A DNA stretch of 64,000 nt from positions 63,117 to 127,116 of IMG/VR virus record IMGVR_UViG_3300042261_001309. One strand, written 5' to 3'. Each line of letters starts with the position of its first letter. Within the stretch, counting starts at the first letter, position 1. Source of the stretch: a virus. The notes below the pieces were generated by a model that saw only the letters and a list, made by a program, of their open reading frames with translations, searched no databases and had not been told where the DNA came from. This document shows positions 1-64,000 of this stretch, piece after piece. The translations under genes were made by a program, and so were the position numbers.

Positions 1-1765
1 TGCGAATTAAGTAAGGCAAATCAAACCGCTGCAACTGCATACCTAATTCTTCTTCCAACGTACCTCTATAGGTTTGTATTAAGTTTCTAGGAAACCGAGT
101 AATATGCAAGGTATCATAAGCCAACCGTAATTTACTGAGATACTTATCCCGTTGAGCATTCTTGGCTTTATTTTGCTGAGAAGTAGCTAACTGATTATCC
201 AGCATAGTTAATTCAGCGTTAACCGTAGCTACGGCGTTTGATAACTCATTTACTTCTACGACACGGCGCTTATTAATATCCAGCGCTTCCTGCATAGCTC
301 TTAACTCAGCTTCAGGTGAACCGTTACCCGCATAGCTCATTAATCCTTTTAGCTTTTCATTAGCTACGGCGATTTCACCGGTTAAACAAACTACAGTAAG
401 ATTAAGCTCATTAACCTGTTTAGTTAAATTAACCAATCTTCCAAGTTCATTATTTACTTGGCGGTCTTCAGTTTCGTCGTATTTTGACGCTTCTAATACT
501 TGTAAGTCCTGTCGCAGTTTTTCACAGTTTTTAAAGTCCCACCGTTGCGCAAGCTTGGCGTTAAGCTTATCACTCTCCGCTCTAGCTGCTTGAATCAAGT
601 TAGTCCTGACCGTGTTTCTTTCACTCAACGCAACTATTTCCTGCTGCACAGCATTTAGTCTTTCCTGTACATTCGCAATAGCTTGCCCACACGTAGGACA
701 AGTAGGATTAACAGACAAAGTATGATAACCTTCAAATTCAACGGCTAATTGATCTAGGCGATTATCCGCGATTGCTTTATCACTGGTTAACGCCGCTATG
801 GTTGTTTGCTGTTTATTGAACTCTGCGGACAGCTGGGTAAACTCTTCTTCTGATTTTACAGTTAATTTTGATTCAGCTGCCGTAATGCGAGCGACCAATT
901 CTGACTTTCGCTTATACCTATCCTTATCCAGCATTATTTGCTGAGCACGCAAACCCAGCTGGGTTAATTTATCCTGATCACATTCCTTGTTTATTTTTTC
1001 CAAGGTTGAGTTAGCCGCAGCCAATTTAGCCTTAAAGTCGGCCAAGCTAGCTTCAATGCGCGGTTTAAGCTGCGCGTCGGCAATACACCGCTTATAGTAT
1101 TCTAGGCTATTTAAAATCCGCGAGATAACCCCTTCGTCTAATAATGACTCGGAAACTCGCTGTCTATGCTCAGTTAATTGGGCAAGCTTAGCTTGAGCAT
1201 CGGTTACTCGGCTATTTAAAACTACTACATCTTCTTCGGGCAACGGCGGAGGCGCATTCTTAATATAGTTATCCCAAATCACAGCCCTAAGTCTTTCAGT
1301 GTTAGGAACCATGAATATTTTCTGAAATACCTTCTCCCTTACGGACGAGTCACCAGAAAATAACTCAGGTATCTGATTTTGTCGGCCGACAATTACATGC
1401 TTAAATATATGTCCGTCTATCTGCAGTAACTTGGCCCATAAGTCTTTTACCTCAGTCGCTTTATGGTAGGTTGCGCCATCATAGTTTAAATGCACTTTCG
1501 ACGAATCTATATGACGTGTCAAAATGCCTTCTTTACCATTAAGTATAAACTTACCTTGCACATACGATTGCCCGTTTGTGCCGGTCAGCATTAAGTCTTT
1601 CTTGTCATCGTAACCTTCGCCAACAAACAAAAAAGTAAGCGCCTCAATTATGGAAGACTTACCAGATCCGTTTAGCCCTATGATACCGGTTACACCAGAT
1701 TTAAATTCAAACGATGCCTCTGGGAAACATCGAAAGTTTTTTAGAGATAACTGGGTTATTTGCAT
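1..1765 (-). CDS. sbcC: SbcC/Rad50-like SMC-family ATPase (3' end runs off the window)
   Basis: Manual translation from ATG at 1765 gives MQITQLSLKNFRCF...GIIGLNGSGKSSIIEAL (Walker A), a long coiled coil and an in-frame CPTCG zinc hook at about 690-700. Lies next to an Mre11-like gene. Absent from the ORF track because it has no stop in the window. Confidence 0.9.
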   Translation of the reverse strand, partial: MQITQLSLKNFRCFPEASFEFKSGVTGIIGLNGSGKSSIIEALTFLFVGEGYDDKKDLMLTGTNGQSYVQGKFILNGKEGILTRHIDSSKVHLNYDGATYHKATEVKDLWAKLLQIDGHIFKHVIVGRQNQIPELFSGDSSVREKVFQKIFMVPNTERLRAVIWDNYIKNAPPPLPEEDVVVLNSRVTDAQAKLAQLTEHRQRVSESLLDEGVISRILNSLEYYKRCIADAQLKPRIEASLADFKAKLAAANSTLEKINKECDQDKLTQLGLRAQQIMLDKDRYKRKSELVARITAAESKLTVKSEEEFTQLSAEFNKQQTTIAALTSDKAIADNRLDQLAVEFEGYHTLSVNPTCPTCGQAIANVQERLNAVQQEIVALSERNTVRTNLIQAARAESDKLNAKLAQRWDFKNCEKLRQDLQVLEASKYDETEDRQVNNELGRLVNLTKQVNELNLTVVCLTGEIAVANEKLKGLMSYAGNGSPEAELRAMQEALDINKRRVVEVNELSNAVATVNAELTMLDNQLATSQQNKAKNAQRDKYLSKLRLAYDTLHITRFPRNLIQTYRGTLEEELGMQLQRFDLPYLIR

Positions 1766-1777
1766 AACTTTTAAACC

Positions 1778-1972
1778 TTACAACGGTGGGTTAGTTTTTC
1801 GCATCTTATACACCGTAATGCACACCAATATAAAAAAGGTGAGAATAAGAATCGATTTAAAGCACAGCCAAATGCACACCGGTAAAAATACGACCAACCA
1901 GCAACAGCCAAGCCAGTCGATTACTTTTACAACGATTAGCAATAATACAATGGCGGTTAACCACTCTAGCAT
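1778..1972 (-). CDS. small hydrophobic membrane protein
   Basis: 64 aa, almost entirely hydrophobic with a basic C-terminus. Fills the gap between sbcD and sbcC. Confidence 0.55.
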   Translation of the reverse strand: MLEWLTAIVLLLIVVKVIDWLGCCWLVVFLPVCIWLCFKSILILTFFILVCITVYKMRKTNPPL

Positions 1973-3054
1973 AGCTGGGCCTTTACAAATTTATCCAAAA
2001 CCAACTTTGAATCCTCGGTGTTAATAAGTGAATATAGCAAATCCACGATATCGGGCTGCTCGCAACTAAGCTTCAATGCTTCGTATACGCGATCCGTATT
2101 GTTTATTTCACTGCGAATACTGCATTCCACCTTGGCATGTTTTACATTAGCTGATACTTGAGCTAACCGCACATGGGCTACTCGATATAGACTGGTAAGT
2201 AATTTTAGCTTATCTTGTGTACTGCGATTGTACTTAACAACCACTACTGGCATGGCGCCTTTTGCTTTTTCGTATCTTGAATATAGATAGCCGATTTCGT
2301 GCTCTTTGAAATCAAGAGAAGTTAAATCGACTATATGATAACCTCGCTTTAACGTCAGTGGTATACGTTTTAAGGTCTTACCGTCGAAATGGATTACACT
2401 TTTAGCATCACCTATTTCACCAGAATTAATTACGCCCGGCGAACCACAATACATTACAGGTATTTCTTTAGTGCAATTTTTTAACGTACCTTGTAAGGGT
2501 TTATGTATATCCCCTAAGATAATTCCTTTTAATTTTGGAAATACCTCAAATACAGGAAAAGTACTGAAATCGATTTTCTTCTTTTCCTCACAGAATGGGA
2601 ATATACTTAAAAACTGGCCATGGAAAAACAGCCATTCAACCTTAGAAGCATAGGCACATGCTTTTAATCCATCCGGTATATAATCTTTAACGTCGCTATA
2701 ATCCAACCCAAATAAGTTAGGCGTAGCGTCTTCAGAAAAGGCTAGAAACTCAGAAGCATCCCTAAGCCAACATTTACCATTAATTGGTTTACTGTGGTCA
2801 CCTGCTAATCCAATTGGGGTAACACCGTTATTCTTAAGTAGTCTTACGCCGTCTTTTACAAAGCTTATTAATTCCGGAGTTGGTTTGTTAGTGTCGAACT
2901 CGTCGCCACAATTAATCAAATAATCTACCTTTAAGCTAATAGCTAAAGAACAGATATCCGTAAATGTGGTTTTAAGATCCTGGGCCAACTCCGGTTTATT
3001 AAACGGAGTCAGCCCAAGATGCAGGTCTGCAAAAGCTAGAAATGATTTACTCAT
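1966..3054 (-). CDS. sbcD: SbcD/Mre11-like metallophosphoesterase nuclease
   Basis: Motifs DLHLG, GDEFD, GDH (GNH variant), FHG, GDIH and YCGSP. Upstream of sbcC. Confidence 0.9.
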   Translation of the reverse strand: MSKSFLAFADLHLGLTPFNKPELAQDLKTTFTDICSLAISLKVDYLINCGDEFDTNKPTPELISFVKDGVRLLKNNGVTPIGLAGDHSKPINGKCWLRDASEFLAFSEDATPNLFGLDYSDVKDYIPDGLKACAYASKVEWLFFHGQFLSIFPFCEEKKKIDFSTFPVFEVFPKLKGIILGDIHKPLQGTLKNCTKEIPVMYCGSPGVINSGEIGDAKSVIHFDGKTLKRIPLTLKRGYHIVDLTSLDFKEHEIGYLYSRYEKAKGAMPVVVVKYNRSTQDKLKLLTSLYRVAHVRLAQVSANVKHAKVECSIRSEINNTDRVYEALKLSCEQPDIVDLLYSLINTEDSKLVLDKFVKAQLC

Positions 3055-3281
3055 AGGTCGGACTCGAAAATACGATGCTCTTCAGCGACCACCTTATCTC
3101 GATCTTTACCACGTGCCACTACTTGACCGTTACTTTTTCTAATCGCTACCCATTCTTGCGTAGTAGTATCCCATTCTACATCACTTATACGAGGCTTTTC
3201 AGCCGGTCCTAATTTAAGTGCATCAATTGACTTATGATCAATAGCCGTAACTGTGCCGTCTTGAGATATTTTAATTCGCAT
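3051..3281 (-). CDS. small hypothetical protein, likely part of the DUF2997/DUF1257/AAA module
   Basis: The pattern 'I..DGTVTAI...LG...RISDVEWD....W.A' resembles, from memory, the small 'RASHVEP'-type gene that accompanies DUF2997/DUF1257 loci. 4-bp overlap with sbcD. Confidence 0.5.
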   Translation of the reverse strand: MRIKISQDGTVTAIDHKSIDALKLGPAEKPRISDVEWDTTTQEWVAIRKSNGQVVARGKDRDKVVAEEHRIFESDL

Positions 3282-3282
3282 A

Positions 3283-3325
3283 ATAAAAAGAAATAACCCC
3301 GCTCCATATTTCAGAAGCGGGGTTA
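3283..3325 (-). terminator. Rho-independent terminator after the beta-barrel gene
   Basis: TAACCCCGCT..AGCGGGGTTA stem followed by TTTCTTTTT on the minus strand. Confidence 0.75.
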
Positions 3326-3352
3326 CAACCAGATAACAACCTACAACAACAA

Positions 3353-3964
3353 CTAGAACACAAACCGCAATGACGTACCAATCACATGTGCGTCATCCCA
3401 CTTTGCACCACCATCCTTAAAAGATTCGTAAAAATAGAATACACTTCCTTTAAGGTGTTTAGTGATTTTATAATCAAAACCACCAAAAGCTCGATTTTTG
3501 TCGAAGTCCATTCCTCGATCTGCATCAAGGAACATTTCATCGGCAATGAATGGATTAATCTCCAATTTGGTCCATTTCCAAGGTGTACTGTATTTAATCT
3601 TTTCGCTTAGCTCGTAAGTATTATCCAGGTTTTCAGGCGCCAGACCTACCTCGAACTGTGAACGCAGACTGAGCTGCCCCCAGCTGCTTTCGGGTGTTTT
3701 AAACGTGATACCCGGTAGGAACTTATTCCAATTGTCAAAGCCGGTACCCTTATCTTCAAACACTAGCCGGTAGCCACCAAACAGGTCGATCCACGGCGTA
3801 AGCGAATACGCCAATTTCAGATCAGTGTGGTTATAATAAAACCCACCGTCAGTTTTTACCCGGACTTCATCTTCCACAGTAAATGTCAGATTAGTCGGCC
3901 AGGCGTTCGCGGCGCTAACTGCGGCCAGCATTACGATTCCAATTAACAGTTTCTTCATAATCAT
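3353..3964 (-). CDS. outer-membrane beta-barrel protein (DUF2490-like)
   Basis: Signal peptide MKKLLIGIVMLAAVSAANA, alternating amphipathic beta strands, 'PFIADEMF...DKNR.FGG.DY' pattern and C-terminal Phe (BAM signal). Confidence 0.75.
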   Translation of the reverse strand: MIMKKLLIGIVMLAAVSAANAWPTNLTFTVEDEVRVKTDGGFYYNHTDLKLAYSLTPWIDLFGGYRLVFEDKGTGFDNWNKFLPGITFKTPESSWGQLSLRSQFEVGLAPENLDNTYELSEKIKYSTPWKWTKLEINPFIADEMFLDADRGMDFDKNRAFGGFDYKITKHLKGSVFYFYESFKDGGAKWDDAHVIGTSLRFVF

Positions 3965-4046
3965 ATTTAGTTCTTACTTCCGAGCTTCCTAACTCAGATT
4001 CTTACCTTTCAAAAACAGTTTACCAACCCTATTTTCAAAAGAAAAC

Positions 4047-4087
4047 AAAAAAGGAGGGTGAGAAAATAGAAAAAACTCACCCCCCTC
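4047..4087 (-). terminator. Rho-independent terminator
   Basis: GGGTGAG/CTCACCC stem followed by TTTTTTGTTTTC on the minus strand. Confidence 0.65.
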
Positions 4088-4097
4088 GACCTAATTG

Positions 4098-4307
4098 CTA
4101 CAGCGACTGATCTACCGTAACATCGTTTTCTACTTTATAGAAATTGCCCGTAGTGTGCCGCGTATTTTCGTCGGCTTTACCCAACACCTTCTCGAGGTCG
4201 TGTGTAAGAGCCTGGCAACCCTGGCCAACCCCAGCAACATCGACAATTTGTACAGCACCGTCAGCCTTGATCAAGATTTGTAATTGCTTACCCATATTAA
4301 TAACCAT
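4098..4307 (-). CDS. DUF2997-like protein
   Basis: 'I.IKADGAV.I.DVAGVGQGCQALT..LE..LG......T..FY' matches the DUF2997 pattern; genomic context agrees. Confidence 0.75.
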   Translation of the reverse strand: MVINMGKQLQILIKADGAVQIVDVAGVGQGCQALTHDLEKVLGKADENTRHTTGNFYKVENDVTVDQSL

Positions 4308-4566
4308 TTACAATAGAAACGTATTGCATATCACGCAGCCCAGTGTCAGCGTGCCATTTAAACTTAAGTTTCACTGCGTGCGACTTATTACCGCACCAGT
4401 TTATCGTGATATAAATCAGGGCGTTGTAATACTGCGGATCTTCCTCGTCTTTACACAGACTTTGGCGCACCACTGTAACCTTTTCGGGTGGTGGCACTTC
4501 CGAAGCATACATTGCCTGAATATCAGCGACAATTTGAGCGAATTGAATATCGCTAACGCTTTTCAT
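4297..4566 (-). CDS. hypothetical protein
   Basis: 89-aa ORF tightly packed in the operon. Confidence 0.55.
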   Translation of the reverse strand: MKSVSDIQFAQIVADIQAMYASEVPPPEKVTVVRQSLCKDEEDPQYYNALIYITINWCGNKSHAVKLKFKWHADTGLRDMQYVSIVNGY

Positions 4567-4568
4567 TC

Positions 4569-4955
4569 TTAAAGGTTTACCGTCAGATACATGTCTTGGT
4601 TTTCGAGGATTTCCCGATTAATCACAGCACCATAGAAATGATTCTCAATTACGGCTGCTGCGAATTCCTGTTTCAATTTACCTAGGTCTTTACCCAGCGA
4701 TTGTTCAATGGACCCGCCGTATAGGTCGGTGGTCAAATCAACCAGCTCGTTACCCAAGGTCATGCCGATGTCATGGATATGCAACCCAGTAGTAGCTGGG
4801 TTAACGGCAACATACGGATACTGCTGGGTGCCGCCAGCATATGTGCGGCTGTTGGCGTTTTCTACTACCTGCCAGCCTAAACGACTGAATGCGGTTTTCA
4901 GAGAATCAAAGTTCTCCACTTTGAATTGGGTTGCGATTTTTACTTGATGGCTCAT
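4569..4955 (-). CDS. DUF1257 (Ycf35-like) protein
   Basis: N-terminal MSH..KIATQ, 'L..AF..LGW' and 'DIG......DL..D.Y...L.QE.A' pattern; context with DUF2997 and the AAA ATPase. Confidence 0.75.
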   Translation of the reverse strand: MSHQVKIATQFKVENFDSLKTAFSRLGWQVVENANSRTYAGGTQQYPYVAVNPATTGLHIHDIGMTLGNELVDLTTDLYGGSIEQSLGKDLGKLKQEFAAAVIENHFYGAVINREILENQDMYLTVNL

Positions 4956-4959
4956 ACTA

Positions 4960-5313
4960 TTAACTTACTTCGTATTTTTTTAGGAACTCACTAACTACGG
5001 TCAAGATATTGTCTCCTTCAGGTTGAATCACAAAATCATCAACCGTACCGTAGGCTTTTATAAACTCGCTGACATTTTTAGTCAACCATTGGTTTAAGAA
5101 AGTTCTAAACTTAGCGTGACTAAACGATACTTCTTCAAGCTCGTTGCTGTTATCCTCGGCTGGTACAGAGATTACCAATAAACCGTCCTCCAGCCTATCT
5201 TTATTTATCTTACCTTTAATAGCCAACTCACACAAGGGCATCCTAAGTACCCCTGTTGATTTGGATGTTTTTAAAAACAGGGTGTCTAACTTGAAGTCCT
5301 CGTCTTGGGTCAT
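4960..5313 (-). CDS. hypothetical protein
   Basis: 117-aa ORF with a 4-bp overlap with the upstream gene. Confidence 0.55.
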   Translation of the reverse strand: MTQDEDFKLDTLFLKTSKSTGVLRMPLCELAIKGKINKDRLEDGLLVISVPAEDNSNELEEVSFSHAKFRTFLNQWLTKNVSEFIKAYGTVDDFVIQPEGDNILTVVSEFLKKYEVS

Positions 5314-6290
5314 ACCTGAATACGACGAACATATTCGCCGGTAACCGTGTCAATGTCACTAACTTTTTGTGCGGCATCCAAAACCTGGCCAACCGCAAGC
5401 TGCAACGCTTCTTTGGCCTCTGTGTCATTCTTAAAATCTCTACCGGTAACCAACAAGGCTTGCACTGCTTGCAACTGGTCAGCCACGGCTGAGTCATTTA
5501 AGAAATTCACATCTTTAAAGGATTCCACAACGTCACTCAACGAAGCAATGTTTCTGCTGGAGATAACCTTGCCTGTGCGCAACCGTTCCGCAACATTTGA
5601 AAAGGCGGAAATAATATTACCTCTAACGTGTGTTACTGCATCAGATAAGAACGAATTGAGCGTCCTGAAGTTTTCGTGGTATACGGCCGCCAAGTCTTCC
5701 CGTTGCCGATCCAAAAGCTCCCGCTCAGCGGTTTGCTGCGCTTGAAGAGTTTGTAACGACACCTCGTCCATTTTTGTGGGGAACGACACGGCAAACATAC
5801 TAATCCCGAACTGAAACTTGCTACGAATTTGATCCGCAGCCGGGTAGTGTTTCTCCAATTTATCTCGATAGGCTTCATTGTCGCTAAGGTAACTTTCTAC
5901 GGTTGCAGCATACTCTGTCACAAAACGATCTACTTCACCAAAGAACTGATCACGATACGCGTTAAGCCTGCTCAAAACCTCAGGCACTTTGGCAGTGGGA
6001 ATAAAATGCGCCGCCCCAATAGGAAATGGGATAGCCATCTGTTTCAGATTAAGCACACCTCGCGCCCGACTTTCAATGGTATTGAAAATCTTCATTCTCG
6101 CCGCCGGGATTAATTGCTTGGTACCCAAATTAGCAAACTTGGGAACCTCCTCGTCAGTTAAACCCAAGTCATGGGCAGACAAGGACGCCACGGCTGGCCA
6201 TGCTGCAATGTGTACGGCTACTAACTTACCGTCCTGAAATAACTGCTGGGTTAACTGTGCAATGCGTTGTTCTACTGTTTGATTTTCCAT
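5310..6290 (-). CDS. DUF3150-like protein
   Basis: 'L...DLGL....P....LGTKQLIP....F..IESRAR...PF.....FIP' and 'YP....IRSKF.F' pattern; context next to the AAA ATPase. Confidence 0.7.
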   Translation of the reverse strand: MENQTVEQRIAQLTQQLFQDGKLVAVHIAAWPAVASLSAHDLGLTDEEVPKFANLGTKQLIPAARMKIFNTIESRARGVLNLKQMAIPFPIGAAHFIPTAKVPEVLSRLNAYRDQFFGEVDRFVTEYAATVESYLSDNEAYRDKLEKHYPAADQIRSKFQFGISMFAVSFPTKMDEVSLQTLQAQQTAERELLDRQREDLAAVYHENFRTLNSFLSDAVTHVRGNIISAFSNVAERLRTGKVISSRNIASLSDVVESFKDVNFLNDSAVADQLQAVQALLVTGRDFKNDTEAKEALQLAVGQVLDAAQKVSDIDTVTGEYVRRIQV

Positions 6291-6330
6291 AAAAATAAAA
6301 AGGGAGAGACACGGTTAAATGTCCCTCCCT
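6291..6330 (-). terminator. terminator-like hairpin after the AAA ATPase
   Basis: AGGGAGGGACA/TGTCTCTCCCT stem followed by TTTTATTTTT on the minus strand. Confidence 0.6.
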
Positions 6331-6351
6331 AATTGACTGATAGATATTATG

Positions 6352-6849
6352 TTATGTTATTTTACGCTCAGCTTCAGTAAGCACCGAAGCCTCCCCATCG
6401 TCGTTAGCCATTAGCAACCTGCCTTGCGCCTGTGCTTTCATTTCGGCAAGCTCAGTGGCATTCGACGTCGACTGCGGAATGGTCGCTTGACACTCATCAA
6501 GCAACATGCGAGTTGTGAATTCTTTACCATTGTCGGCATATGCTTTAAACATAGTCGAAATGATAACCTGTTCAATTTCTGCGCCAGTAAATTTATCACT
6601 GGCGGCAGCGAGCTTATTTAGATCGAATTTTGCTGGATTGCGCTGCTTAAGCTTAAGCTGCACTTCCCAAATTTGCTTTCGATCTTGTTCATCCGGCAGA
6701 TCAATCCACATAGCCGCATCAAAACGGCCTTTTCGTACTAGTTCCGGCGGAAGCAACGTAAAGTTGTTCGACGTACCTAGTACGAAAACTGGAGTTTTGC
6801 GATCGCTAAGCCAAGACAATAACGTGGCGAATAGCCTAGAACTTGTACC
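6352..6849 (-). CDS. Ycf46-like AAA ATPase, exon 2
   Basis: Begins GTSSRLFATLLSWL and contains sensor-1/SRH 'GTSNN...LPPELVRKGRFD' and the lid 'FTGAEIEQ'. Confidence 0.9.
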   Translation of the reverse strand, partial: GTSSRLFATLLSWLSDRKTPVFVLGTSNNFTLLPPELVRKGRFDAAMWIDLPDEQDRKQIWEVQLKLKQRNPAKFDLNKLAAASDKFTGAEIEQVIISTMFKAYADNGKEFTTRMLLDECQATIPQSTSNATELAEMKAQAQGRLLMANDDGEASVLTEAERKIT

Positions 6850-6895
6850 CACTTATCTTATGAATATACCGTTTCCGTATATTCGCTGTGTATCA

Positions 6896-7447
6896 CTACA
6901 CAGATGAGGTCATATTTTTATTCTTCTTTTGAAGTGCGCGTTGTTTTTTATAGCACCGGTTGCAACGGCCAAACCCATGATGCGGAACAGTAGTCGTACC
7001 ACAAGAAACACAACTAAGGTATTTTGTAGACCACGTAGCAATATGCGGATGATGAACCCTGCTATGACAAATATTACATAATGTTTGTAGATTACTTAAT
7101 TCATTGTTAGGGTTAGGTTTCCCTCTGCCGTTTCCATCGATATGGTGCACAGCTAGTTTTTTAGTAGATCCACAATGGCAACATTTATAACCGTCGCGCT
7201 CAAGAGCATTTTTCCGATTATTACCAAATTTTCGAGTATACTGCATGTATTCCTCTTTATGTGTATGGTAATGCTTATGTGACTTAGCCTTTATATACTC
7301 TCGATTTTCCATGTAATATTCTCGCTTCCTCTGTTTAATAGCCTGATCCCGCATGTAGCATGAGTTACACAGTCCCCTAGCCCGATGCGGAAGCTCACAC
7401 GTTCCACACACAACACAAGCATCGTATTTTTTGGCCCACTTTTCCAT
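6896..7447 (-). CDS. intron-encoded HNH homing endonuclease with flanking Zn-finger repeats
   Basis: 'ALERDGYKCCHCG...LAVHHIDG...NNELSNLQTLCNICHSRVH'. The likely start is the ATG at 7447 (MEKWAK), not 7534 as in the ORF track. Confidence 0.85.
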   Translation of the reverse strand: MEKWAKKYDACVVCGTCELPHRARGLCNSCYMRDQAIKQRKREYYMENREYIKAKSHKHYHTHKEEYMQYTRKFGNNRKNALERDGYKCCHCGSTKKLAVHHIDGNGRGKPNPNNELSNLQTLCNICHSRVHHPHIATWSTKYLSCVSCGTTTVPHHGFGRCNRCYKKQRALQKKNKNMTSSV

Positions 7448-7448
7448 T

Positions 7449-7655
7449 TTAACCCTTTGCCTCCTTTTTGCGTGAATACGACGCCCATTTTTGGGCTTTA
7501 AACCGTTCCTGTTTTTTGGGGTCTGGATTGGCATGATATTGTTTTAAATAACAATATATGCATAATCCTTTTGCCATGTGCCGTTTTTTATTTGTGCCGC
7601 ACATAACGCACTTATCGTGTTTAATGGACCATTTAGTCATAACGGCATTATCCAC
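7449..7655 (-). CDS. small intron-encoded Zn-finger protein
   Basis: KWSIKHDKCVMCGTNKKRHMAKGLCIYCY is the same repeat found at both ends of the HNH protein. Its stop is 1 nt before the HNH ATG. Confidence 0.65.
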   Translation of the reverse strand: MDNAVMTKWSIKHDKCVMCGTNKKRHMAKGLCIYCYLKQYHANPDPKKQERFKAQKWASYSRKKEAKG

Positions 7656-7899
7656 GATTTTAGAAACTTCTCAAGAAGAATATTCGGTGTTTCGCGAACA
7701 CTGTTCGCTACGAGCTTGCGCTCTGATCGTTGAACTCGCAACCTTAGTTAAAAGGCTGATCAGCTGCTGATTGACTCTTAGGTTTTTACCCACTCAGATA
7801 TTTTCAAACATTCACGCTCGTCATTACTGACCACGTTGTAGTTATCCGAGCTTAAGTTATTCCAGCAATTAACCGAATTTATCGACGGCAATACAACTC

Positions 7900-8991
7900 A
7901 CCGTCACTTCTACCGGCAGTCGCTGAAATAGAAAGTGATTTTTCTATTTCGTCTAACATGAGAATACAACTACCTACACCATCTAACGTCCGAATTACCG
8001 ACCGCATATTCTGCTCACTGGCGCCTACGAGGCTGGAGAACAATCCACCAATATCCAATTGGAACAATGGCAAATTAAGTGCATTAGATGTAGCCTTAGC
8101 CAGCAGTGTTTTTCCTACGCCAGGCGGTCCACAGACGAGTAGCCCCTTAGGATAGGGCAAACCGTATTTACGTGCTTCCGGCTCAAAAGCCTTGGTGCGT
8201 AATTGAATCCATTTTTTAACACCTTTCAATCCCCCTACTTGATCAAAGGTGACGTCAGGTTCAAGGTATTGCAACAACGCATTCTTCTTTACCTGCTGAA
8301 CCTTTTCAGAGAATACCGATGCCACGAAACCATCATTAAATGCCCCGTTTTCAACCAAGGCCAATGTGAAGCTATCCTCAGCTTCAGGATAAGTTAATCC
8401 TTTAGCCGCCTCAATCGCCCGTTGACGAATTTTAGGTGCAATCGACTTATTCGGATTGTCGAAGCATCGGTATACGAAATCAAGTCGGTCACCTAACATT
8501 GCTTCGTCAGGCAACGTATAATCCAACGTTTGAACCGACTTTTCCAAGTCGATCGGAATAGTACCGACCGGTGTAACAAACATTAAACAAACGGCAGCCG
8601 CTTTGAATACAGGTACCAAGTTCCGAAAAGTTCGGAGTATTTTAGGGTTCTGGATATACGGATGGAAGTCCTTAAGAATAATAATTACATTAGTTTCATT
8701 ACTTTTCCCGTAGCCTTCCAGCCATTTCATCAATGGCCCAACCTCGGTTTTATCCGAGATTGCTGCTTTACCCAATTCCCCTGAAGGCAGCTTTGTGAAC
8801 TTTGTAAGCCCACCCACTGCGTCCCATTCGTAAACAATACGGGCTGCTGCATTTCCGTTTTCACCTGCGTTAGGAGAGCCATAAAAAGCATCCCTAATGT
8901 CTCTACATACGCGGTCTTCTTCGTGCGTCACTACGAGCAGCATTGGGTATGCCGCCTTAATATAATTCCGTAACTTTTCTTGGAACTTCAT
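7900..8991 (-). CDS. Ycf46-like AAA ATPase, exon 1 (spliced product 529 aa)
   Basis: N-terminal 'YP.L.VVTHEEDR', 'LKDFHP', 'VGGL..VKKW', Walker A GPPGVGKT and Walker B LMLDEIEK. Ends at ...GRSDG. Confidence 0.9.
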
Positions 8992-8996
8992 GTGTG

Positions 8997-9677
8997 CTAC
9001 TTACTTTCTTTAATTTCGAGCAGCTTTCCAGTCACCTCTTCCAAGAGGAACTTTATAGCCGCAGTCATGTCTGCATTTACTGAGTCTGGATAAGCATCCA
9101 AACATTCATGGGCAAAGATAAGCTGGTCTGTGTCCACATCCGCTAGAAATTTAATAAGTTGACTGTCGCGGTTGGCTCGTTTTCTGAACTCAGCCCATTC
9201 CGCTGGATACTTTTTAGGCGCACCTGCCTGAGTCATCGCATTGATGTCTTTGATTAACTCTTCATTCAATGCTTTTGGCTCGTTAGCTTTGGCTTGCATC
9301 GCTGCAGCTGTATTTGTCCAACTACCGGCTAACCCTGGCTTGGTTCCTGGCAAGCTGGTGATTTCTTTTGGCGTAACTTTCCTTACTGGAATTTCCGCTG
9401 ATATTGCGGCAGCTGGTGTTGCGGGTTGTTCCGTTTTAGGTGGCCTTCCACGCCGTTTAACCGGAGCTTCAACCCCGGCTTCTTGTTGCGTAGGTTGAAC
9501 AACTGGTGCTTGCACTACAGCCGTAGCTGGTTGCGCTGTTTTAGGAGGACGACCTCTCCGTTTAATTGAAGCAACTACTCCCGTAACTAGTTGAACTACT
9601 TCAGGAGGAGGAGCTTCAACCATTGCTTGCACTTCCTCTGTTTTTGGTTTGTTTTTACTTCCCTTCGGTCTGCCCAT
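8997..9677 (-). CDS. AT-hook-containing putative DNA-binding protein
   Basis: ATG at 9677 follows an AAGGA ribosome-binding site. MGRPKGSKNKPK plus two KRRGRPPKTxQPAT motifs in a low-complexity N-terminus. Confidence 0.7.
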   Translation of the reverse strand: MGRPKGSKNKPKTEEVQAMVEAPPPEVVQLVTGVVASIKRRGRPPKTAQPATAVVQAPVVQPTQQEAGVEAPVKRRGRPPKTEQPATPAAAISAEIPVRKVTPKEITSLPGTKPGLAGSWTNTAAAMQAKANEPKALNEELIKDINAMTQAGAPKKYPAEWAEFRKRANRDSQLIKFLADVDTDQLIFAHECLDAYPDSVNADMTAAIKFLLEEVTGKLLEIKESK

Positions 9678-9936
9678 TGTTGTTTCCTTTCTTAGGTGGC
9701 TTAATGGCACCGGTTTTGGTTGATTTGGCGATTCCTGTTTGATGGACACCAACGTCGGTGTCCGCAGTAATTTCGCCATCTTTAGACTGGTATTTCTTCG
9801 TTGTCTTACCCATAATTAGCCTAACCGCATCTACTAAAGTTTTGCCGGACGTTACCGTATTGTTAATTGCTGAATGACTAAATTTAATACACTCTGCCAG
9901 AATTGTTGTTAAAACATCTGATGTGTTGTTGTTACA

Positions 9937-11640
9937 ATGACCCAAGACATAATCCAGAAAATAGACCGCATACTTAAGCACCCTAAAGCTTATTCTGCTG
10001 AAACACTTCTAGCAGCAAGACAGTGGCTAATTCTCCAAACTCCACTTTCGTCGGTGGTTGAGATGTACCTGCATGACAATGAGGGGAGAATCCAAAATCT
10101 CGCTAAGTTTAAGATGATGCGGGCTATCTACGACCAACTGCCCCAACGACTTCTTTTGAAGTGTAGTCGTAAAACACTCAAATCTACCCTGTTGAGCAAC
10201 ATCATTGCGTTAAACATGATCAGGTACAACCACTATAAAATGTTGTACGTTGCTCCCCAAGAAATAGCTACGAAATATTTTTCTACCAACTATCTGAATG
10301 TGCGGCTGGATTCTCCTCCATTAAAGAAAATAATTTATAAAGGATTTGAAAAATGTGATGTATTTGAAAAAATACTGGAAGATACTCACAGCGCCATTTT
10401 ACTGCGTTATGCCAAAGACGATGCCACCCGTATTCGCGGACCAGCAGTGGATTCATGCATCTATGACGAAATCCAGGACATCGACGACGATATTCTGCCT
10501 ATCATAAAAGAAACGATGACTTTGTCTCAGTATAAACGGGAAATGTTTGCTGGCACCCCGTTGACCACCGACAATACAATTAACGTATTGTGGAAAGCCT
10601 CAACCCAATTTGAATGGGTATTTAAATGTACCGCCTGCAATCATTGGAATAGTCTCACACTTGAAAACGATCCAATGAAGATGATTCAAAAGAATGGGTT
10701 AAGTTGTTCCAAATGCCTTGGCTTAGTTAGTAGTGCAGACGGCGAATGGGTTTCTGCCAACCCCGGAGATCGAGAATTGGCAGGTTACCATATTGCCCAG
10801 CCTATATTACCGTTCTTTAATGAAGACGCCAAAGAATGGAAAGAGATCTACAACAAAATCCACGGAGTAAGTAAATACAGCGTTGGCAAAGTACATAACG
10901 AAGTATTTGGGCTAGCTTATGACACAGGTAAAAAACCAATCACTGAAGAGAAACTAAAATCTCTCTCCATACTTGGTTCACAAGACTCAATCTTCCAGAA
11001 AAATCGCAGCAGATATATGTCTATTACCTGTGGCGTAGATTGGGGTGTTAATTTGGAAACATCTCGAACCTCCGTCTGTATTGGTGGCTTGCGTGATGAT
11101 GGTGTATATGAAGTATTCTTTTTAAAAATATTTAAAGAATACGACTATATGTGGCAAATAAGAAATATCGCCCAGCACGTCATGTTGTATGGCGCCTTCT
11201 GCGCTTGTGACTCAGGACCTGATCCTATTAGAGGTGTATTATTAGCGCAACAAACCTCATTGGATAAAACTCAGCTGGTTCGCTATACCGCAGATAAATT
11301 TATTCAACATTACGACAAATATGCAAACGCTATCGACGTAACCCAGAACCGTTGGTGCCTGCACCGTTCTGATACGTTAACCTTCACCTATAACCTACTT
11401 AACGACAGCAAAATATTGTTTCCCAGATGGGAAGAAAGTTCCGAATGTTTGTCGGACATATTAAATGTATATATAGAATTACGGGAAGGCACCTTGCGGA
11501 GAGAAATACTATATCGCCACAGCCCAGATAAACCAGACGACTTTATGCACGCTTTAAACTTTGCTGTCGTGCAAGCTCACACTGCCTGTGGCAATCCGCT
11601 ACTCTTCCGCAGCTCCAGTAGTGACCCAATGGCTGAATGA
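9937..11640 (+). CDS. terL: terminase large subunit (GpA-like)
   Basis: ATPase N-domain (KCSRKTLKST, 'LYVAP', Walker B CIYDE, 'AGTP'), Zn ribbon CTAC...CSKC, and RuvC-like nuclease GVDWG...DDFMHA. Confidence 0.8.
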   Translation: MTQDIIQKIDRILKHPKAYSAETLLAARQWLILQTPLSSVVEMYLHDNEGRIQNLAKFKMMRAIYDQLPQRLLLKCSRKTLKSTLLSNIIALNMIRYNHYKMLYVAPQEIATKYFSTNYLNVRLDSPPLKKIIYKGFEKCDVFEKILEDTHSAILLRYAKDDATRIRGPAVDSCIYDEIQDIDDDILPIIKETMTLSQYKREMFAGTPLTTDNTINVLWKASTQFEWVFKCTACNHWNSLTLENDPMKMIQKNGLSCSKCLGLVSSADGEWVSANPGDRELAGYHIAQPILPFFNEDAKEWKEIYNKIHGVSKYSVGKVHNEVFGLAYDTGKKPITEEKLKSLSILGSQDSIFQKNRSRYMSITCGVDWGVNLETSRTSVCIGGLRDDGVYEVFFLKIFKEYDYMWQIRNIAQHVMLYGAFCACDSGPDPIRGVLLAQQTSLDKTQLVRYTADKFIQHYDKYANAIDVTQNRWCLHRSDTLTFTYNLLNDSKILFPRWEESSECLSDILNVYIELREGTLRREILYRHSPDKPDDFMHALNFAVVQAHTACGNPLLFRSSSSDPMAE

Positions 11641-12363
11641 GTCATACATATACGGTTCAATGGCGATTGTATCGATGCCTCGTGATTTAAAAGTAGTTAC
11701 GAAGTCATTTCGATGTTCCGTAGTTTCGAACAAATATAGCGCGTAACCACCATGACCTGAACCGCAATATTTCTTAGCACTTTCACCGTAGCTATCCCTG
11801 AGGGGCTTCATACCTTCTTTTAACTGTAATTCGTACGCAGCCTTAACAATCTCGCAGATCGTAGGATACATCGATAACGGTGGTTGTCCTGTCGTATACG
11901 CATCGGATTGCGCTTTGGCCCTAACTAGTAGCCATGTATACGCTAGGTTGGACCGCCAAGCTAAATCCCGATAATCACGAGAAATATTTTTTAAATCTTT
12001 AGTAACATGCGCGTTGCCTGTCCACATAAGCGCCATCTTCCCTTCCAAAAAAGCAGGATTAACCTTAAACGTTAATATAGGGAACGGTCCACCGGACCAA
12101 ACACATAAACCTGTTTCCAATATTACCGCTGGGTCTTGCCATCCTGCTGTTTTTGATTCTTCAATAAAAGGATTGTTATCTCTTAAAATTGCATTAGCAG
12201 CGCTACCTCCTAAACCACCACCAAATTGATACGGCCAGCTATCCAAACTCACTTTTGGCGTTATTGCACAATTAATGACATGCCCGACGACCTTGGTAAG
12301 CCCTGGGCAATCTAACCAACCACCTATAAAATCTACTCTTAATGGAACCTCTGTTATGGTCAT
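11599..12363 (-). CDS. GHMP-kinase-family protein (sugar-kinase-like, compact)
   Basis: PLRVDFIGGWLD (motif I), GGGLGGS (motif II), GWQD and KYCGSGHGGY (motif III). Confidence 0.75.
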   Translation of the reverse strand: MTITEVPLRVDFIGGWLDCPGLTKVVGHVINCAITPKVSLDSWPYQFGGGLGGSAANAILRDNNPFIEESKTAGWQDPAVILETGLCVWSGGPFPILTFKVNPAFLEGKMALMWTGNAHVTKDLKNISRDYRDLAWRSNLAYTWLLVRAKAQSDAYTTGQPPLSMYPTICEIVKAAYELQLKEGMKPLRDSYGESAKKYCGSGHGGYALYLFETTEHRNDFVTTFKSRGIDTIAIEPYMYDSFSHWVTTGAAEE

Positions 12364-12737
12364 AGTTGAAACGCTTGAGCTGTCTTATTTAGCTCTTGTT
12401 CAAACCTGGCATGGAAATCCTCCGCTAACGGCAAGCATAAATCATGCGCCCGCTGACAATACTGGAAATACGCAAAAAACTTTTGTAATTCCTGGTCATT
12501 ATCAGGGAGGTCGAAGTCGAGCAACCGTTGCTGAAAAATTATCTGCAACGGCTGATTTTCCAATGCCTGAGAATATTTACTGTCAGGAATAAAAAGGCCC
12601 ACTGGACATTTAGTTCCATTAGGCCCGCGATACAAACACCGATAATGATTTTCTTGTTTTACGAAAGCTGGATTATTTTTTTTAGTTATGAAGTAGTCTA
12701 CAATCCTAGCGTGAATTTCTTTAAGTGTCATAGCCAA
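12360..12737 (-). CDS. phage hypothetical protein
   Basis: 'CLYRGPNGTKCPVGLFIPD..Y...LE...Q.AHD' pattern, which I recall recurring in phage hypothetical proteins. Confidence 0.55.
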   Translation of the reverse strand: MAMTLKEIHARIVDYFITKKNNPAFVKQENHYRCLYRGPNGTKCPVGLFIPDSKYSQALENQPLQIIFQQRLLDFDLPDNDQELQKFFAYFQYCQRAHDLCLPLAEDFHARFEQELNKTAQAFQL

Positions 12738-13323
12738 GCTTCGCGATATAATCCTCTATCTTCTTGGTATGCGCTTGAAATAAATCTGACAATACGCTAT
12801 TTTTTTCTTCCTGAATGGCTGGATCGCCGTCCGTCGAACTAGCCGGCATAATCGCGTTGTCAAAAATATCAGGAGCTTTGCTTAGACCGTATTGCCAAAA
12901 CACTTGACCAACATAAGCTCTAACATCATCATGCCAAAGCTTAAGTCGATCATCATAAGCTTTTAAAATAAGCGTAGCGTGTGCCAACGATTCTGCCACT
13001 TCTTCAGCTTCCAACGGATGATGATCTTCTGCGTCAATCAGATCATTACAGAAGATATGGCTTACAAACTCAAAGGCACGCCAATCTTGCTCATACAAAT
13101 TAGTGGTGAGCACCGTAATAGCTGCTTGAAGCTTATCCGATTGTAATTCAGACAGAGTTACCCCGAAATCCAATCTGATTTCTTCTTTAAGTATTTCAGG
13201 CTCCCATTCGAAAAATGTACCCTGGCCTGTTGTATCTTCCTTTCCGTATTTAGCCAACGCAGTTAGTAACAACGCGAAAGCAGGAGCCTTTTCATCTTTA
13301 AATACTGCAACCGGTGTCACCAT
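12721..13323 (-). CDS. hypothetical protein
   Basis: 200-aa acidic ORF overlapping its neighbours. Confidence 0.6.
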   Translation of the reverse strand: MVTPVAVFKDEKAPAFALLLTALAKYGKEDTTGQGTFFEWEPEILKEEIRLDFGVTLSELQSDKLQAAITVLTTNLYEQDWRAFEFVSHIFCNDLIDAEDHHPLEAEEVAESLAHATLILKAYDDRLKLWHDDVRAYVGQVFWQYGLSKAPDIFDNAIMPASSTDGDPAIQEEKNSVLSDLFQAHTKKIEDYIAKLGYDT

Positions 13324-13529
13324 TCTTGCTCTCCTTGTTCTGAATCCTTCTTAGGACAGGCTACAAAGCCTTCTAATTGTAAGTAGCGTAGAACCATCTG
13401 CTGTTCACCTACTGACAGTATTTTTGTTTGATCACAACACACAAGTGCGCTGCGCCCATCTGCCATCGGTCGCCACGTCAACGGAATACCGGCGACCTGA
13501 ACAATGCTTGGTCTGTTGTCTGTGGTCAT
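13317..13529 (-). CDS. hypothetical protein
   Basis: Start moved to the ATG at 13529 because the longer start overlaps a terminator hairpin. Confidence 0.5.
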   Translation of the reverse strand: MTTDNRPSIVQVAGIPLTWRPMADGRSALVCCDQTKILSVGEQQMVLRYLQLEGFVACPKKDSEQGEQEW

Positions 13530-13530
13530 A

Positions 13531-13562
13531 ATAAAAAAGCCTCTCACATTGCTGCAAGAGGC
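13531..13562 (-). terminator. Rho-independent terminator
   Basis: GCCTCT..AGAGGC stem followed by TTTTTTAT on the minus strand. Confidence 0.55.
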
Positions 13563-13599
13563 GGAGTTGATTGTCTTAGTTATAGAACCTCTCGCTTAC

Positions 13600-14652
13600 T
13601 TATGCTGAAGGTTTAATGCCAGTTAATTCCTTAAACAACGCTACGTCAGACCTAGGCATAGTAGGTAAAACGTCTCTTAACGCTGTTTTATCTGCTGGGT
13701 CAATTTCCAAACCGAACGCCGCTTTGTACTGATCCGCAGCGACTTTCTGCAAATCAGTTATGCTGAAACGCTCACCCGCCATTTCAACGGTATCCAGCAT
13801 TTCTGCAATCTTAGAAACAGGCAATGTAAACAAAGAATCAACAATGTCTGGGAGTAGACCGGCTGTTGCTTCTTTATCATACAAACCTTCCTCTTGCTCC
13901 ATCTGGTGCATCTCGGCCGCTACTTTAAGATAATCAAGTTTATCGTTAAAGGAAGGAACATCTGCAATCATGCGGTTTACACGTTCCTTGTTTTCTTCAC
14001 TGCTCATCTTTTCACGACGCCGAGCCAATTCCCGGACAACCTTAGGTTGATCAGGATAAAAGATCATGGCATATTTACACAACAAATCTGGCAATTCGTT
14101 AACCCCGTAAGTTGGAGCTTTAGTCATGAAATCACAAGCAATCTTAGACCGCCAAGTGAACGGGAATTTTTTAATGGAATTAGTGAAGGCTGATGCCGCT
14201 GCTGAAAACTCTTCAGCATTTTTAACTACCCACATTTCTACAGGTAAACCGTCAGCCTCAAATGCCACAACCGGTTGGGCTTCCTGCGCTTGCTTTTCAA
14301 CTCGCGAATTTAAAAATTGCTGATAGCTATCAAGGTCGGCAGTAATACCAAATAGATTGGCAGCATCACCAATATTGGTCTGCACTTCATCTATGTAACT
14401 CTGACCAAATTTAGCTTTTAACTCTGCTTTCTTCTCAGTGAAGAACACATTGCTAACATAAGCATTAGCAGGAGAATTAATTGGATACCACTTGTGACGA
14501 GTATCAGCAAATGCTTCAGAGGCATTTTTAACAATCTCCTCACGGTCAGGTAGTTCCGCTTCCTTTACATAATCTGGAACAGGAACACCACGCAACAGCG
14601 TGAATACTCCAAAGTTTGAAATATCAAATGTTTGATCGACAGGTACTTTCAT
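13600..14652 (-). CDS. hypothetical K-x-A-rich protein, possibly head-associated
   Basis: 350 aa with about a dozen K-x-A motifs (VKEAE, VKNAS, EKQAQ, VKNAE, LKVAA, DKEAT, SKIAE, QKVAA...). Confidence 0.55.
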   Translation of the reverse strand: MKVPVDQTFDISNFGVFTLLRGVPVPDYVKEAELPDREEIVKNASEAFADTRHKWYPINSPANAYVSNVFFTEKKAELKAKFGQSYIDEVQTNIGDAANLFGITADLDSYQQFLNSRVEKQAQEAQPVVAFEADGLPVEMWVVKNAEEFSAAASAFTNSIKKFPFTWRSKIACDFMTKAPTYGVNELPDLLCKYAMIFYPDQPKVVRELARRREKMSSEENKERVNRMIADVPSFNDKLDYLKVAAEMHQMEQEEGLYDKEATAGLLPDIVDSLFTLPVSKIAEMLDTVEMAGERFSITDLQKVAADQYKAAFGLEIDPADKTALRDVLPTMPRSDVALFKELTGIKPSA

Positions 14653-14685
14653 AGCGATTAATATATCCTAATTATAAAGCCTTAA

Positions 14686-15966
14686 ATGAACGTTAACAAC
14701 TTCAATTCTAAATTAAACTTGCCGCACTTTTTAGAGTCCATCGGCAAGACTGGTTATCAATACGTAAAATTGCCTAACTTCGGTTGGTACGCTTACAACG
14801 CTGATTTAACCGATATACGCAATTGTTTCGACAACTTGTTTGATGATATCTCAAACGAAGTCGAAGTAACAGGTTTTATTTCTGACCTGATTAAAAATAA
14901 AAAGCAACTATTCGATTTTCACATAACTTGGTCAGAAACCATGGTGTTACGTATTTATCATCATCTGCAGTTAATTGAAAAGCTTAAACAATTTCACGTA
15001 GCCTCCAAAGCGGAGTTAATTGAAGGCCAAGCCTATTTAAATGGAAAATATATCAATCTCGGCAAGCAATTGAAAGACCGAGGCTTGGAGGCCTTTATCG
15101 ATTCAGGTATAGGGTTGGTTACTGACCGAATATTATCCACGTTTTCAAGATATATAGGATTTCCAGCAGGTATTAAAAACCATCTAATCTTACCTTCTTA
15201 TTGCACACCTAACCATGTAGCGTCCTATGAAATACTCGGTATCAAAGACAGCGTAAATAAACGAATGAGCTTATATACCAACGGTGAAAAAGGTTGGTAT
15301 GGTAATTTCCAAAATACCTTAATTGTCAGTGACCTGCAAAAGCTAGTAACAACTCCAGGTTTAACTTGGGATTATAAATTAGACTATTGGGCGAACCGAC
15401 AATTAATCCTAGACCCGGCCTTATCCGTATCTGACTGTGTGAGCATCTGGACACAAGCCAGAAAAGCACAATTTAATACTTCGCCTTTAGATATCATTGA
15501 GCAATCAGGTGCAGTAGATACGCTCAAAAATTATCTCAAAGAATTAAATATCACCCAACTAACAGAGCTAGAACAGCGTTTCCAAATAAAGCTATTCGAG
15601 AGTTGGAAAGCGCAAAAAAGTGAAGAAGTCGATATTGGTAATCTACGGTTTATCAAGAAAGACAACCAATACTGGATACTGACTAAAAAAGGGAAATTAG
15701 ACGAGTTTACAAACTTTGCAGTAGATATCACCCGCATCTTTAAACGCGAGGATAAATTCTACCGTAGCGGAACCTTATTTTTTGGTCGTCAGGAAATACC
15801 ATTTGAATTACCTAACGAAACATTTATGCAGCCTAAAGTGTTTATAAGTGCCATCCACAATATCTGCTTAAATAGTGGTGTAGGCTTGCCACTGGTATTA
15901 ACCAACTATGTCAGCTATCTAATGGATGTTATCAACCGCCTAAACCGCAATGCCCCTATAGGCTAA
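14686..15966 (+). CDS. hypothetical protein
   Basis: 426-aa ORF divergent from 13600..14652; no confident motif. Confidence 0.6.
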   Translation: MNVNNFNSKLNLPHFLESIGKTGYQYVKLPNFGWYAYNADLTDIRNCFDNLFDDISNEVEVTGFISDLIKNKKQLFDFHITWSETMVLRIYHHLQLIEKLKQFHVASKAELIEGQAYLNGKYINLGKQLKDRGLEAFIDSGIGLVTDRILSTFSRYIGFPAGIKNHLILPSYCTPNHVASYEILGIKDSVNKRMSLYTNGEKGWYGNFQNTLIVSDLQKLVTTPGLTWDYKLDYWANRQLILDPALSVSDCVSIWTQARKAQFNTSPLDIIEQSGAVDTLKNYLKELNITQLTELEQRFQIKLFESWKAQKSEEVDIGNLRFIKKDNQYWILTKKGKLDEFTNFAVDITRIFKREDKFYRSGTLFFGRQEIPFELPNETFMQPKVFISAIHNICLNSGVGLPLVLTNYVSYLMDVINRLNRNAPIG

Positions 15967-16146
15967 AAAAAGTAAATTAATATAAGGGGTTTTTTTTGTT
16001 TTGATTTGCCTATATATGAAAGGCTTAATTGCTGCTCAATTAATTATACCATAATTTAACCGCCATATAGGCTAGGGTTAAAAAAGGCAATTTTGATCCT
16101 TGATCACTCAATTATACCGCCATTTAAGCAAATTAACCAATACCGG

Positions 16147-16701
16147 TTAGGGTATAGGTAATTGCTTTGGTAGTGTCTGTTCTACCCCACTAACCTGATA
16201 GGTCCTGGTGCGATCATGGTCTATGCTAATAAGCTGTGCTTGAACTGACTGCCCACCCATCTTCGGATTAGGAGAAGTGGTAGATAACAATAGTTGAAAA
16301 TCAGTCTGCATAACTACCAGCTGTTTTTCAGCTCTATCAACCGTACCGGCTTTTTCTTCAACTACCACATCCATATAAAATGTGCCTGGAAGCCAATTCG
16401 CATTCACCGATCGAGGAATAAGAATACTGAAAAAACCACTGTCCTTCTGCTCTTCTCGTAAACCTACATTAACAAAAGTATCACCCTGCCACAGTACAGT
16501 ATTGGCATATATCGACTTCTTAACCACAGCATAAACGTCGTATTTACTCAAAGTTACCGGTTGACCTTCTACGTTTAAATAAAAAGACAATTCAATGTCT
16601 GCACCTTGAAAGAATTTAGGAGATTCTTGTTTTGGCGAATTATACTGCGTTGTGCCGTCGAGTATCTTCTTAGTGTAATAACTGTCAGGTATTCGTTGCA
16701 T
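16147..16701 (-). CDS. BppU-like/Ig-like structural protein
   Basis: 'FQGADIELSF.L...G.PV.L..Y.V...G.F.I.IP...G.F.MDV' resembles BppU N-terminal domains. Likely start is the ATG at 16701. Confidence 0.5.
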   Translation of the reverse strand: MQRIPDSYYTKKILDGTTQYNSPKQESPKFFQGADIELSFYLNVEGQPVTLSKYDVYAVVKKSIYANTVLWQGDTFVNVGLREEQKDSGFFSILIPRSVNANWLPGTFYMDVVVEEKAGTVDRAEKQLVVMQTDFQLLLSTTSPNPKMGGQSVQAQLISIDHDRTRTYQVSGVEQTLPKQLPIP

Positions 16702-16994
16702 TATTTGCACCTTTTTTCCAATTGTCCTTTGGAATTCTTTACATACCAGCAAATTTGGTCCACACCCATGGCTTGCTTTATTTGACTGGCTGAATTCTCA
16801 TCTAATCCAATTATAGCGTTTTCAAAGCTTTTACGATACTGCTGCATCAAGTTGTTTTTAGCGCAGCAGCCTGGTTTATTAAGCGCATCCAGATATGGCT
16901 TTAAATTATTGAAGAACGGAACATTCTTTAACTTCGGATTATTCTGTACCGCTTGAGCAACAGATTCCACAGAACTAAGTACAAGTGATTTCAT
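16701..16994 (-). CDS. hypothetical protein
   Basis: 97-aa ORF translationally coupled within the tail operon. Confidence 0.55.
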   Translation of the reverse strand: MKSLVLSSVESVAQAVQNNPKLKNVPFFNNLKPYLDALNKPGCCAKNNLMQQYRKSFENAIIGLDENSASQIKQAMGVDQICWYVKNSKGQLEKRCK

Positions 16995-18037
16995 GTTATA
17001 TTTGGATTTGGTAATGCTGCCCTAGGTTTACATATATCGGCGGCTTTAAAGCTTAACCCTAAAAATATACGATTATGCTCCTTGTCTGGAAAGATTGCTA
17101 CGTTGTCTCCAGCGGTTAATTTAAAATCACCAAAATTTGTAGCCGGCCGTACACCGTTAATAGACGAAATCAGTTCTGAACAAGGTGCGGTAGCAATATC
17201 TGAAAAGAATGAATCGCAAGGCAAAGGATCACCGTAATTACTGCGAGCACCTAAAAACACTGAATTATCCGCTTCGCTTACTTCTGTCTTAAATTGGTAA
17301 CCATCAGTAAAATCAATATCTCCGCCTAATGGAGTACCATTAAATCCTAAACTGGTCACTCCTGCCCACTTACCATAAAAATAATGACATACGGAATTTT
17401 CAAAAAAGATATTTTCAAAAACCAAGTTACGTTTAATCAATTTTAACGATTCACCAAAAACAAGCAAGCTGCCGTCGGCATTACGGCAATAATATGGATA
17501 AGTAGCGCTCAAGTAAGCAGGCACGGTAAACGTCTGAATTGCTTCGTTATTATGAGCAACCGTAATTACTGCGTCGGTACCTAGTGTAATGGAATAAAGC
17601 TGAATCTCACCTGTTAGCTTAGTCAAAAATACGAGATTGGCATCCAGTATTGTGGACTGTAATGAAGCATTACTTAAATCTGTTGCGTTATCCTTATTTT
17701 CATCTACGCCAGCTAACAACCCTTGAGCTTTAATTATTCTAAACGCACGACTAGATAACGTGGATGCTGGCGCGGGATCTACCGTAAAGTGCGAACCAGC
17801 TAAATTAATCGCAGTAACAGTATACTGCGTAGCGCTATCTAGAAACTGAACAACATCACCTACAGCTATAAGTTCTCGAAAATTATTAAACTTAGCAAAA
17901 CCTGTAGTTTGAATATTTAACCCATTATCGTCGGTTGATGACGGAATCATACTTACGGCGTTATCCACTGTTTGTTTTAATGGATACCAACGCAGGCTAT
18001 TTTCATCCAGCCAATCAAGAACCTGTAAATTAAGCAT
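16991..18037 (-). CDS. tail/baseplate structural protein, paralogue 5
   Basis: N-terminal LDWLDENSLRWYPLK and C-terminal CSELISSINGVRP shared with neighbours; beta-rich. Confidence 0.6.
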   Translation of the reverse strand: MLNLQVLDWLDENSLRWYPLKQTVDNAVSMIPSSTDDNGLNIQTTGFAKFNNFRELIAVGDVVQFLDSATQYTVTAINLAGSHFTVDPAPASTLSSRAFRIIKAQGLLAGVDENKDNATDLSNASLQSTILDANLVFLTKLTGEIQLYSITLGTDAVITVAHNNEAIQTFTVPAYLSATYPYYCRNADGSLLVFGESLKLIKRNLVFENIFFENSVCHYFYGKWAGVTSLGFNGTPLGGDIDFTDGYQFKTEVSEADNSVFLGARSNYGDPLPCDSFFSDIATAPCSELISSINGVRPATNFGDFKLTAGDNVAIFPDKEHNRIFLGLSFKAADICKPRAALPNPNIT

Positions 18038-18737
18038 AATCGGTTGTTGGTAAAATCTTCACGTTGGCTAACGAAGTCGCTAATTTAACCGATAGCCCAC
18101 CACCATCTGGTATGAACCGTAATACTGGGTTATCCTTTATCTGTATGTTATTCTCAATCGGCGCCTTATGATTTAAGGTCTTTAACGCAGTTCCTGCTTC
18201 CAGCGGAGGTACTGTGACGGCGTTCCATTCTACCTGCTGATCAGTAATATGATGAAAAATATGCTTAACCCCATTGTCAGCCGTATTAAAATTTACTGCA
18301 CCATAAACACCAGCTATAGAATAAACACCAGCAGAGCCAGATAAATAATTTACGCAAATAGGTAAAAACGGAATATTGATTGTATGCACGGTATTAACAA
18401 AACGGTCAAACAATTGATATAAGCCCACACCAAAGGATAACGAGCCTAAATAATTATCTGTATTGTCATAAATCTTTACTGAAGTTAGTGACGCATAGGT
18501 GTCCGTGCTAGGTTTGGTTAACGTAATAGCGTAATCCACAGCCGCTATAGTTAACGTTAACGTAGCTACAGTATAAGTAACGGCTAATGACTTAAATACA
18601 GGTAGGCTTCCTTCAAATTGAACAAAGTTTGCGTCTACCAATAAATCGGCAATAAACAACGGTGAGGATAACGGATACGCATTATTACTGTGTTCGTTAC
18701 GCCATTCTAATACCCCGTATAAATTTTCCATGCTCAT
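18030..18737 (-). CDS. tail/baseplate structural protein, paralogue 4
   Basis: N-terminal LEWRNEHSNNAYPL; 'LLVDANFV'. Confidence 0.6.
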   Translation of the reverse strand: MSMENLYGVLEWRNEHSNNAYPLSSPLFIADLLVDANFVQFEGSLPVFKSLAVTYTVATLTLTIAAVDYAITLTKPSTDTYASLTSVKIYDNTDNYLGSLSFGVGLYQLFDRFVNTVHTINIPFLPICVNYLSGSAGVYSIAGVYGAVNFNTADNGVKHIFHHITDQQVEWNAVTVPPLEAGTALKTLNHKAPIENNIQIKDNPVLRFIPDGGGLSVKLATSLANVKILPTTDYA

Positions 18738-19642
18738 GGATTGCTAAACCTGCTAGACCATTGTGGCCAACTCTTCCATTCCTCTACAGCCAAGGCTAAG
18801 TTAGCCATTTCCAAATTCAAGTAATAAATGTTAGTGATGTTCTTAGGTGGAACGTTTTTGTAATTCTCACTACACAGATCTTCAAATTTAATATCTGCTA
18901 CTTCAACTTTAATGCCACTCGCCGCATCATTGGCAATTGAAAGAACCGAGACTACTACTGGTTTAATACCGAAGATATCAATATTGCCGTTTGCGTCTGG
19001 TGGCACATCGTTAATACTACCAATAACCGGTGTAGTACAATTACCAAAAGAAAAACTTTTATCACCTCTAGAATACAACGAAGGCTTATTAATTACGTTA
19101 AGTAAAATTTCACCAATAACAGTCGTGTCTAAATTTTTAATATTATCCAGCACTAATGAAATATTTCCGGTGACTGTATTTCCTCTACAACTAATAGACG
19201 TAACCACTGGGGTAGGCACTACCGTAATTAATGACTCCTCTATTTGCGTAGTGGCTGTATCGTAAGTGTCGGCCGTAAAATCAAAGTTCCCTTGTAAGGG
19301 TTCCAGTACCGCCAGTTCACCAAATACAATTTGCCCTGATACGCCATAACCAATACCAGTTAAATTAACTAACTGATAATCATCCGTAAGCGCGGTATTA
19401 AATACACCCAAACTTAACGTAGCCTCAGAAATTAATTTACAAGATACTGTTACACTTATAGCTGTACCTTCAACGACTACTCGCTCTACAAATATACGTC
19501 GATACAAATAAGGTACCGACATCTTTAAGCTGGCTATTAAATTATCCGGTAAACTCTGCCCGGCTACACCGATACACGTGACCCCTTGTTTAAACGGGTA
19601 TTTACGTAATAGATTCTTATTTAAAAATGGAACACGCAGCAT
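18734..19642 (-). CDS. tail/baseplate structural protein, paralogue 3
   Basis: N-terminal FLNKNLLRKYPFK; C-terminal CTTPVIGSINDVPPDANGNI. Confidence 0.6.
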   Translation of the reverse strand: MLRVPFLNKNLLRKYPFKQGVTCIGVAGQSLPDNLIASLKMSVPYLYRRIFVERVVVEGTAISVTVSCKLISEATLSLGVFNTALTDDYQLVNLTGIGYGVSGQIVFGELAVLEPLQGNFDFTADTYDTATTQIEESLITVVPTPVVTSISCRGNTVTGNISLVLDNIKNLDTTVIGEILLNVINKPSLYSRGDKSFSFGNCTTPVIGSINDVPPDANGNIDIFGIKPVVVSVLSIANDAASGIKVEVADIKFEDLCSENYKNVPPKNITNIYYLNLEMANLALAVEEWKSWPQWSSRFSNP

Positions 19643-19643
19643 A

Positions 19644-21512
19644 TTAATCTACGGTAAAAGTAAGCCTAGTTGCACCGGTAGGCCCTGGATAATAATATGT
19701 GGTGCCTCCATTTGTTAAAGCCATATTAGCTGTAATAGCCAACGATACATCTGCAGTTAAACCTGTTTCTGACTTGGCTTCAAATTGAATTACTTGCCGA
19801 TCTGGAAAGGTAAGTTGTGCTGCATTTAATACCAACCGAGCGGGATTAATGCCTGACTTCATCGACGGAATTAATGCCGTAGATACTCCGTTGGATATAC
19901 GATAAGCTGTGCCAGCAATAAAATTAAATGGAAGCGCCAAATCAACAACCAATGACGTGGGCTTATTTTCCAAAATAGGATTCGCTAAGGTAGTCAAACA
20001 AGTGAACAATTCAAAAGTCACCTGATACCGAAAATAAGGGGCCTCAGCTTCCTCGTCATATATCCGCCGGCTTTTAACATTGAAATATATGTCATTCGGT
20101 AAGATTACACAGCGCTTATAAGCTGTGCTAGGCATTGTCGAACCTTCTTGCCTTAATCTCCACTCTATAGATGATGCAGTATTATTTGTAGTAGGTAATG
20201 TAAATCCAGAAGACAGAGTTACCACGTCTCGGCAATCAATAGACCGATTAGTAAAATATTGTACACCACTCGCTACGGTAGGATCAGTAACTAATGAAGG
20301 TGACAGGCTATAATCCGCCATCTTCTCTTTTACTGTAGTTTTACCGTATAACTGCGTCCAACCGGTCCAACTCGATGGATTAATATCGGGATATAAAGAT
20401 TTGTCTACTTGCTGTATGCGAGCGCCAACGATTGGTGAACCGCTAGTATTGGTAGCTGTAGGTAAAGCAGTTAAAGTAAGATTTAACTTAGACCGATTAG
20501 GATCGTAAATACCTACCACAAACGACAAAGTGCTCTTACCTGCGCTCGTATAAGCCGCGTAATCTGCTTCGATATACGGAGCGTGCATAGCCGCCTTGGC
20601 TTCCTGTGCGGCCTTATACGCATTAAACTGCGTAGTAAAATCAGCCACCACAGCTTTAATGTACGTATTTAAATCCTGCATACCGTGACGTAAGCGATTA
20701 ATGTAATACGCGAGATTTTGTACTTCCTGGGCATCACAAATAATATCCCGACACGGGAAATCGACGAATATCTTATGATCGGTTACGCGATTGGTTATGT
20801 AATGACAACTATCTGCTGAAAGCAGTAAATTGCCTAGGCTGTCAGCTGTTGAATCATTAATCCGAAGAATTTCGCCATCGTAAGCTGCACAAGCGTTATA
20901 TAAACCCGAACCGCTGTCTTTTAATACATCCAGATAAAACGAACTGTCATTTATCTGCGTGCCAGTAATGTTAGCCTGTGCTTTTAAATTAACAATATCC
21001 GCTATACCAAACGAGTAAATTTCAGCACCATCGTAATTCTTAAAAGTAGTAGAAATTACCTGGGCGACCGGATTAATAATTGTAGATGAACAAAACTCAG
21101 CCGTACAAACTGAGTCGAAATCAGAAGGCAAGGCATAAGCCGTACCATGTAACATAGCCGGTATGCTGTCACCTGTGATAAATCTAAAAAAGGCACCATC
21201 GCTGGTTACGGTACTTACTTGTTGGGCTGCTGTAGGAAACGGTACAACGAAACTAAAAGTATGCCTAGAACCATCGGCGTACAAACCGACAATGTCCAGC
21301 ATTATTACTGGGTCAACCTCAGATCTAAAAGCAATTAACTTCTTTAATACCGCCCTATTGATTGGCTGATCGTAAGCGACCAATTGAAAATCTAAAAACG
21401 CGTCAATCGGCAAAGGCGCACGAGTGCTAATTACTTGAGCCAAAGTACAGCTATCTTTAAACGGATAATTGACCCGGCTATTCGTAGTTAAATATTCAAG
21501 TATATCTGACAT
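19644..21512 (-). CDS. tail/baseplate structural protein, paralogue 2 with coiled coil and C-terminal extension
   Basis: N-terminal LEYLTTNSRVNYPFK; CAAYDGEILRINDSTADSLGNL; coiled coil followed by beta domains. Confidence 0.6.
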   Translation of the reverse strand: MSDILEYLTTNSRVNYPFKDSCTLAQVISTRAPLPIDAFLDFQLVAYDQPINRAVLKKLIAFRSEVDPVIMLDIVGLYADGSRHTFSFVVPFPTAAQQVSTVTSDGAFFRFITGDSIPAMLHGTAYALPSDFDSVCTAEFCSSTIINPVAQVISTTFKNYDGAEIYSFGIADIVNLKAQANITGTQINDSSFYLDVLKDSGSGLYNACAAYDGEILRINDSTADSLGNLLLSADSCHYITNRVTDHKIFVDFPCRDIICDAQEVQNLAYYINRLRHGMQDLNTYIKAVVADFTTQFNAYKAAQEAKAAMHAPYIEADYAAYTSAGKSTLSFVVGIYDPNRSKLNLTLTALPTATNTSGSPIVGARIQQVDKSLYPDINPSSWTGWTQLYGKTTVKEKMADYSLSPSLVTDPTVASGVQYFTNRSIDCRDVVTLSSGFTLPTTNNTASSIEWRLRQEGSTMPSTAYKRCVILPNDIYFNVKSRRIYDEEAEAPYFRYQVTFELFTCLTTLANPILENKPTSLVVDLALPFNFIAGTAYRISNGVSTALIPSMKSGINPARLVLNAAQLTFPDRQVIQFEAKSETGLTADVSLAITANMALTNGGTTYYYPGPTGATRLTFTVD

Positions 21513-22409
21513 TTAGGAGCAGGTGCATTGCACGCCAACCAATGTTCCAAACTGCGTTACTAGATTAGTCATTTGCATATAATGCTCACGCAGCTTTAGC
21601 ATATCGGTCTCAATCGTCATTGCGCGTTCAGTGAGATCGTTAATTTCTTCACAACCCAAACACGGCTTACAACAAGTATTGGTAATATTTAGCGTATTAC
21701 TGGCGGCTCCAGTTATCTGAATACAGCCATCGTTAGACAAGATACTGATTTTACCGTTAGCGTCAGGCCCAACGTTATTAATAAACCGAATCGGCGGCGC
21801 GACCGTAGTACAAGGTGCGTTTAAGCCTAGTCCGTCGCCTGCGTCAATATTTACAACGTTACCGTCAGATAGCCTAAACTTAACATTTGCCCTAGCTACA
21901 AAAGTTACATTACCAGTTAATGAAAAGTTTGTTCCATCTGCATTAATAAAATGGAATCTGGAAATGCTGCCTTGGTACGGCACGATAGTACGCATTTCTA
22001 CTTCTGTTGAAGTAATAGCAAATGTAAACGTGCCGGTTAACGTACTTTGAAGCCCCGTCAGGGTACCTACGGTTAATTTACCGGTAGCGCCAACATAACC
22101 CGCTGATGGGATAAGGTAATAATCCTTATATAATGTGTGTGCGCTTACTGGAATAACAAATGAACCTAACGCTACACTGGAATCATCCATAAGCGTAAGC
22201 GTTACTTGATCCGTATGGTTTATCAATTCGCTAATGTAAAACCGCTTTGTTGGATCTGCACTAGCAGCCAATGATAAATCAACTAGGAAGTCATTTGGAA
22301 TTACAAACGCCACCCCACTGGTGGTACTTGTTCTATCCACCCCTTCCTTTAACGGAAAATTCCGCAACGTGTTAAGGTTGAGGAAATCCAGATTTTCAAC
22401 GTAAGGCAT
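21513..22409 (-). CDS. tail/baseplate structural protein, paralogue 1
   Basis: N-terminal LDFLNLNTLRNFPLK; CTTVAPPIRFINNVGPDANGKI; Cys cluster CCKPCLGC followed by a coiled coil. Confidence 0.6.
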   Translation of the reverse strand: MPYVENLDFLNLNTLRNFPLKEGVDRTSTTSGVAFVIPNDFLVDLSLAASADPTKRFYISELINHTDQVTLTLMDDSSVALGSFVIPVSAHTLYKDYYLIPSAGYVGATGKLTVGTLTGLQSTLTGTFTFAITSTEVEMRTIVPYQGSISRFHFINADGTNFSLTGNVTFVARANVKFRLSDGNVVNIDAGDGLGLNAPCTTVAPPIRFINNVGPDANGKISILSNDGCIQITGAASNTLNITNTCCKPCLGCEEINDLTERAMTIETDMLKLREHYMQMTNLVTQFGTLVGVQCTCS

Positions 22410-22413
22410 AATC

Positions 22414-24726
22414 TTAGCTGATTGTCCAATAGGTGCCTAATACACAGAAAGGACCAGTGAAACCGGTTTTTAGCCGATGAATTCTGAAATTAACAAAGGC
22501 ATGTCCGGCTAATTCAGAAACAGGAATTTTAAACTCGGGCACAGAAATCAAATAAAACGCATCTTTAGCTTTACCGGTAAGCGAATAAGTAATAGGCGAT
22601 ACCGACGTTATACCGCTTTGAATAAGCGCGGTTGACTTCGTTATGGCATAGTCAAATTTAAAGCTCAAAGCCGAAGAAGGAGCGGTCTTAAAAAAGCCAT
22701 AAAGCTGCAGCCTTAAAAATGCATCCGATCCTACAGATGGCAATACTTCAGGTAATAAGAACTTACCCACATAACCACAGGGCGCCATATTGTAATCCAA
22801 TGTGAGGTATGAATGTAAACCAGTGTATTCCAACCGCGACCCTTCCGGCTCCACAGATAGAACTAAGTTTGAAAAAGCAGAATCAAAGCTAATCGCACAT
22901 TCGCCAGTAATATCATTAGTTAATGCCTGAATACCTCCATAGCCGATAATACGCGTAACCGCTGGACCAACCTCAACATCCATTTTGGCTGTAGTATTAT
23001 TCCAAGCCAATTTTTTAACCGCTTGAGCGGTATATGGAACTAATGCAGAATAACCCGTTGGAACTGTAACCGCTGTATCTGCAACCTGTAACTCAGTATT
23101 GAACGGTAGGTCGAATTGTACCGTTAAATCGCCGTGAGTTGCTTCAGTTGCTGTAGTGGTATCTAAGAAGGTTAACACTCCGGTAGCTTTTTTAACCGCA
23201 CCATCTTCTGGTTGTAAAGACGTAACTACAATATCCTTTAAATCTGGTGCAGCCTTAGTAAACTGCAGTACCATAGTTGGCCGGCTTTCCTTCCAACCTC
23301 TGGCGCTTATGTTTATGGAATTATCAGCCCAGCTCTTAGGCGTATGCTGCAAATAAATCGTACCTGTCCCAGCAGATGTAAAATCAACCGCATGTTCATC
23401 TTCAGTTTTTAAAGTAATCAACGCTCCATTAACTGTGCGAACATAATAAGTAGTGTACTCCGTCAAGGATCCATTAACGCTGTTAATAGTAACATTCGGC
23501 ATCGTTGTATCACTGGCGCCATCGTCAAGCGCAGCTAAACCTTTAATAAATCTCACAGGATCATCCGCAGCTAAACCATGCGCAGTATAACTGCCACCAC
23601 CTTTTTTATACGTAAGCGTAATCTCGTCACTAGTTGTATTTACCGTAGCAACAATTGTACGATTAAGGTTGCTATCCCAAGGCTGAGTTCCGTCGCTGGC
23701 TAATCCACTTGCATCCCCATACCACCAAATACCGGCGTTGTTTAAACACCATTGTCCACCATCTGTAGCTGACCGACGATATGGGAGCGCAACACCGTTA
23801 ACAAACAGCGAAGCATGGATACCCGGCATGAACGGCCCTAAAGCCCTATTTGCTACTTTGGCTTCTGCTTTTTCTAATGCCGTAAGCCCTGCATCGGCAT
23901 CGATTGTAGAATCTGAAGTTGGTAACCAATAATAAAATAATGCTGTACCTATACCTGCACTAGGCGCAAGTGATTGGATAGCTGAGGGTAGTTGATCACA
24001 CGGAATCCAACCAACACGTTTTTGAATATCGACTGCAGAATCGGTAACTCCAGTATCTCGCGCCCAAACACCAGCCGTTAATTTAGGTGTAAACGCGGGA
24101 CGATCTAATAACGTAAAGCGGTAATTATAATATAGCGTGTTTAAACCATCCGGGCTGGGATTCAAAAAGATATTGTGCAGGTCTAACGCAAATCCGGCAT
24201 AAACCATTAATCCTGCAGGAGAAAACGTTAATTTACCGGCTTCGAAATTAGACAAAAACAACGGACCAGAATTTTTAACGGGTACGCCGGACGTAAAATT
24301 ATCGCTATCCAATACGGCCGATAAAATATACTTTTCAGAAATTAAGCCAAACGTATATACGTCTTTTTCGGTAGCACTATCCGGCTCGATGGCGGTAATG
24401 CCCAACATATAGGCGCTGTCGCCAGGCCGGATGTTCTGCTGAGAATTATCGAGTGTAGCCGTAATAAAGGCTGGTTTAAGCCCATCATCAGTCGGATCAT
24501 AATATACTGCCATGTTAGAAACTACGCCGGCACCAGCTACTACCGGCTGAGAATATAGCCTCAATAATGACTTACTGGAAACACCAGCAAACTGCTCGTA
24601 CAAAAATTGCGTGCGATCAGCTAAAGCATCAATGATAGGATTCATTGTGCTAGCGCTAACCGGGCTACCATCAACAGTGGCAGTTTGATCTACGATTCTA
24701 TCAATATTCGAAACCCAGGTGCTCAT
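22414..24726 (-). CDS. tail fibre / baseplate-attached structural protein
   Basis: N-terminal 'MNPIIDALADRTQFL' is typical of fibre attachment domains; beta-rich; positioned after the wedge genes. Confidence 0.6.
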   Translation of the reverse strand: MSTWVSNIDRIVDQTATVDGSPVSASTMNPIIDALADRTQFLYEQFAGVSSKSLLRLYSQPVVAGAGVVSNMAVYYDPTDDGLKPAFITATLDNSQQNIRPGDSAYMLGITAIEPDSATEKDVYTFGLISEKYILSAVLDSDNFTSGVPVKNSGPLFLSNFEAGKLTFSPAGLMVYAGFALDLHNIFLNPSPDGLNTLYYNYRFTLLDRPAFTPKLTAGVWARDTGVTDSAVDIQKRVGWIPCDQLPSAIQSLAPSAGIGTALFYYWLPTSDSTIDADAGLTALEKAEAKVANRALGPFMPGIHASLFVNGVALPYRRSATDGGQWCLNNAGIWWYGDASGLASDGTQPWDSNLNRTIVATVNTTSDEITLTYKKGGGSYTAHGLAADDPVRFIKGLAALDDGASDTTMPNVTINSVNGSLTEYTTYYVRTVNGALITLKTEDEHAVDFTSAGTGTIYLQHTPKSWADNSINISARGWKESRPTMVLQFTKAAPDLKDIVVTSLQPEDGAVKKATGVLTFLDTTTATEATHGDLTVQFDLPFNTELQVADTAVTVPTGYSALVPYTAQAVKKLAWNNTTAKMDVEVGPAVTRIIGYGGIQALTNDITGECAISFDSAFSNLVLSVEPEGSRLEYTGLHSYLTLDYNMAPCGYVGKFLLPEVLPSVGSDAFLRLQLYGFFKTAPSSALSFKFDYAITKSTALIQSGITSVSPITYSLTGKAKDAFYLISVPEFKIPVSELAGHAFVNFRIHRLKTGFTGPFCVLGTYWTIS

Positions 24727-24739
24727 GATTTTATATTAT

Positions 24740-25318
24740 TTAGGACGTAATTTTAACACCCCAGCTAACCGCCAAATTATCGGCTGACGTATAAGTGAAA
24801 GCATCAAAGACTAATTTAGAAAACAATTGGTCTGAGGGATGATTTAATATGTTCTCAGTTGCGTTTCCGCAAGCAGCCAAACCTGCGCCATAAAATTGAC
24901 TCTCTCCACTTGATAATGCTGCATAAGCAGGGCACCGATAGGCCTCTGCGTTATTTAATACAATTGAAAATACTACAATGTTATTTGCGTATGTAGCCCC
25001 TGAGGCTGTGTAGCTGGCCGGTAACGTTAGAGGTACGCGTAAATAATTATGCTCTGCGCCGGTTGTAAATGTAGTATCCGCCTTAGCAGGACTAGTTACC
25101 ACGGCGCTGTTATTCCTGAAAGCCAAGTACAAATGTGAAATTTTAGAATTAGCCGCGCCAGCCAAACAACGAGCCAATACATCTGCGCCACGGTATAACA
25201 CCATATTGCGCTTATCAACCACCAATTGACGGTTACCTTTATCGTCAATTTTCCAAATCTTTACAAAACCAGCAATACCGTCAGGTAGGACAATATTTTC
25301 AAAATTTAAATCAGCCAT
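24740..25318 (-). CDS. tail-collar/baseplate peripheral protein
   Basis: 'G.VKIWK......LVVDKRNMVLYRG..LAR.LAG' and '.L.VSWGV' pattern of tail-collar-like proteins. Confidence 0.55.
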   Translation of the reverse strand: MADLNFENIVLPDGIAGFVKIWKIDDKGNRQLVVDKRNMVLYRGADVLARCLAGAANSKISHLYLAFRNNSAVVTSPAKADTTFTTGAEHNYLRVPLTLPASYTASGATYANNIVVFSIVLNNAEAYRCPAYAALSSGESQFYGAGLAACGNATENILNHPSDQLFSKLVFDAFTYTSADNLAVSWGVKITS

Positions 25319-25335
25319 ATGTCAATTCTAACGAG

Positions 25336-27567
25336 TTAAACTGTATAATCGAAGAACAAAATCCTAGAACAATGCTTACCAAAATGTAACGTAGCTGTAG
25401 ACGGACCAGCGGATACCTGTGAGGTTGTACCTGAGTCTTCATTACACTGCACCCAATCACGAGTATTATCGTTAATAACCATTGTAGTAATACCTGGAGA
25501 TGGTACTACAAATTTATTATCGCTGTCCACTGTCGTTAAATCTAAACCTTTACCAATTGTAAGTAACCGTAAAGGATAACCACGCATAGCATGGGAAGTA
25601 TCCAAATCGCTTGGCCAATTACCTGTAGCGGTAGAGCCATCTGGATTATTTAGTAGCACGTTACCTGCACCATAATTAGTTACTTTAACAATAAACGAAG
25701 AAGCAGAGTCAATTGATGCGGCATAGCCTGTGGTAGATAAATTAACTTCCAGCTGGCTCTCACGATGCCTTAACTTAAACGAATTAGCGTTAACGTAAGA
25801 CACTTCGTAAACGCGATTAGCTAAAATACCTTTTGGCAAATCGTTACCTACTAAAACCACAGTATCACCATCTACAAAACCATGATCCGTAATATTAAAC
25901 GTATTGGTGCTTAGGACTACACTGTCGGTTTCATAAGCTACCCAAGACTCAGTATAAGCCCAAACTTCAGTTTGCCCATCTAGGTTATCTACTGTTTCAT
26001 TTGGCAACGCAAAATCCGCATAAAACATGAAATATACATAGCTTGGTAAAACCTCTCTAAGCAATGAAAATAAGCCAAGACCCGCAGATGCCTCAGCTTG
26101 TGACTTAAAATTCAACTTAACCAACGCTGAGTTTGATTTAAAAAAGTTATCAAAAACAAAATCCAACGGATAAATACCTACCGCTTTATTTGTATAATCC
26201 CCGGCATCGTTATACATGCCTAAGGCTTGCGCAACTTGTTCTTGTCGAGTAACGCCTTCCAAGTTCTTTCCAGCCTCAGATACGTCATTTATATAATCAT
26301 GAAAAATCTGCACATCGGCAACTGAACCATAAACTGGGAAATTAATAGTATAATCGGTACCATTCCAAGTTTTAGTGGCCAACTCAAAATCATTCTTAAA
26401 AGTTAAGCCATATTGATAGTTGCCTAAGAATAGATATGGTGGCAGTGTAATTTCAAAATTATCTGCATAGCCGTCCACTAGGTTTCCAAGCGAATCATAA
26501 GCCAGCCTTGGAAATAACTGATAAGTCCACCAACGTTTGGACCGTACATAATCAAAGTACTGCACAGCATCAACCAATACATCTCCAGCATAAACTTTAG
26601 TTCCTATTACTACCGATGGCAATACATTGTAGTACGCATCGTACTTATATACGTTAACATCAGTAATTACCACAGTGGAATTATCTGTTAATCTAAAAAT
26701 ATCCTGAACCTGCTCTTCTCGGCTTTTTACGGCCGGAACACCTAATAGTGCGGCAGCTAAAACCTGAACAGCCTGAATGGTTGGACCGTTGGAATAAAAC
26801 TTAACCAACGCGTTTAACAGATCCTTAAACAATTGGGTGCTATCAGCTTTAACATCAAACAAATAACCAAAGTTCTGCCATAACAATTGCTGGTCTATAT
26901 CCGCCTGATAAGCCCAAAGAATAATTTCCTGTTCGACCTGCTTTACACCTGATTCATCAGTATAATAAACCCAATCACCGGCGGCTGCATCAAATACGTC
27001 GTATTTAATATTCTCGTCATCTGAAAATAAATCGGCGCCAAATATCAAACGAGTATCCCGTATTTGTACGTCTGCACCAGTATTATAAATACGCGTAGGT
27101 GCAATTATCTTATTGGTTAACAACCGAAAATTCTTTAAATCCCGTAGCTCGCTTTCTTTGGCTACCGCATATTTAGACGAGCTTGGATCTCTTGAACTGC
27201 CAAATGCATATACAACACCCGCGTAAGCTGTCGTGTATTTCTGTTCACCAAAAGTTAAAACAGTATCCAATGTTTCGGATTCAAAATATATCTTTTCATG
27301 TTTGAATTTAGATTTTCTTATACGTACTGGAAACCATTTCTCACGATGAAAAACTGGAATATCTTCAGACGAGTAAGAATTAATCAATTCAACTAAATTT
27401 AAATAATGCTGAACCAGTTCCTCCGATTGCCCGATAGAATAACCTCTAATTGTTCCGCGCTCAGCAAAAAACGAAGTCCAAAAAGTACCCAACGTGGCAT
27501 AAAGTACGTCTGGATTGGCAAACGTAGATGTACCGGAATAATTTAAAATTGGGTAATTTTCAAACAT
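25336..27567 (-). CDS. baseplate wedge protein (gpI-like, extended)
   Basis: Follows the J-like gene; 'LWQNFGYLF...L..FY..GPTI' motif. Likely start is the ATG at 27567. Confidence 0.6.
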   Translation of the reverse strand: MFENYPILNYSGTSTFANPDVLYATLGTFWTSFFAERGTIRGYSIGQSEELVQHYLNLVELINSYSSEDIPVFHREKWFPVRIRKSKFKHEKIYFESETLDTVLTFGEQKYTTAYAGVVYAFGSSRDPSSSKYAVAKESELRDLKNFRLLTNKIIAPTRIYNTGADVQIRDTRLIFGADLFSDDENIKYDVFDAAAGDWVYYTDESGVKQVEQEIILWAYQADIDQQLLWQNFGYLFDVKADSTQLFKDLLNALVKFYSNGPTIQAVQVLAAALLGVPAVKSREEQVQDIFRLTDNSTVVITDVNVYKYDAYYNVLPSVVIGTKVYAGDVLVDAVQYFDYVRSKRWWTYQLFPRLAYDSLGNLVDGYADNFEITLPPYLFLGNYQYGLTFKNDFELATKTWNGTDYTINFPVYGSVADVQIFHDYINDVSEAGKNLEGVTRQEQVAQALGMYNDAGDYTNKAVGIYPLDFVFDNFFKSNSALVKLNFKSQAEASAGLGLFSLLREVLPSYVYFMFYADFALPNETVDNLDGQTEVWAYTESWVAYETDSVVLSTNTFNITDHGFVDGDTVVLVGNDLPKGILANRVYEVSYVNANSFKLRHRESQLEVNLSTTGYAASIDSASSFIVKVTNYGAGNVLLNNPDGSTATGNWPSDLDTSHAMRGYPLRLLTIGKGLDLTTVDSDNKFVVPSPGITTMVINDNTRDWVQCNEDSGTTSQVSAGPSTATLHFGKHCSRILFFDYTV

Positions 27568-27568
27568 A

Positions 27569-29275
27569 CTAATAAGTGATGTTAATTGCGTCGGTTGAAG
27601 AATCAACACTACTTGAACCTACATTGGTAAAAAACATTGCAGTCTTTTTAGATACTCCTGCAATTTTACTAACCGTGGTATCAGGAATAGCTAAAATATC
27701 AGTTCCATAAATAGACCGCACGTCGGTGGCTGTTAACGAGCGGCTGGCTACTGGTAAAATAATGTCACCTTTAAGCCTAACCGGCAATACCACCTTTTTA
27801 ACTTGGTTATAATTGTGACAGATATCTACAATGCGTGAGGCAACCAAGTCTTCGCCAAATGGTATGGAATTAATGTAGTTAAATATATCTAACTTTATAT
27901 TTTGCGCAATCTCAGCTGTAATTGGATTAGCCAAGCTGCCGGTTAACGTTAAACTTACTGTAACCAAACACGGTACTACAGCCTTAACTAAGAAATCAGC
28001 GCAGATATTACGATTAGCGTCATCCAGTACGTAATCTTGAATGGTAGGAATAGTTGGAGCGTAATTAAATAAAATACTCACCAAGCGATCTGCCTTTGCG
28101 CCATTCATATTCGCAAGGCTAAACCGAATAGCCGCTACTTGATATTTTGAAAACCTCGCTTGAGTGGCAGAATATACTGCACAGCTATTTGGCGCCACAT
28201 CGTCATAACTAAAGGTAATACTCATTGTAGATAACCCAATGTTCTCTCCACTTGAAGTATCTGTAATACGGCTAATAGAATAAAATGGCACGACCTCCAA
28301 TATACTGGCAATTTCAGTAGCCGTATAACCCAATGTGCCTAACGCAGTTGCATCTTGATGCAGCACTACTTCATAATATACATTGGTAGTATTTAAAACG
28401 GCTCTACAAACTACTTCTTTACTAGCCACCGATACACTCGGCCGAACATAAATGTCCGCAGTACCTAACGTGGAAATACCGAAGATATTCTCCTTGGCTC
28501 GTTGCATTTCGTAATCGTTTGCTCCCACTACTGAAACAGCCTTAATATCTGGAAACTGTTCGATTAACTTACCTTTAATGGCTACCGGGCTAACCAAGCT
28601 CTTAATTGATAATCCTTCCTTAAACCGATGGATTAACTCTTGGTCTGACTCTACGTTTACACCTTTGGAAAAGTTACCATAAGCGTGGGCTTCAATAAAT
28701 TCAGGAAAATTGTAATTAATGTCTAATGTAAAAGCAGTATTATTCTGTACGGCCCTTATCTCATTGCCGTTTTCTTCGCCAACTGCTTCCGCTTCTACCG
28801 GTACGATAAAATAATATGAAGTGGTGTTTGTAGCGCTAACAGGGAAAAGCTGAGCTTGATTACTCTCAGTAGGTGTTGTTAGAACTACATCCCAAGACTG
28901 TGTTGTAAGATATACAAATTTCAACGAAGGTTGAATGAGCTTAAATCCAGTAGGTATGTAATACCGCTGATTTTTAGTAACGAAAATTTTAACAAAACCG
29001 GTGGCATTTGCACCAGTATTTCTGGCCACGTTATAATTAGAAGCGATTTTATCGATTACTGGGCTATACGTATTAACGGTTGAATCAAAAACCTGTGAAA
29101 CTGCGCTAGCTTGAGAAATACTGTATAAATCGTTGGAAATTAATTCAGTATGTACTTCTGCGCATACTTTAAGCAACAGCTCATTCAATACGGAACCTGG
29201 TGATACATCAGCCGCAGGATTAACTCCTTGAATAAAGGACTGCAATCTTTGAAGGGTTATTTCTAAAGGAGTCAT
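27569..29275 (-). CDS. baseplate J-like wedge protein
   Basis: 'PGSVL.ELL', 'IDKIASNYNVAR..G..ATGFV', 'VPVEA..VG..GN', 'G...ESDQEL..R' and 'G.ADIYV'. Confidence 0.8.
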   Translation of the reverse strand: MTPLEITLQRLQSFIQGVNPAADVSPGSVLNELLLKVCAEVHTELISNDLYSISQASAVSQVFDSTVNTYSPVIDKIASNYNVARNTGANATGFVKIFVTKNQRYYIPTGFKLIQPSLKFVYLTTQSWDVVLTTPTESNQAQLFPVSATNTTSYYFIVPVEAEAVGEENGNEIRAVQNNTAFTLDINYNFPEFIEAHAYGNFSKGVNVESDQELIHRFKEGLSIKSLVSPVAIKGKLIEQFPDIKAVSVVGANDYEMQRAKENIFGISTLGTADIYVRPSVSVASKEVVCRAVLNTTNVYYEVVLHQDATALGTLGYTATEIASILEVVPFYSISRITDTSSGENIGLSTMSITFSYDDVAPNSCAVYSATQARFSKYQVAAIRFSLANMNGAKADRLVSILFNYAPTIPTIQDYVLDDANRNICADFLVKAVVPCLVTVSLTLTGSLANPITAEIAQNIKLDIFNYINSIPFGEDLVASRIVDICHNYNQVKKVVLPVRLKGDIILPVASRSLTATDVRSIYGTDILAIPDTTVSKIAGVSKKTAMFFTNVGSSSVDSSTDAINITY

Positions 29276-29787
29276 ATGGTTTTCTGAATTGGAATCGGTA
29301 ATATGTAATCTACGTTTTCACCTGTGTTGGAATATATACGTACATTAAAAACTGCTGAGTTTGAGGCGCTGTCGTAAGCCAACGAATTTAACACCGCCGT
29401 ATTTAACTGTTCATCATCTGGAATATTTGGCGTATTGGCCTGATATTCACGAAAAGTCTCAATAACCTGCATATTGGCAAAGTTAAACTCATGGATTGCG
29501 TCTTCATATGTAACCATGTTCTTGCTTTTAATCGCTGCCATGAAGTCCGTACCAAACGATGGAAAAATAGGCTGACTGCCTTTTTGTGTAAGCAATAAAA
29601 TAATATACCGCTGCACCAGCTTTTGGATACCTGCGATATATGAAGAAATACGGCCAAAAGCAAAAGTAACCGGTTGCTTCTCAGGTGAAGTTACATTTAA
29701 ACCTCCACCAGCACCAGCTCCTTGGCAAATGTTTACATCCTTTAATGGATGCTCACTGTAATCGTATATGGTACTTTTAACCGCCAT
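29272..29787 (-). CDS. gp25-like baseplate wedge/sheath initiator
   Basis: 'GIQKLVQR....LLTQKGSQP.FP.FGT' gp25-like pattern, directly upstream of the J-like gene. Confidence 0.7.
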   Translation of the reverse strand: MAVKSTIYDYSEHPLKDVNICQGAGAGGGLNVTSPEKQPVTFAFGRISSYIAGIQKLVQRYIILLLTQKGSQPIFPSFGTDFMAAIKSKNMVTYEDAIHEFNFANMQVIETFREYQANTPNIPDDEQLNTAVLNSLAYDSASNSAVFNVRIYSNTGENVDYILPIPIQKTI

Positions 29788-29842
29788 TAAATCATCTTAC
29801 CAAACGGTTGTTTAAAACTCGAGATTTGAATTCCAATTTATG

Positions 29843-30334
29843 TTAAGCACGTTCAACGTCGGGTAATCCGTCAAATGACGTTGAAGTGTTTTCATTGGAA
29901 CTCGTAGGCGTAGCAGCTTGAACAGCCGCAGGTGGATTATCCAAAACAGATGTCTCCATAACATAATGGTTATACGCTTGATCGAGTGCCCTACGAATAT
30001 GATAGCGCTTTTGAGCAAAGTCATCTCGATACACCTGCAGCCTTGTTTTATGCCTAGCTACCATGGACTTATGAAAGCCATGTATTAATTGAATCTCGGC
30101 CTGAATAAATGTATGCGGAACCTTAGCTTGCTGTGACTCCGCATTAAATGCCGACTTATACTGATCGTTTAATTCTTCACGATCAAAATAAGCCTTAAAC
30201 TCCTTCTCAGATATCCGCGCATTAAACCCAAGCAAGCACCATGGCCGGTTGTTAAAATTATCACAAGCCTCAACCAGCCAATCCTGGTAACGAATAAATA
30301 ACTCGTTAAATGTCACAGATGCCCACCTTTCCAT
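29843..30334 (-). CDS. hypothetical protein
   Basis: 163-aa ORF in the operon. Confidence 0.55.
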   Translation of the reverse strand: MERWASVTFNELFIRYQDWLVEACDNFNNRPWCLLGFNARISEKEFKAYFDREELNDQYKSAFNAESQQAKVPHTFIQAEIQLIHGFHKSMVARHKTRLQVYRDDFAQKRYHIRRALDQAYNHYVMETSVLDNPPAAVQAATPTSSNENTSTSFDGLPDVERA

Positions 30335-30957
30335 CCCTCAGCTAGCTTAGCCGTAATCATGTTCAATCGGTTAATCACCGTGGAAGGGGACATTTTTAAC
30401 TGCTTGGCTAATTCATCTGTTGATAGGATTTTCTTACCACCAAACCCAGTTTTTCGCTCCATTATGATCTTATCTATGTTACTTAAGTCATGATATACAT
30501 AATGAATCCAATCGTCATTCTGATCGGTAACAAAAGTCGGTGTCTGCGCTGCGTTAGCAAATGTAACTTCTTTTTTACGGGTAGAATAAAGATTGGTTAC
30601 TTCTTTTAATCCTGTTTTGGTCCTGTTGGCGATTTCGGCCAACGAAGGTTCTCGCCCCAGCTCGCCTCTTAATTCCTCCTCGGCTACATTCATCTTCTGA
30701 ATCTTAAATTGCTTATTTTCAGGAATACGTACAATACCGCCATACTGGGTGGATAACCGGCTTAACTTCTTAAGCGAATTGACTAGAAAAGTGGAAAATT
30801 TAATACCGCTACGCTCATCGTAATTATCTATTGCTTTATCTGCCAGCTTATATGCTTCTGCCATCACAATAGCCAATGGTACGTAACCGGCATATTTGGC
30901 TGCTTCAAACTCAACTAACTTCCGATGGTCATCTAATAACTTTTTACGGTCCTTCAT
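30313..30957 (-). CDS. sigma-70-family RNA polymerase sigma factor (group 3-like)
   Basis: Region 2 'A.DNYDERSGIKFSTF', 'IVRIP', region 3 'ELGREPSLAEIA' and region 4 HTH 'LSTDELAKQLKMSPSTV'. Confidence 0.8.
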   Translation of the reverse strand: MKDRKKLLDDHRKLVEFEAAKYAGYVPLAIVMAEAYKLADKAIDNYDERSGIKFSTFLVNSLKKLSRLSTQYGGIVRIPENKQFKIQKMNVAEEELRGELGREPSLAEIANRTKTGLKEVTNLYSTRKKEVTFANAAQTPTFVTDQNDDWIHYVYHDLSNIDKIIMERKTGFGGKKILSTDELAKQLKMSPSTVINRLNMITAKLAEGWKGGHL

Positions 30958-30959
30958 AG

Positions 30960-32558
30960 TTAAATACTTGAAACATCATTTACGAACCTTCGGGCGTAAT
31001 CCAAAGAGGTTGCAGCCGAGTAATTAAAATAAGATATGGTATTAACCCCAGTAGCTAACGCGTTTGCGCCTATTCTTCCAGAATTAAAAGATACCGTGGT
31101 TATTGCTTCACCTTGGGCCTCTGGTGCCAACCGCAAAGAATGCGTAACACCGGTAACAAAGAAATCGATATAAGTGCCGGGATGCCGTGTATATAACTGG
31201 CCTACAGCGCCAGGTGCGAAATTAGGATTAAACAATGTCGTAAAATTACCTACCCGATCAGAATACTTGGCTTGATAATACTTTATCTGCGCCCACTCAT
31301 TGCAGTACTTCAACAAGCTATCTCTTACCAGCTTATCCTGATTAATCTTTAACTTCTCCTGAGCGTTACGTTTGGCCTCACGTTCTGTCGCCGATTCTTC
31401 CTTACTAGGCGCCGCTGCTGTTCCGGCTCCTGTATTCGTTGCCGCAGCCGAAACACTGCGTTTAACCTGTGATTGAAAAGAAGAATGCAATACTGAGCCA
31501 CCAATAGCTACAAACTCAGGGACGTCTTGCACTAACATGCCACCGTAAGCGTAGGGATCGATATAATACCCTATCTCAGCATTACTGAAGGTGTTAACAA
31601 TTGGCAATGTTTGTGGTGAGCGCAAAACCATTGCACGAATATCCATATACCCGCTGTCATTAAATGAAAAAGAATTATATTGGGCAGGGTAAACGACATT
31701 CGGCGTAGAAGATAGCTGACGCAAACCTACATTAGCGTGGGTCATTCTTAAAAAGCCAATCTTAGGAACGATATAGGCGTATTCATTTCCGATTACCAGT
31801 GTACACTCAAACAAGTCTAACAACTTAAGCAACAAGTCAAACATACTCCCACGTGACTGTGCAATTGTTGCAAGTAAACCGCTTAAAGGAAGGTAATGCC
31901 CCAAAGTTACACGTGTATTTTCAGCAAATACCGTAACGATTTTGTTCATCTTTTCCAATGCCAAGTTAATATGCGTTACTTTTAGTGCTTCGGCTACGCG
32001 CACCAAGGCATACTTAAAGTTTGGCTCAGAAACTAATGTTTTAACATCTTGGTAAGCGTATAAAAATACTTTAACCAATTCCACCATGCCTTTAATAACC
32101 GGTATATCAAAACCGACTTCTTTTAACTTAGAAAAACGGAAAGTACCATTAACAATCTCAGCCCCAGATTGACTATTTAAATTAATTAATGAAGTCTGTT
32201 TAAATATATCGTCTGAATTTGAGCTATAACCTGGTATGCGGGAATCGATTTCTTTTAATACCTGCCAAGTGCTTTTAATCACCAGCTGAATACTCATTCC
32301 GCCCACACTTTGCGACATCGATAGGCCGTCGATTAAACCATCAAAATGTATGCAGCCATTGATAGTTCTAACCAATAGCGATACTCTAGTCCGACGATAC
32401 TTTTCAAAATCACAAAATAAATCCAACGACGAAGGAGCTAATTCAAGTACAGCTGTAGGGATATCCCCGATAGGATAAGTAATCTGTACACCAGTTGGGG
32501 AAATGGTTGGAAATGCCCCAGTAGCTGAAGTTAAAAGTATTTCTACGGCTTTGTTCAT
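30960..32558 (-). CDS. baseplate hub protein (gp27/Mu gp44-like)
   Basis: 'FDGLIDGLS.S', 'FNPNFAPG' and 'FFVTGVTHSL....A.TTVSF'; position in the tail cluster. Confidence 0.6.
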   Translation of the reverse strand: MNKAVEILLTSATGAFPTISPTGVQITYPIGDIPTAVLELAPSSLDLFCDFEKYRRTRVSLLVRTINGCIHFDGLIDGLSMSQSVGGMSIQLVIKSTWQVLKEIDSRIPGYSSNSDDIFKQTSLINLNSQSGAEIVNGTFRFSKLKEVGFDIPVIKGMVELVKVFLYAYQDVKTLVSEPNFKYALVRVAEALKVTHINLALEKMNKIVTVFAENTRVTLGHYLPLSGLLATIAQSRGSMFDLLLKLLDLFECTLVIGNEYAYIVPKIGFLRMTHANVGLRQLSSTPNVVYPAQYNSFSFNDSGYMDIRAMVLRSPQTLPIVNTFSNAEIGYYIDPYAYGGMLVQDVPEFVAIGGSVLHSSFQSQVKRSVSAAATNTGAGTAAAPSKEESATEREAKRNAQEKLKINQDKLVRDSLLKYCNEWAQIKYYQAKYSDRVGNFTTLFNPNFAPGAVGQLYTRHPGTYIDFFVTGVTHSLRLAPEAQGEAITTVSFNSGRIGANALATGVNTISYFNYSAATSLDYARRFVNDVSSI

Positions 32559-33370
32559 GATTCTAGATACGACTGCACACGATAGAAATACCCAAGCAAT
32601 AAACCAGCAAACTGATATACCTTGTTATGATGCTGCACCCACATGGTATCGAACGTGAACGGAGAATACTTACTTTTATACCCCAGCATAGCTGATACTT
32701 GCGGCACATACTTTGTTTTTAGCATATCCGCCAAGGTAAGCATATTAAAGTCTGACTTCGCATTAACGGTTATTTTCCATGACTTATTGGAAGTCGTAGT
32801 AAAGTCGACAGCAGAAGAAAAAACCAAAGTCAGATTATAAAAAGGAATATATAGAATTTGGCTAACGCCGGCATTAGTTCCCGCATTAGTCCATACCAAC
32901 GTAACAGCCGACAATAACTGTTCAGTGACCACGCCCACTGAATTTACGCGGTATACAGATACCACATTTGAATTATCTATCTGAGTAATTTTTAAAATTA
33001 ATTCATTCGTTGGTAACGGCGCTTGAAGTTGCGCGGTAATACTTATTTGCAGATCTGTACTTTCGCCGTCTTCCAATATTGACTTGGATATTTGGTTATA
33101 ACTGAAATAAGTCTGAATCTCGTCCAGGTTATAAGTTACCCGCGAATCAAAGCTACGAGTAAATTCTTCCATGCCTGCGGCTTGAACTGCCCGCTCATAA
33201 CTATACATGCGATATAGTTTTTGAAAGTCTGCCTCGGCAGGTGGCACAATTAGCGCGTGAAACTTAGCCAACGGCTTAGGTAACACTAATGGCGCAAAAT
33301 CTTTTGCAACGTGTTCATCTACGTTTGAAGCCGCCTTATTAAGAATGAGTGTTCTAAAATGATTAATCAT
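32555..33370 (-). CDS. putative baseplate structural protein
   Basis: 271-aa ORF between the tube-initiator-like gene and the hub. Confidence 0.45.
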   Translation of the reverse strand: MINHFRTLILNKAASNVDEHVAKDFAPLVLPKPLAKFHALIVPPAEADFQKLYRMYSYERAVQAAGMEEFTRSFDSRVTYNLDEIQTYFSYNQISKSILEDGESTDLQISITAQLQAPLPTNELILKITQIDNSNVVSVYRVNSVGVVTEQLLSAVTLVWTNAGTNAGVSQILYIPFYNLTLVFSSAVDFTTTSNKSWKITVNAKSDFNMLTLADMLKTKYVPQVSAMLGYKSKYSPFTFDTMWVQHHNKVYQFAGLLLGYFYRVQSYLES

Positions 33371-33434
33371 GTTGTTATTGTTAACTTAATACCAAGCGTA
33401 ACGCTAGTATAAAAACTAAAAAGCCAGCTCGATA

Positions 33435-34061
33435 TTACGGGTTATTAGCGGACAACGCGTTTAGCCATGGATTAACCATAGAATATTGGTAATCGCTAAG
33501 CCCACCCGTACTGGACGTTTTGGTGTTGTTACTGCCTGTTGCATTCGTAGTAACATTACTCACTGGTTGACGTAATCGAGTTGAACATTGGCCGGCAGCA
33601 TTAACATAAACAGGTATATTGTGAGACAGTACCTGAATAGTTACCGTAAATTCTGTCATGTAATTTGGATCTGCCACAGTGTTTGTCGTAAAGTTAGATA
33701 CTACACCACGAAAAACAGTGCGACCAATTGAAACATTTACAGGTCTTCCTCTCGCACCCCCAATACCACCAACATAAAAATCATTAAGACCGTTCATCTG
33801 TCCGCGACAGTCCGCAAATATAATTCCAGATACAGTAATCGTACCTATACCTCGACCAAAATAAAAATAGCTAATAACGTCATCAAAGGTTATGAAGTAC
33901 TGAAAAATATCGCCGTTCTGAGCACCAACACTGGTGATAATGGCCATAGATGCCGGGCCGACAAAATTCTTAAGAAAATCTATCTGCACCGCATTAACTA
34001 CCGCAATGTCGCCTTTAAACAACGACTCATTCTGTGAACTATTATAAAATACAGCCGCCAT
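33435..34061 (-). CDS. tail tube initiator-like protein
   Basis: Directly downstream of the tape measure; 'YFGRGIGTITVSG' and 'FRGVVSNF....EFTVTI' tube-fold pattern. Likely start is the ATG at 34061. Confidence 0.55.
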   Translation of the reverse strand: MAAVFYNSSQNESLFKGDIAVVNAVQIDFLKNFVGPASMAIITSVGAQNGDIFQYFITFDDVISYFYFGRGIGTITVSGIIFADCRGQMNGLNDFYVGGIGGARGRPVNVSIGRTVFRGVVSNFTTNTVADPNYMTEFTVTIQVLSHNIPVYVNAAGQCSTRLRQPVSNVTTNATGSNNTKTSSTGGLSDYQYSMVNPWLNALSANNP

Positions 34062-34065
34062 AATA

Positions 34066-36615
34066 TTAGTTAGATTTACCGTCCAGCCTCCCCAATACAT
34101 CAACTAGCTTGTTTAAGCCCTTTACAATGTCTCTTATTGATTGTCGATAGTCCTCTTCTGCTATCTTTGATTCTGCTAGATCAACTTCTGCTTTACCTAA
34201 ATTTTTATGCGACGTCTGAAAATCATCCGACAGCTTCAGCGCTGCTTCTATTCCTCCTTTTTCTGTCGCTGTCGCTCTTTTTTCTAACGCCCGATATTTT
34301 TTAACGATCTCTGAATTTTCACCGTCTTTACCAAGCGCCAGCTGCTCATTTAGTTTAGCCAGACTCTCTATATCTGTTTTATACGTCGCATTAAATTTTG
34401 CAGTGTCTTCTTTATCCCGCAAATCTAATTCAGGCTTTAGCCGAGCATCCCTAAAATCGTTAAAATATTTTCTAACTGTTGCATTTCGTATATTTTCAAA
34501 CGATAAACTTTTTAACTTATTGCTGGGGTCTAATAACTTTAACTTTTTTCGCTCTTCTGATGTTAAATCTTTGATCTCTTTACCGACCAACCCGCCAAAT
34601 TCGTTTTTAGCAATAAAATCTTTTTCTGACATACCGCGGACATCCATTGCTGCTGTCAAAGTCTCGCGCATCGTCTGACGTAACTTTGCGTCATCTGGTA
34701 GTTCCATGTCTCTAAAGAACCGTTCGATGCCTTTAGGAGTTAACTCACCTGTAAACAAATTATTAGCAATCTGCGTCAAAAGAGGCGCATTGAACTTTGC
34801 TAACCTAGCAGACGTTGCAGCATCGACTACTTTATAATATGAAACTTGTACGTCCAACGCTGCCTGCTTATCTCGATAGGATGAGTTATACCGGCTTTTC
34901 ATGGCGTGTTCTGCCGCACCATAAAACTCTGGGTTTTTGGCTATTACCGAATCCGAGGCAGCAAAGCCAGCGGCCAATTTACCTAAATTAAAATCGCCCT
35001 TAGCTCTAGCCGCAGAAACACGCTGTAGTGTATCTAAGCTACGTTTGTCTGATCCTAAGTTATAACGCTTTGCGGCTTGCTCGACTGTTAAATCAGGATC
35101 AGCTGTCATCGCAAGCATGGCTGACGAAAGTGCGGCATTACCTCCATTCGAGGAGGTTAAGTCCATTTTAAATTTATCTAGTACGTCCGTACCGAGAGCA
35201 GTCACTATGGCAGAAGGCGCAGATTGCCTAAGCGCGTCTAACCCGAACTTGGTGGCCATGGCGTTATTCTGGGCAAAATTCTGCAATTCCGCAGTATTCA
35301 TACCCAATCCCTTCGCTGCGGCATTTAATAACTTTGTATAGCCGGCCGGGCTGGTATCTCTTAACGGATCATTTAAAAAATCAGTTATGCTCTTTTGAAC
35401 ACCGATATTTCCTTCAACCCCAGCTTTATGATAAATGGCGCCAAGCCATTTAGTTAATGGCTGGTCGTTGGCTTTACTATCAATAGCCGCTAAGTCTGTA
35501 GCATATTTAACTTCACCACCAACTAAGCGAATACTTGAAGCACCGCCTGTGCTCTTCGCTAGCGTCGTCAGATTCATGGCGTTTATAGATGCTTCCATTG
35601 CCCCCATACCGCCAGCGCCAAAAGGTACGTTACTCTGCCTAGCAAAATCTTTAAAGGTATCTACCATGGAAGTCATTACCCCTATGTTAACACCAAGCAC
35701 ACGCGCAGTGGCCTTAATACGCCTGAGAGAATCTTCTAATTTAGCGGAATCTTGATCGCCTGTTAATGAATCTGTTCCTAGCAGCGAACTTGTAGCTTCC
35801 CATAACTCAGAACCTGACTTATCATTTCCAAATACCCCCCGCATAGCGTCCATCAGCTTCATAGAAGCTGAAGCCTCTTTAATACTTACGCCATCTTTAC
35901 CAAGGCCGATGAACTTATTAAAACCTTCCACTGGCCCTCCAGAAGAAGTAAATAAACCGGTACGAACAGCTGTAGTATAACCACCCATTATATCCTCTAG
36001 CTTAAATCCCCTGCTCGCTTCCCAATTTTGACCTGTCGCTCTTTTAGCTGCGCTCTTCAATAAACTATCTATACGATCATTCAACGCTTCGCCAGTTAAC
36101 CGAGAAGTCTCTGCATCCTCTTCAGGTGTTATGCCTCGATTATAAAACTTATAACTTAACGACCGCATCATTTGGCCGGTTTCCATCGGCGTAATCTCTC
36201 CGGTGGTACGGCCTAAATAAGCTAATGATTGCGTAGTTAAATTACCGTAAGCACTCATTGCTGCAGCTACGGGATTACCACCAGCAAACGGGGCGAGTGT
36301 TCGAGATGCAAGCCCATTAGGATCAGATAACAAAGATGTCATGAAGCCTGTAGGATTTAACCCACCTATCCGCTCGAATAACATCTGATTCGCAAACTGT
36401 TGATTGCGAATGGCAAAGAAGTCTAAATTACGCCGCTGCCAATTAATGGCATCGTACGGACTTTGATTTGTGCCAGGGACAGGCCGGGGAAACATCCGGC
36501 CCTGCATCAGCGTGGAAGCAAGAAGGTTTAATAACGGATTACCAAAATCCATTCCTGGAATTTGGCTATAGTTATAAGAAGTAGCCGAATTGTCGCCTGT
36601 GAAAAGATCTGACAT
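34066..36615 (-). CDS. tape measure protein
   Basis: 849 aa, Ala/Gly/Leu-rich and helical; follows the two chaperone-like ORFs. Confidence 0.65.
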   Translation of the reverse strand: MSDLFTGDNSATSYNYSQIPGMDFGNPLLNLLASTLMQGRMFPRPVPGTNQSPYDAINWQRRNLDFFAIRNQQFANQMLFERIGGLNPTGFMTSLLSDPNGLASRTLAPFAGGNPVAAAMSAYGNLTTQSLAYLGRTTGEITPMETGQMMRSLSYKFYNRGITPEEDAETSRLTGEALNDRIDSLLKSAAKRATGQNWEASRGFKLEDIMGGYTTAVRTGLFTSSGGPVEGFNKFIGLGKDGVSIKEASASMKLMDAMRGVFGNDKSGSELWEATSSLLGTDSLTGDQDSAKLEDSLRRIKATARVLGVNIGVMTSMVDTFKDFARQSNVPFGAGGMGAMEASINAMNLTTLAKSTGGASSIRLVGGEVKYATDLAAIDSKANDQPLTKWLGAIYHKAGVEGNIGVQKSITDFLNDPLRDTSPAGYTKLLNAAAKGLGMNTAELQNFAQNNAMATKFGLDALRQSAPSAIVTALGTDVLDKFKMDLTSSNGGNAALSSAMLAMTADPDLTVEQAAKRYNLGSDKRSLDTLQRVSAARAKGDFNLGKLAAGFAASDSVIAKNPEFYGAAEHAMKSRYNSSYRDKQAALDVQVSYYKVVDAATSARLAKFNAPLLTQIANNLFTGELTPKGIERFFRDMELPDDAKLRQTMRETLTAAMDVRGMSEKDFIAKNEFGGLVGKEIKDLTSEERKKLKLLDPSNKLKSLSFENIRNATVRKYFNDFRDARLKPELDLRDKEDTAKFNATYKTDIESLAKLNEQLALGKDGENSEIVKKYRALEKRATATEKGGIEAALKLSDDFQTSHKNLGKAEVDLAESKIAEEDYRQSIRDIVKGLNKLVDVLGRLDGKSN

Positions 36616-36956
36616 TACTTAGTATTACTTTCTTTTGACTGCAAAAAGTTACGCCAGAATTGCGTTTCCTCGACGGTAACTTCTGTTTTCTCTTTTATTT
36701 TAGCATATGGAAAGACTAAATTAAAATACTTATGTCGCTTTTCCTGCGCTTGTTGAAACGAGTCATTAGAAGGAGCGCCACTAGCCAGCGAACTGGACAT
36801 GACAGAATCAAGGAAAAGCACATTTTCAAGTTTATGCTTTTCCAGATAATTAAGGATGAAGTTTTCTCTTACCTTGGAACCGACGTGTTTATACTCGAAA
36901 TTAAGCCAACCACGTAAATAACACTCAGTCAATAAAACTACGCGTTGGCTTTCCAA
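36615..36956 (-). CDS. tail assembly chaperone, downstream (GT-like) frame
   Basis: Overlaps the upstream chaperone in the -1 frame, has only a TTG start inside a T-run, and abuts the tape measure. Confidence 0.5.
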   Translation of the reverse strand: MESQRVVLLTECYLRGWLNFEYKHVGSKVRENFILNYLEKHKLENVLFLDSVMSSSLASGAPSNDSFQQAQEKRHKYFNLVFPYAKIKEKTEVTVEETQFWRNFLQSKESNTK

Positions 36957-37462
36957 AAATCTGGTTCTTCAAGACAATTAGTTAGCTTCAATACTTTATT
37001 CTCGAAAGTACGGAAAACCGTCTGCAAACCAACCAATTTATAGATAGGCCAATTGGAAAATTCACGAGCACGAACGGCTACATAGTTTTCTTCTTTGCAA
37101 CTGTCTTTAGTAATAGTCGGCAAAAATGGTAGGTTATTTATTTCCACTACTGATACACCTAGGCGATAAAGCATAATCTGAATAAAATAGCCGTCATTGT
37201 TTTTGGCTATTCCGTCATCCTGATCTTTGACCACTTGTTTAAGTACATCTGCATTTTCAGTTACAGTCAGTGTTTTGAACTTAACCGTAAACGCACCATT
37301 CATCAAGCTGTACGCATCAGTAAACGGTTTATCCGCTAGGAAGGATTTAAAGAAATTTTCCTTATCTTCCTTGGTGGTTGTGATTCCACTCAAATCAAGC
37401 GACGACTTGGGCGCCAACTCTGGGTTAACTAACTCCGGTTTAAATACTTCTTTATTTTCCAT
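36938..37462 (-). CDS. tail assembly chaperone (G-like)
   Basis: 'VKFKTLTVTE' pattern, ends ...EEPDFW; positioned before the tape measure. Confidence 0.55.
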   Translation of the reverse strand: MENKEVFKPELVNPELAPKSSLDLSGITTTKEDKENFFKSFLADKPFTDAYSLMNGAFTVKFKTLTVTENADVLKQVVKDQDDGIAKNNDGYFIQIMLYRLGVSVVEINNLPFLPTITKDSCKEENYVAVRAREFSNWPIYKLVGLQTVFRTFENKVLKLTNCLEEPDFWKANA

Positions 37463-39845
37463 AACTTGTATAATCTACGAATACGTTGCTGTTTAAACTT
37501 AATTTACCTTCCGATGCCTTAGCTACCACTGAGCTATAAAGCTCACCGTCAGTTTCATTAAATTCCTGATTGTTAAGAATAGCTGTTGCATACTTTTCAG
37601 CCATTAGCAGACCAGGGTAAGGATAAGTATCGTTTACGGCCTTTTCCTGCCATTTGCCAAAATGAAACGTATCAAAAGCCTCATCTTCTTGTTGCGCGAT
37701 AGTTTGCGGGAAAACTTCGCCATCTGCAAACTTATAATTAATCGAATCAGGAAATCTAAACAATAATTTATCGAAAGCTGACGCAGCACTATAAATTGGC
37801 AAGTCTTCCGTAAAGTCTAAATTAATAAGGGAGGCAATTGAATCTCTAAAGGTTTGAAACTGGCTATCTGTAGCATCAATAGCTCCCTGAACTGGTCCAA
37901 ATAAACTTACAGCATGAACTTGGTTTTTAATACCTATAATAGTACTCTGCATACCTGTAAACAATGCCGAGCCTTCACTAAAGCAAACCAAGCTGCCGTT
38001 GCTGGCCAATAGAATATTGTTCTTTGAGAAAATATCCATGCCGCCATTACAGCTGATAATGTACTGTTTATTAACCTCGTGGAATTCCATTTCCGTCCGT
38101 AGGTCATAAACCATATTTACATCTTCAACTCGATATTGGCTGGATGACGCAATGGTGCTATCCTTGGCTAATAATATAATCCCATGCGCCTCCGTAATTG
38201 GCTTATCATCTTCCTGTGGGCCATATTCGCCAATAGTCTGAGAATCCGATTGTAAAATAATGCCTGAATTAGCACTGTAAAAATGCTGCACCTTATCTGT
38301 CTTAATTCGCAGATTGCCGTCAGTCGACGATAACTCAATATCGTTCTTAACCGCCATGGCTAGACAATTGCCAACCTTGCCAGCTAAATTACGCATTGGC
38401 TGCATTACTACGTCTTTAGCGGACTGCAAATAAATGTTCCCGCCTTCCATTACAATTGCAGAACCCCACGCGTCCATAAGAGTAATACCCCCGTTAGGCA
38501 TTACATATACTCCAGCTTTACGATTTAAATAAGTAGCGGGAACAGCGGGATGGACTTCCGTAATCTGATCCAGCGGCTGTTCCGTGGTTAAAGAAGCAGG
38601 TACATTAAAATCATTATTTTTTTCAAAATTACCATAGCCTACTGATTCCTGCGTATAAGCTAGATAGTCCTTCAACTGTAAGAAATATAAGTACGGCTGA
38701 CCGAGTGATCTGGCTGTATCGTCAAATACGTAAGGTGCAGTTTGAGCAATTGCTTCTACTGTCTGAGCGGTAGCCCTGGCATTAAAATCTGCGGTGTTTA
38801 AAGTTTCACCGGTAGAACCTTCGTTAATTGCAGGCTGAGCTGGTGAATTTATTCTAGTTGGTACTCTAATCCAATTACTTTTCTCGATAGCCACTCCCTT
38901 TAAACTGCGAGCATAAATACCACCATCCAACGACATTTTTACTTCTGCCAACCCTTTATCGTATTCTTCGATTGCTTGCCCGTCTAATGCCCGTAATTGC
39001 CCATCTGCGGGCTTGGTAATCATCAGCCGTACAAAATCACCTAAAGCGCCTACAAACAATTTTAAACGAGAAATACCAATCTGGTTTTCTTTTTTTAGCT
39101 TATAGAAATGGTCCGCATCGTCATTTGTTATACGGCCAGTATGTTCTATAGGCGAATTATCACCATTATTACCACTATTGGTGGTATTAGGCGTACCTTG
39201 CGCTTCAATTGGATCGTGAGTTAAATATACTTCAGTATTCAGATGCGATCCGTCGTGGATCACCTGAGTCTCTCCCATACAGGTAAAATGCTGATAATTG
39301 TGACTTACTATTCTAACCAGATCGTCGAATACGAAAGCCTGTACTTGCGCTAACTCAGAAGCTTTGAGCGATGCAAAATTCTGAAACAACCCGAGCAATA
39401 TTCCAAAGTCATTGACAATTACATGTTCGCCTGGAAGCACATCCGTAGGCCGACGATTATTAACTGTAACTATCTTGGATACCCTTTCACCAGTAAGCCC
39501 TTGAATATTGCATGAATCAGCATTACCGTCTCCAGCTCCAATCACTGTGCGAAGCGGAAATTCAGAACCGTCAGGTGAAAAGTCAGCTTTTGTTAATACC
39601 CCTAAAATAAGGCAGGTCATTACATCGTCATGTTGAAAACATAAAACATCTGAACCTGCTTGCGGCAATGCACAATCTTTAAAGCCAAATAAATTCGCCA
39701 AGCACGAAGAAATAGGTATGCCTTGAATTAACCCGGGCAACCCAACTGCACGCGGGAATATCTGCACGCTGTAAGTCCCTGGATCTACAGACATTACCGT
39801 GCCAATAAAAAACCGCTTTTCCTTTAAAAGTGTGACGATATCCAT
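37452..39845 (-). CDS. baseplate central spike (gp5/gpV-like OB fold plus beta-helix)
   Basis: N-terminal 'GTVMSVDP...LPQAGSDVLC....LILGVL' and beta-repeat 'GVYVMPNGGITLMDAWGSAIVMEGGNIYLQS'. Confidence 0.65.
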   Translation of the reverse strand: MDIVTLLKEKRFFIGTVMSVDPGTYSVQIFPRAVGLPGLIQGIPISSCLANLFGFKDCALPQAGSDVLCFQHDDVMTCLILGVLTKADFSPDGSEFPLRTVIGAGDGNADSCNIQGLTGERVSKIVTVNNRRPTDVLPGEHVIVNDFGILLGLFQNFASLKASELAQVQAFVFDDLVRIVSHNYQHFTCMGETQVIHDGSHLNTEVYLTHDPIEAQGTPNTTNSGNNGDNSPIEHTGRITNDDADHFYKLKKENQIGISRLKLFVGALGDFVRLMITKPADGQLRALDGQAIEEYDKGLAEVKMSLDGGIYARSLKGVAIEKSNWIRVPTRINSPAQPAINEGSTGETLNTADFNARATAQTVEAIAQTAPYVFDDTARSLGQPYLYFLQLKDYLAYTQESVGYGNFEKNNDFNVPASLTTEQPLDQITEVHPAVPATYLNRKAGVYVMPNGGITLMDAWGSAIVMEGGNIYLQSAKDVVMQPMRNLAGKVGNCLAMAVKNDIELSSTDGNLRIKTDKVQHFYSANSGIILQSDSQTIGEYGPQEDDKPITEAHGIILLAKDSTIASSSQYRVEDVNMVYDLRTEMEFHEVNKQYIISCNGGMDIFSKNNILLASNGSLVCFSEGSALFTGMQSTIIGIKNQVHAVSLFGPVQGAIDATDSQFQTFRDSIASLINLDFTEDLPIYSAASAFDKLLFRFPDSINYKFADGEVFPQTIAQQEDEAFDTFHFGKWQEKAVNDTYPYPGLLMAEKYATAILNNQEFNETDGELYSSVVAKASEGKLSLNSNVFVDYTSYGK

Positions 39846-39851
39846 AGCAAT

Positions 39852-39888
39852 AAAAAAGCCTGCTTACCAATTAAACTAGCAAGCAGGC
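39852..39888 (-). terminator. terminator after the tail tube gene
   Basis: GCCTGCTT..AAGCAGGC stem followed by TTTTTT on the minus strand. Confidence 0.7.
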
Positions 39889-39911
39889 AAAAAGATGTAA
39901 ACCAAAATAGC

Positions 39912-40451
39912 TTATGACGGAGCTACAATCATCTGCAAGAACTCGATTGTGACGTTATCCAGTACTGTAAGCCCTTCAGCTTCAGCTGAAATGTTATAAC
40001 CGGTTACAGTGCCGCCACGCATACGAAAACCACCGTATGATTCAGAACAATTAGTAAATGCAGATGCACCGTTAAAGGTTACTTTAATGGTGGCTGTACC
40101 TTTACAGATATCCCAACCTGGGAATGAAAACAAATTGGCAACACCAGGTAGCTTTGAACCAGCGACTGATTCATACTTGGCGAATAGTCGAGAAATCTGA
40201 ATCGTGCCAATTGGTTGAGTAGGATAAATAACAGCCAAAGGAGAACCACCGCTAGTACCTAATGTACGCCGACGGACTACTTGCTGTTGATACGAAATAT
40301 TAATATTTGTGGCGCCTGCAACAACTTGGTCACCTTGCCCCCATTTTGGATCGTCAGAAGTAAACACAATGGTACACATGTCAGCCGTAATCGGCTTGAC
40401 CGGTGTAATTAACCTACGACCATATAAATCTGAATTTGGTTCTGCTGCCAT
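39912..40451 (-). CDS. tail tube protein
   Basis: 179 aa, beta-rich, downstream of the sheath and followed by a terminator; 'NINISYQQQV.R..TLG' and 'VTGYNIS..A....V.DNV.IEF'. Confidence 0.7.
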   Translation of the reverse strand: MAAEPNSDLYGRRLITPVKPITADMCTIVFTSDDPKWGQGDQVVAGATNINISYQQQVVRRRTLGTSGGSPLAVIYPTQPIGTIQISRLFAKYESVAGSKLPGVANLFSFPGWDICKGTATIKVTFNGASAFTNCSESYGGFRMRGGTVTGYNISAEAEGLTVLDNVTIEFLQMIVAPS

Positions 40452-40470
40452 AATCTTTTATTTGTTTGTT

Positions 40471-40671
40471 TTAAATTAAACCGAGTGCTTTTGCTACCTC
40501 ATCAAAGTTTTTATCTTCGCCTTTTGTATATCTCAACCAACCTTTACCATCCGATAACAGCTTGAAAATTACCGTAGGCAATCCATCGTTTGTTTCAATC
40601 AGTATTGCTGTAGCCTTGTCGGTTGACAGCAATACTGGCTGACTGATATCTCCGGCAACAACAACCTTCAT
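40471..40671 (-). CDS. hypothetical protein
   Basis: 66-aa ORF coupled to the sheath stop. Confidence 0.5.
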   Translation of the reverse strand: MKVVVAGDISQPVLLSTDKATAILIETNDGLPTVIFKLLSDGKGWLRYTKGEDKNFDEVAKALGLI

Positions 40672-43600
40672 TAGATGAGCAAGGTTACATTCACGTTATT
40701 GAGCGGAGTTGGAACTTCCAACTGAATTTCCGCATCAATACGATCTTTGAATGTTGCATGTTGTCCAATGGAGTTGATCTTATAAGAAATCAACTGATGG
40801 CCGGCTGACTGTGTAAATGTATTCGTAGCCCTAAACGTTAGCTCTGATTCAATTACAGCGGTAATCAGTGCTATGTTTGCGGGATTAATATTATATTTAC
40901 CAATATACGGCTCTAGCTTACGTTGTAATCCGTAAGAAATGCTATCCACGTTAGTGGTGATTGAATCTTCCCGATGATATACGCCGCCAGCATAATTTGA
41001 AGTAAGCTGATGCCGAACATAAGGCGTTTGGTTCATGAAGTCCTGGGCAATAATCCAGCAACCTGTTTCAGCGATAGCGTCAAGCTGCGCAGTAGAGAAT
41101 ACCTCGTAAGTATCGCTTACGCCGCCAGCCGCATCAATACCAGCAATGCTGTAGTTTGTAAGAGGCTGATGTGGTACTACGCTAGAACGTAACCCTGCGC
41201 AAGCTGCTGCAAGATAATAGCTGGGCAATGTGTCACCTAGATACTTAAACGTATTAGGGAACACGAAGCGCACTCGCCGATCGTCATAAGCTTGAACCAA
41301 CGAAACAAACGCATCGGTTTTTTCATCGGCCGTCATCGTGCGAATAATCTTAATCTTAGTCGCCGTAGAAACTGCAGCGTCTAATGGAGTAACCAAGCAG
41401 GTGGTATTTGTCAGTGTACTAGTAACTGCTACTTCCTGCCAAACCAACGTGCCCTGTACATTATAACTGAAGTCGTATTGTACAATATCACCTTCACGCA
41501 AACCGACCAAAGGCTTCTGATTAGAACCAGCTGAAATAGTGAGCAATTCAACAAAGCCAGTAGATGGATTTGCAGTGATGGTGGCAGTATAATCTACTAC
41601 GGCGCCATTAGAAGTATAAGTATCCAAGAACGTAGAAGTAGTCTGCAAAGTAGGGGCTAGCCAAGCTACGCGCCAACGAGCCTTTGATTTTTGGCTAAGA
41701 TCGTCTACATGATTAGCAATCAACTCTCCAATTGTCATATCACCACTAAGCGGAACAATACCATAAACCTTATTGGACTTAGTAGCGAACGAGAGAGCCA
41801 GATTATAACCAGCTACGTCATCGGAAGCCAAACCAACATAATACACCGGTACTGATTCACCAGCGTTTAGTTTAGCATGATATACACCTTGAGCTAACGG
41901 ATTATCAGGTACGATAGGACCAAGGTCGGCTTCAATTGTAGTGATGTCTGTAATACTGCCAATTTCCGCCGTATGATCCTTAATTAAGGCACGATATTGA
42001 ACATATACGTTAGCAGCAGGTGTAAACGTACCATTCAAATCCCCATTTGCTGCCGCAGCGTAATTCTTGTTAACTGGCAACTTGGCAAGCTCAGTTGAAT
42101 TCTTTTCAAGCAGCGGATCTGTTACGTAAATAGGTGAATCAATATAGCTACTGTTAATCTCGATTCCAGAGCCATCAGCCGCTTGTGTCCAATTTGGAAT
42201 TGTATTAGCAAAATCCTGGAACTGCGGAATTTCAACAGAATCTTTGGTTAAATACATTGCGACCGTAACCGGTTGAGCCGGATTAAATACAGTGTCAACT
42301 GTACCCCACAAATTAGTGTCTACCTCTACAATATTGTATTCGCTGATTCCGCCTGCAACTAATGAAATAGACCAGCTATCGCCCAATGCTAAGCCAGTGC
42401 TTCCAGCAGTGGTAGCAAATTTAGCGGTTAATCCTTTAGTTCCTACCGCAAAAGACGTGTTATATGGTACCAAAACTTGAGTAGCGTTACCGTCTCCTTT
42501 ATTCGATGAAATGCGAACACGTGCGCAAGTTGTTTCGTCACCAGAACCAGTATAAAACAAGCCGCCGCGAGTCACTGTGATAGTATATACGATGTCGATA
42601 TCGCACGTAACATCTGCCAATGCCGATACAAGCGTAGGCCAGTTTGTAAAATACGCAAAAGACGGTAAAGAAGTAACCGCAGAAAAACAACGGAAGTTCG
42701 TAAGTAACGCACCCGAAGTTGCAGCGCTTGCGGAGGCGGAAAAGTATGGTGCGCTTTGCGTGCTGGCGGGTACATTAAAAGAAGTCGTATAAGCTGGATC
42801 AAAAACAATATTTGTAACAACGTTGCCAGCTAACGTAACCGAGCCTTGTGCCCTAACAAGTCCTTTATATAGCCGGATATCACCTGAACCTGCACTATTG
42901 ATTGTCACGGCTAGCGCGTCTGCGGTAGGACTGTTTTTTAATTTTACTGTCGTAGCAGTTGGAACAGAGTGTACCCAATACGCACACCAAGATGCCAACG
43001 TAGTGCCAACATTGGTTATTGAATCCGAATTTGGCATTGTTCCACCGTTTACATCAAAATAAACGAGATCATCTACTTCGAGCGAATGCGCCGTATTAAA
43101 TACCAATGTTTCACTATCTGAATCAAAAGTAAAACCGGCTCCAACAGCACCACGAGTACTGTATACCCCGTTATTAGAAGCTAAAACAAGCGTATAGGCT
43201 TCATCCGTGGCTACGGTTAAAGCTGAGCCAATACCTGTAACCCTTACACCGGTTTGCCAAGTAGATGTGCCAATACTGAATGTGGTATTTGCCTTACTAT
43301 AAAAGTCAGTAAATAATGTATTGGTATCGTGATTAACTCCGTACGTTGGGGCGGCATAAGACGGCAATAAATTCGTAATCGTAGTCTGCAAAGTGCCAAG
43401 TCCGCCGCTACCACCACGAGTACCGGTAATCTCAACAATATCCCCTACTTTAACTCCGCGATCACCTAAGAACGAAGAGCAGCTGGTAGAACCGAAAGTT
43501 TTTAAATTAATTGTGTTAGCTGAAACTGCCTTAATCCGGTTTGGATAATGCACTGAGCCGCCAGCAACAGTGTGGACAGCTTCAAAGTCATTGTAGTTTC

Positions 43601-43946
43601 CTGGAGTACCGCTACCTAAGTCATCGTTAGGAAAATACCGAGCTTTGGCGTTGGCAAAGAATACCTTAGTATAGCTTTGGTCAACTACACTGTCAGCAGG
43701 CTGATTTGGCCAAGCGTAGGTAACAGCCGCAGATGGAACATACTGATTACCTAAGGTGCTTGTATCTGGAATAACCGGGTCATTAGGATTGACCACAGAG
43801 GTGTAAGCTTTTTCATCCGCTGTGCCGTAACGAAACAACTTATACTGTGGCCCAATCACCAACGCTGCCAGCGGGTTATCCGCGAAAGTTGGAATGGATT
43901 GAAACTGCTGGTCAATCTCGACCCGAGGAATTGTGTAAGTGGACAT
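40671..43946 (-). CDS. contractile tail sheath protein with large inserted domains
   Basis: N-terminal 'YTIPRVEIDQ', C-terminal 'YLAAACAGLRS...HQPLTN', 'VRHQLT' and 'VPTPLNNVNVTL'; long central Thr/Gly-rich insert. Confidence 0.85.
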   Translation of the reverse strand: MSTYTIPRVEIDQQFQSIPTFADNPLAALVIGPQYKLFRYGTADEKAYTSVVNPNDPVIPDTSTLGNQYVPSAAVTYAWPNQPADSVVDQSYTKVFFANAKARYFPNDDLGSGTPGNYNDFEAVHTVAGGSVHYPNRIKAVSANTINLKTFGSTSCSSFLGDRGVKVGDIVEITGTRGGSGGLGTLQTTITNLLPSYAAPTYGVNHDTNTLFTDFYSKANTTFSIGTSTWQTGVRVTGIGSALTVATDEAYTLVLASNNGVYSTRGAVGAGFTFDSDSETLVFNTAHSLEVDDLVYFDVNGGTMPNSDSITNVGTTLASWCAYWVHSVPTATTVKLKNSPTADALAVTINSAGSGDIRLYKGLVRAQGSVTLAGNVVTNIVFDPAYTTSFNVPASTQSAPYFSASASAATSGALLTNFRCFSAVTSLPSFAYFTNWPTLVSALADVTCDIDIVYTITVTRGGLFYTGSGDETTCARVRISSNKGDGNATQVLVPYNTSFAVGTKGLTAKFATTAGSTGLALGDSWSISLVAGGISEYNIVEVDTNLWGTVDTVFNPAQPVTVAMYLTKDSVEIPQFQDFANTIPNWTQAADGSGIEINSSYIDSPIYVTDPLLEKNSTELAKLPVNKNYAAAANGDLNGTFTPAANVYVQYRALIKDHTAEIGSITDITTIEADLGPIVPDNPLAQGVYHAKLNAGESVPVYYVGLASDDVAGYNLALSFATKSNKVYGIVPLSGDMTIGELIANHVDDLSQKSKARWRVAWLAPTLQTTSTFLDTYTSNGAVVDYTATITANPSTGFVELLTISAGSNQKPLVGLREGDIVQYDFSYNVQGTLVWQEVAVTSTLTNTTCLVTPLDAAVSTATKIKIIRTMTADEKTDAFVSLVQAYDDRRVRFVFPNTFKYLGDTLPSYYLAAACAGLRSSVVPHQPLTNYSIAGIDAAGGVSDTYEVFSTAQLDAIAETGCWIIAQDFMNQTPYVRHQLTSNYAGGVYHREDSITTNVDSISYGLQRKLEPYIGKYNINPANIALITAVIESELTFRATNTFTQSAGHQLISYKINSIGQHATFKDRIDAEIQLEVPTPLNNVNVTLLI

Positions 43947-43986
43947 AGTCGTTTAAAATTCTTTTCCTATCGATTATTCTTAATTC

Positions 43987-44015
43987 AGTTTAACTTTTTT
44001 TTAAATCGCACACAA
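43987..44015 (-). promoter_or_regulatory. sigma70-like promoter upstream of the sheath gene
   Basis: TTGTGT-N17-TAAACT. Confidence 0.5.
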
Positions 44016-44017
44016 GT

Positions 44018-44698
44018 CTATTGCGCGGTAAATTGCAATCCGGTTAATTTATCAAAAATATCCCGACTGACTGTTTTTAGTTTTAAGTCATCCCGTTTGA
44101 TAATCCAGCCTTCATCGAAAGCTATTTCAACAACCAGAGTAATCTTAAAATTATCTTTTTGCTCCGTCATTACTTCAGGCTTGGACACGGTAACTAATCT
44201 GAATCTACGTAGCCCAAAGTCATTTAATATTTCCTGCTGAAAATACAGCAACGGCTGTTTAACATATTCAGCCAACAACTCAGTAAGCATTACCGGATGG
44301 CCTACTACGGTTATTTTAACAGGAACAACGTTAATAGTAATGCGCGATGACTCAGAATCAATATAATTACCGGGGCCTAAGCGTTGGCCAAAAGTAGGAT
44401 GGGCAATTCTTAAATCGTCACGACCAATAAATATAGCTGGCCTTTTGGAGGCTGTAACAGCGGAGTAATTATACGAAATCTCCAAAAATATCTCAGACTT
44501 CAAAGGGTCCAAATCAAATTTATGCTGAATTGGAAAGCCAAGTGAAGCCGGTGTGTTAGCCAAGAAATAATTTCTAATAAGCTCAAATACAATATTCTGC
44601 GCTGTCCAAGCATTAAACGATATCTTAGGAATTTGAGTATCGTTAATCTCAGTTTCTATCTGCTGGGCAGTTTTATTATATACTAGAAAATCAGACAT
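44018..44698 (-). CDS. tail terminator/completion protein
   Basis: 'KRPAIFIGR' motif; positioned between the neck and sheath genes. Confidence 0.55.
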   Translation of the reverse strand: MSDFLVYNKTAQQIETEINDTQIPKISFNAWTAQNIVFELIRNYFLANTPASLGFPIQHKFDLDPLKSEIFLEISYNYSAVTASKRPAIFIGRDDLRIAHPTFGQRLGPGNYIDSESSRITINVVPVKITVVGHPVMLTELLAEYVKQPLLYFQQEILNDFGLRRFRLVTVSKPEVMTEQKDNFKITLVVEIAFDEGWIIKRDDLKLKTVSRDIFDKLTGLQFTAQ

Positions 44699-45482
44699 CT
44701 GTTATCTTTATTTTATGGATTGGGTCAGAAGGTTGCAACAACGCAGCATTAAATTGCTGCACAATAATAATGTTGGAACCTAAATACTGTACGTATTCAA
44801 CGTTACCGTTCACTAAATAGCGATGGCCAAAGTGGGTAGCGATCACATCTTTAGCGGAAACAATTGGAAAACCCACCATACGCATACTGACCTGCTCAAT
44901 ATCCGTAACACCTAAACCTTCAGGATTTAAATTAGTCTGACTTTGATTACCTTCCAGTGAATAAGTGATTTTAAGAGGACTATGGTAACCTCCAGCTATT
45001 TGATTGGCATAATTGGATTTATTATCTGTGAGTGGCATACCTGACACTGGATCCAAGTCATCCAAAGCCAGTTCACCATAATTCTTACGTTTTAACAACC
45101 AGCCGTAATTACCCGTATATTTCATACGTAGCAATTCCTTGCGGGTAATCTCAGCAGCAATTAAATATTGATGCCACCACTCAGCCTGAGCAAAATAATT
45201 AAGAGTTTCAGAATAATAAGTTTTACCATCACCGGTAACCAATTTAATTCGATATACGGTGGATACTACGTGGCTCTGCCGTTTCTTGGAATCGTCAATT
45301 ACGTAGAAACTGTTACCTACTGACTTGGAGATAACCAGCTGAGAAAAGTCAGGAGTTTCAGATAACTCCATGGTGAAATTCAACGGAGATATACCTCTAA
45401 ACGTAGGGTCGAGCTGCCACTGTAAAACTATGGCAGTTTTGTTTACCGCATTAATATAAAAAGTTTGAAATGGATAAGCCAT
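44691..45482 (-). CDS. neck/head-closure protein with an N-terminal FN3-like domain
   Basis: 'LQWQL...VID....YRIKL', 'LLKRK..G...D..SG....GGY..P' and 'P..KDVI....RYLV'. Confidence 0.55.
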   Translation of the reverse strand: MAYPFQTFYINAVNKTAIVLQWQLDPTFRGISPLNFTMELSETPDFSQLVISKSVGNSFYVIDDSKKRQSHVVSTVYRIKLVTGDGKTYYSETLNYFAQAEWWHQYLIAAEITRKELLRMKYTGNYGWLLKRKNYGELALDDLDPVSGMPLTDNKSNYANQIAGGYHSPLKITYSLEGNQSQTNLNPEGLGVTDIEQVSMRMVGFPIVSAKDVIATHFGHRYLVNGNVEYVQYLGSNIIIVQQFNAALLQPSDPIHKIKITDV

Positions 45483-45484
45483 GG

Positions 45485-45727
45485 TTATACCCGGTAAATA
45501 ACATCGTCGTAAGTTAAACCTGCTGCTTTAAGATAATTGCGAATAACCGCACCAGCAGGTGAAGCATCCATCTTTTCGATTACAACCCGCTTTACAGCAT
45601 ATCGATCTAGAGCATTGTATTTCTGGCCAGTATATACTTTACTGATCTCATTACGAAGCATAGGTAAGATAAATAGCCTAACCATCACCTTAGCTACTCC
45701 AGTAGTAGTTATGCTTTCACCAGCCAT
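45485..45727 (-). CDS. hypothetical protein
   Basis: 80-aa ORF coupled within the neck operon. Confidence 0.5.
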   Translation of the reverse strand: MAGESITTTGVAKVMVRLFILPMLRNEISKVYTGQKYNALDRYAVKRVVIEKMDASPAGAVIRNYLKAAGLTYDDVIYRV

Positions 45728-46170
45728 TAATATCCTGCCCTAAAGAAATATTCACTATGGTTATGTCCAAAGGCGCCATTAATATTCTGCATAATTTTCA
45801 GCGTCTTAGCCAGTTCCTTAAACTCTTCCCAAAATCGATTACCTATTTCCATAAAGGCCTGCATTTGAGTGCTGCGATCATTTACAGAAACGTTTGCTGC
45901 CGAATATGCTAGGCTGTTGCTTGCTTCACCTACGGCATGACCACGTAATAAATTGCCAGCGGTACCTAAAATACCTAAAGCTCGATAAGGCCAGGTTTCA
46001 ACGGTATATTGCGTTACCGGCGGCGGCAATAGATTAAAAAAATCGATAGTAAAAATAAAAGCGTTCTCAATATCCTTGTCACTCCACCTAACCCCACTAA
46101 TCAAGGTGTTTGTGTCGGTGCGATCATTGATGAAATCTCTTACGTCTTGAACGGTAAAACAACTATTCAT
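45727..46170 (-). CDS. head-tail adaptor/connector protein
   Basis: 'VRDFINDR...N.L......WSD..I......FN..PP' and 'Y....VSV.DR' helical adaptor pattern. Confidence 0.6.
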   Translation of the reverse strand: MNSCFTVQDVRDFINDRTDTNTLISGVRWSDKDIENAFIFTIDFFNLLPPPVTQYTVETWPYRALGILGTAGNLLRGHAVGEASNSLAYSAANVSVNDRSTQMQAFMEIGNRFWEEFKELAKTLKIMQNINGAFGHNHSEYFFRAGY

Positions 46171-46173
46171 TTT

Positions 46174-47571
46174 TTAATAATCCTGATGTAAACCTAACAA
46201 CGTAGGTGCCCTAAATGCCTTCGTCTTATCAAATTGTCCTTGGGCTCTAATTCTAGCAATACGGCCTAAATAAGATTCAGGGTCTGAAAACATATCCTGC
46301 CTAAGCTGATCCGATAAACCTGAGCCAACTCTTCCTACTTCTGCACCGTTAGGCTCAAGTGAGTAAGTAAAACCTCCTACACCGCGCCGATGATACTTTG
46401 AATCTTTAGCAGCTGGGAAAATATCTTTTACGTAAACGTCATGCTCATCGGTGAGCTTTAACTTGGTGGGCTTTTTATCTTCGTGGTGAATTACAACGCC
46501 TTCAGTGGTTAGTGGATGACGCCCACTCTGTATTCGCCGCAGCAGTTGTCGTGCATCCTCTTTTTTAGCTTCTTCTGGCAATTGGAACTTATCCTTTGGC
46601 AATAGGCTAAAAATAGTTTCAAGTACCTTTTTACGTTCTGCATAGGGCTGATCTTGCGTTTTACCTTTGTGCTTGGCGATGTCGAAAAGCATCGTCTTCA
46701 ATTCTACGTTTTGCTTCTTCTGCCTATCTAAACTGTTAGCAATGGTTGAATTTAATATACCTCCAAGCTCTTGCACTGGAATAGCTTTACCATTTCTCGT
46801 TCCAAATAGCTCACCTAGCAATACTGAGTCTTTATGCTCATTTAATTCGGGCATTTCCGGCCGACCTCCAAAAAATCTTTCCGTATGTACAATAGGATTA
46901 CCTGTTTCCTTTGACGTGCGGTGACTGAGTATTTCTGGCTTCTTGTTAGCTCTAAGCAATAGCTGAACTAGAGCACCATCCAGCTTAGGCTGTACTACGT
47001 CAGTGTCCTTTAAATTCTTAATCGCTGCGTCGATCTTTTCCGGTGGAATAGACGTGTAATGCTCCTTCTTAACTCCCGTAGCTGAAATACTATGTGGCCT
47101 TATTAGCATCCACCGATCGTTGTTCTTGATTAGCGCATAACGATTCTCAGGTTTATTATCGGCCGTAGTAAAATGAATTGCGTCAGGAGTTACTTTGGTT
47201 AATAACAGCTTACCTTTAGAATGCGTCTTAACTGTGCCTGCGCCATATACTCCTGGCGGCCCTATTTCACCTTCGAAATCCTTATACTTGTAACTGTGTG
47301 TGCTCTGGGGTGCTAATTCTGCTATACCGCCAGGCTCCAAGTTCTCCAACACATCTCTACGAGTTGCAAACGAATGTAGGCCTAAACCTTTTTTGCCCGC
47401 CCTTAAATCGAAATGCTTACCAGCTCTATGCGCATCGTGCTGCTGAATAACGTAATCAATTAATTCACCCGCCGATAATCCTTTATTCGGTGGATGCATT
47501 ATTTTGCGGCTAGGAATACCTTTAGCCTCTTCCTTGGCAGACTTCAAAAGTTGTTCAAACAGCGTGGTCAC
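46174..47571 (-). CDS. LigD-type 3'-phosphoesterase fused to an ATP-dependent DNA ligase
   Basis: PE domain 'YVIQQHDAHRAGKHFDLR...H..Y.DFEGEI...YGAGTV'; ligase motif I QPKLDG, GEL, FDI, EGVV and K.K; OB domain 'VGSGLSD...FRAP'. Confidence 0.85.
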   Translation of the reverse strand: MTTLFEQLLKSAKEEAKGIPSRKIMHPPNKGLSAGELIDYVIQQHDAHRAGKHFDLRAGKKGLGLHSFATRRDVLENLEPGGIAELAPQSTHSYKYKDFEGEIGPPGVYGAGTVKTHSKGKLLLTKVTPDAIHFTTADNKPENRYALIKNNDRWMLIRPHSISATGVKKEHYTSIPPEKIDAAIKNLKDTDVVQPKLDGALVQLLLRANKKPEILSHRTSKETGNPIVHTERFFGGRPEMPELNEHKDSVLLGELFGTRNGKAIPVQELGGILNSTIANSLDRQKKQNVELKTMLFDIAKHKGKTQDQPYAERKKVLETIFSLLPKDKFQLPEEAKKEDARQLLRRIQSGRHPLTTEGVVIHHEDKKPTKLKLTDEHDVYVKDIFPAAKDSKYHRRGVGGFTYSLEPNGAEVGRVGSGLSDQLRQDMFSDPESYLGRIARIRAQGQFDKTKAFRAPTLLGLHQDY

Positions 47572-47580
47572 TTATTAATT

Positions 47581-47609
47581 AGTTTAGCCTAAATTGGTGT
47601 TGAAGTGAA
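47581..47609 (-). promoter_or_regulatory. sigma70-like promoter upstream of the ligase gene
   Basis: TTCACT-N17-TAAACT, with the -10 box 9 nt before the GTG. Confidence 0.45.
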
Positions 47610-47611
47610 AT

Positions 47612-47654
47612 AAAAAGGGAGCCAGAAGAACAACAACCAAAACTTCTGGCTCCC
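47612..47654 (-). terminator. terminator after the methyltransferase operon
   Basis: GGGAGCCAGAAG/CTTCTGGCTCCC 12-bp stem followed by TTTTT on the minus strand. Confidence 0.8.
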
Positions 47655-47681
47655 CGGGACCCACCAACCAAACCTACTCCG

Positions 47682-48818
47682 CTACTGCGATGAAAAAACC
47701 GTAATCCGATCGTTGAACTTTACGTTCTCTCCGCTTTGCTTTTTGGACGACAAGTGTGACTTGCTGGTCTTGGTAAAATATTCTTTTTCAATGCGCAATC
47801 CGCTGTCCAAGCAGATCTGTGTCATGTCAGCTAACAAATTATATTTCTTGTAGCTGTCATTCATCACTAATATAAATCTACCGCCTGGAATCAATTTAGT
47901 CAAACAGTTCGCAACAGTTGGGCGCCAATATTTTTCCAACCAAGTAGAATACTCAGGAAATTGTGCGTAACATTGACCTGCGTCGTCGGCGTAGCATTCC
48001 AGATTAAAATAAGGTGGGCTGGACATCCACACGTCCACCTGTGGAATGCGTTCGTATGATTTTACATCTTCGCTACCGCCTTTGATGGTTAATCCTTCAG
48101 CTTCGTATAGGTTTAACATGTCCTGGCATTCAGGGGCAGTTAGAGGATCGATGCCGTAGTATTGAAAACCTAGTGAAGCAGCGCCTAACAAGCGAGCACC
48201 CCAGCCGGCAGAGAAATCACCAACTGTGCCACCTTTGGGACAATAGGTGGAGTATAAAAATTGAGCTAGGGGTATTTTAAATTGGCTGATGGATTTACTT
48301 AGACCAGAGCTACGGATACCTTGAATTAGCATATCGTTGGTCAGGCCAAACGCATACGGCCGTTCAGCTCCATCCTCGGACGAAGTGCACCAACCTAATC
48401 TATTCTTCAACACTTTACGCAACAATTCGTCGTTGTTGAACACTTCCAGCACTGACCTACCGTTCTCAGTTTTACTTCCGTAGAATTTAGCACCGTGAAA
48501 GTGCTTAACTATGTCCAAACCAATTGAACCTGAATTTTGCAATACGTTGTCATCACCTACTGTGCATGGAATATATTCTTTAAGTTTAGAATACGACTGC
48601 TGCAATTTAGTATCGCTAATCTTAGGATATGGAAAGCCGGCCAATCGAAAGTGGTCGAATAAATAGTCTACCAGCTTTTCACGCTCAGCTTCATTTAGGC
48701 TCCAGATATACTCGGCACTCAACTTGTTGCCTTTATAAACCAGCAGCTCCTTAGGTTTAACATTTATCAACCAAGGTGTAGCCGTAGTATTCTCCGCAGT
48801 GTAAGGTTTATTGTGCAT
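47682..48818 (-). CDS. amino (m6A/m4C) DNA methyltransferase-like protein
   Basis: SAM-binding motif I 'DFSAGWGARL' followed by catalytic motif IV 'SSPPYF.LE.Y'; 'L.PGG.F.L'. Confidence 0.75.
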   Translation of the reverse strand: MHNKPYTAENTTATPWLINVKPKELLVYKGNKLSAEYIWSLNEAEREKLVDYLFDHFRLAGFPYPKISDTKLQQSYSKLKEYIPCTVGDDNVLQNSGSIGLDIVKHFHGAKFYGSKTENGRSVLEVFNNDELLRKVLKNRLGWCTSSEDGAERPYAFGLTNDMLIQGIRSSGLSKSISQFKIPLAQFLYSTYCPKGGTVGDFSAGWGARLLGAASLGFQYYGIDPLTAPECQDMLNLYEAEGLTIKGGSEDVKSYERIPQVDVWMSSPPYFNLECYADDAGQCYAQFPEYSTWLEKYWRPTVANCLTKLIPGGRFILVMNDSYKKYNLLADMTQICLDSGLRIEKEYFTKTSKSHLSSKKQSGENVKFNDRITVFSSQ

Positions 48819-49575
48819 CGGTGCCGTTCTTTATAAATTTGCAAAAGTATGTGTCTGCCATCGCGCCCACCGGAAATTTCTGCTTATAGGCGAGTAAGGA
48901 GCCTTTGCTGCTTCCCCAGTTGATGTTGAAGGCAGTTTTAAGTTCTCGGTTGATAAGCTCAAACATCTTAAAATCACAGTATAGATTAAGGTTGCGCATA
49001 TCTGTGCGTGCCTTGCGGATGATATAATTATACTCTCCATTTACGTTCTCCTTGGACACAACAGCGTATCCGATTAATTGTTCACCTTGCCAATAGAACT
49101 GCGTCCACAGCTTATCCTGCTCACCTGCAAAGAACTGCTCGAAGAAGTTCATATCGTAACCTGAATGCAGTTGCCAACCGTATCTTTCCTTGCCTCTCAA
49201 GGTGTTCCACTCTTTGATAAACGCCAATATCTTAGGCAACTCAGCCGTATTAGTAATCGTCACCGATTTGTCGTAATGATTGCGCGTTTCACGTATTTCA
49301 CGCCAGGCCTTACCAGGCAGCTTAAACCAATCCGGTGTAAATACACTCGTTATGTTCGTCGACTTATAAGCACCATGTAAGCTATAACCGTCGATCTCAA
49401 TATCTTTACTAGGCGCGTAGTTTAAATTAACCTTCTCAAATAAATTATAAATCTCGTTGTCCACTGGCTGAAAAAACACAGCCTCCTTACTGTTCTTAAT
49501 GTAGCCCACCCAAGGCATAACCTTGTAGCGCTTGCTAACCATCCCCATAATCGCATGCTTCGTATTGTAACTCAT
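48808..49575 (-). CDS. GNAT-fold protein, DUF2156/Fem-like aminoacyltransferase-like
   Basis: 'LPGKAWREIRETRNHY', 'LIGYAV', 'IIRKA....NL..Y' and 'INWG....L..YK.KF.' resemble the DUF2156 C-terminal pattern. Confidence 0.5.
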   Translation of the reverse strand: MSYNTKHAIMGMVSKRYKVMPWVGYIKNSKEAVFFQPVDNEIYNLFEKVNLNYAPSKDIEIDGYSLHGAYKSTNITSVFTPDWFKLPGKAWREIRETRNHYDKSVTITNTAELPKILAFIKEWNTLRGKERYGWQLHSGYDMNFFEQFFAGEQDKLWTQFYWQGEQLIGYAVVSKENVNGEYNYIIRKARTDMRNLNLYCDFKMFELINRELKTAFNINWGSSKGSLLAYKQKFPVGAMADTYFCKFIKNGTDAQ

Positions 49576-49581
49576 GATTAT

Positions 49582-49731
49582 TTATTGTTGAGCTGCTTGC
49601 TTCTCGATCTGCGCCTTCAACTTCAAAAGCGCCTTGCTCTCTTTACCGCTGGGCATTCCCTTGGCAAAATCAAATTCCAACTGCTCCGCCTCATGGCGTT
49701 TCGTCTTTTTCATGTTCTTATTATTTTTCAT
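49582..49731 (-). CDS. small basic protein containing QLEFDF
   Basis: ATG at 49731 lies downstream of a TTGACA box (49765-49770); first gene of the GNAT/methyltransferase operon. Confidence 0.45.
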   Translation of the reverse strand: MKNNKNMKKTKRHEAEQLEFDFAKGMPSGKESKALLKLKAQIEKQAAQQ

Positions 49732-49766
49732 ACCGACATTGCAATATCGCACATAACTAAGGTTTG

Positions 49767-51137
49767 TCAAATTTCATAATCGTCTGAGGTTTTAAAGCGC
49801 TTGCGCTCGTGTACCTCTGCCCTCTTAGCGTCCCTATACATTTTCCGTACTTCCGCCTCTGCTACGATTTTAGCAAACTTCTGATACTTACGATCAAACC
49901 AATAATCTGTTTTTCCATAGAGCCAGTAAAAGAGCTTAATCATGTCTTCTTGTCTATGTAGCGAGATATAATAATTATTCTTTTTTGTCTCGTGGCAATA
50001 ACGCAAAGGATAAGGGGCAATTCCTAAAAATTGATTAAACTTATTCTGGAGCGTCGTTAAAAACTCGCGAGTTGATATAAATTTCACGCGCCGGTTTTTA
50101 CTGGTTAATGAAAAATAAACACAGCCATCACCATCCATGTTGCCTAGAATAAAACTAGAGACATACTCGTCAGGCACCGGAGGAAAAGTTATAATTAACG
50201 ATTTTCTGGCAGGCATACCGTAATCTGCCAATATCTTACACATATGCCGGCTATGTAATGCTATACCTGTTTGATCTTGCTTGGGACCGTCTTTAAAATG
50301 CGTAGTACGTATTGGACATGTTGTTTTAAGCTCTTTTGCGAAAAATTCAATAGCTGAACGATCCCCTGACTGCAAAGAGATAGATACTCTATCTATATCT
50401 TGGTGATTGCAACCATCCGCTGAAAATAAACCTAAAAGATACGCTTTATTATGCGAGTCAATTACGTCAAAGTAGTGTTCATCTGTTTTATACTTTAAGC
50501 CTGCCTCATGGCAAGATCGTCTTACGCAACCTTCTTTAATAAGTATGTTACGAATTACATGCTCCATTGTGTTACACTTGGTTGCTATCAGTCCAATATG
50601 CAACCGATCCTCGGTATACATCTTTACTATCTCTTCGTTGGTATACGGCAAATTACGCTCTTTAGGTTTACAGTAACAAATCAGGTTAGTAGGGCGTTTA
50701 GGAAAACCTAATCTTTTAGCAGTTGATCGTAGGCCACACCAAGTACGCGTAGGCCATTTCTTTAGTATGTCTTCAGTAGTAAGAGTGACATAGTCAATAG
50801 CTAGCTGCTTTAATTCTGCAGCTGAATAACAGTCTGTTCGATCTATCCACACCACATTATGTTTTTTTAATATGCGCTTCAATCGATTTAAACCTAGCGC
50901 ATACTTATTTAAAATGTCAACAAGCTGTAACGTTTGGTTATTATAATCAGCAATTATAGCCTGCTCGTCTATAACTTTAATCGGCTTCTTGCGCGAGCAA
51001 CCCAATTTTAAAGCTCTTAATTTTATAGATACCCAAGTTCGCTTATATTTATCACAAAAAAATTTACGAGTTAATGTATAGTCAGGATAGTCCAACTTTA
51101 AACTTTCGTCTTCTTCTACAGTCCAAATTCTTTTCAT
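49767..51137 (-). CDS. free-standing LAGLIDADG homing endonuclease with N-terminal HTH/Myb-like repeats
   Basis: Two motifs, AYLLGLFSADG and SFILGNMDGDG, plus 'RKYQKF'; N-terminal 'WTVEEDE.L' and repeated 'RTW..(I/L)...A..LG'. Confidence 0.85.
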   Translation of the reverse strand: MKRIWTVEEDESLKLDYPDYTLTRKFFCDKYKRTWVSIKLRALKLGCSRKKPIKVIDEQAIIADYNNQTLQLVDILNKYALGLNRLKRILKKHNVVWIDRTDCYSAAELKQLAIDYVTLTTEDILKKWPTRTWCGLRSTAKRLGFPKRPTNLICYCKPKERNLPYTNEEIVKMYTEDRLHIGLIATKCNTMEHVIRNILIKEGCVRRSCHEAGLKYKTDEHYFDVIDSHNKAYLLGLFSADGCNHQDIDRVSISLQSGDRSAIEFFAKELKTTCPIRTTHFKDGPKQDQTGIALHSRHMCKILADYGMPARKSLIITFPPVPDEYVSSFILGNMDGDGCVYFSLTSKNRRVKFISTREFLTTLQNKFNQFLGIAPYPLRYCHETKKNNYYISLHRQEDMIKLFYWLYGKTDYWFDRKYQKFAKIVAEAEVRKMYRDAKRAEVHERKRFKTSDDYEI

Positions 51138-51144
51138 TAATACC

Positions 51145-51173
51145 AACGTACAGCATAGTCATAACGTTGTCAA
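51145..51173 (-). promoter_or_regulatory. sigma70-like promoter of the homing endonuclease
   Basis: TTGACA-N17-TACGTT, with the ATG 7 nt downstream of the -10 box. Confidence 0.55.
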
Positions 51174-51186
51174 ATGTCTTTCGCAT

Positions 51187-51221
51187 AAAAACAAAAAACC
51201 CACAGAGTAATATCTGTGGGT
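51187..51221 (-). terminator. terminator after the major capsid gene
   Basis: ACCCACAGA/TCTGTGGGT stem followed by TTTTTGTTTTT on the minus strand. Confidence 0.75.
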
Positions 51222-51248
51222 CGTGTTAGAAATATTTAAATTAGTTGA

Positions 51249-52211
51249 TTAAATAAAGTCCACACGAGCGCAGCCGCGCACGTTGCCTAAACTCATACCA
51301 ATGTTTAAATAAATAAACCACTGCAGGAAATATGCCTCACTTTTAAGAAAAGTAGTCATATTTTGGAGGCGTAAATACTTACCAAAGAATTCCTCTGAGG
51401 AGAACAGATAAATAGTACCGTCTGGTACCAAATCCCGTTTGATGGTGAAGACTGACTTTACCCCGAAAATAGTCTGTGCAGGCTTACCTTCGAGATACAT
51501 ACGCTCTGAAAGATCGCCACCAGCTTCACTTCGTTCCAATTTAAGGAAGTCCATTGCGGTAACGTTATTCATTAGCATGCAGCCCTGTGACCCATCAGTA
51601 TTACCTTGCATCGGCCCAAAAGGCACCCGCATCTTCAGCATCACCTTAAAGGCATCTGCTACGTTCTGCCGGGTAATCCCACCAGGAATCTCAACCCACT
51701 GAGGAACCTGCAGAGAACCGCTAACCCAAGGATTAGCTGTATTCTTGGCACCAACAGCTTCATTTACCTTATTGATAAACTTAGTGTCGATTTCAGTTGC
51801 GATATCCTTGACCGCGTTTTCCATCATAATACCTCGGATATCGTAATCATACCCGCGCAGTCTGTCGATATCTTGGCTAAACTTAGGAGACATAATACGA
51901 TTAAAATATACCGGATAACGAGTACCCTTATATAGATAGCCGTCTGGAGCCATACCCAATGGAACAGTGACGGCGGGAGCTTGATCTGGCTCGCGATCGC
52001 ACCATTTCACTAGCAGTTCAGGATCTTCAGCTTTATTCAGCTCGTCATTGGCAATGTCAATGGGAGTCAGAATTTTCTCAGCAAAGCTTTCTTCACGAAG
52101 CTTATTGCGAGTAAACTGAGTAGCGGAAACAGCCGCTTCTTTGGTTTCGCCGGCTTTCACCATCTCGATGAAAGTGTCATTCATTGTGCGGATTTCAGAA
52201 ATTTTATCCAT
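51249..52211 (-). CDS. major capsid protein (HK97 fold, inferred)
   Basis: 320 aa, last in the protease-scaffold-decoration-capsid gene order, AAGGA ribosome-binding site and strong terminator. Spine-helix-like 'AVKDIATEIDTKFI', 'TIFGVKSVFT....VPDGTIY' and C-terminal 'N.RG.ARV'. Confidence 0.75.
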   Translation of the reverse strand: MDKISEIRTMNDTFIEMVKAGETKEAAVSATQFTRNKLREESFAEKILTPIDIANDELNKAEDPELLVKWCDREPDQAPAVTVPLGMAPDGYLYKGTRYPVYFNRIMSPKFSQDIDRLRGYDYDIRGIMMENAVKDIATEIDTKFINKVNEAVGAKNTANPWVSGSLQVPQWVEIPGGITRQNVADAFKVMLKMRVPFGPMQGNTDGSQGCMLMNNVTAMDFLKLERSEAGGDLSERMYLEGKPAQTIFGVKSVFTIKRDLVPDGTIYLFSSEEFFGKYLRLQNMTTFLKSEAYFLQWFIYLNIGMSLGNVRGCARVDFI

Positions 52212-52234
52212 ATTGTGATTTTCCTTTCAGTCGA

Positions 52235-52810
52235 TTAGGCGCCTACTGCAACTGCACCAGTAGAAATCAATTTGATTTCAGCAAAAGTTGCGGTTTGGAA
52301 TCCAGGTTTCACACTAGTCGTGGTGACAGATGTACCGGCGACGTTAGTCCAAGTCTGGGAAACTTCAGAGTCAGAAGAGCGAGCAATAGGCAATGTGCGA
52401 GTACCCATCAAATAACCCACTAGTGAATTATTCGAGCTATCGGTAGTAAACTTACCTAAACTACCAGCGGTAGTGCCAGCGGAATAAGCATATACTGGCA
52501 TACCAACACTAGCCCAACCAGCAGAAGCAGCTGTAAGAATTTGATCCGTTTCAATTACACCGCCATCTAGGAGCAGCACAGGTAATTTGCCGGATTCTTT
52601 TACGTCTCCTGAGGTAGAATCGCTTAACGCAACTCCGACTACATAGGTATACGTACTGCCATAAGCGGCTGAACCACTAGGTCCAACCAAACCACCAGCT
52701 GTGGATGCCACAGCCATACCGGCCTTCACATCTGCCAGAGAGGACTGAAGCGCAAACGCTTTGTCCACCTGTTGCAAGGTAAGGCCATTTCCTTTTTTGA
52801 TATTGATCAT
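52235..52810 (-). CDS. capsid decoration/cement protein
   Basis: Small Gly/Ala/Thr-rich protein directly upstream of the capsid gene; beta-tulip-like 'AGMAV...VVGVAL...G..VY....G.FT....LVG'. Confidence 0.55.
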   Translation of the reverse strand: MINIKKGNGLTLQQVDKAFALQSSLADVKAGMAVASTAGGLVGPSGSAAYGSTYTYVVGVALSDSTSGDVKESGKLPVLLLDGGVIETDQILTAASAGWASVGMPVYAYSAGTTAGSLGKFTTDSSNNSLVGYLMGTRTLPIARSSDSEVSQTWTNVAGTSVTTTSVKPGFQTATFAEIKLISTGAVAVGA

Positions 52811-52833
52811 ATCTATTAACCTTTATTTAATTG

Positions 52834-53268
52834 TTATTCATCGAAAATTACACTCGAACTAGTCGATAGTCCAAATGCACGTGCTCGAACAGGGTCTATT
52901 TCATCCTCCGCTCGTTTTACAGCTACGCGTGCCGGTGAGCCGATCAGGGCCACGTCAGCCGCCTTGCAAAGTTTTTCAACCACTGATGCGAGATAGCTAG
53001 GATTTTGTTGCGCACGCTTAACAAACTCCCGGCGCTCGAACTCATCGGTGATAAAGTCGGTTTTATAAAGAGCATCCGCTGCTTTGTCCAAACTGCGAGA
53101 ATATTGCTTCAAACTTTCGTCCTTCGCTTTTTCCTCCTCAGTTTGCTTTTGTTTTAAAGCTGCTTCCTTCTTCTGAAACTGAAACAACGCAAGTCGTTGC
53201 CCCTCAGTCTCATCTATAGCCACTTTAACAAAACTAGCAACTTTCTGCAATAATAAATCTACGTCCAC
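52834..53268 (-). CDS. head scaffold-like coiled-coil protein
   Basis: Helical with multiple K-x-A motifs; lies between the scaffold and decoration genes; GGAAGG upstream of the GTG. Confidence 0.55.
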   Translation of the reverse strand: MDVDLLLQKVASFVKVAIDETEGQRLALFQFQKKEAALKQKQTEEEKAKDESLKQYSRSLDKAADALYKTDFITDEFERREFVKRAQQNPSYLASVVEKLCKAADVALIGSPARVAVKRAEDEIDPVRARAFGLSTSSSVIFDE

Positions 53269-53392
53269 AGTCTTCCTTCCATTCAGCTAGCTTGGTTAAA
53301 TACTGCAACACGTCTTGTTGCTCTTCAAAATTCAAAAGAGACAAGGCATCTGCTGCTTGCTTCTGCAGTAAATTTTCAGATGCCTTGTCCAT
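53234..53392 (-). CDS. small ORF not in the ORF track (52 aa)
   Basis: Manual translation MDKASENLLQKQAADALSLLNFEEQQDVLQYLTKLAEWKEDCGRRFIIAESC. Fills the gap after the scaffold gene and contains KQA and KLA. Confidence 0.45.
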   Translation of the reverse strand: MDKASENLLQKQAADALSLLNFEEQQDVLQYLTKLAEWKEDCGRRFIIAESC

Positions 53393-53399
53393 GAAGGGT

Positions 53400-54512
53400 T
53401 TAACCTTTTTGATTCAGAATCTCGTTCTTCATCGTGTCCACAACCATACGGGCGGTGGCTTGAGACCAGGCAGCATATTTAGCTTGTTCCTGCTCTTCAA
53501 ACAAACGAGCGTTCAGTTGGGCTTCTTTTTCAGCTAGCTGCTGCTTCAGCGCTTCCACTTCAGGATTAACAGAAGCGGTCTTGGTCGACTGGACTTCAGA
53601 GAGCTTTTTAATCTGCTCTGCTTGCTCTGCGAACTTTTGTTCAAGTTTGGCTTGATTTAGCAGCGTGGTAAAAGCCATCTTACCGTTCATCTCAGCCTGC
53701 TTGACAATCTGCCGATTCTCACTGGCCTGCTTCTGCTGCTGAGCCTTAGTAGCCTGAAGCTGCTCAGAAGCTTGAGCGATCATCTGCTCAAAGTCCTGTT
53801 TACCGGCTTCTTTAGCCATCTGTAGATCTTGCGCTTGAGACTGCTTGAAAATAGTCTCAGCCCACAGTTTGCCTAGTTCATAGGAAGCGATCCGATCGGT
53901 TTCCTCTGCGGACTTGCCAGGAATACAAGGAGCGGTTTCGCAAGTAGGCTGCTGCACACCAGTAGTCTGGGGCTTAACCTTATCAGCACCAACAGCGTTC
54001 TTATCCGAGGTATCATGCTTGGCACTTACCTGAACAGGATGCGTGTCTTTGCCAGGAGCGCCAACAACTTCAGGTTTAGCGGCTTCCTTGTAATTGGAAA
54101 TCATGTCGATTAGCTCTTTGCCCAGCTTCTCAACTGAAGGATGCACTTCAGCCGTCTTGGTTTCGGCAGCCATCTTAGCCTTTAGCTCGTCTAGCTCTTT
54201 AAGAGCGGCGGCTAGCTTGGCTTGAGTATCGTCCTGTACGTTGGCGGTAACTTCGACTTCAGCTTCATCAGCTTTCTTACCTGGAACAGTAGGAGCGGTT
54301 TCGCTGGTGGGCTGCTGTACACCGGTAGTCTGAGGTTTAACCTTATCGGCACCAACAGCGTTCTGATCTACAGTTTCATGCTTAGGACTCACTTGTACTG
54401 GATGGGTATCTTTGCCAGGGGCGCCAGAAGCGACTGGTTTGGCTGCGGCTTCTTTTTCTACCATAGCTTTGATATTCTCTAAAATTTTATTTGATTCGTT
54501 CAACTTAGCCAT
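53400..54512 (-). CDS. prohead scaffold/core protein
   Basis: Charged coiled coil rich in Q/E/K/A, with an internal duplication and many K-x-A motifs; located between the protease and capsid genes. Confidence 0.6.
   Translation of the reverse strand: MAKLNESNKILENIKAMVEKEAAAKPVASGAPGKDTHPVQVSPKHETVDQNAVGADKVKPQTTGVQQPTSETAPTVPGKKADEAEVEVTANVQDDTQAKLAAALKELDELKAKMAAETKTAEVHPSVEKLGKELIDMISNYKEAAKPEVVGAPGKDTHPVQVSAKHDTSDKNAVGADKVKPQTTGVQQPTCETAPCIPGKSAEETDRIASYELGKLWAETIFKQSQAQDLQMAKEAGKQDFEQMIAQASEQLQATKAQQQKQASENRQIVKQAEMNGKMAFTTLLNQAKLEQKFAEQAEQIKKLSEVQSTKTASVNPEVEALKQQLAEKEAQLNARLFEEQEQAKYAAWSQATARMVVDTMKNEILNQKG
53905..54455 (-). repeat. two copies of an approximately 58-aa internal repeat in the scaffold
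   Basis: GAPGKDTHPVQVS.KH...D.NAVGADKVKPQTTGVQQPT.ETAP..PGK.A occurs twice (about 54270-54455 and 53905-54090). Confidence 0.9.
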
Positions 54513-54541
54513 ATTAAAAGAGTTTAAGGGTTAATGTATTA

Positions 54542-54796
54542 TTAGGCCTGCTCAGAAAGAAATTCCGCATACTTAACAGTTAGTTCGTTTGCGGTTTTCT
54601 CGTCTACACCGGCTTGTTTAGCTGCTTCGTAGAAACCTTCCAACCGAGCCATGGCAATAGGTTGAACTTGTTCCTGTTCGTTAGCCTGCTTTACTTGCTC
54701 ACCAAAAGTCTCAGACATGTAATTGATAATGCTTTCCTCGGATAAGCCAGCAGTCTTTACGCGGTTGTAAAATTCTTTCAAGAATTCGTTGTTCAT
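54542..54796 (-). CDS. small K-x-A-rich head-region protein
   Basis: Two 'FY...K.AG(L/V)' units (EFYNRVKTAGL, GFYEAAKQAGV), similar to GFCKEAKNAGL in 62232..63308. Confidence 0.6.
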   Translation of the reverse strand: MNNEFLKEFYNRVKTAGLSEESIINYMSETFGEQVKQANEQEQVQPIAMARLEGFYEAAKQAGVDEKTANELTVKYAEFLSEQA

Positions 54797-54845
54797 TTGA
54801 TTTCTTTCTTATTAGTCTCTTTAGTTAATTTAAGGGTTTTTAAGT

Positions 54846-55217
54846 TTATTTACAAGCCGATATTTCCATGATGGCATCCCCAACACCAGCATAAAATGCT
54901 TTTTTATTTAAGCAGGCTTCAATTTTAGAATAATATTTTGGTTCATCCTTTAAATGATCCTTGGTCAGCTTCCTGCGCATCTTAAGGCTTTTGAAATGTT
55001 CGCGTTCTTCTTCAATACCTTTTTCCAGTTCAGAAGCAATAAACGCAACCTTCTCAGGTAAGTCTTTATCAATCGGCCCGCTATAATGGGACAACTGTTT
55101 TTCTGACATTTCCTCAGCTACCTCTTTTACCTTCTCGGGAGCTTTAGCCTTAGGATGATGTTTTAAATGTTTAGCCCAGTTCATCAGTCGGGCTTGGCTT
55201 TTACTTTGTGCTGGCAT
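54846..55217 (-). CDS. two-module small protein (DUF3008-like plus DUF5661-like)
   Basis: MPAQSKSQARLM...MSEKQL..LPEKV, followed by ELEKGIEEEREH...DHLKDEPKYYSK. Confidence 0.55.
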   Translation of the reverse strand: MPAQSKSQARLMNWAKHLKHHPKAKAPEKVKEVAEEMSEKQLSHYSGPIDKDLPEKVAFIASELEKGIEEEREHFKSLKMRRKLTKDHLKDEPKYYSKIEACLNKKAFYAGVGDAIMEISACK

Positions 55218-55230
55218 AACTTATAACTGT

Positions 55231-55998
55231 TTAAATAATCTTACTTGAGGCCGCTGCTCCAGCTCCTAATCCTGCCGTGGCAGTTAAATAGGTTAAAAAT
55301 GCCGCGAGCAATCCAGCTTTGTTTTTAAATTTTAAACTCTTAGAAAGATTGGACACCGGCGAATTAATAAACCTATTAGCTAATTGCGAAGCTCTAAGTT
55401 CATTAAGCAATGTAGGTGCACCTATAGCCGCCCCAATACCTGCGCCAGTTAATGCTGCAGATTCAGGCGAATCAGTTTTCTTACCGACTATATAACTGAT
55501 GAACGGATTCGCAAACATCAAACCTCGATTAACTTTGCCTAAGTTAAATCGCTGCAATTTATTAAAGAAACCTGGAGTCGCCTCTTGCGCAGCATGCCCA
55601 AATTCATGAGCAGTAAACGATGTCGCAGGTAATTCGTTATTGTAATAAATCACCCCTCGCTTCATCTTTTCTATATCATTCTTACTATATAGTATCTTAC
55701 CATACAGATCAGGTAATTTAGTTTTAGGCGGTGCGTACCTCTCAGTTACGTTTTCAAAAGAATCTGTAGCCGTCACTGGATTAACATTAAAAAACTTCTT
55801 TAAGCGATTTAAGTAATCTTCAGAGCCTGAATTTAAGCCATGCGCACGTTCAGCAGCACTTATATCTGTCTTGAACTTTTTCGTTAACTACACAGCAACA
55901 GGATTAGCTGCGAGGCCTAACGCAGTATAACCTAACGCCGGTGCGCTAAATTGGGTTGTATCTTCGGCTACTTTGAATAGTGCATTTTTTAAATTCAC
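55231..55998 (-). pseudogene. Zn-metallopeptidase-like membrane protein interrupted by one in-frame TAG (55888-55890)
   Basis: From the GTG at 55998 (2 nt after the protease stop): MNLKNALFKVAE...PVAV*LTKKF..., in frame with ORF 55231..55776, which has HEFGH, a downstream E (NELRAS) and hydrophobic Gly-rich helices. Confidence 0.6.
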
Positions 55999-56000
55999 GT

Positions 56001-57395
56001 TCATCGATTCTGAATTAACGCGTTGTATAACAAAATATCGTCAGCGCTACCGTTGGAGTCTAAATATTCCAATTGAGCCAATTTATAACTAGTGTATGCC
56101 TCTGCCAGTTTTTCAAAATTATATTCAGCTGACTTTTTCTCGTTGGTCTCTTCCTTTTTAACTTCAGGCTTACCAAATGAAGAAATAGTGATACTGATAA
56201 CTCTACGAGTAGAAGGCTCGCCAAATAATGAATTACTTTCAGTTAATCTGGATACCAATGATTTAAGTTCCTTAGGCAAAAAGTCCAAAGCAGCAGGCGT
56301 ATACTTCTCGTCGTGTAATACCTCTTCGTTGCCTTTTTCTTCAGCCTTCGAAAACGTACCCGATAAATGCTTCTTCATTCCTTTGGCCATCTGAGGATCT
56401 GCCTTGTCTCCAAAAGCATAACGAATAAATTCCTCAGGGCTAAAAATAATACCTTTATCTGCCGTAGCCTTAAATACCTTGGCTGGCTCATGCTTCCTAA
56501 GTTCATCCATATCCGTAGTGGTGATCTTAGGTGACTTATTTAAATGCTCAGCCTGACGCTTAATAAAATCAGTCTTCTTGGATTTACCAATACCGTCCAG
56601 ATGCTTTTCCATTTCAGAAAGCTTTTTCAGTAGCCTGCGCTTGTCTGCGGCTTTCTTGGATAAAGTTAAAGTGTCATTTTCTTCACTGTAAAACCCTGGA
56701 TACATTTCCAGATAATCCTGAGTGGTGCGATATTTATGCGAAGCTTCTTTAACCGTAGAAGAATTTAACGAATGCCCAATTCTATCTGCCGGTCTACCTA
56801 CCACCGAAATTTCAAACCAAGTAGGATCTACATTTTGCATCGCACACATTTCACCTTGCTTGTTCAATTCACCTAGCTTGGAAGGTATGTGCTCGCATCT
56901 ACTACGATCGTCTTTCGCTAGGTGATGACAAAAAGTACACTTGTCGTGTGGAACCCGACATGCCATGCTTACCTGTATCTGCTTTCCACTTGCCAGCTTC
57001 TCAAGAGCTTCTTTATTTCTAGGATTATCGTTATCCAAGCCCATGATCAACTCAATCCGCTTCATCGCTTCGTTGTAAGCTGAAGCTTTGATATTGCCAA
57101 ACTTAGGATCAGTAGGTTTATTCTTGTGATTATAATGAACAGCTCTATTTGCCTGCTTAAATGTTTGATGCCTTTCGCGACAATCCTTTTCCATAAACGA
57201 ATCGCCGTTACGATTTGCCCCATAACCTTCCTGTGCCCCTAACGCAATGACATGCACATCTGTTTGATGCGCTGTTTTCTCATACTGCAGCTGCGCTTTT
57301 ACTGAACCTCGTTTAGTTAATTGCTTATCGTCAGTAACAATAGTCACTGGCTCTACGTCACAATTAAAATCGTCGGTAGATGAAAACTTAATCAT
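56001..57395 (-). CDS. prohead maturation protease
   Basis: 'NRNGDSF', His motif 'VHYNH', Ser motif 'QVSMAC', Zn-binding C..C...C.H and 'FEISVV..PAD' match HK97/assemblin-like prohead proteases; long C-terminal extension. Confidence 0.8.
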   Translation of the reverse strand: MIKFSSTDDFNCDVEPVTIVTDDKQLTKRGSVKAQLQYEKTAHQTDVHVIALGAQEGYGANRNGDSFMEKDCRERHQTFKQANRAVHYNHKNKPTDPKFGNIKASAYNEAMKRIELIMGLDNDNPRNKEALEKLASGKQIQVSMACRVPHDKCTFCHHLAKDDRSRCEHIPSKLGELNKQGEMCAMQNVDPTWFEISVVGRPADRIGHSLNSSTVKEASHKYRTTQDYLEMYPGFYSEENDTLTLSKKAADKRRLLKKLSEMEKHLDGIGKSKKTDFIKRQAEHLNKSPKITTTDMDELRKHEPAKVFKATADKGIIFSPEEFIRYAFGDKADPQMAKGMKKHLSGTFSKAEEKGNEEVLHDEKYTPAALDFLPKELKSLVSRLTESNSLFGEPSTRRVISITISSFGKPEVKKEETNEKKSAEYNFEKLAEAYTSYKLAQLEYLDSNGSADDILLYNALIQNR

Positions 57396-58360
57396 TTTTT
57401 TGGATAAACTTGATTTAACGTATCGTACAATACTTCATCCGCACTGCGGCTGTTGGTTGAAAATAACCGATTGCGTAATAACCAATCAGCTAAATACGCG
57501 GCGGCGCCAACTTTACCACCACGAGCTACCCTATTTTTTAAAACTTTACCCATTGTTGGAGCTTTGACCGCTTTTTCTGCGTGCTCAAAAAATCGCGTAG
57601 CTATTGGGTCTTTCACGTTATCTTTTAACTTAGCTAATATATCCAACCTATCGGCCGGATTCATACGATTTAAAAACGCTTTAACCGCTTGAGACGTATT
57701 CGCATCGTATAACCCTTGAGTACCAGCCATAGCTTGCAGCTTATTAAGATTCTTCAATTCAGCTAAACCAGCATGACGGCCATACTGCTTCTGAAGCTTC
57801 GCTAAATCAGCAAAACCAACTTGTTTGCCAAGCAATTGCTGAAGATCGTTCAGATTGCCTATGCCTACTTGAGTAGCTGTGCCTAGCCCGCCTTTAGGTG
57901 CATTAACTGCTGCTTCAAACGCAGCTAAAGCCTTACGATTAGCCGGCATCCAATTGGTCAACCATTTAAGTGGTCCTGTACCAACTGCAGCCGCAGTGCC
58001 TAGAGCTAGCGGATAGCTAGCCGCACCACGCACAGTATTTACTGCTTTTGCTGCCGGAACTACCACGCCAGACATGAGCTTGGCGCCAACACCAGGGGCT
58101 GGTGCGGCAACACCAAAAATGCCTAATTCTTTTACTTTATTTACTAGGTCCGAAACTACACCTTTTTGCGCATAGTTACTTCCCAATGCGCCGCCAGCTA
58201 GTCCTCCAAGTAAACTGCCTTGAGCTAGCTGACTTAAAAACCTTCGTCGACGATCACCGGCCGATTCATTTGGCTGCCGACCCGATCCGGCTAAACTTAA
58301 ACCTAACCCACCAATACCGGCGCCGGTTAATGCACCAATTAATTCTGGAGATAATGGCAT
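57392..58360 (-). CDS. glycine-zipper membrane-type protein, putative ejection/internal protein
   Basis: GALTGAGIGGLGL and GSLLGGLAGGALG repeats plus further hydrophobic helices; located in the head cluster. Confidence 0.5.
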   Translation of the reverse strand: MPLSPELIGALTGAGIGGLGLSLAGSGRQPNESAGDRRRRFLSQLAQGSLLGGLAGGALGSNYAQKGVVSDLVNKVKELGIFGVAAPAPGVGAKLMSGVVVPAAKAVNTVRGAASYPLALGTAAAVGTGPLKWLTNWMPANRKALAAFEAAVNAPKGGLGTATQVGIGNLNDLQQLLGKQVGFADLAKLQKQYGRHAGLAELKNLNKLQAMAGTQGLYDANTSQAVKAFLNRMNPADRLDILAKLKDNVKDPIATRFFEHAEKAVKAPTMGKVLKNRVARGGKVGAAAYLADWLLRNRLFSTNSRSADEVLYDTLNQVYPKK

Positions 58361-58364
58361 ATGC

Positions 58365-59690
58365 TTAAACTGTATAATTTACGTTATGACTGAAATTACC
58401 TGTAACATCTTTAGCTGCCTCGGTGCGCAACAATTTCAATGCTGCATCTACCCGAGCGAAAATACCGTCACGAAAATACTGAATCTTAATTCGGCCGTTA
58501 GAACCTGGCTGTACCGGTACGTACCAAGTATCACCAGCGAATAAGCCCGTTGGGAAAGTTAAATTAGCGCCATTATCAACTGCAGCCATTTTAGCCGTAA
58601 GCCCAAGCGTACCAATATTATAATAAACGTTAGCTGAGGAAGTCTTAGGTAATACGTCAATGTAATTACCATCGATGCTTTCAACTGTGCTTATCCGTAA
58701 CTTGCCACAAGTGGCAGCATTATTACCGGTATACCAAGGACCAGCCCGAACAACTGATAAGATATATGTGGCATCACTTGCGCCGGCATATGCCTCAATG
58801 TCCGCGATAGCTGGAATGCACGTATTATATACAAACGTTGCTTGGGTACCGAGAGCTTCGCCACAATCTAAAGCGTCAACCATAACCAGTAATTCGTCAG
58901 CTGTGGTTAATTGATCTGTAGTGTTGGTGTAGCCAGAATCAAAGACTACGCTTACTACGTCGCCTGCGCTTAAATTAGCTGTCCCAAATCCAAACAACTT
59001 ACCGCCATGCATCGTCCAAGTAGGTGTACCGGAAGAACTAATAACTACTGTATCTGTACCTGTGCCTGAACCGATTGTGGCTTTTAATGTAATATCGTTA
59101 CCGGACACTGTCTTAACAAAATAAGCTTTATTCTCCTGTAAACCAGTAGGAAGTTCAGCATCTGCACCAGCAGTAAAATAAACCGGAGAATCTACAGCCA
59201 ATGTATTATCTGGAACGGTAATAGTATAATTACTAGTATTGATTCCTAGATTTGATTCAGAAAACAACGACTGCAAGATAACTACATTAGGCGCCGTTAC
59301 GTAGCTACTTGTACCTGGACTGGTAATTGTTACCGGCCCGCTATAATCTGTTGAACCGGTATTGGCCCTAGCATTTACTTTAAAATACGGGCCAGTATAA
59401 CCGTCAGCCCAAGCAGAACCAGTAGCGGCAAACATTGGGTCTTCTACACTAAACGTCTTCACATACGGAAAACCAGCCTTGAGCCGAATATACTCGTCAG
59501 CCAATGTAAAAGCGTTAAGATCTCCTTCAGGCCCAAAAGATCCGCCAATGTTAATAAGCGGATCGCCAAACTTACCGATTAATTCAAGATCGGACTTATT
59601 CCAAGTATCCCACAAAAACCTAAAAATATAGGTATCGTCGACGACTTGCTGCTCAACCTTTAAAATGTCGTTAGTATAAATAGTAGCCAT
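58365..59690 (-). CDS. virion structural protein sharing two domains with the tail sheath insert
   Basis: Direct similarity, e.g. YILSVVRAGPWYTG..TC..RIS vs sheath YTITVTRGGLFYTG..TC..RIS, IGTLGLTAK vs VGTKGLTAK, and GL.AGDTW vs GL.LGDSW. Confidence 0.65.
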   Translation of the reverse strand: MATIYTNDILKVEQQVVDDTYIFRFLWDTWNKSDLELIGKFGDPLINIGGSFGPEGDLNAFTLADEYIRLKAGFPYVKTFSVEDPMFAATGSAWADGYTGPYFKVNARANTGSTDYSGPVTITSPGTSSYVTAPNVVILQSLFSESNLGINTSNYTITVPDNTLAVDSPVYFTAGADAELPTGLQENKAYFVKTVSGNDITLKATIGSGTGTDTVVISSSGTPTWTMHGGKLFGFGTANLSAGDVVSVVFDSGYTNTTDQLTTADELLVMVDALDCGEALGTQATFVYNTCIPAIADIEAYAGASDATYILSVVRAGPWYTGNNAATCGKLRISTVESIDGNYIDVLPKTSSANVYYNIGTLGLTAKMAAVDNGANLTFPTGLFAGDTWYVPVQPGSNGRIKIQYFRDGIFARVDAALKLLRTEAAKDVTGNFSHNVNYTV

Positions 59691-59703
59691 ATTAACTCGT
59701 TAT

Positions 59704-61062
59704 TTACTTAATTGGATTGGCAGGTGACCCAATGCCTTCGCGCAGCAGCTTTTGTTTTGAAAAGTCAGTGTCAGTATCAATTAACTGTTTAGCATCAAAG
59801 GGTGACAATGCTTGACCAGCTGTCCTAGCTCGCAACTCGCTGCGCACTACTTCTTTTTCTTTGGACAACTCAGGAGCGACACGCAAAAACTGCTGATAAG
59901 CATCAACAATCTGTTTGGGATCCAAGCCAGATAAAACAGGGTCAGTTACAATCAGTTCCTGCAACATAAGCTTACGCTCAAGATTGTCAGAAGGTGAAGC
60001 AGAAGGAAGCATACTCTTTGGTGCGCCTTCAGCCGTAACAGTATTTTGTACTGTGCTAACAAGGCCATCAAGAATACCAGCACTCTTTTCCCACGCTGCT
60101 TCAAAGCCAATCTTCAATTTAGCTCGTTCCCATACCGGATCTACAAACTTAGGTTCTGCCACAACCTTTTCTTCCGCTTGCTTTTCGGCTGGCGCAGGTT
60201 CAACTTGATCTAAACTCTCACCAATCGTCTTGCGCAAATCAGTTACACCAGTCAGGTATTCCTCCATCTTGGCTTTCTTTTCAAGAACCACGGCGTTGGT
60301 TTTATTCCATTCGCTGGCATGCTTTAGAAACTTATTAAAAGTAAGCACTTCCTGGCACTCGTCAAAAAAGCGATATTTGTCGTCATGTACACCGCGCTTT
60401 TCTTTCAACCCGGCAGTCTTATGAATAAAGTCCAAATAAGGCAAAGCCCGATCTTTGTGTAAAGCGTAAGCTTGGGATTCAAACTCTTCGAAAGGCGTAC
60501 GATAGGCGGCTTCTTTCTTAAAATGCCCAACCAAGGACATCAAAGAATTGTACATCTTATCCTGTGCGTCATGCTGGGCTACTTTGGCGTTTAGCAATTC
60601 CTGTTCAAAGTCAATTCGGCTATTTTCGAAGTCGTCCCACCGGCTTTGCAATGAACGCGTATTTTCCAGATTATACTGCGCTTCTTTTTTTAGCTGCACA
60701 TAGGCTGCCTTAATGTTGGTGCGAGTAGAAAATTTATTAAAGTCAGGGATATCTTCATACATATCCACACTGACATGCTGGCTGGCCTTCTTGGTTGAGG
60801 TATCTTCCAAAAATAAGTCAGACGCAACTTTAGCCGCGTCAACAATTGGAAAATCAGCATCTTTGGCATCTGGATTATTTTTGAAGTGATTGTATGTGAG
60901 GGCTACGTTTATCACTTCCGAGGCACGTTTAATAAGATGCGTATTTAAATTCATCTCTTCGGCAATCTTGGTCACCGCTTCCTGCGGGGCTAGTTTTTCC
61001 TTATTGATGACAGAAGTAATACGCTCAACTGCCTGTTTCAGAATTTTTTCGGGAGCTTTCAT
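59704..61062 (-). CDS. K-x-A-rich head-region protein
   Basis: 452 aa, helical, with roughly 15 K-x-A motifs. Confidence 0.6.
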   Translation of the reverse strand: MKAPEKILKQAVERITSVINKEKLAPQEAVTKIAEEMNLNTHLIKRASEVINVALTYNHFKNNPDAKDADFPIVDAAKVASDLFLEDTSTKKASQHVSVDMYEDIPDFNKFSTRTNIKAAYVQLKKEAQYNLENTRSLQSRWDDFENSRIDFEQELLNAKVAQHDAQDKMYNSLMSLVGHFKKEAAYRTPFEEFESQAYALHKDRALPYLDFIHKTAGLKEKRGVHDDKYRFFDECQEVLTFNKFLKHASEWNKTNAVVLEKKAKMEEYLTGVTDLRKTIGESLDQVEPAPAEKQAEEKVVAEPKFVDPVWERAKLKIGFEAAWEKSAGILDGLVSTVQNTVTAEGAPKSMLPSASPSDNLERKLMLQELIVTDPVLSGLDPKQIVDAYQQFLRVAPELSKEKEVVRSELRARTAGQALSPFDAKQLIDTDTDFSKQKLLREGIGSPANPIK

Positions 61063-61081
61063 GTGTTGATATTCTTAAACT

Positions 61082-61110
61082 ATTTTAGCGAGTTAACACA
61101 ATCGAATCAA
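61082..61110 (-). promoter_or_regulatory. sigma70-like promoter
   Basis: TTGATT-N17-TAAAAT, followed by TTAAGAATA as in the sheath promoter. Confidence 0.55.
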
Positions 61111-61111
61111 A

Positions 61112-62173
61112 CTATTGTTGCGCTTCTGTATTTAACTCGTAAAACGGTTTAAAAGTGGGATTGGCATCTTTATGGCTTAATTCATTAACGGTGGCCTTGA
61201 GTAGCTTTAAATCTTCGTCCAATGGATCGTTCACGTTGCCTACGTTGATTTCCCGCTTAAGCTTCTCAACGTGCAATTCCATTAATTTCTGTTCCTGCTG
61301 CTTTACCTTAAGCTCTTCCCTTTGTACATTTAAACGAGCCAGATCACTAATAATGCGATTATACACAATAGCATCTTTATGCGACCTGGTAGAAAATTGA
61401 ATATTGAAAGTATTAACTAAAGCCGACTTGGCTAGGAAATCTGTTACTTGTGTGCGCTCGTCATCGTCTAAATCGAATCCACATACCTGGGCCTTAAGAC
61501 CTAAGGCACCTAAATCAAAAACTCGTTTATACAGCGAAAATTCATCCTGCTTAATATCTCCATTATTTGTCAGCTGTACCAGTAAAGCCCAACGAGCGAC
61601 TTTATCTTTGGGGAAATAATCAAAGTCGAAAAATATATAGTGTAAGGCCTGAATGGTTTTTATGGGCAACTTCCACTTAACCGCAATCTTACTATCCGGT
61701 TCTCCCGCAAATATCTGATAACCAATAAACCGCTTTATCTGCCCGTAGCTTTCATTTATATGCAATTGAATGGCGGCCGCGATATACGGGTTAGGCTCAA
61801 TATTGAACACATGCTTAATTAATCGCTTAAGCCACTTGTCGTTCAGGCCTTTCAGCTTTTTAACATTCCAGTTAACGAAATTAGTATACTCGGAAATATT
61901 CTCTACCCTTACCCGATTGCCTATACGTGACTTCCAAATCTTATTGGCTATTACAGCTAAATTATCCGGTAGTGTATTAAACACCTTCGGATACTTAATT
62001 ACCGTATAATCCAATCCTTTGGAAATTACCCTGGTCAGGTTATTTGCGTTATCCTCTTTTCGACTTCGATAATCCTTAAAATTAAACTTTTCAGGATTTT
62101 TAATCGCCTCGTATCGCCAAGCCGGATTTTGAAATGGCGTGCCTATTTTTTGATTTGGAACTTGAGCTGTCAC
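61112..62173 (-). CDS. hypothetical protein with a possible HTH and a C-terminal coiled coil
   Basis: 'DSKIAVKWKLPIKTIQ..H..FFD' is HTH-like; function unknown. Confidence 0.5.
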   Translation of the reverse strand: MTAQVPNQKIGTPFQNPAWRYEAIKNPEKFNFKDYRSRKEDNANNLTRVISKGLDYTVIKYPKVFNTLPDNLAVIANKIWKSRIGNRVRVENISEYTNFVNWNVKKLKGLNDKWLKRLIKHVFNIEPNPYIAAAIQLHINESYGQIKRFIGYQIFAGEPDSKIAVKWKLPIKTIQALHYIFFDFDYFPKDKVARWALLVQLTNNGDIKQDEFSLYKRVFDLGALGLKAQVCGFDLDDDERTQVTDFLAKSALVNTFNIQFSTRSHKDAIVYNRIISDLARLNVQREELKVKQQEQKLMELHVEKLKREINVGNVNDPLDEDLKLLKATVNELSHKDANPTFKPFYELNTEAQQ

Positions 62174-62179
62174 AACTAG

Positions 62180-62207
62180 AAAGGCCTAAGAAAGATATCT
62201 TAGGCCT
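62180..62207 (-). terminator. hairpin/terminator
   Basis: AGGCCTAAGA/TCTTAGGCCT 10-bp stem with a short T-tract. Confidence 0.5.
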
Positions 62208-62231
62208 GCAAAAACTTACATGTATTTATTC

Positions 62232-63308
62232 TTAGGCCATGCCTTGAGGCATTGGCGGGGCACCTGAAGCTTCTCCAGCCTCTTCACCGTGGTCAGCTTG
62301 AAACGCCTGAATCAATGCCGCTAGCTCTTGGGGATCAATTTGCTGATCTGCGCCTTGAGATGGCGCCTGTACACCTTGAGGAAGCCCACCACCTTTTTGA
62401 ATTTCAGCTAGGAGCAGTTCAATAAGCCGGGCTTCGTCTTCTTCAGACATCTGCTCGTTTTGACCTTCTGCTGATTCTTCAGGCATTCCTGGAGGAGTAC
62501 CTTGAGGGCCAGGACCACCTTGAGCTAGTGCATCCATAGGGCCGGCAGCTTTAAACAATTCGCCAGCTTCTTTTTGAGATAGCCCAGCATTTTTGGCCTC
62601 TTTGCAAAAACCGTTGAAAAAAGCCAACTTATAAATAGATTCTTGATTTAACATATTTTCTGAACTTTGTTTCTCTTTTTTATCTTCTTGTTTTTTAGGT
62701 CCGTCAATTAAACGTTTCGCACCACGATATCCACCGTAAGCAGCAGCAGTCGCAGCTGCAACGTTTAGCGGATTTACATGATGATCCCGTGAGCCGGGAT
62801 TTAGCATATTTTCTTTAAGCTTTTTAGCTAGCTCTGGCAACGTATCTGCGCTTGCACTTTGTTTAAAAAGGTTTGGAGTAGTCATCCTATCGTAACCCTC
62901 ATTAAGCAAACCTAAAGCGCCTAATCCACCTCCAGCTGCCGCAGTACCCTTTAAAGCTGTACCCGGAGTCATTTGTGCTTTTTCTAAAGCTGGAATTTTT
63001 ATACCTTTCGATGCTAAATACGCATATAGTTTTTCAGCGCCAGGTACGGCTTTAGGTGTCTTTAAATACTCGCCTGCAGCTGAAAGTCTAGGATTTACAG
63101 CATCGCTTACGGCCTTTTTTGATTTTGTTAAAAGTGCTAAAAGACGAGGCAACAAGCCATCCATGATGGTGCCTTTCCCTTTGCTTAAAAATGCACCAAA
63201 TCCAGCCTCTTTTTTGTTTAACTCAACAGCACCGCCAGCTTCAACTTTCTTTTTCTTTAAAGCATCTAGCTTGGCTTTAGTATCCTGTGGGTTGTTATAA
63301 AATGCCAT
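62232..63308 (-). CDS. modular K-x-A-segmented head-region protein
   Basis: Segments separated by KEA, KQS, KLA and KAA; Gly/Ala hydrophobic stretches; acidic Pro/Gln-rich C-terminus. Confidence 0.55.
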   Translation of the reverse strand: MAFYNNPQDTKAKLDALKKKKVEAGGAVELNKKEAGFGAFLSKGKGTIMDGLLPRLLALLTKSKKAVSDAVNPRLSAAGEYLKTPKAVPGAEKLYAYLASKGIKIPALEKAQMTPGTALKGTAAAGGGLGALGLLNEGYDRMTTPNLFKQSASADTLPELAKKLKENMLNPGSRDHHVNPLNVAAATAAAYGGYRGAKRLIDGPKKQEDKKEKQSSENMLNQESIYKLAFFNGFCKEAKNAGLSQKEAGELFKAAGPMDALAQGGPGPQGTPPGMPEESAEGQNEQMSEEDEARLIELLLAEIQKGGGLPQGVQAPSQGADQQIDPQELAALIQAFQADHGEEAGEASGAPPMPQGMA

Positions 63309-63357
63309 ATTTAATCCTATACTACCATTGTTTTATTTTTTGTGAAACTTAAATTGA

Positions 63358-64000
63358 TTAACGCCGGTTGCTGAACCACTTGATGGAATCCTCGATTAGC
63401 TTTTGATGGTTAGCGAGCTGCTGCTCTTTACCTGCGCGCTCTTGCTGCTGCCGATCATAAAATTGTTTCAATTGCTCTTCACTCGGAGGTACAACAATTG
63501 AAGGCCTTGAAACATCTTCTTTATAAGCTTGCGGGATATACATCGTTGAACCGGGTTCTTTAAATGGCTGCTCTAACTCTTTTTGTAGCCCTTGAATTCG
63601 ATTGCGTTCCGCAGCCGCTCCTTGTTGTGCTTCTAAATCCTTTCGAGCCGCGTTAGCCTCGTAAGCTCGATCCGATTGACGCTGTGCAAGATACGCCTCA
63701 TTTTGCGCTCGCTCTTTAGCAAATCGTGGATCGGTTTGCCCTTGTGCTGCTTGTAAATTTTCGCGTAATTGCTCTGGTACTTGTTCACCACTATCAATAC
63801 GTTTCTGTACGGATTTCCAGTAATTATCCTGCAATTGTCCAATTGAAGGTACAGGTTTTGCTACTTGTGCCACTGAAGGTACAGGTTTTGCTACTTGTGC
63901 CACTGAAGGTACAGGTTCTGCTACTTGTGCCACTGAAGGTACAGGTAAATTACGTATTTGCCAACCGGGCATTCCTTCTGGTGCGCGAATTCCGGCGGAT
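63358..64000 (-). CDS. low-complexity/coiled-coil protein (5' end probably outside the window)
   Basis: The frame stays open to the window end; Gln/Glu-rich coiled coil with tandem repeats. Confidence 0.55.
   Translation of the reverse strand, partial: SAGIRAPEGMPGWQIRNLPVPSVAQVAEPVPSVAQVAKPVPSVAQVAKPVPSIGQLQDNYWKSVQKRIDSGEQVPEQLRENLQAAQGQTDPRFAKERAQNEAYLAQRQSDRAYEANAARKDLEAQQGAAAERNRIQGLQKELEQPFKEPGSTMYIPQAYKEDVSRPSIVVPPSEEQLKQFYDRQQQERAGKEQQLANHQKLIEDSIKWFSNRR
63844..63946 (-). repeat. 30-bp coding tandem repeat (about 3.4 copies, PVPSVAQVA[K/E])
   Basis: The unit tgaaggtacaggtt(t/c)tgctacttgtgccac repeats head-to-tail with no spacers. Confidence 0.9.

Follow-up and report, generated by a model that had tools for sequence, protein, structure and literature searches.

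That short motifs direct head maturation is firmly established in T4-like and phiKZ-like phages. T4 gp21 cuts at L/I-x-Glu sites, phiKZ gp175 and SPN3US gp245 cut at A/S/G-x-Glu sites, and the internal proteins of T4 bear a capsid targeting sequence; to our knowledge, every enzyme studied in T4- and phiKZ-like head maturation cuts after Glu. Herpesvirus assemblin (MEROPS S21) acts at release and maturation sites. For the T4, phiKZ and SPN3US proteases the available part of PMC5694885 describes x-x-Glu motifs, many cuts per substrate and self-processing, together with multiple processing, a CTS and C-terminal autoprocessing, whilst assemblins cut after Ala, with the PrV sites YLQA-T and VQA-S, according to the available part of PMC4498786.

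Here we describe a head module in an uncultured phage with a genome of 127,116 bp and 156 ORFs; the module lies within the window, a 64,000-nt stretch of this genome. A first-pass annotation had proposed that the protease encoded at 56001 cuts head proteins after K-x-A and that leaders ending in this motif route cargo into the head. Searches for DNA-level similarity to known phages gave no match. Neither PHROG nor Pfam assigned a family to 13600, 52834, 53400, 54846, 57392, 58365, 59704, 61112, 62232 or 63358, and no portal gene was identified.

Enrichment of K-x-A in head proteins

In the composition-controlled test suggested with the first-pass annotation, where the expectation for each protein came from 2000 shuffles preserving its composition, K-x-A was enriched in exactly six of the 156 ORFs (67 seen vs 20.9 expected). 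These were 13600, 52834, 53400, 54542, 56001 and 59704 (Table 1), each with p ≤ 0.0035 and together holding the six lowest p values of the genome. The remaining 150 ORFs showed no enrichment (178 vs 184.5 expected), so that the excess in the six head-assembly proteins is real, beyond chance, and restricted to head proteins. A seventh protein named as motif-dense, 62232, stood at 7 vs 5.4 (p = 0.29), and the motif said to separate the two modules of 54846 was at chance level there (2 vs 2.2). The contrast claimed with the sheath and baseplate proteins was borne out, there being no excess in the sheath protein 40671 (1 vs 3.35 expected) or in the tail block overall (39 vs 40.6).

When the head module was defined by position alone (14 ORFs), K-x-A ranked first of 1488 gapped residue pairs with z = 5.69, whereas its z was -0.3 for the tail block and 0.1 for the remaining genes, and it also headed a second gapped-pair list (z = 11.55). 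Among pairs with a one-residue gap, none of the x-x-Glu kind stood out in either list; the sole Glu-ending pair among the matches listed was K-x-x-x-E (z = 4.87, second list), which has a different spacing.

Table 1. Position of the features discussed and, for the enriched proteins, K-x-A counts against shuffled sequences.
Feature	Position (nt)	Strand	K-x-A, observed vs shuffled	Basis or detail
K-x-A-rich protein, 350 aa	13600..14652	-	13 vs 3.0	outside head module
LigD-like 3'-phosphoesterase and ATP-dependent DNA ligase, 465 aa	46174..47571	-		PHROG 114; Pfam PF13298, PF01068
Ligase N-terminal stretch, 12 residues, candidate cleavable leader	47536-47571	-		ends L-L-K-S-A
Major capsid protein, 320 aa	51249..52211	-		
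Candidate propeptide site K24-E-A26 (capsid)	52134-52142	-		conserved columns
K-x-A-rich head protein, 144 aa	52834..53268	-	7 vs 1.9	
Scaffold-like protein, 370 aa	53400..54512	-	16 vs 6.4	
K-x-A-rich protein, 84 aa	54542..54796	-	5 vs 0.7	
Zn-metallopeptidase-like gene	55231..56004	-		HEFGH; N-terminus MNVNLKNALFKVA
Predicted prohead (capsid-maturation) serine protease, 464 aa	56001..57395	-	10 vs 4.0	model, homologues
K216-E-A218, then Ser (56001), candidate release (autocleavage) site	56742..56750	-		directly after protease domain
K28-R-G30 (56001)	57306..57314	-		place of family N-terminal K-x-A site
Head protein, 452 aa	59704..61062	-	16 vs 4.7	

The predicted protease and its flanking sites

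The 56001 protein is laid out as a protease domain (residues ~44-204), a disordered linker (205-242) and a helical C-terminal domain (247-463). Pfam gave no family for it at E ≤ 0.1, no PDB sequence match was found, and matches in PHROG were weak and to families not annotated as protease. Its AF2 model (pLDDT 85.6) found T4 gp21 as the best PDB match (5jbl, prob 1.00, TM(target) 0.60), and the top three matches were all gp21 chains (TM(target) 0.59-0.60, E 5e-3 to 1e-2); gp21 was the best match among solved structures, with no assemblin chain among the best 50 PDB matches listed. A search of BFVD gave 84 matches at E ≤ 0.001; many carry the name prohead protease, and they include gp19 of Bacillus phage G. 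H90 and S143, the candidate catalytic His and Ser, are invariant in an alignment of 91 sequences, as are D65 and D151, and the candidate catalytic Ser is followed by a Cys/His insertion in which C153, C156 and C167 are conserved. The protease gene lies upstream in the head module, followed by the scaffold-like gene 53400 and the capsid gene 51249, and this order is the same in Salmonella phage Arash, Vibrio phage D69 and the IMG/VR loci. On this model 56001 appears as a prohead protease of the T4 gp21/assemblin-type fold.

In the aligned family, near-invariant K-x-A sites flank the predicted catalytic domain. The column of K216-E-A218 holds K-x-A in 97% of the 91 sequences and falls within a segment of pLDDT<50, the disordered linker of the model. 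At the K28 column the motif is present in 96%, with K28 invariant and Ala in 90% or more; in this phage's own protease Gly replaces Ala. K-x-A was also enriched within the folded catalytic domain of the family (341 vs 104) and within predicted helices, and cutting at such places would need unfolding.

Capsid, scaffold and other candidate substrates

The TKEA noticed near the capsid N-terminus was confirmed at residues 23-26. Its K and A columns are kept in 7/7 sequences, and in a set of 27 the motif occupies the same columns in 26 and is shifted by one in the 27th. The capsid model has a helix at 2-19, a break at 20-22 and a helix at 23-41; K24-E-A26 starts a predicted helix rather than lying in a loop, and its invariance could be structural.

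The scaffold-like protein contains two 74-residue repeats (residues 12-85 and 133-206; nt 54258-54479 and 53895-54116) that are 69% identical, each bracketed by K-x-A as first described, and its orthologues are enriched (20 vs 6.5, 22 vs 8.1 and 16 vs 5.2) with several sites in common alignment columns. Orthologues of 52834, whose N-terminus MDVDLLLQKVA closes with the motif, are likewise enriched and their sites align. Every K-x-A of 59704 falls between residues 1 and 328, and none occurs in the conserved stretch of 124 residues at its C-terminus; two orthologues gave 13 vs 5.3 and 16 vs 5.3, and Arash gp220, a weak match, 10 vs 3.0. Homologues of 13600 in three related records (15 vs 2.4, 11 vs 3.0 and 12 vs 2.4) make this protein a candidate for a further protease substrate or an internal head protein. 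If every K-x-A were cut, no fragment of four of these proteins would exceed 59 residues. The enriched proteins also have a high content of K, A and E and are for the most part helical.

Conservation in relatives

Enrichment was kept in Arash and D69 (~30% identical) and in six IMG/VR relatives. Across 39 dereplicated loci the observed/expected ratio reached 3.1 in the protease gene and 2.3-2.9 in the three genes that follow, and stood at 0.93 eight genes further downstream; a second, capsid-based IMG/VR scan added one locus. Among 92 homologues of 56001 that are mutually <50% identical we counted 1100 K-x-A vs 331 expected, with z > 2 in 89, bearing in mind that homologue sets are phylogenetically related and such counts are not independent events. 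The protease family comprises 2468 representative clusters at E ≤ 0.001. For the most part it stems from uncultured phages whose genomes measure 100-235 kb, and by these counts K-x-A enrichment is a conserved trait of a very large family of uncultured phages.

The first-pass annotation had also proposed checking the conservation of motif positions. In orthologue alignments the K and A of the motif were kept at 48%, vs 33% for other K, 37% for other A and 30% for the middle residue, whilst in the protease orthologue group they were no better kept than other K and A (K: 0.40 vs 0.50).

Alternative readings of the motif

It is very improbable that the enrichment has no function of its own and follows from composition, a bias towards helical or coiled-coil sequence, internal repeats or a signal in the DNA; the controls contradict this reading. 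The composition and helicity of the enriched proteins and the internal duplication in 53400 speak for it, but the shuffles preserve composition, and no i+3, i+4 or i+7 pair came near the level of K-x-A in the gapped-pair scans. At the DNA level AAR-NNN-GCN occurred 67 times in frame vs 5 and 3 times off frame, with codons mixed, which places the signal at the protein level, and the excess survives ~30% identity and differing G+C contents among relatives. The same pair scan of T4 gp67, gp68, gp21 and gp22 is a positive control: it recovered the true cleavage motif, I-x-E and L-x-E ranking 1 and 2 of 605 pairs, whereas K-x-A ranked 32nd and its signal is missing from these T4 scaffold proteins. 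I-x-E/L-x-E is the known gp21 cleavage motif of T4.

Recognition of the motif could also be assigned to the product of the Zn-metallopeptidase-like gene instead of 56001. This gene carries HEFGH, has a borderline match to Pfam Zn_peptidase_2 (26.8 bits vs a cut-off of 27) and sits in the head module with its ATG overlapping the TGA of the protease (ATGA), but it has no homologue in five related records or in the Arash, D69 and IMG/VR loci, where enrichment persists, and in a set of 5.8 billion proteins it matches itself alone. Its own K-x-A count is 0 vs 2.0. The leader attributed to it reads MNVNLKNALFKVA. The gene is interrupted at codon 39 by an in-frame TAG (nt 55888-55890), which separates this leader from the ORF of the Zn-peptidase (55231-55776); the 64-kb window contains no tRNA genes, suppressors included. 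The gene is an accessory and not the conserved protease, and its claim on the motif is close to refuted. A stronger competitor, which we nevertheless think unlikely, is that K-x-A is bound and not cut, as a docking or assembly motif contacting the capsid interior, the portal or the helical domain of the protease, or as a target of lysine modification or cross-linking. Enrichment and conservation attest selection on the motif rather than its proteolysis, many of the sites fall in helices of the models, and the nearly invariant capsid K24 and A26 resemble a structural contact. Set against docking are the domain-flanking sites, placed in a disordered linker much like established sites of autocleavage, the pattern at i, i+2 and i+4, suggestive of strand-like binding, ligase leaders that end in the motif where leaderless homologues begin, and the identical statistical signature given by the true T4 cleavage motif.

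A putative cutting code

Residue preferences around K-x-A were found at P5, P3 and P1 (i, i+2, i+4), a periodicity that fits an extended strand in a protease groove and not a helix face. Ser was the residue most enriched after the motif, at 49/175 sites vs 12.1 in relatives and 10/67 vs 4.0 in the window. Taking sequence and model together, we consider it probable that 56001 is a capsid-maturation serine protease with K-x-A as its recognition signal, by which scaffold and core proteins are chopped and the capsid N-terminus is trimmed. The recognition role is supported by comparative evidence, though not proven: the gp21/assemblin-type model, the co-travel of motif and protease family, the domain-flanking sites, the mark at the capsid N-terminus and the predicted scaffold fragments of ≤ 59 residues all point to it. 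Of the original proposal that 56001 cuts after K-x-A, this part stands on comparison, whilst placing the scissile bond directly after Ala is an argument by analogy; cutting at the motif, and the set of proteins retained in mature heads, we infer. In the available part of PMC10585845 the virion proteomics of Arash used standard search settings and no processing is reported.

In the scheme we propose, a protease of the T4 gp21/herpesvirus-assemblin fold with a Cys/His insertion would read hydrophobic-x-Lys-x-Ala and, next to it, Ser, Ala or Glu, P3 being Lys and P1 Ala. Within the assembled prohead the enzyme would release itself at the sites bordering its catalytic domain; it would then reduce 53400, 52834, 54542, most of 59704 and probably 13600 to peptides of ~60 residues or fewer, able to exit the shell, and finally remove ~26 residues from the capsid protein N-terminus.

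Candidate leaders and cargo

The single K-x-A of the ligase (1 vs 3.2 expected) does end a 12-residue N-terminal stretch, as claimed for its leader. Among ligase homologues with a 10-60 aa N-terminal extension, K-x-A lies at the extension end in 10/18 vs 1.8 expected, and the end of the motif coincides with the start point of leaderless homologues. None of 80 IMG/VR loci has a ligase gene near the protease, and it is found in the head module only in relatives' loci L005-L007.

Genome-wide, an N-terminal excess was weak. K-x-A occurred in the first 30 residues of 26/156 ORFs vs 21.2 +/- 4.1 expected, which is not significant, and the extended motif ending by residue 14 was seen 7 times vs 3.3 (p = 0.05). 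A histogram of N-terminal positions separated no leader class, its 'other' set still including head genes. The N-terminal motifs of 44018 and 44691, considered as leaders, were each kept in 0/4 orthologues and are treated as chance. The claim of a readable cargo inventory draws comparative support from the ligase homologues, but not from the genome-wide count or from these two genes. We offer only tentatively, as a doubtful extension, that the ligase with its L-L-K-S-A leader is head cargo, which would enter the prohead, undergo trimming by the protease and be co-injected with the DNA as an end-repair and ligation enzyme ready at entry, and that hydrophobic-x-K-x-A leaders mark injected proteins readable from sequence across the family. 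If so, the injected ligase may seal, circularise or repair the incoming genome.

Comparison with known systems

We found no published K-x-A rule in the literature searched, the coverage of which was limited. If the rule holds, mature protein termini would become predictable from sequence in thousands of metagenomic phages, and disposable scaffold head proteins, possibly also packaged enzymes, could be read in the same way; the cultured relatives, Salmonella phage Arash and the Vibrio phage D69 group, make it directly testable.

Bacillus phage G gp19 and Gordonia phage Pupper gp94 are sequence homologues of 56001 residues ~54-222 as well as structural matches. K-x-A counts were 8 vs 2.4 (p = 0.003) in phage G gp19, 7 vs 2.9 in phage G gp21 and 15 vs 8.3 in Pupper gp94, a much weaker signal than in this phage, and the phage G capsid protein is without any K-x-A. 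Phage G gp19 is named a head maturation protease, with no cleavage motif given, in the available part of PMC12484599.

The 56001 protein resembles T4 gp21 in its modelled fold and in the position of its gene in the head module by the scaffold and capsid genes. It differs from gp21 in falling in no Pfam or PHROG protease family, in its 10% identity in the structural alignment, and in carrying the Cys/His insertion and a helical C-terminal domain of 220 residues. As in T4, phiKZ and SPN3US, a two-position (P3, P1) motif is overrepresented in the protease as well as in proteins of the core and scaffold, with a candidate capsid N-terminal site and sites flanking the protease itself; unlike theirs, the motif is Lys-x-Ala and not x-x-Glu, pointing to a different specificity. 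Leader-dependent targeting of the T4 type is here no more than a possibility raised by the candidate leaders. With herpesvirus assemblin the system shares a putative P1 Ala with P3 specified, Ser enriched after Ala, and a protease joined to an assembly domain at its C-terminal side, a site lying between the two, but P3 is Lys here vs hydrophobic or Gln there, and a head module holds dozens of sites vs two or a few. The same motif-coded logic of head maturation appears to operate under another code, in which P3 is Lys and P1 is Ala and which stands nearer to that of herpesvirus assemblin.

K-x-A enrichment in the head module

Occurrences of K-x-A (lysine, any residue, alanine) were counted in each of the 156 ORFs called over the whole genome, here named by window start coordinate, with the expectation for each ORF taken from shuffles of that same protein. 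The six lowest p-values belonged to 13600, 52834, 53400 (scaffold-like), 54542, 56001 (the predicted prohead protease) and 59704, which together carry 67 sites vs 20.9 expected, whilst the remaining 150 ORFs carry 178 vs 184.5. The density of the motif in head proteins, noticed by eye in the first-pass annotation, therefore withstood this composition-controlled test in six of the named proteins and not in the seventh, 62232, which lies at composition, as does 54846, where K-x-A had been thought to separate two modules. The reported scarcity in the sheath was borne out (see table).

Table. Features of the window, with K-x-A counts and shuffle expectations
Feature	Window position	Strand	K-x-A	Expected
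13600		minus	13	3.0
Sheath (40671)		minus	1	3.35
Ligase (46174)	46174-47571	minus	1	3.2
ORFs 47682, 48808, 49767	47682-51146	minus
Major capsid protein (51249)	51249-52211	minus
52235, head module	52235-52810	minus	0	1.1
52834		minus	7	1.9
Scaffold-like protein (53400)		minus	16	6.4
54542		minus	5	0.7
54846		minus	2	2.2
55231, head module	55231-55776	minus	0	2.0
Zn-metallopeptidase-like gene	55231-56004	minus
In-frame TAG of that gene	55888-55890	minus
Predicted prohead protease (56001)		minus	10	4.0
57392, head module	57392-58360	minus	0	3.7
59704		minus	16	4.7
62232		minus	7	5.4
63358, head module	63358-63972	minus	0	1.5

A motif-blind set was made up of 51249 and every ORF beyond it as far as the window end, 14 in all; in it a scan of every residue pair at gaps of 0-4 placed K-x-A first of 1488 pairs (z = 5.7). 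The same pair had z = -0.3 in the tail block and z = 0.1 over the remaining genome; within the six enriched proteins, a set picked by the motif itself, z reached 11.6. At the DNA level AAR-NNN-GCN is found 67 times in the coding frame vs 5 and 3 in the two others, with both Lys and all four Ala codons in use, which places the signal in the protein. As a control, the identical pair scan was run on T4 gp67, gp68, gp21 and gp22 (record NC_000866), where I-x-E ranked first (z = 4.1) and L-x-E second (z = 3.8) of 605 pairs and K-x-A was 32nd. The T4 gp21 cleavage motif is L/I-x-E, as the first-pass annotation had cited, so the method recovers it, and the control shows that K-x-A is no general property of scaffold proteins. 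Four head-module proteins (57392, 55231, 52235 and 63358) have no K-x-A at all, with about 8.4 sites expected in sum; this was noticed post hoc and may reflect avoidance where a protein must outlast the protease.

Conservation of the signal in relatives

The capsid protein has only distant relatives, in Salmonella phage Arash and three D69-group Vibrio phages (27-29% identity), and a nucleotide search of known phages with the window gave no match. The protease homologue, gp222 in Arash, and three head neighbours are K-x-A-enriched both in Arash (e.g. 10 vs 3.0, 8 vs 3.0 and 7 vs 1.8) and in D69 (e.g. 11 vs 3.9, 10 vs 2.9 and 6 vs 1.5), and their polymerase, helicase and tail genes show no enrichment. 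Six IMG/VR relatives with capsids 56-66% identical have enriched orthologues of 53400, 52834 and 59704 together with one further enriched protein, and enrichment is absent from everything downstream of their capsid gene; three related records hold 13600 homologues, with 15 vs 2.4, 11 vs 3.0 and 12 vs 2.4 sites. Scanning IMG/VR with the protease alignment yielded 80 loci, 77 with a protease ORF, of which 39 were left after dropping proteases at least 70% identical. Across these 39, observed/expected K-x-A was 3.1 in the protease gene, 2.4, 2.9 and 2.3 in the next three genes, about 2 in genes two to five upstream of the protease and 0.93 in the gene eight positions downstream.

Conservation of motif positions, proposed as a check, was found in part. 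Many sites are column-matched in alignments, with the middle residue free to vary, and others turn over; per comparison, motif K and motif A were each conserved at 48%, vs 33% for other K, 37% for other A and 30% for the middle residue, but in the protease group motif K and A had no extra conservation over other K and A. The bracketing of the scaffold repeats was confirmed, both of the 74-residue repeats of 53400 (69% identical) having K-x-A on either side, an arrangement kept in relatives. Likewise, the site near the capsid N-terminus is real: K24 and A26 (window numbering) are present in 7/7 sequences and in 26/27 down to 29% identity, the exception being shifted by one residue; in the Arash capsid protein, gp226, the site reads V-K-E-A. 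In the capsid model (pLDDT 84.3) residues 2-19 form a helix, the chain breaks at 20-22 and another helix starts at 23; it is plausible that the protease would remove the first predicted helix.

The 56001 protease

The protease belongs to no Pfam family and has only weak PHROG matches, and over residues 47-222 it matches gp19 of Bacillus phage G and gp94 of Gordonia phage Pupper, the latter annotated as a capsid maturation protease. One search gave a family of 738 proteins, and an exhaustive one gave 2468 representative clusters (E<=0.001). An AlphaFold model built from 90 homologues chosen for normal length (pLDDT 85.6) has a mixed domain (44-204), a disordered stretch (205-242) and a helical domain (247-463); H90 and S143 are invariant in the same alignment. 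Its best solved-structure matches were three T4 gp21 chains (prob 1.00, TM by target 0.59-0.60, E 5e-3 to 1e-2), that search returning nothing else credible, and 84 BFVD models match at E<=0.001, many named prohead protease. Many family members are about 400 residues longer, with an insertion at the catalytic Ser-Met-Ala-Cys and in some a second near residue 45 (L008:2903-5515 in a related locus; database proteins such as P0122 and P0130, about 830-880 aa). One of these, P0001, has a Pfam intein-splicing domain, so the active site of the family seems to be an intein target.

Among 150 representatives listed, the 92 homologues of length 430-512 hold 1100 K-x-A vs 331 expected, with z > 2 in 89/92; a closer set holds 1350 vs 513 (115/120 proteins). 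Two sites are near-universal in 91 sequences, one before the protease domain (96%; K-R-G in the window phage) and the other just past it (97%; K216-E-A218-S, in the disordered linker). The K-x-A enrichment is a genuine, specific and ancient signal, linked to a gp21-like protease.

The most likely reading of the motif, which we consider probable, is that it directs cleavage, Lys occupying P3 and Ala P1. Of 175 sites in relatives, 95 have L, M, F or I at P5 (about 29 expected), E or V is favoured at P4, and P1' holds S at 49 sites (12.1 expected), A at 30 and E at 28; the 67 window sites show the same trends. Judged from sequence, these i, i+2, i+4 preferences would fit a strand held in the groove of a protease better than a single helix face. 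In the likely substrates, in-silico cutting at every site leaves longest pieces of 59 residues in 53400, 50 in 13600, 28 in 52834 and 24 in 54542; the last 124 residues of 59704, which are conserved, stay intact, as do protease residues 250-422.

Leaders and candidate cargo

The first-pass annotation also held that short leaders ending in K-x-A direct enzymes into the head. Genome-wide, 26/156 ORFs have K-x-A in their first 30 residues vs 21.2 +/- 4.1 expected, and the extended motif ends within the first 14 residues in 7 ORFs vs 3.3 (p = 0.05) and within the first 20 in 11 vs 5.0 (p = 0.015); the N-terminal K-x-A of 44018 and 44691 is not conserved. The claim fares better for the ligase, a LigD-type 3'-phosphoesterase domain (PF13298) fused to an ATP-dependent ligase domain (PF01068). 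Among 120 proteins listed, the window's own included, 91 allowed a conserved G-[IL]-P anchor to be placed. K-x-A is rare before the anchor in the 59 homologues with 0-9 residues there (3 vs 1.0 expected), and occurs in the extension of 10/18 proteins with 10-60 residues (vs 1.8), the window's ligase among the 10, at 1-17 residues before the anchor and with a hydrophobic P5 in 9/10, as read by eye from the listed sequences. In three relatives' loci (L005-L007) the ligase gene directly follows the protease gene. This extension pattern is the best evidence for a candidate cleavable leader, not for packaging, and a cargo inventory readable from such leaders is a possibility, less likely than not. 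The window's ligase gene sits within the late structural block.

The second leader named, that of a peptidase, belongs to a Zn-metallopeptidase-like gene (HEFGH), whose product was rejected as the conserved protease because a search found no homologues. The ATG of this gene overlaps the protease stop (ATGA) and codon 39 is a single in-frame TAG, which could mean read-through or a pseudogene, or else a sequencing error or a pair of distinct ORFs; a scan of the window found no tRNA genes.

Genome setting

The window covers bases 63117-127116, the second half of one 127,116-bp virus record, and its minus strand carries a contractile-tail structural block and the head module. Between the ligase and capsid genes lie 47682, 48808 and 49767, which have the look of non-structural or mobile genes inserted within the structural block; 49767 shares partial similarity with capsid-adjoining ORFs in L005 and L008. 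Outside the window, a plus-strand ORF of 5445 residues (G000:C1:23946-40283, locus L015) adjoins a protein of 209 aa that matches tail-fibre PHROGs and may encode a giant fibre or virion protein. The N-terminus of 63358 has tandem P-V-P-S-V-A-Q-V-A-[EK] copies with matching DNA repeats at the record end, so the contig may break within a repeat there.

Comparison with known systems

Within the limited coverage of our literature search no paper giving a K-x-A rule was found. The T4, phiKZ and SPN3US proteases cut C-terminal to Glu, according to excerpts of PMC5694885. Bacillus phage G keeps a weak K-x-A signal (gp19 8 vs 2.4, phage G gp21 7 vs 2.9). The sites flanking the 56001 domain mirror the C-terminal autoprocessing of the phiKZ and SPN3US proteases and the autocleavages suggested for T4 gp21 in the same excerpts (PMC5694885), as well as the assemblin release site described in part of PMC4498786. 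The probable Lys-P3/Ala-P1 code would be a new specificity in a kind of system that is already known.
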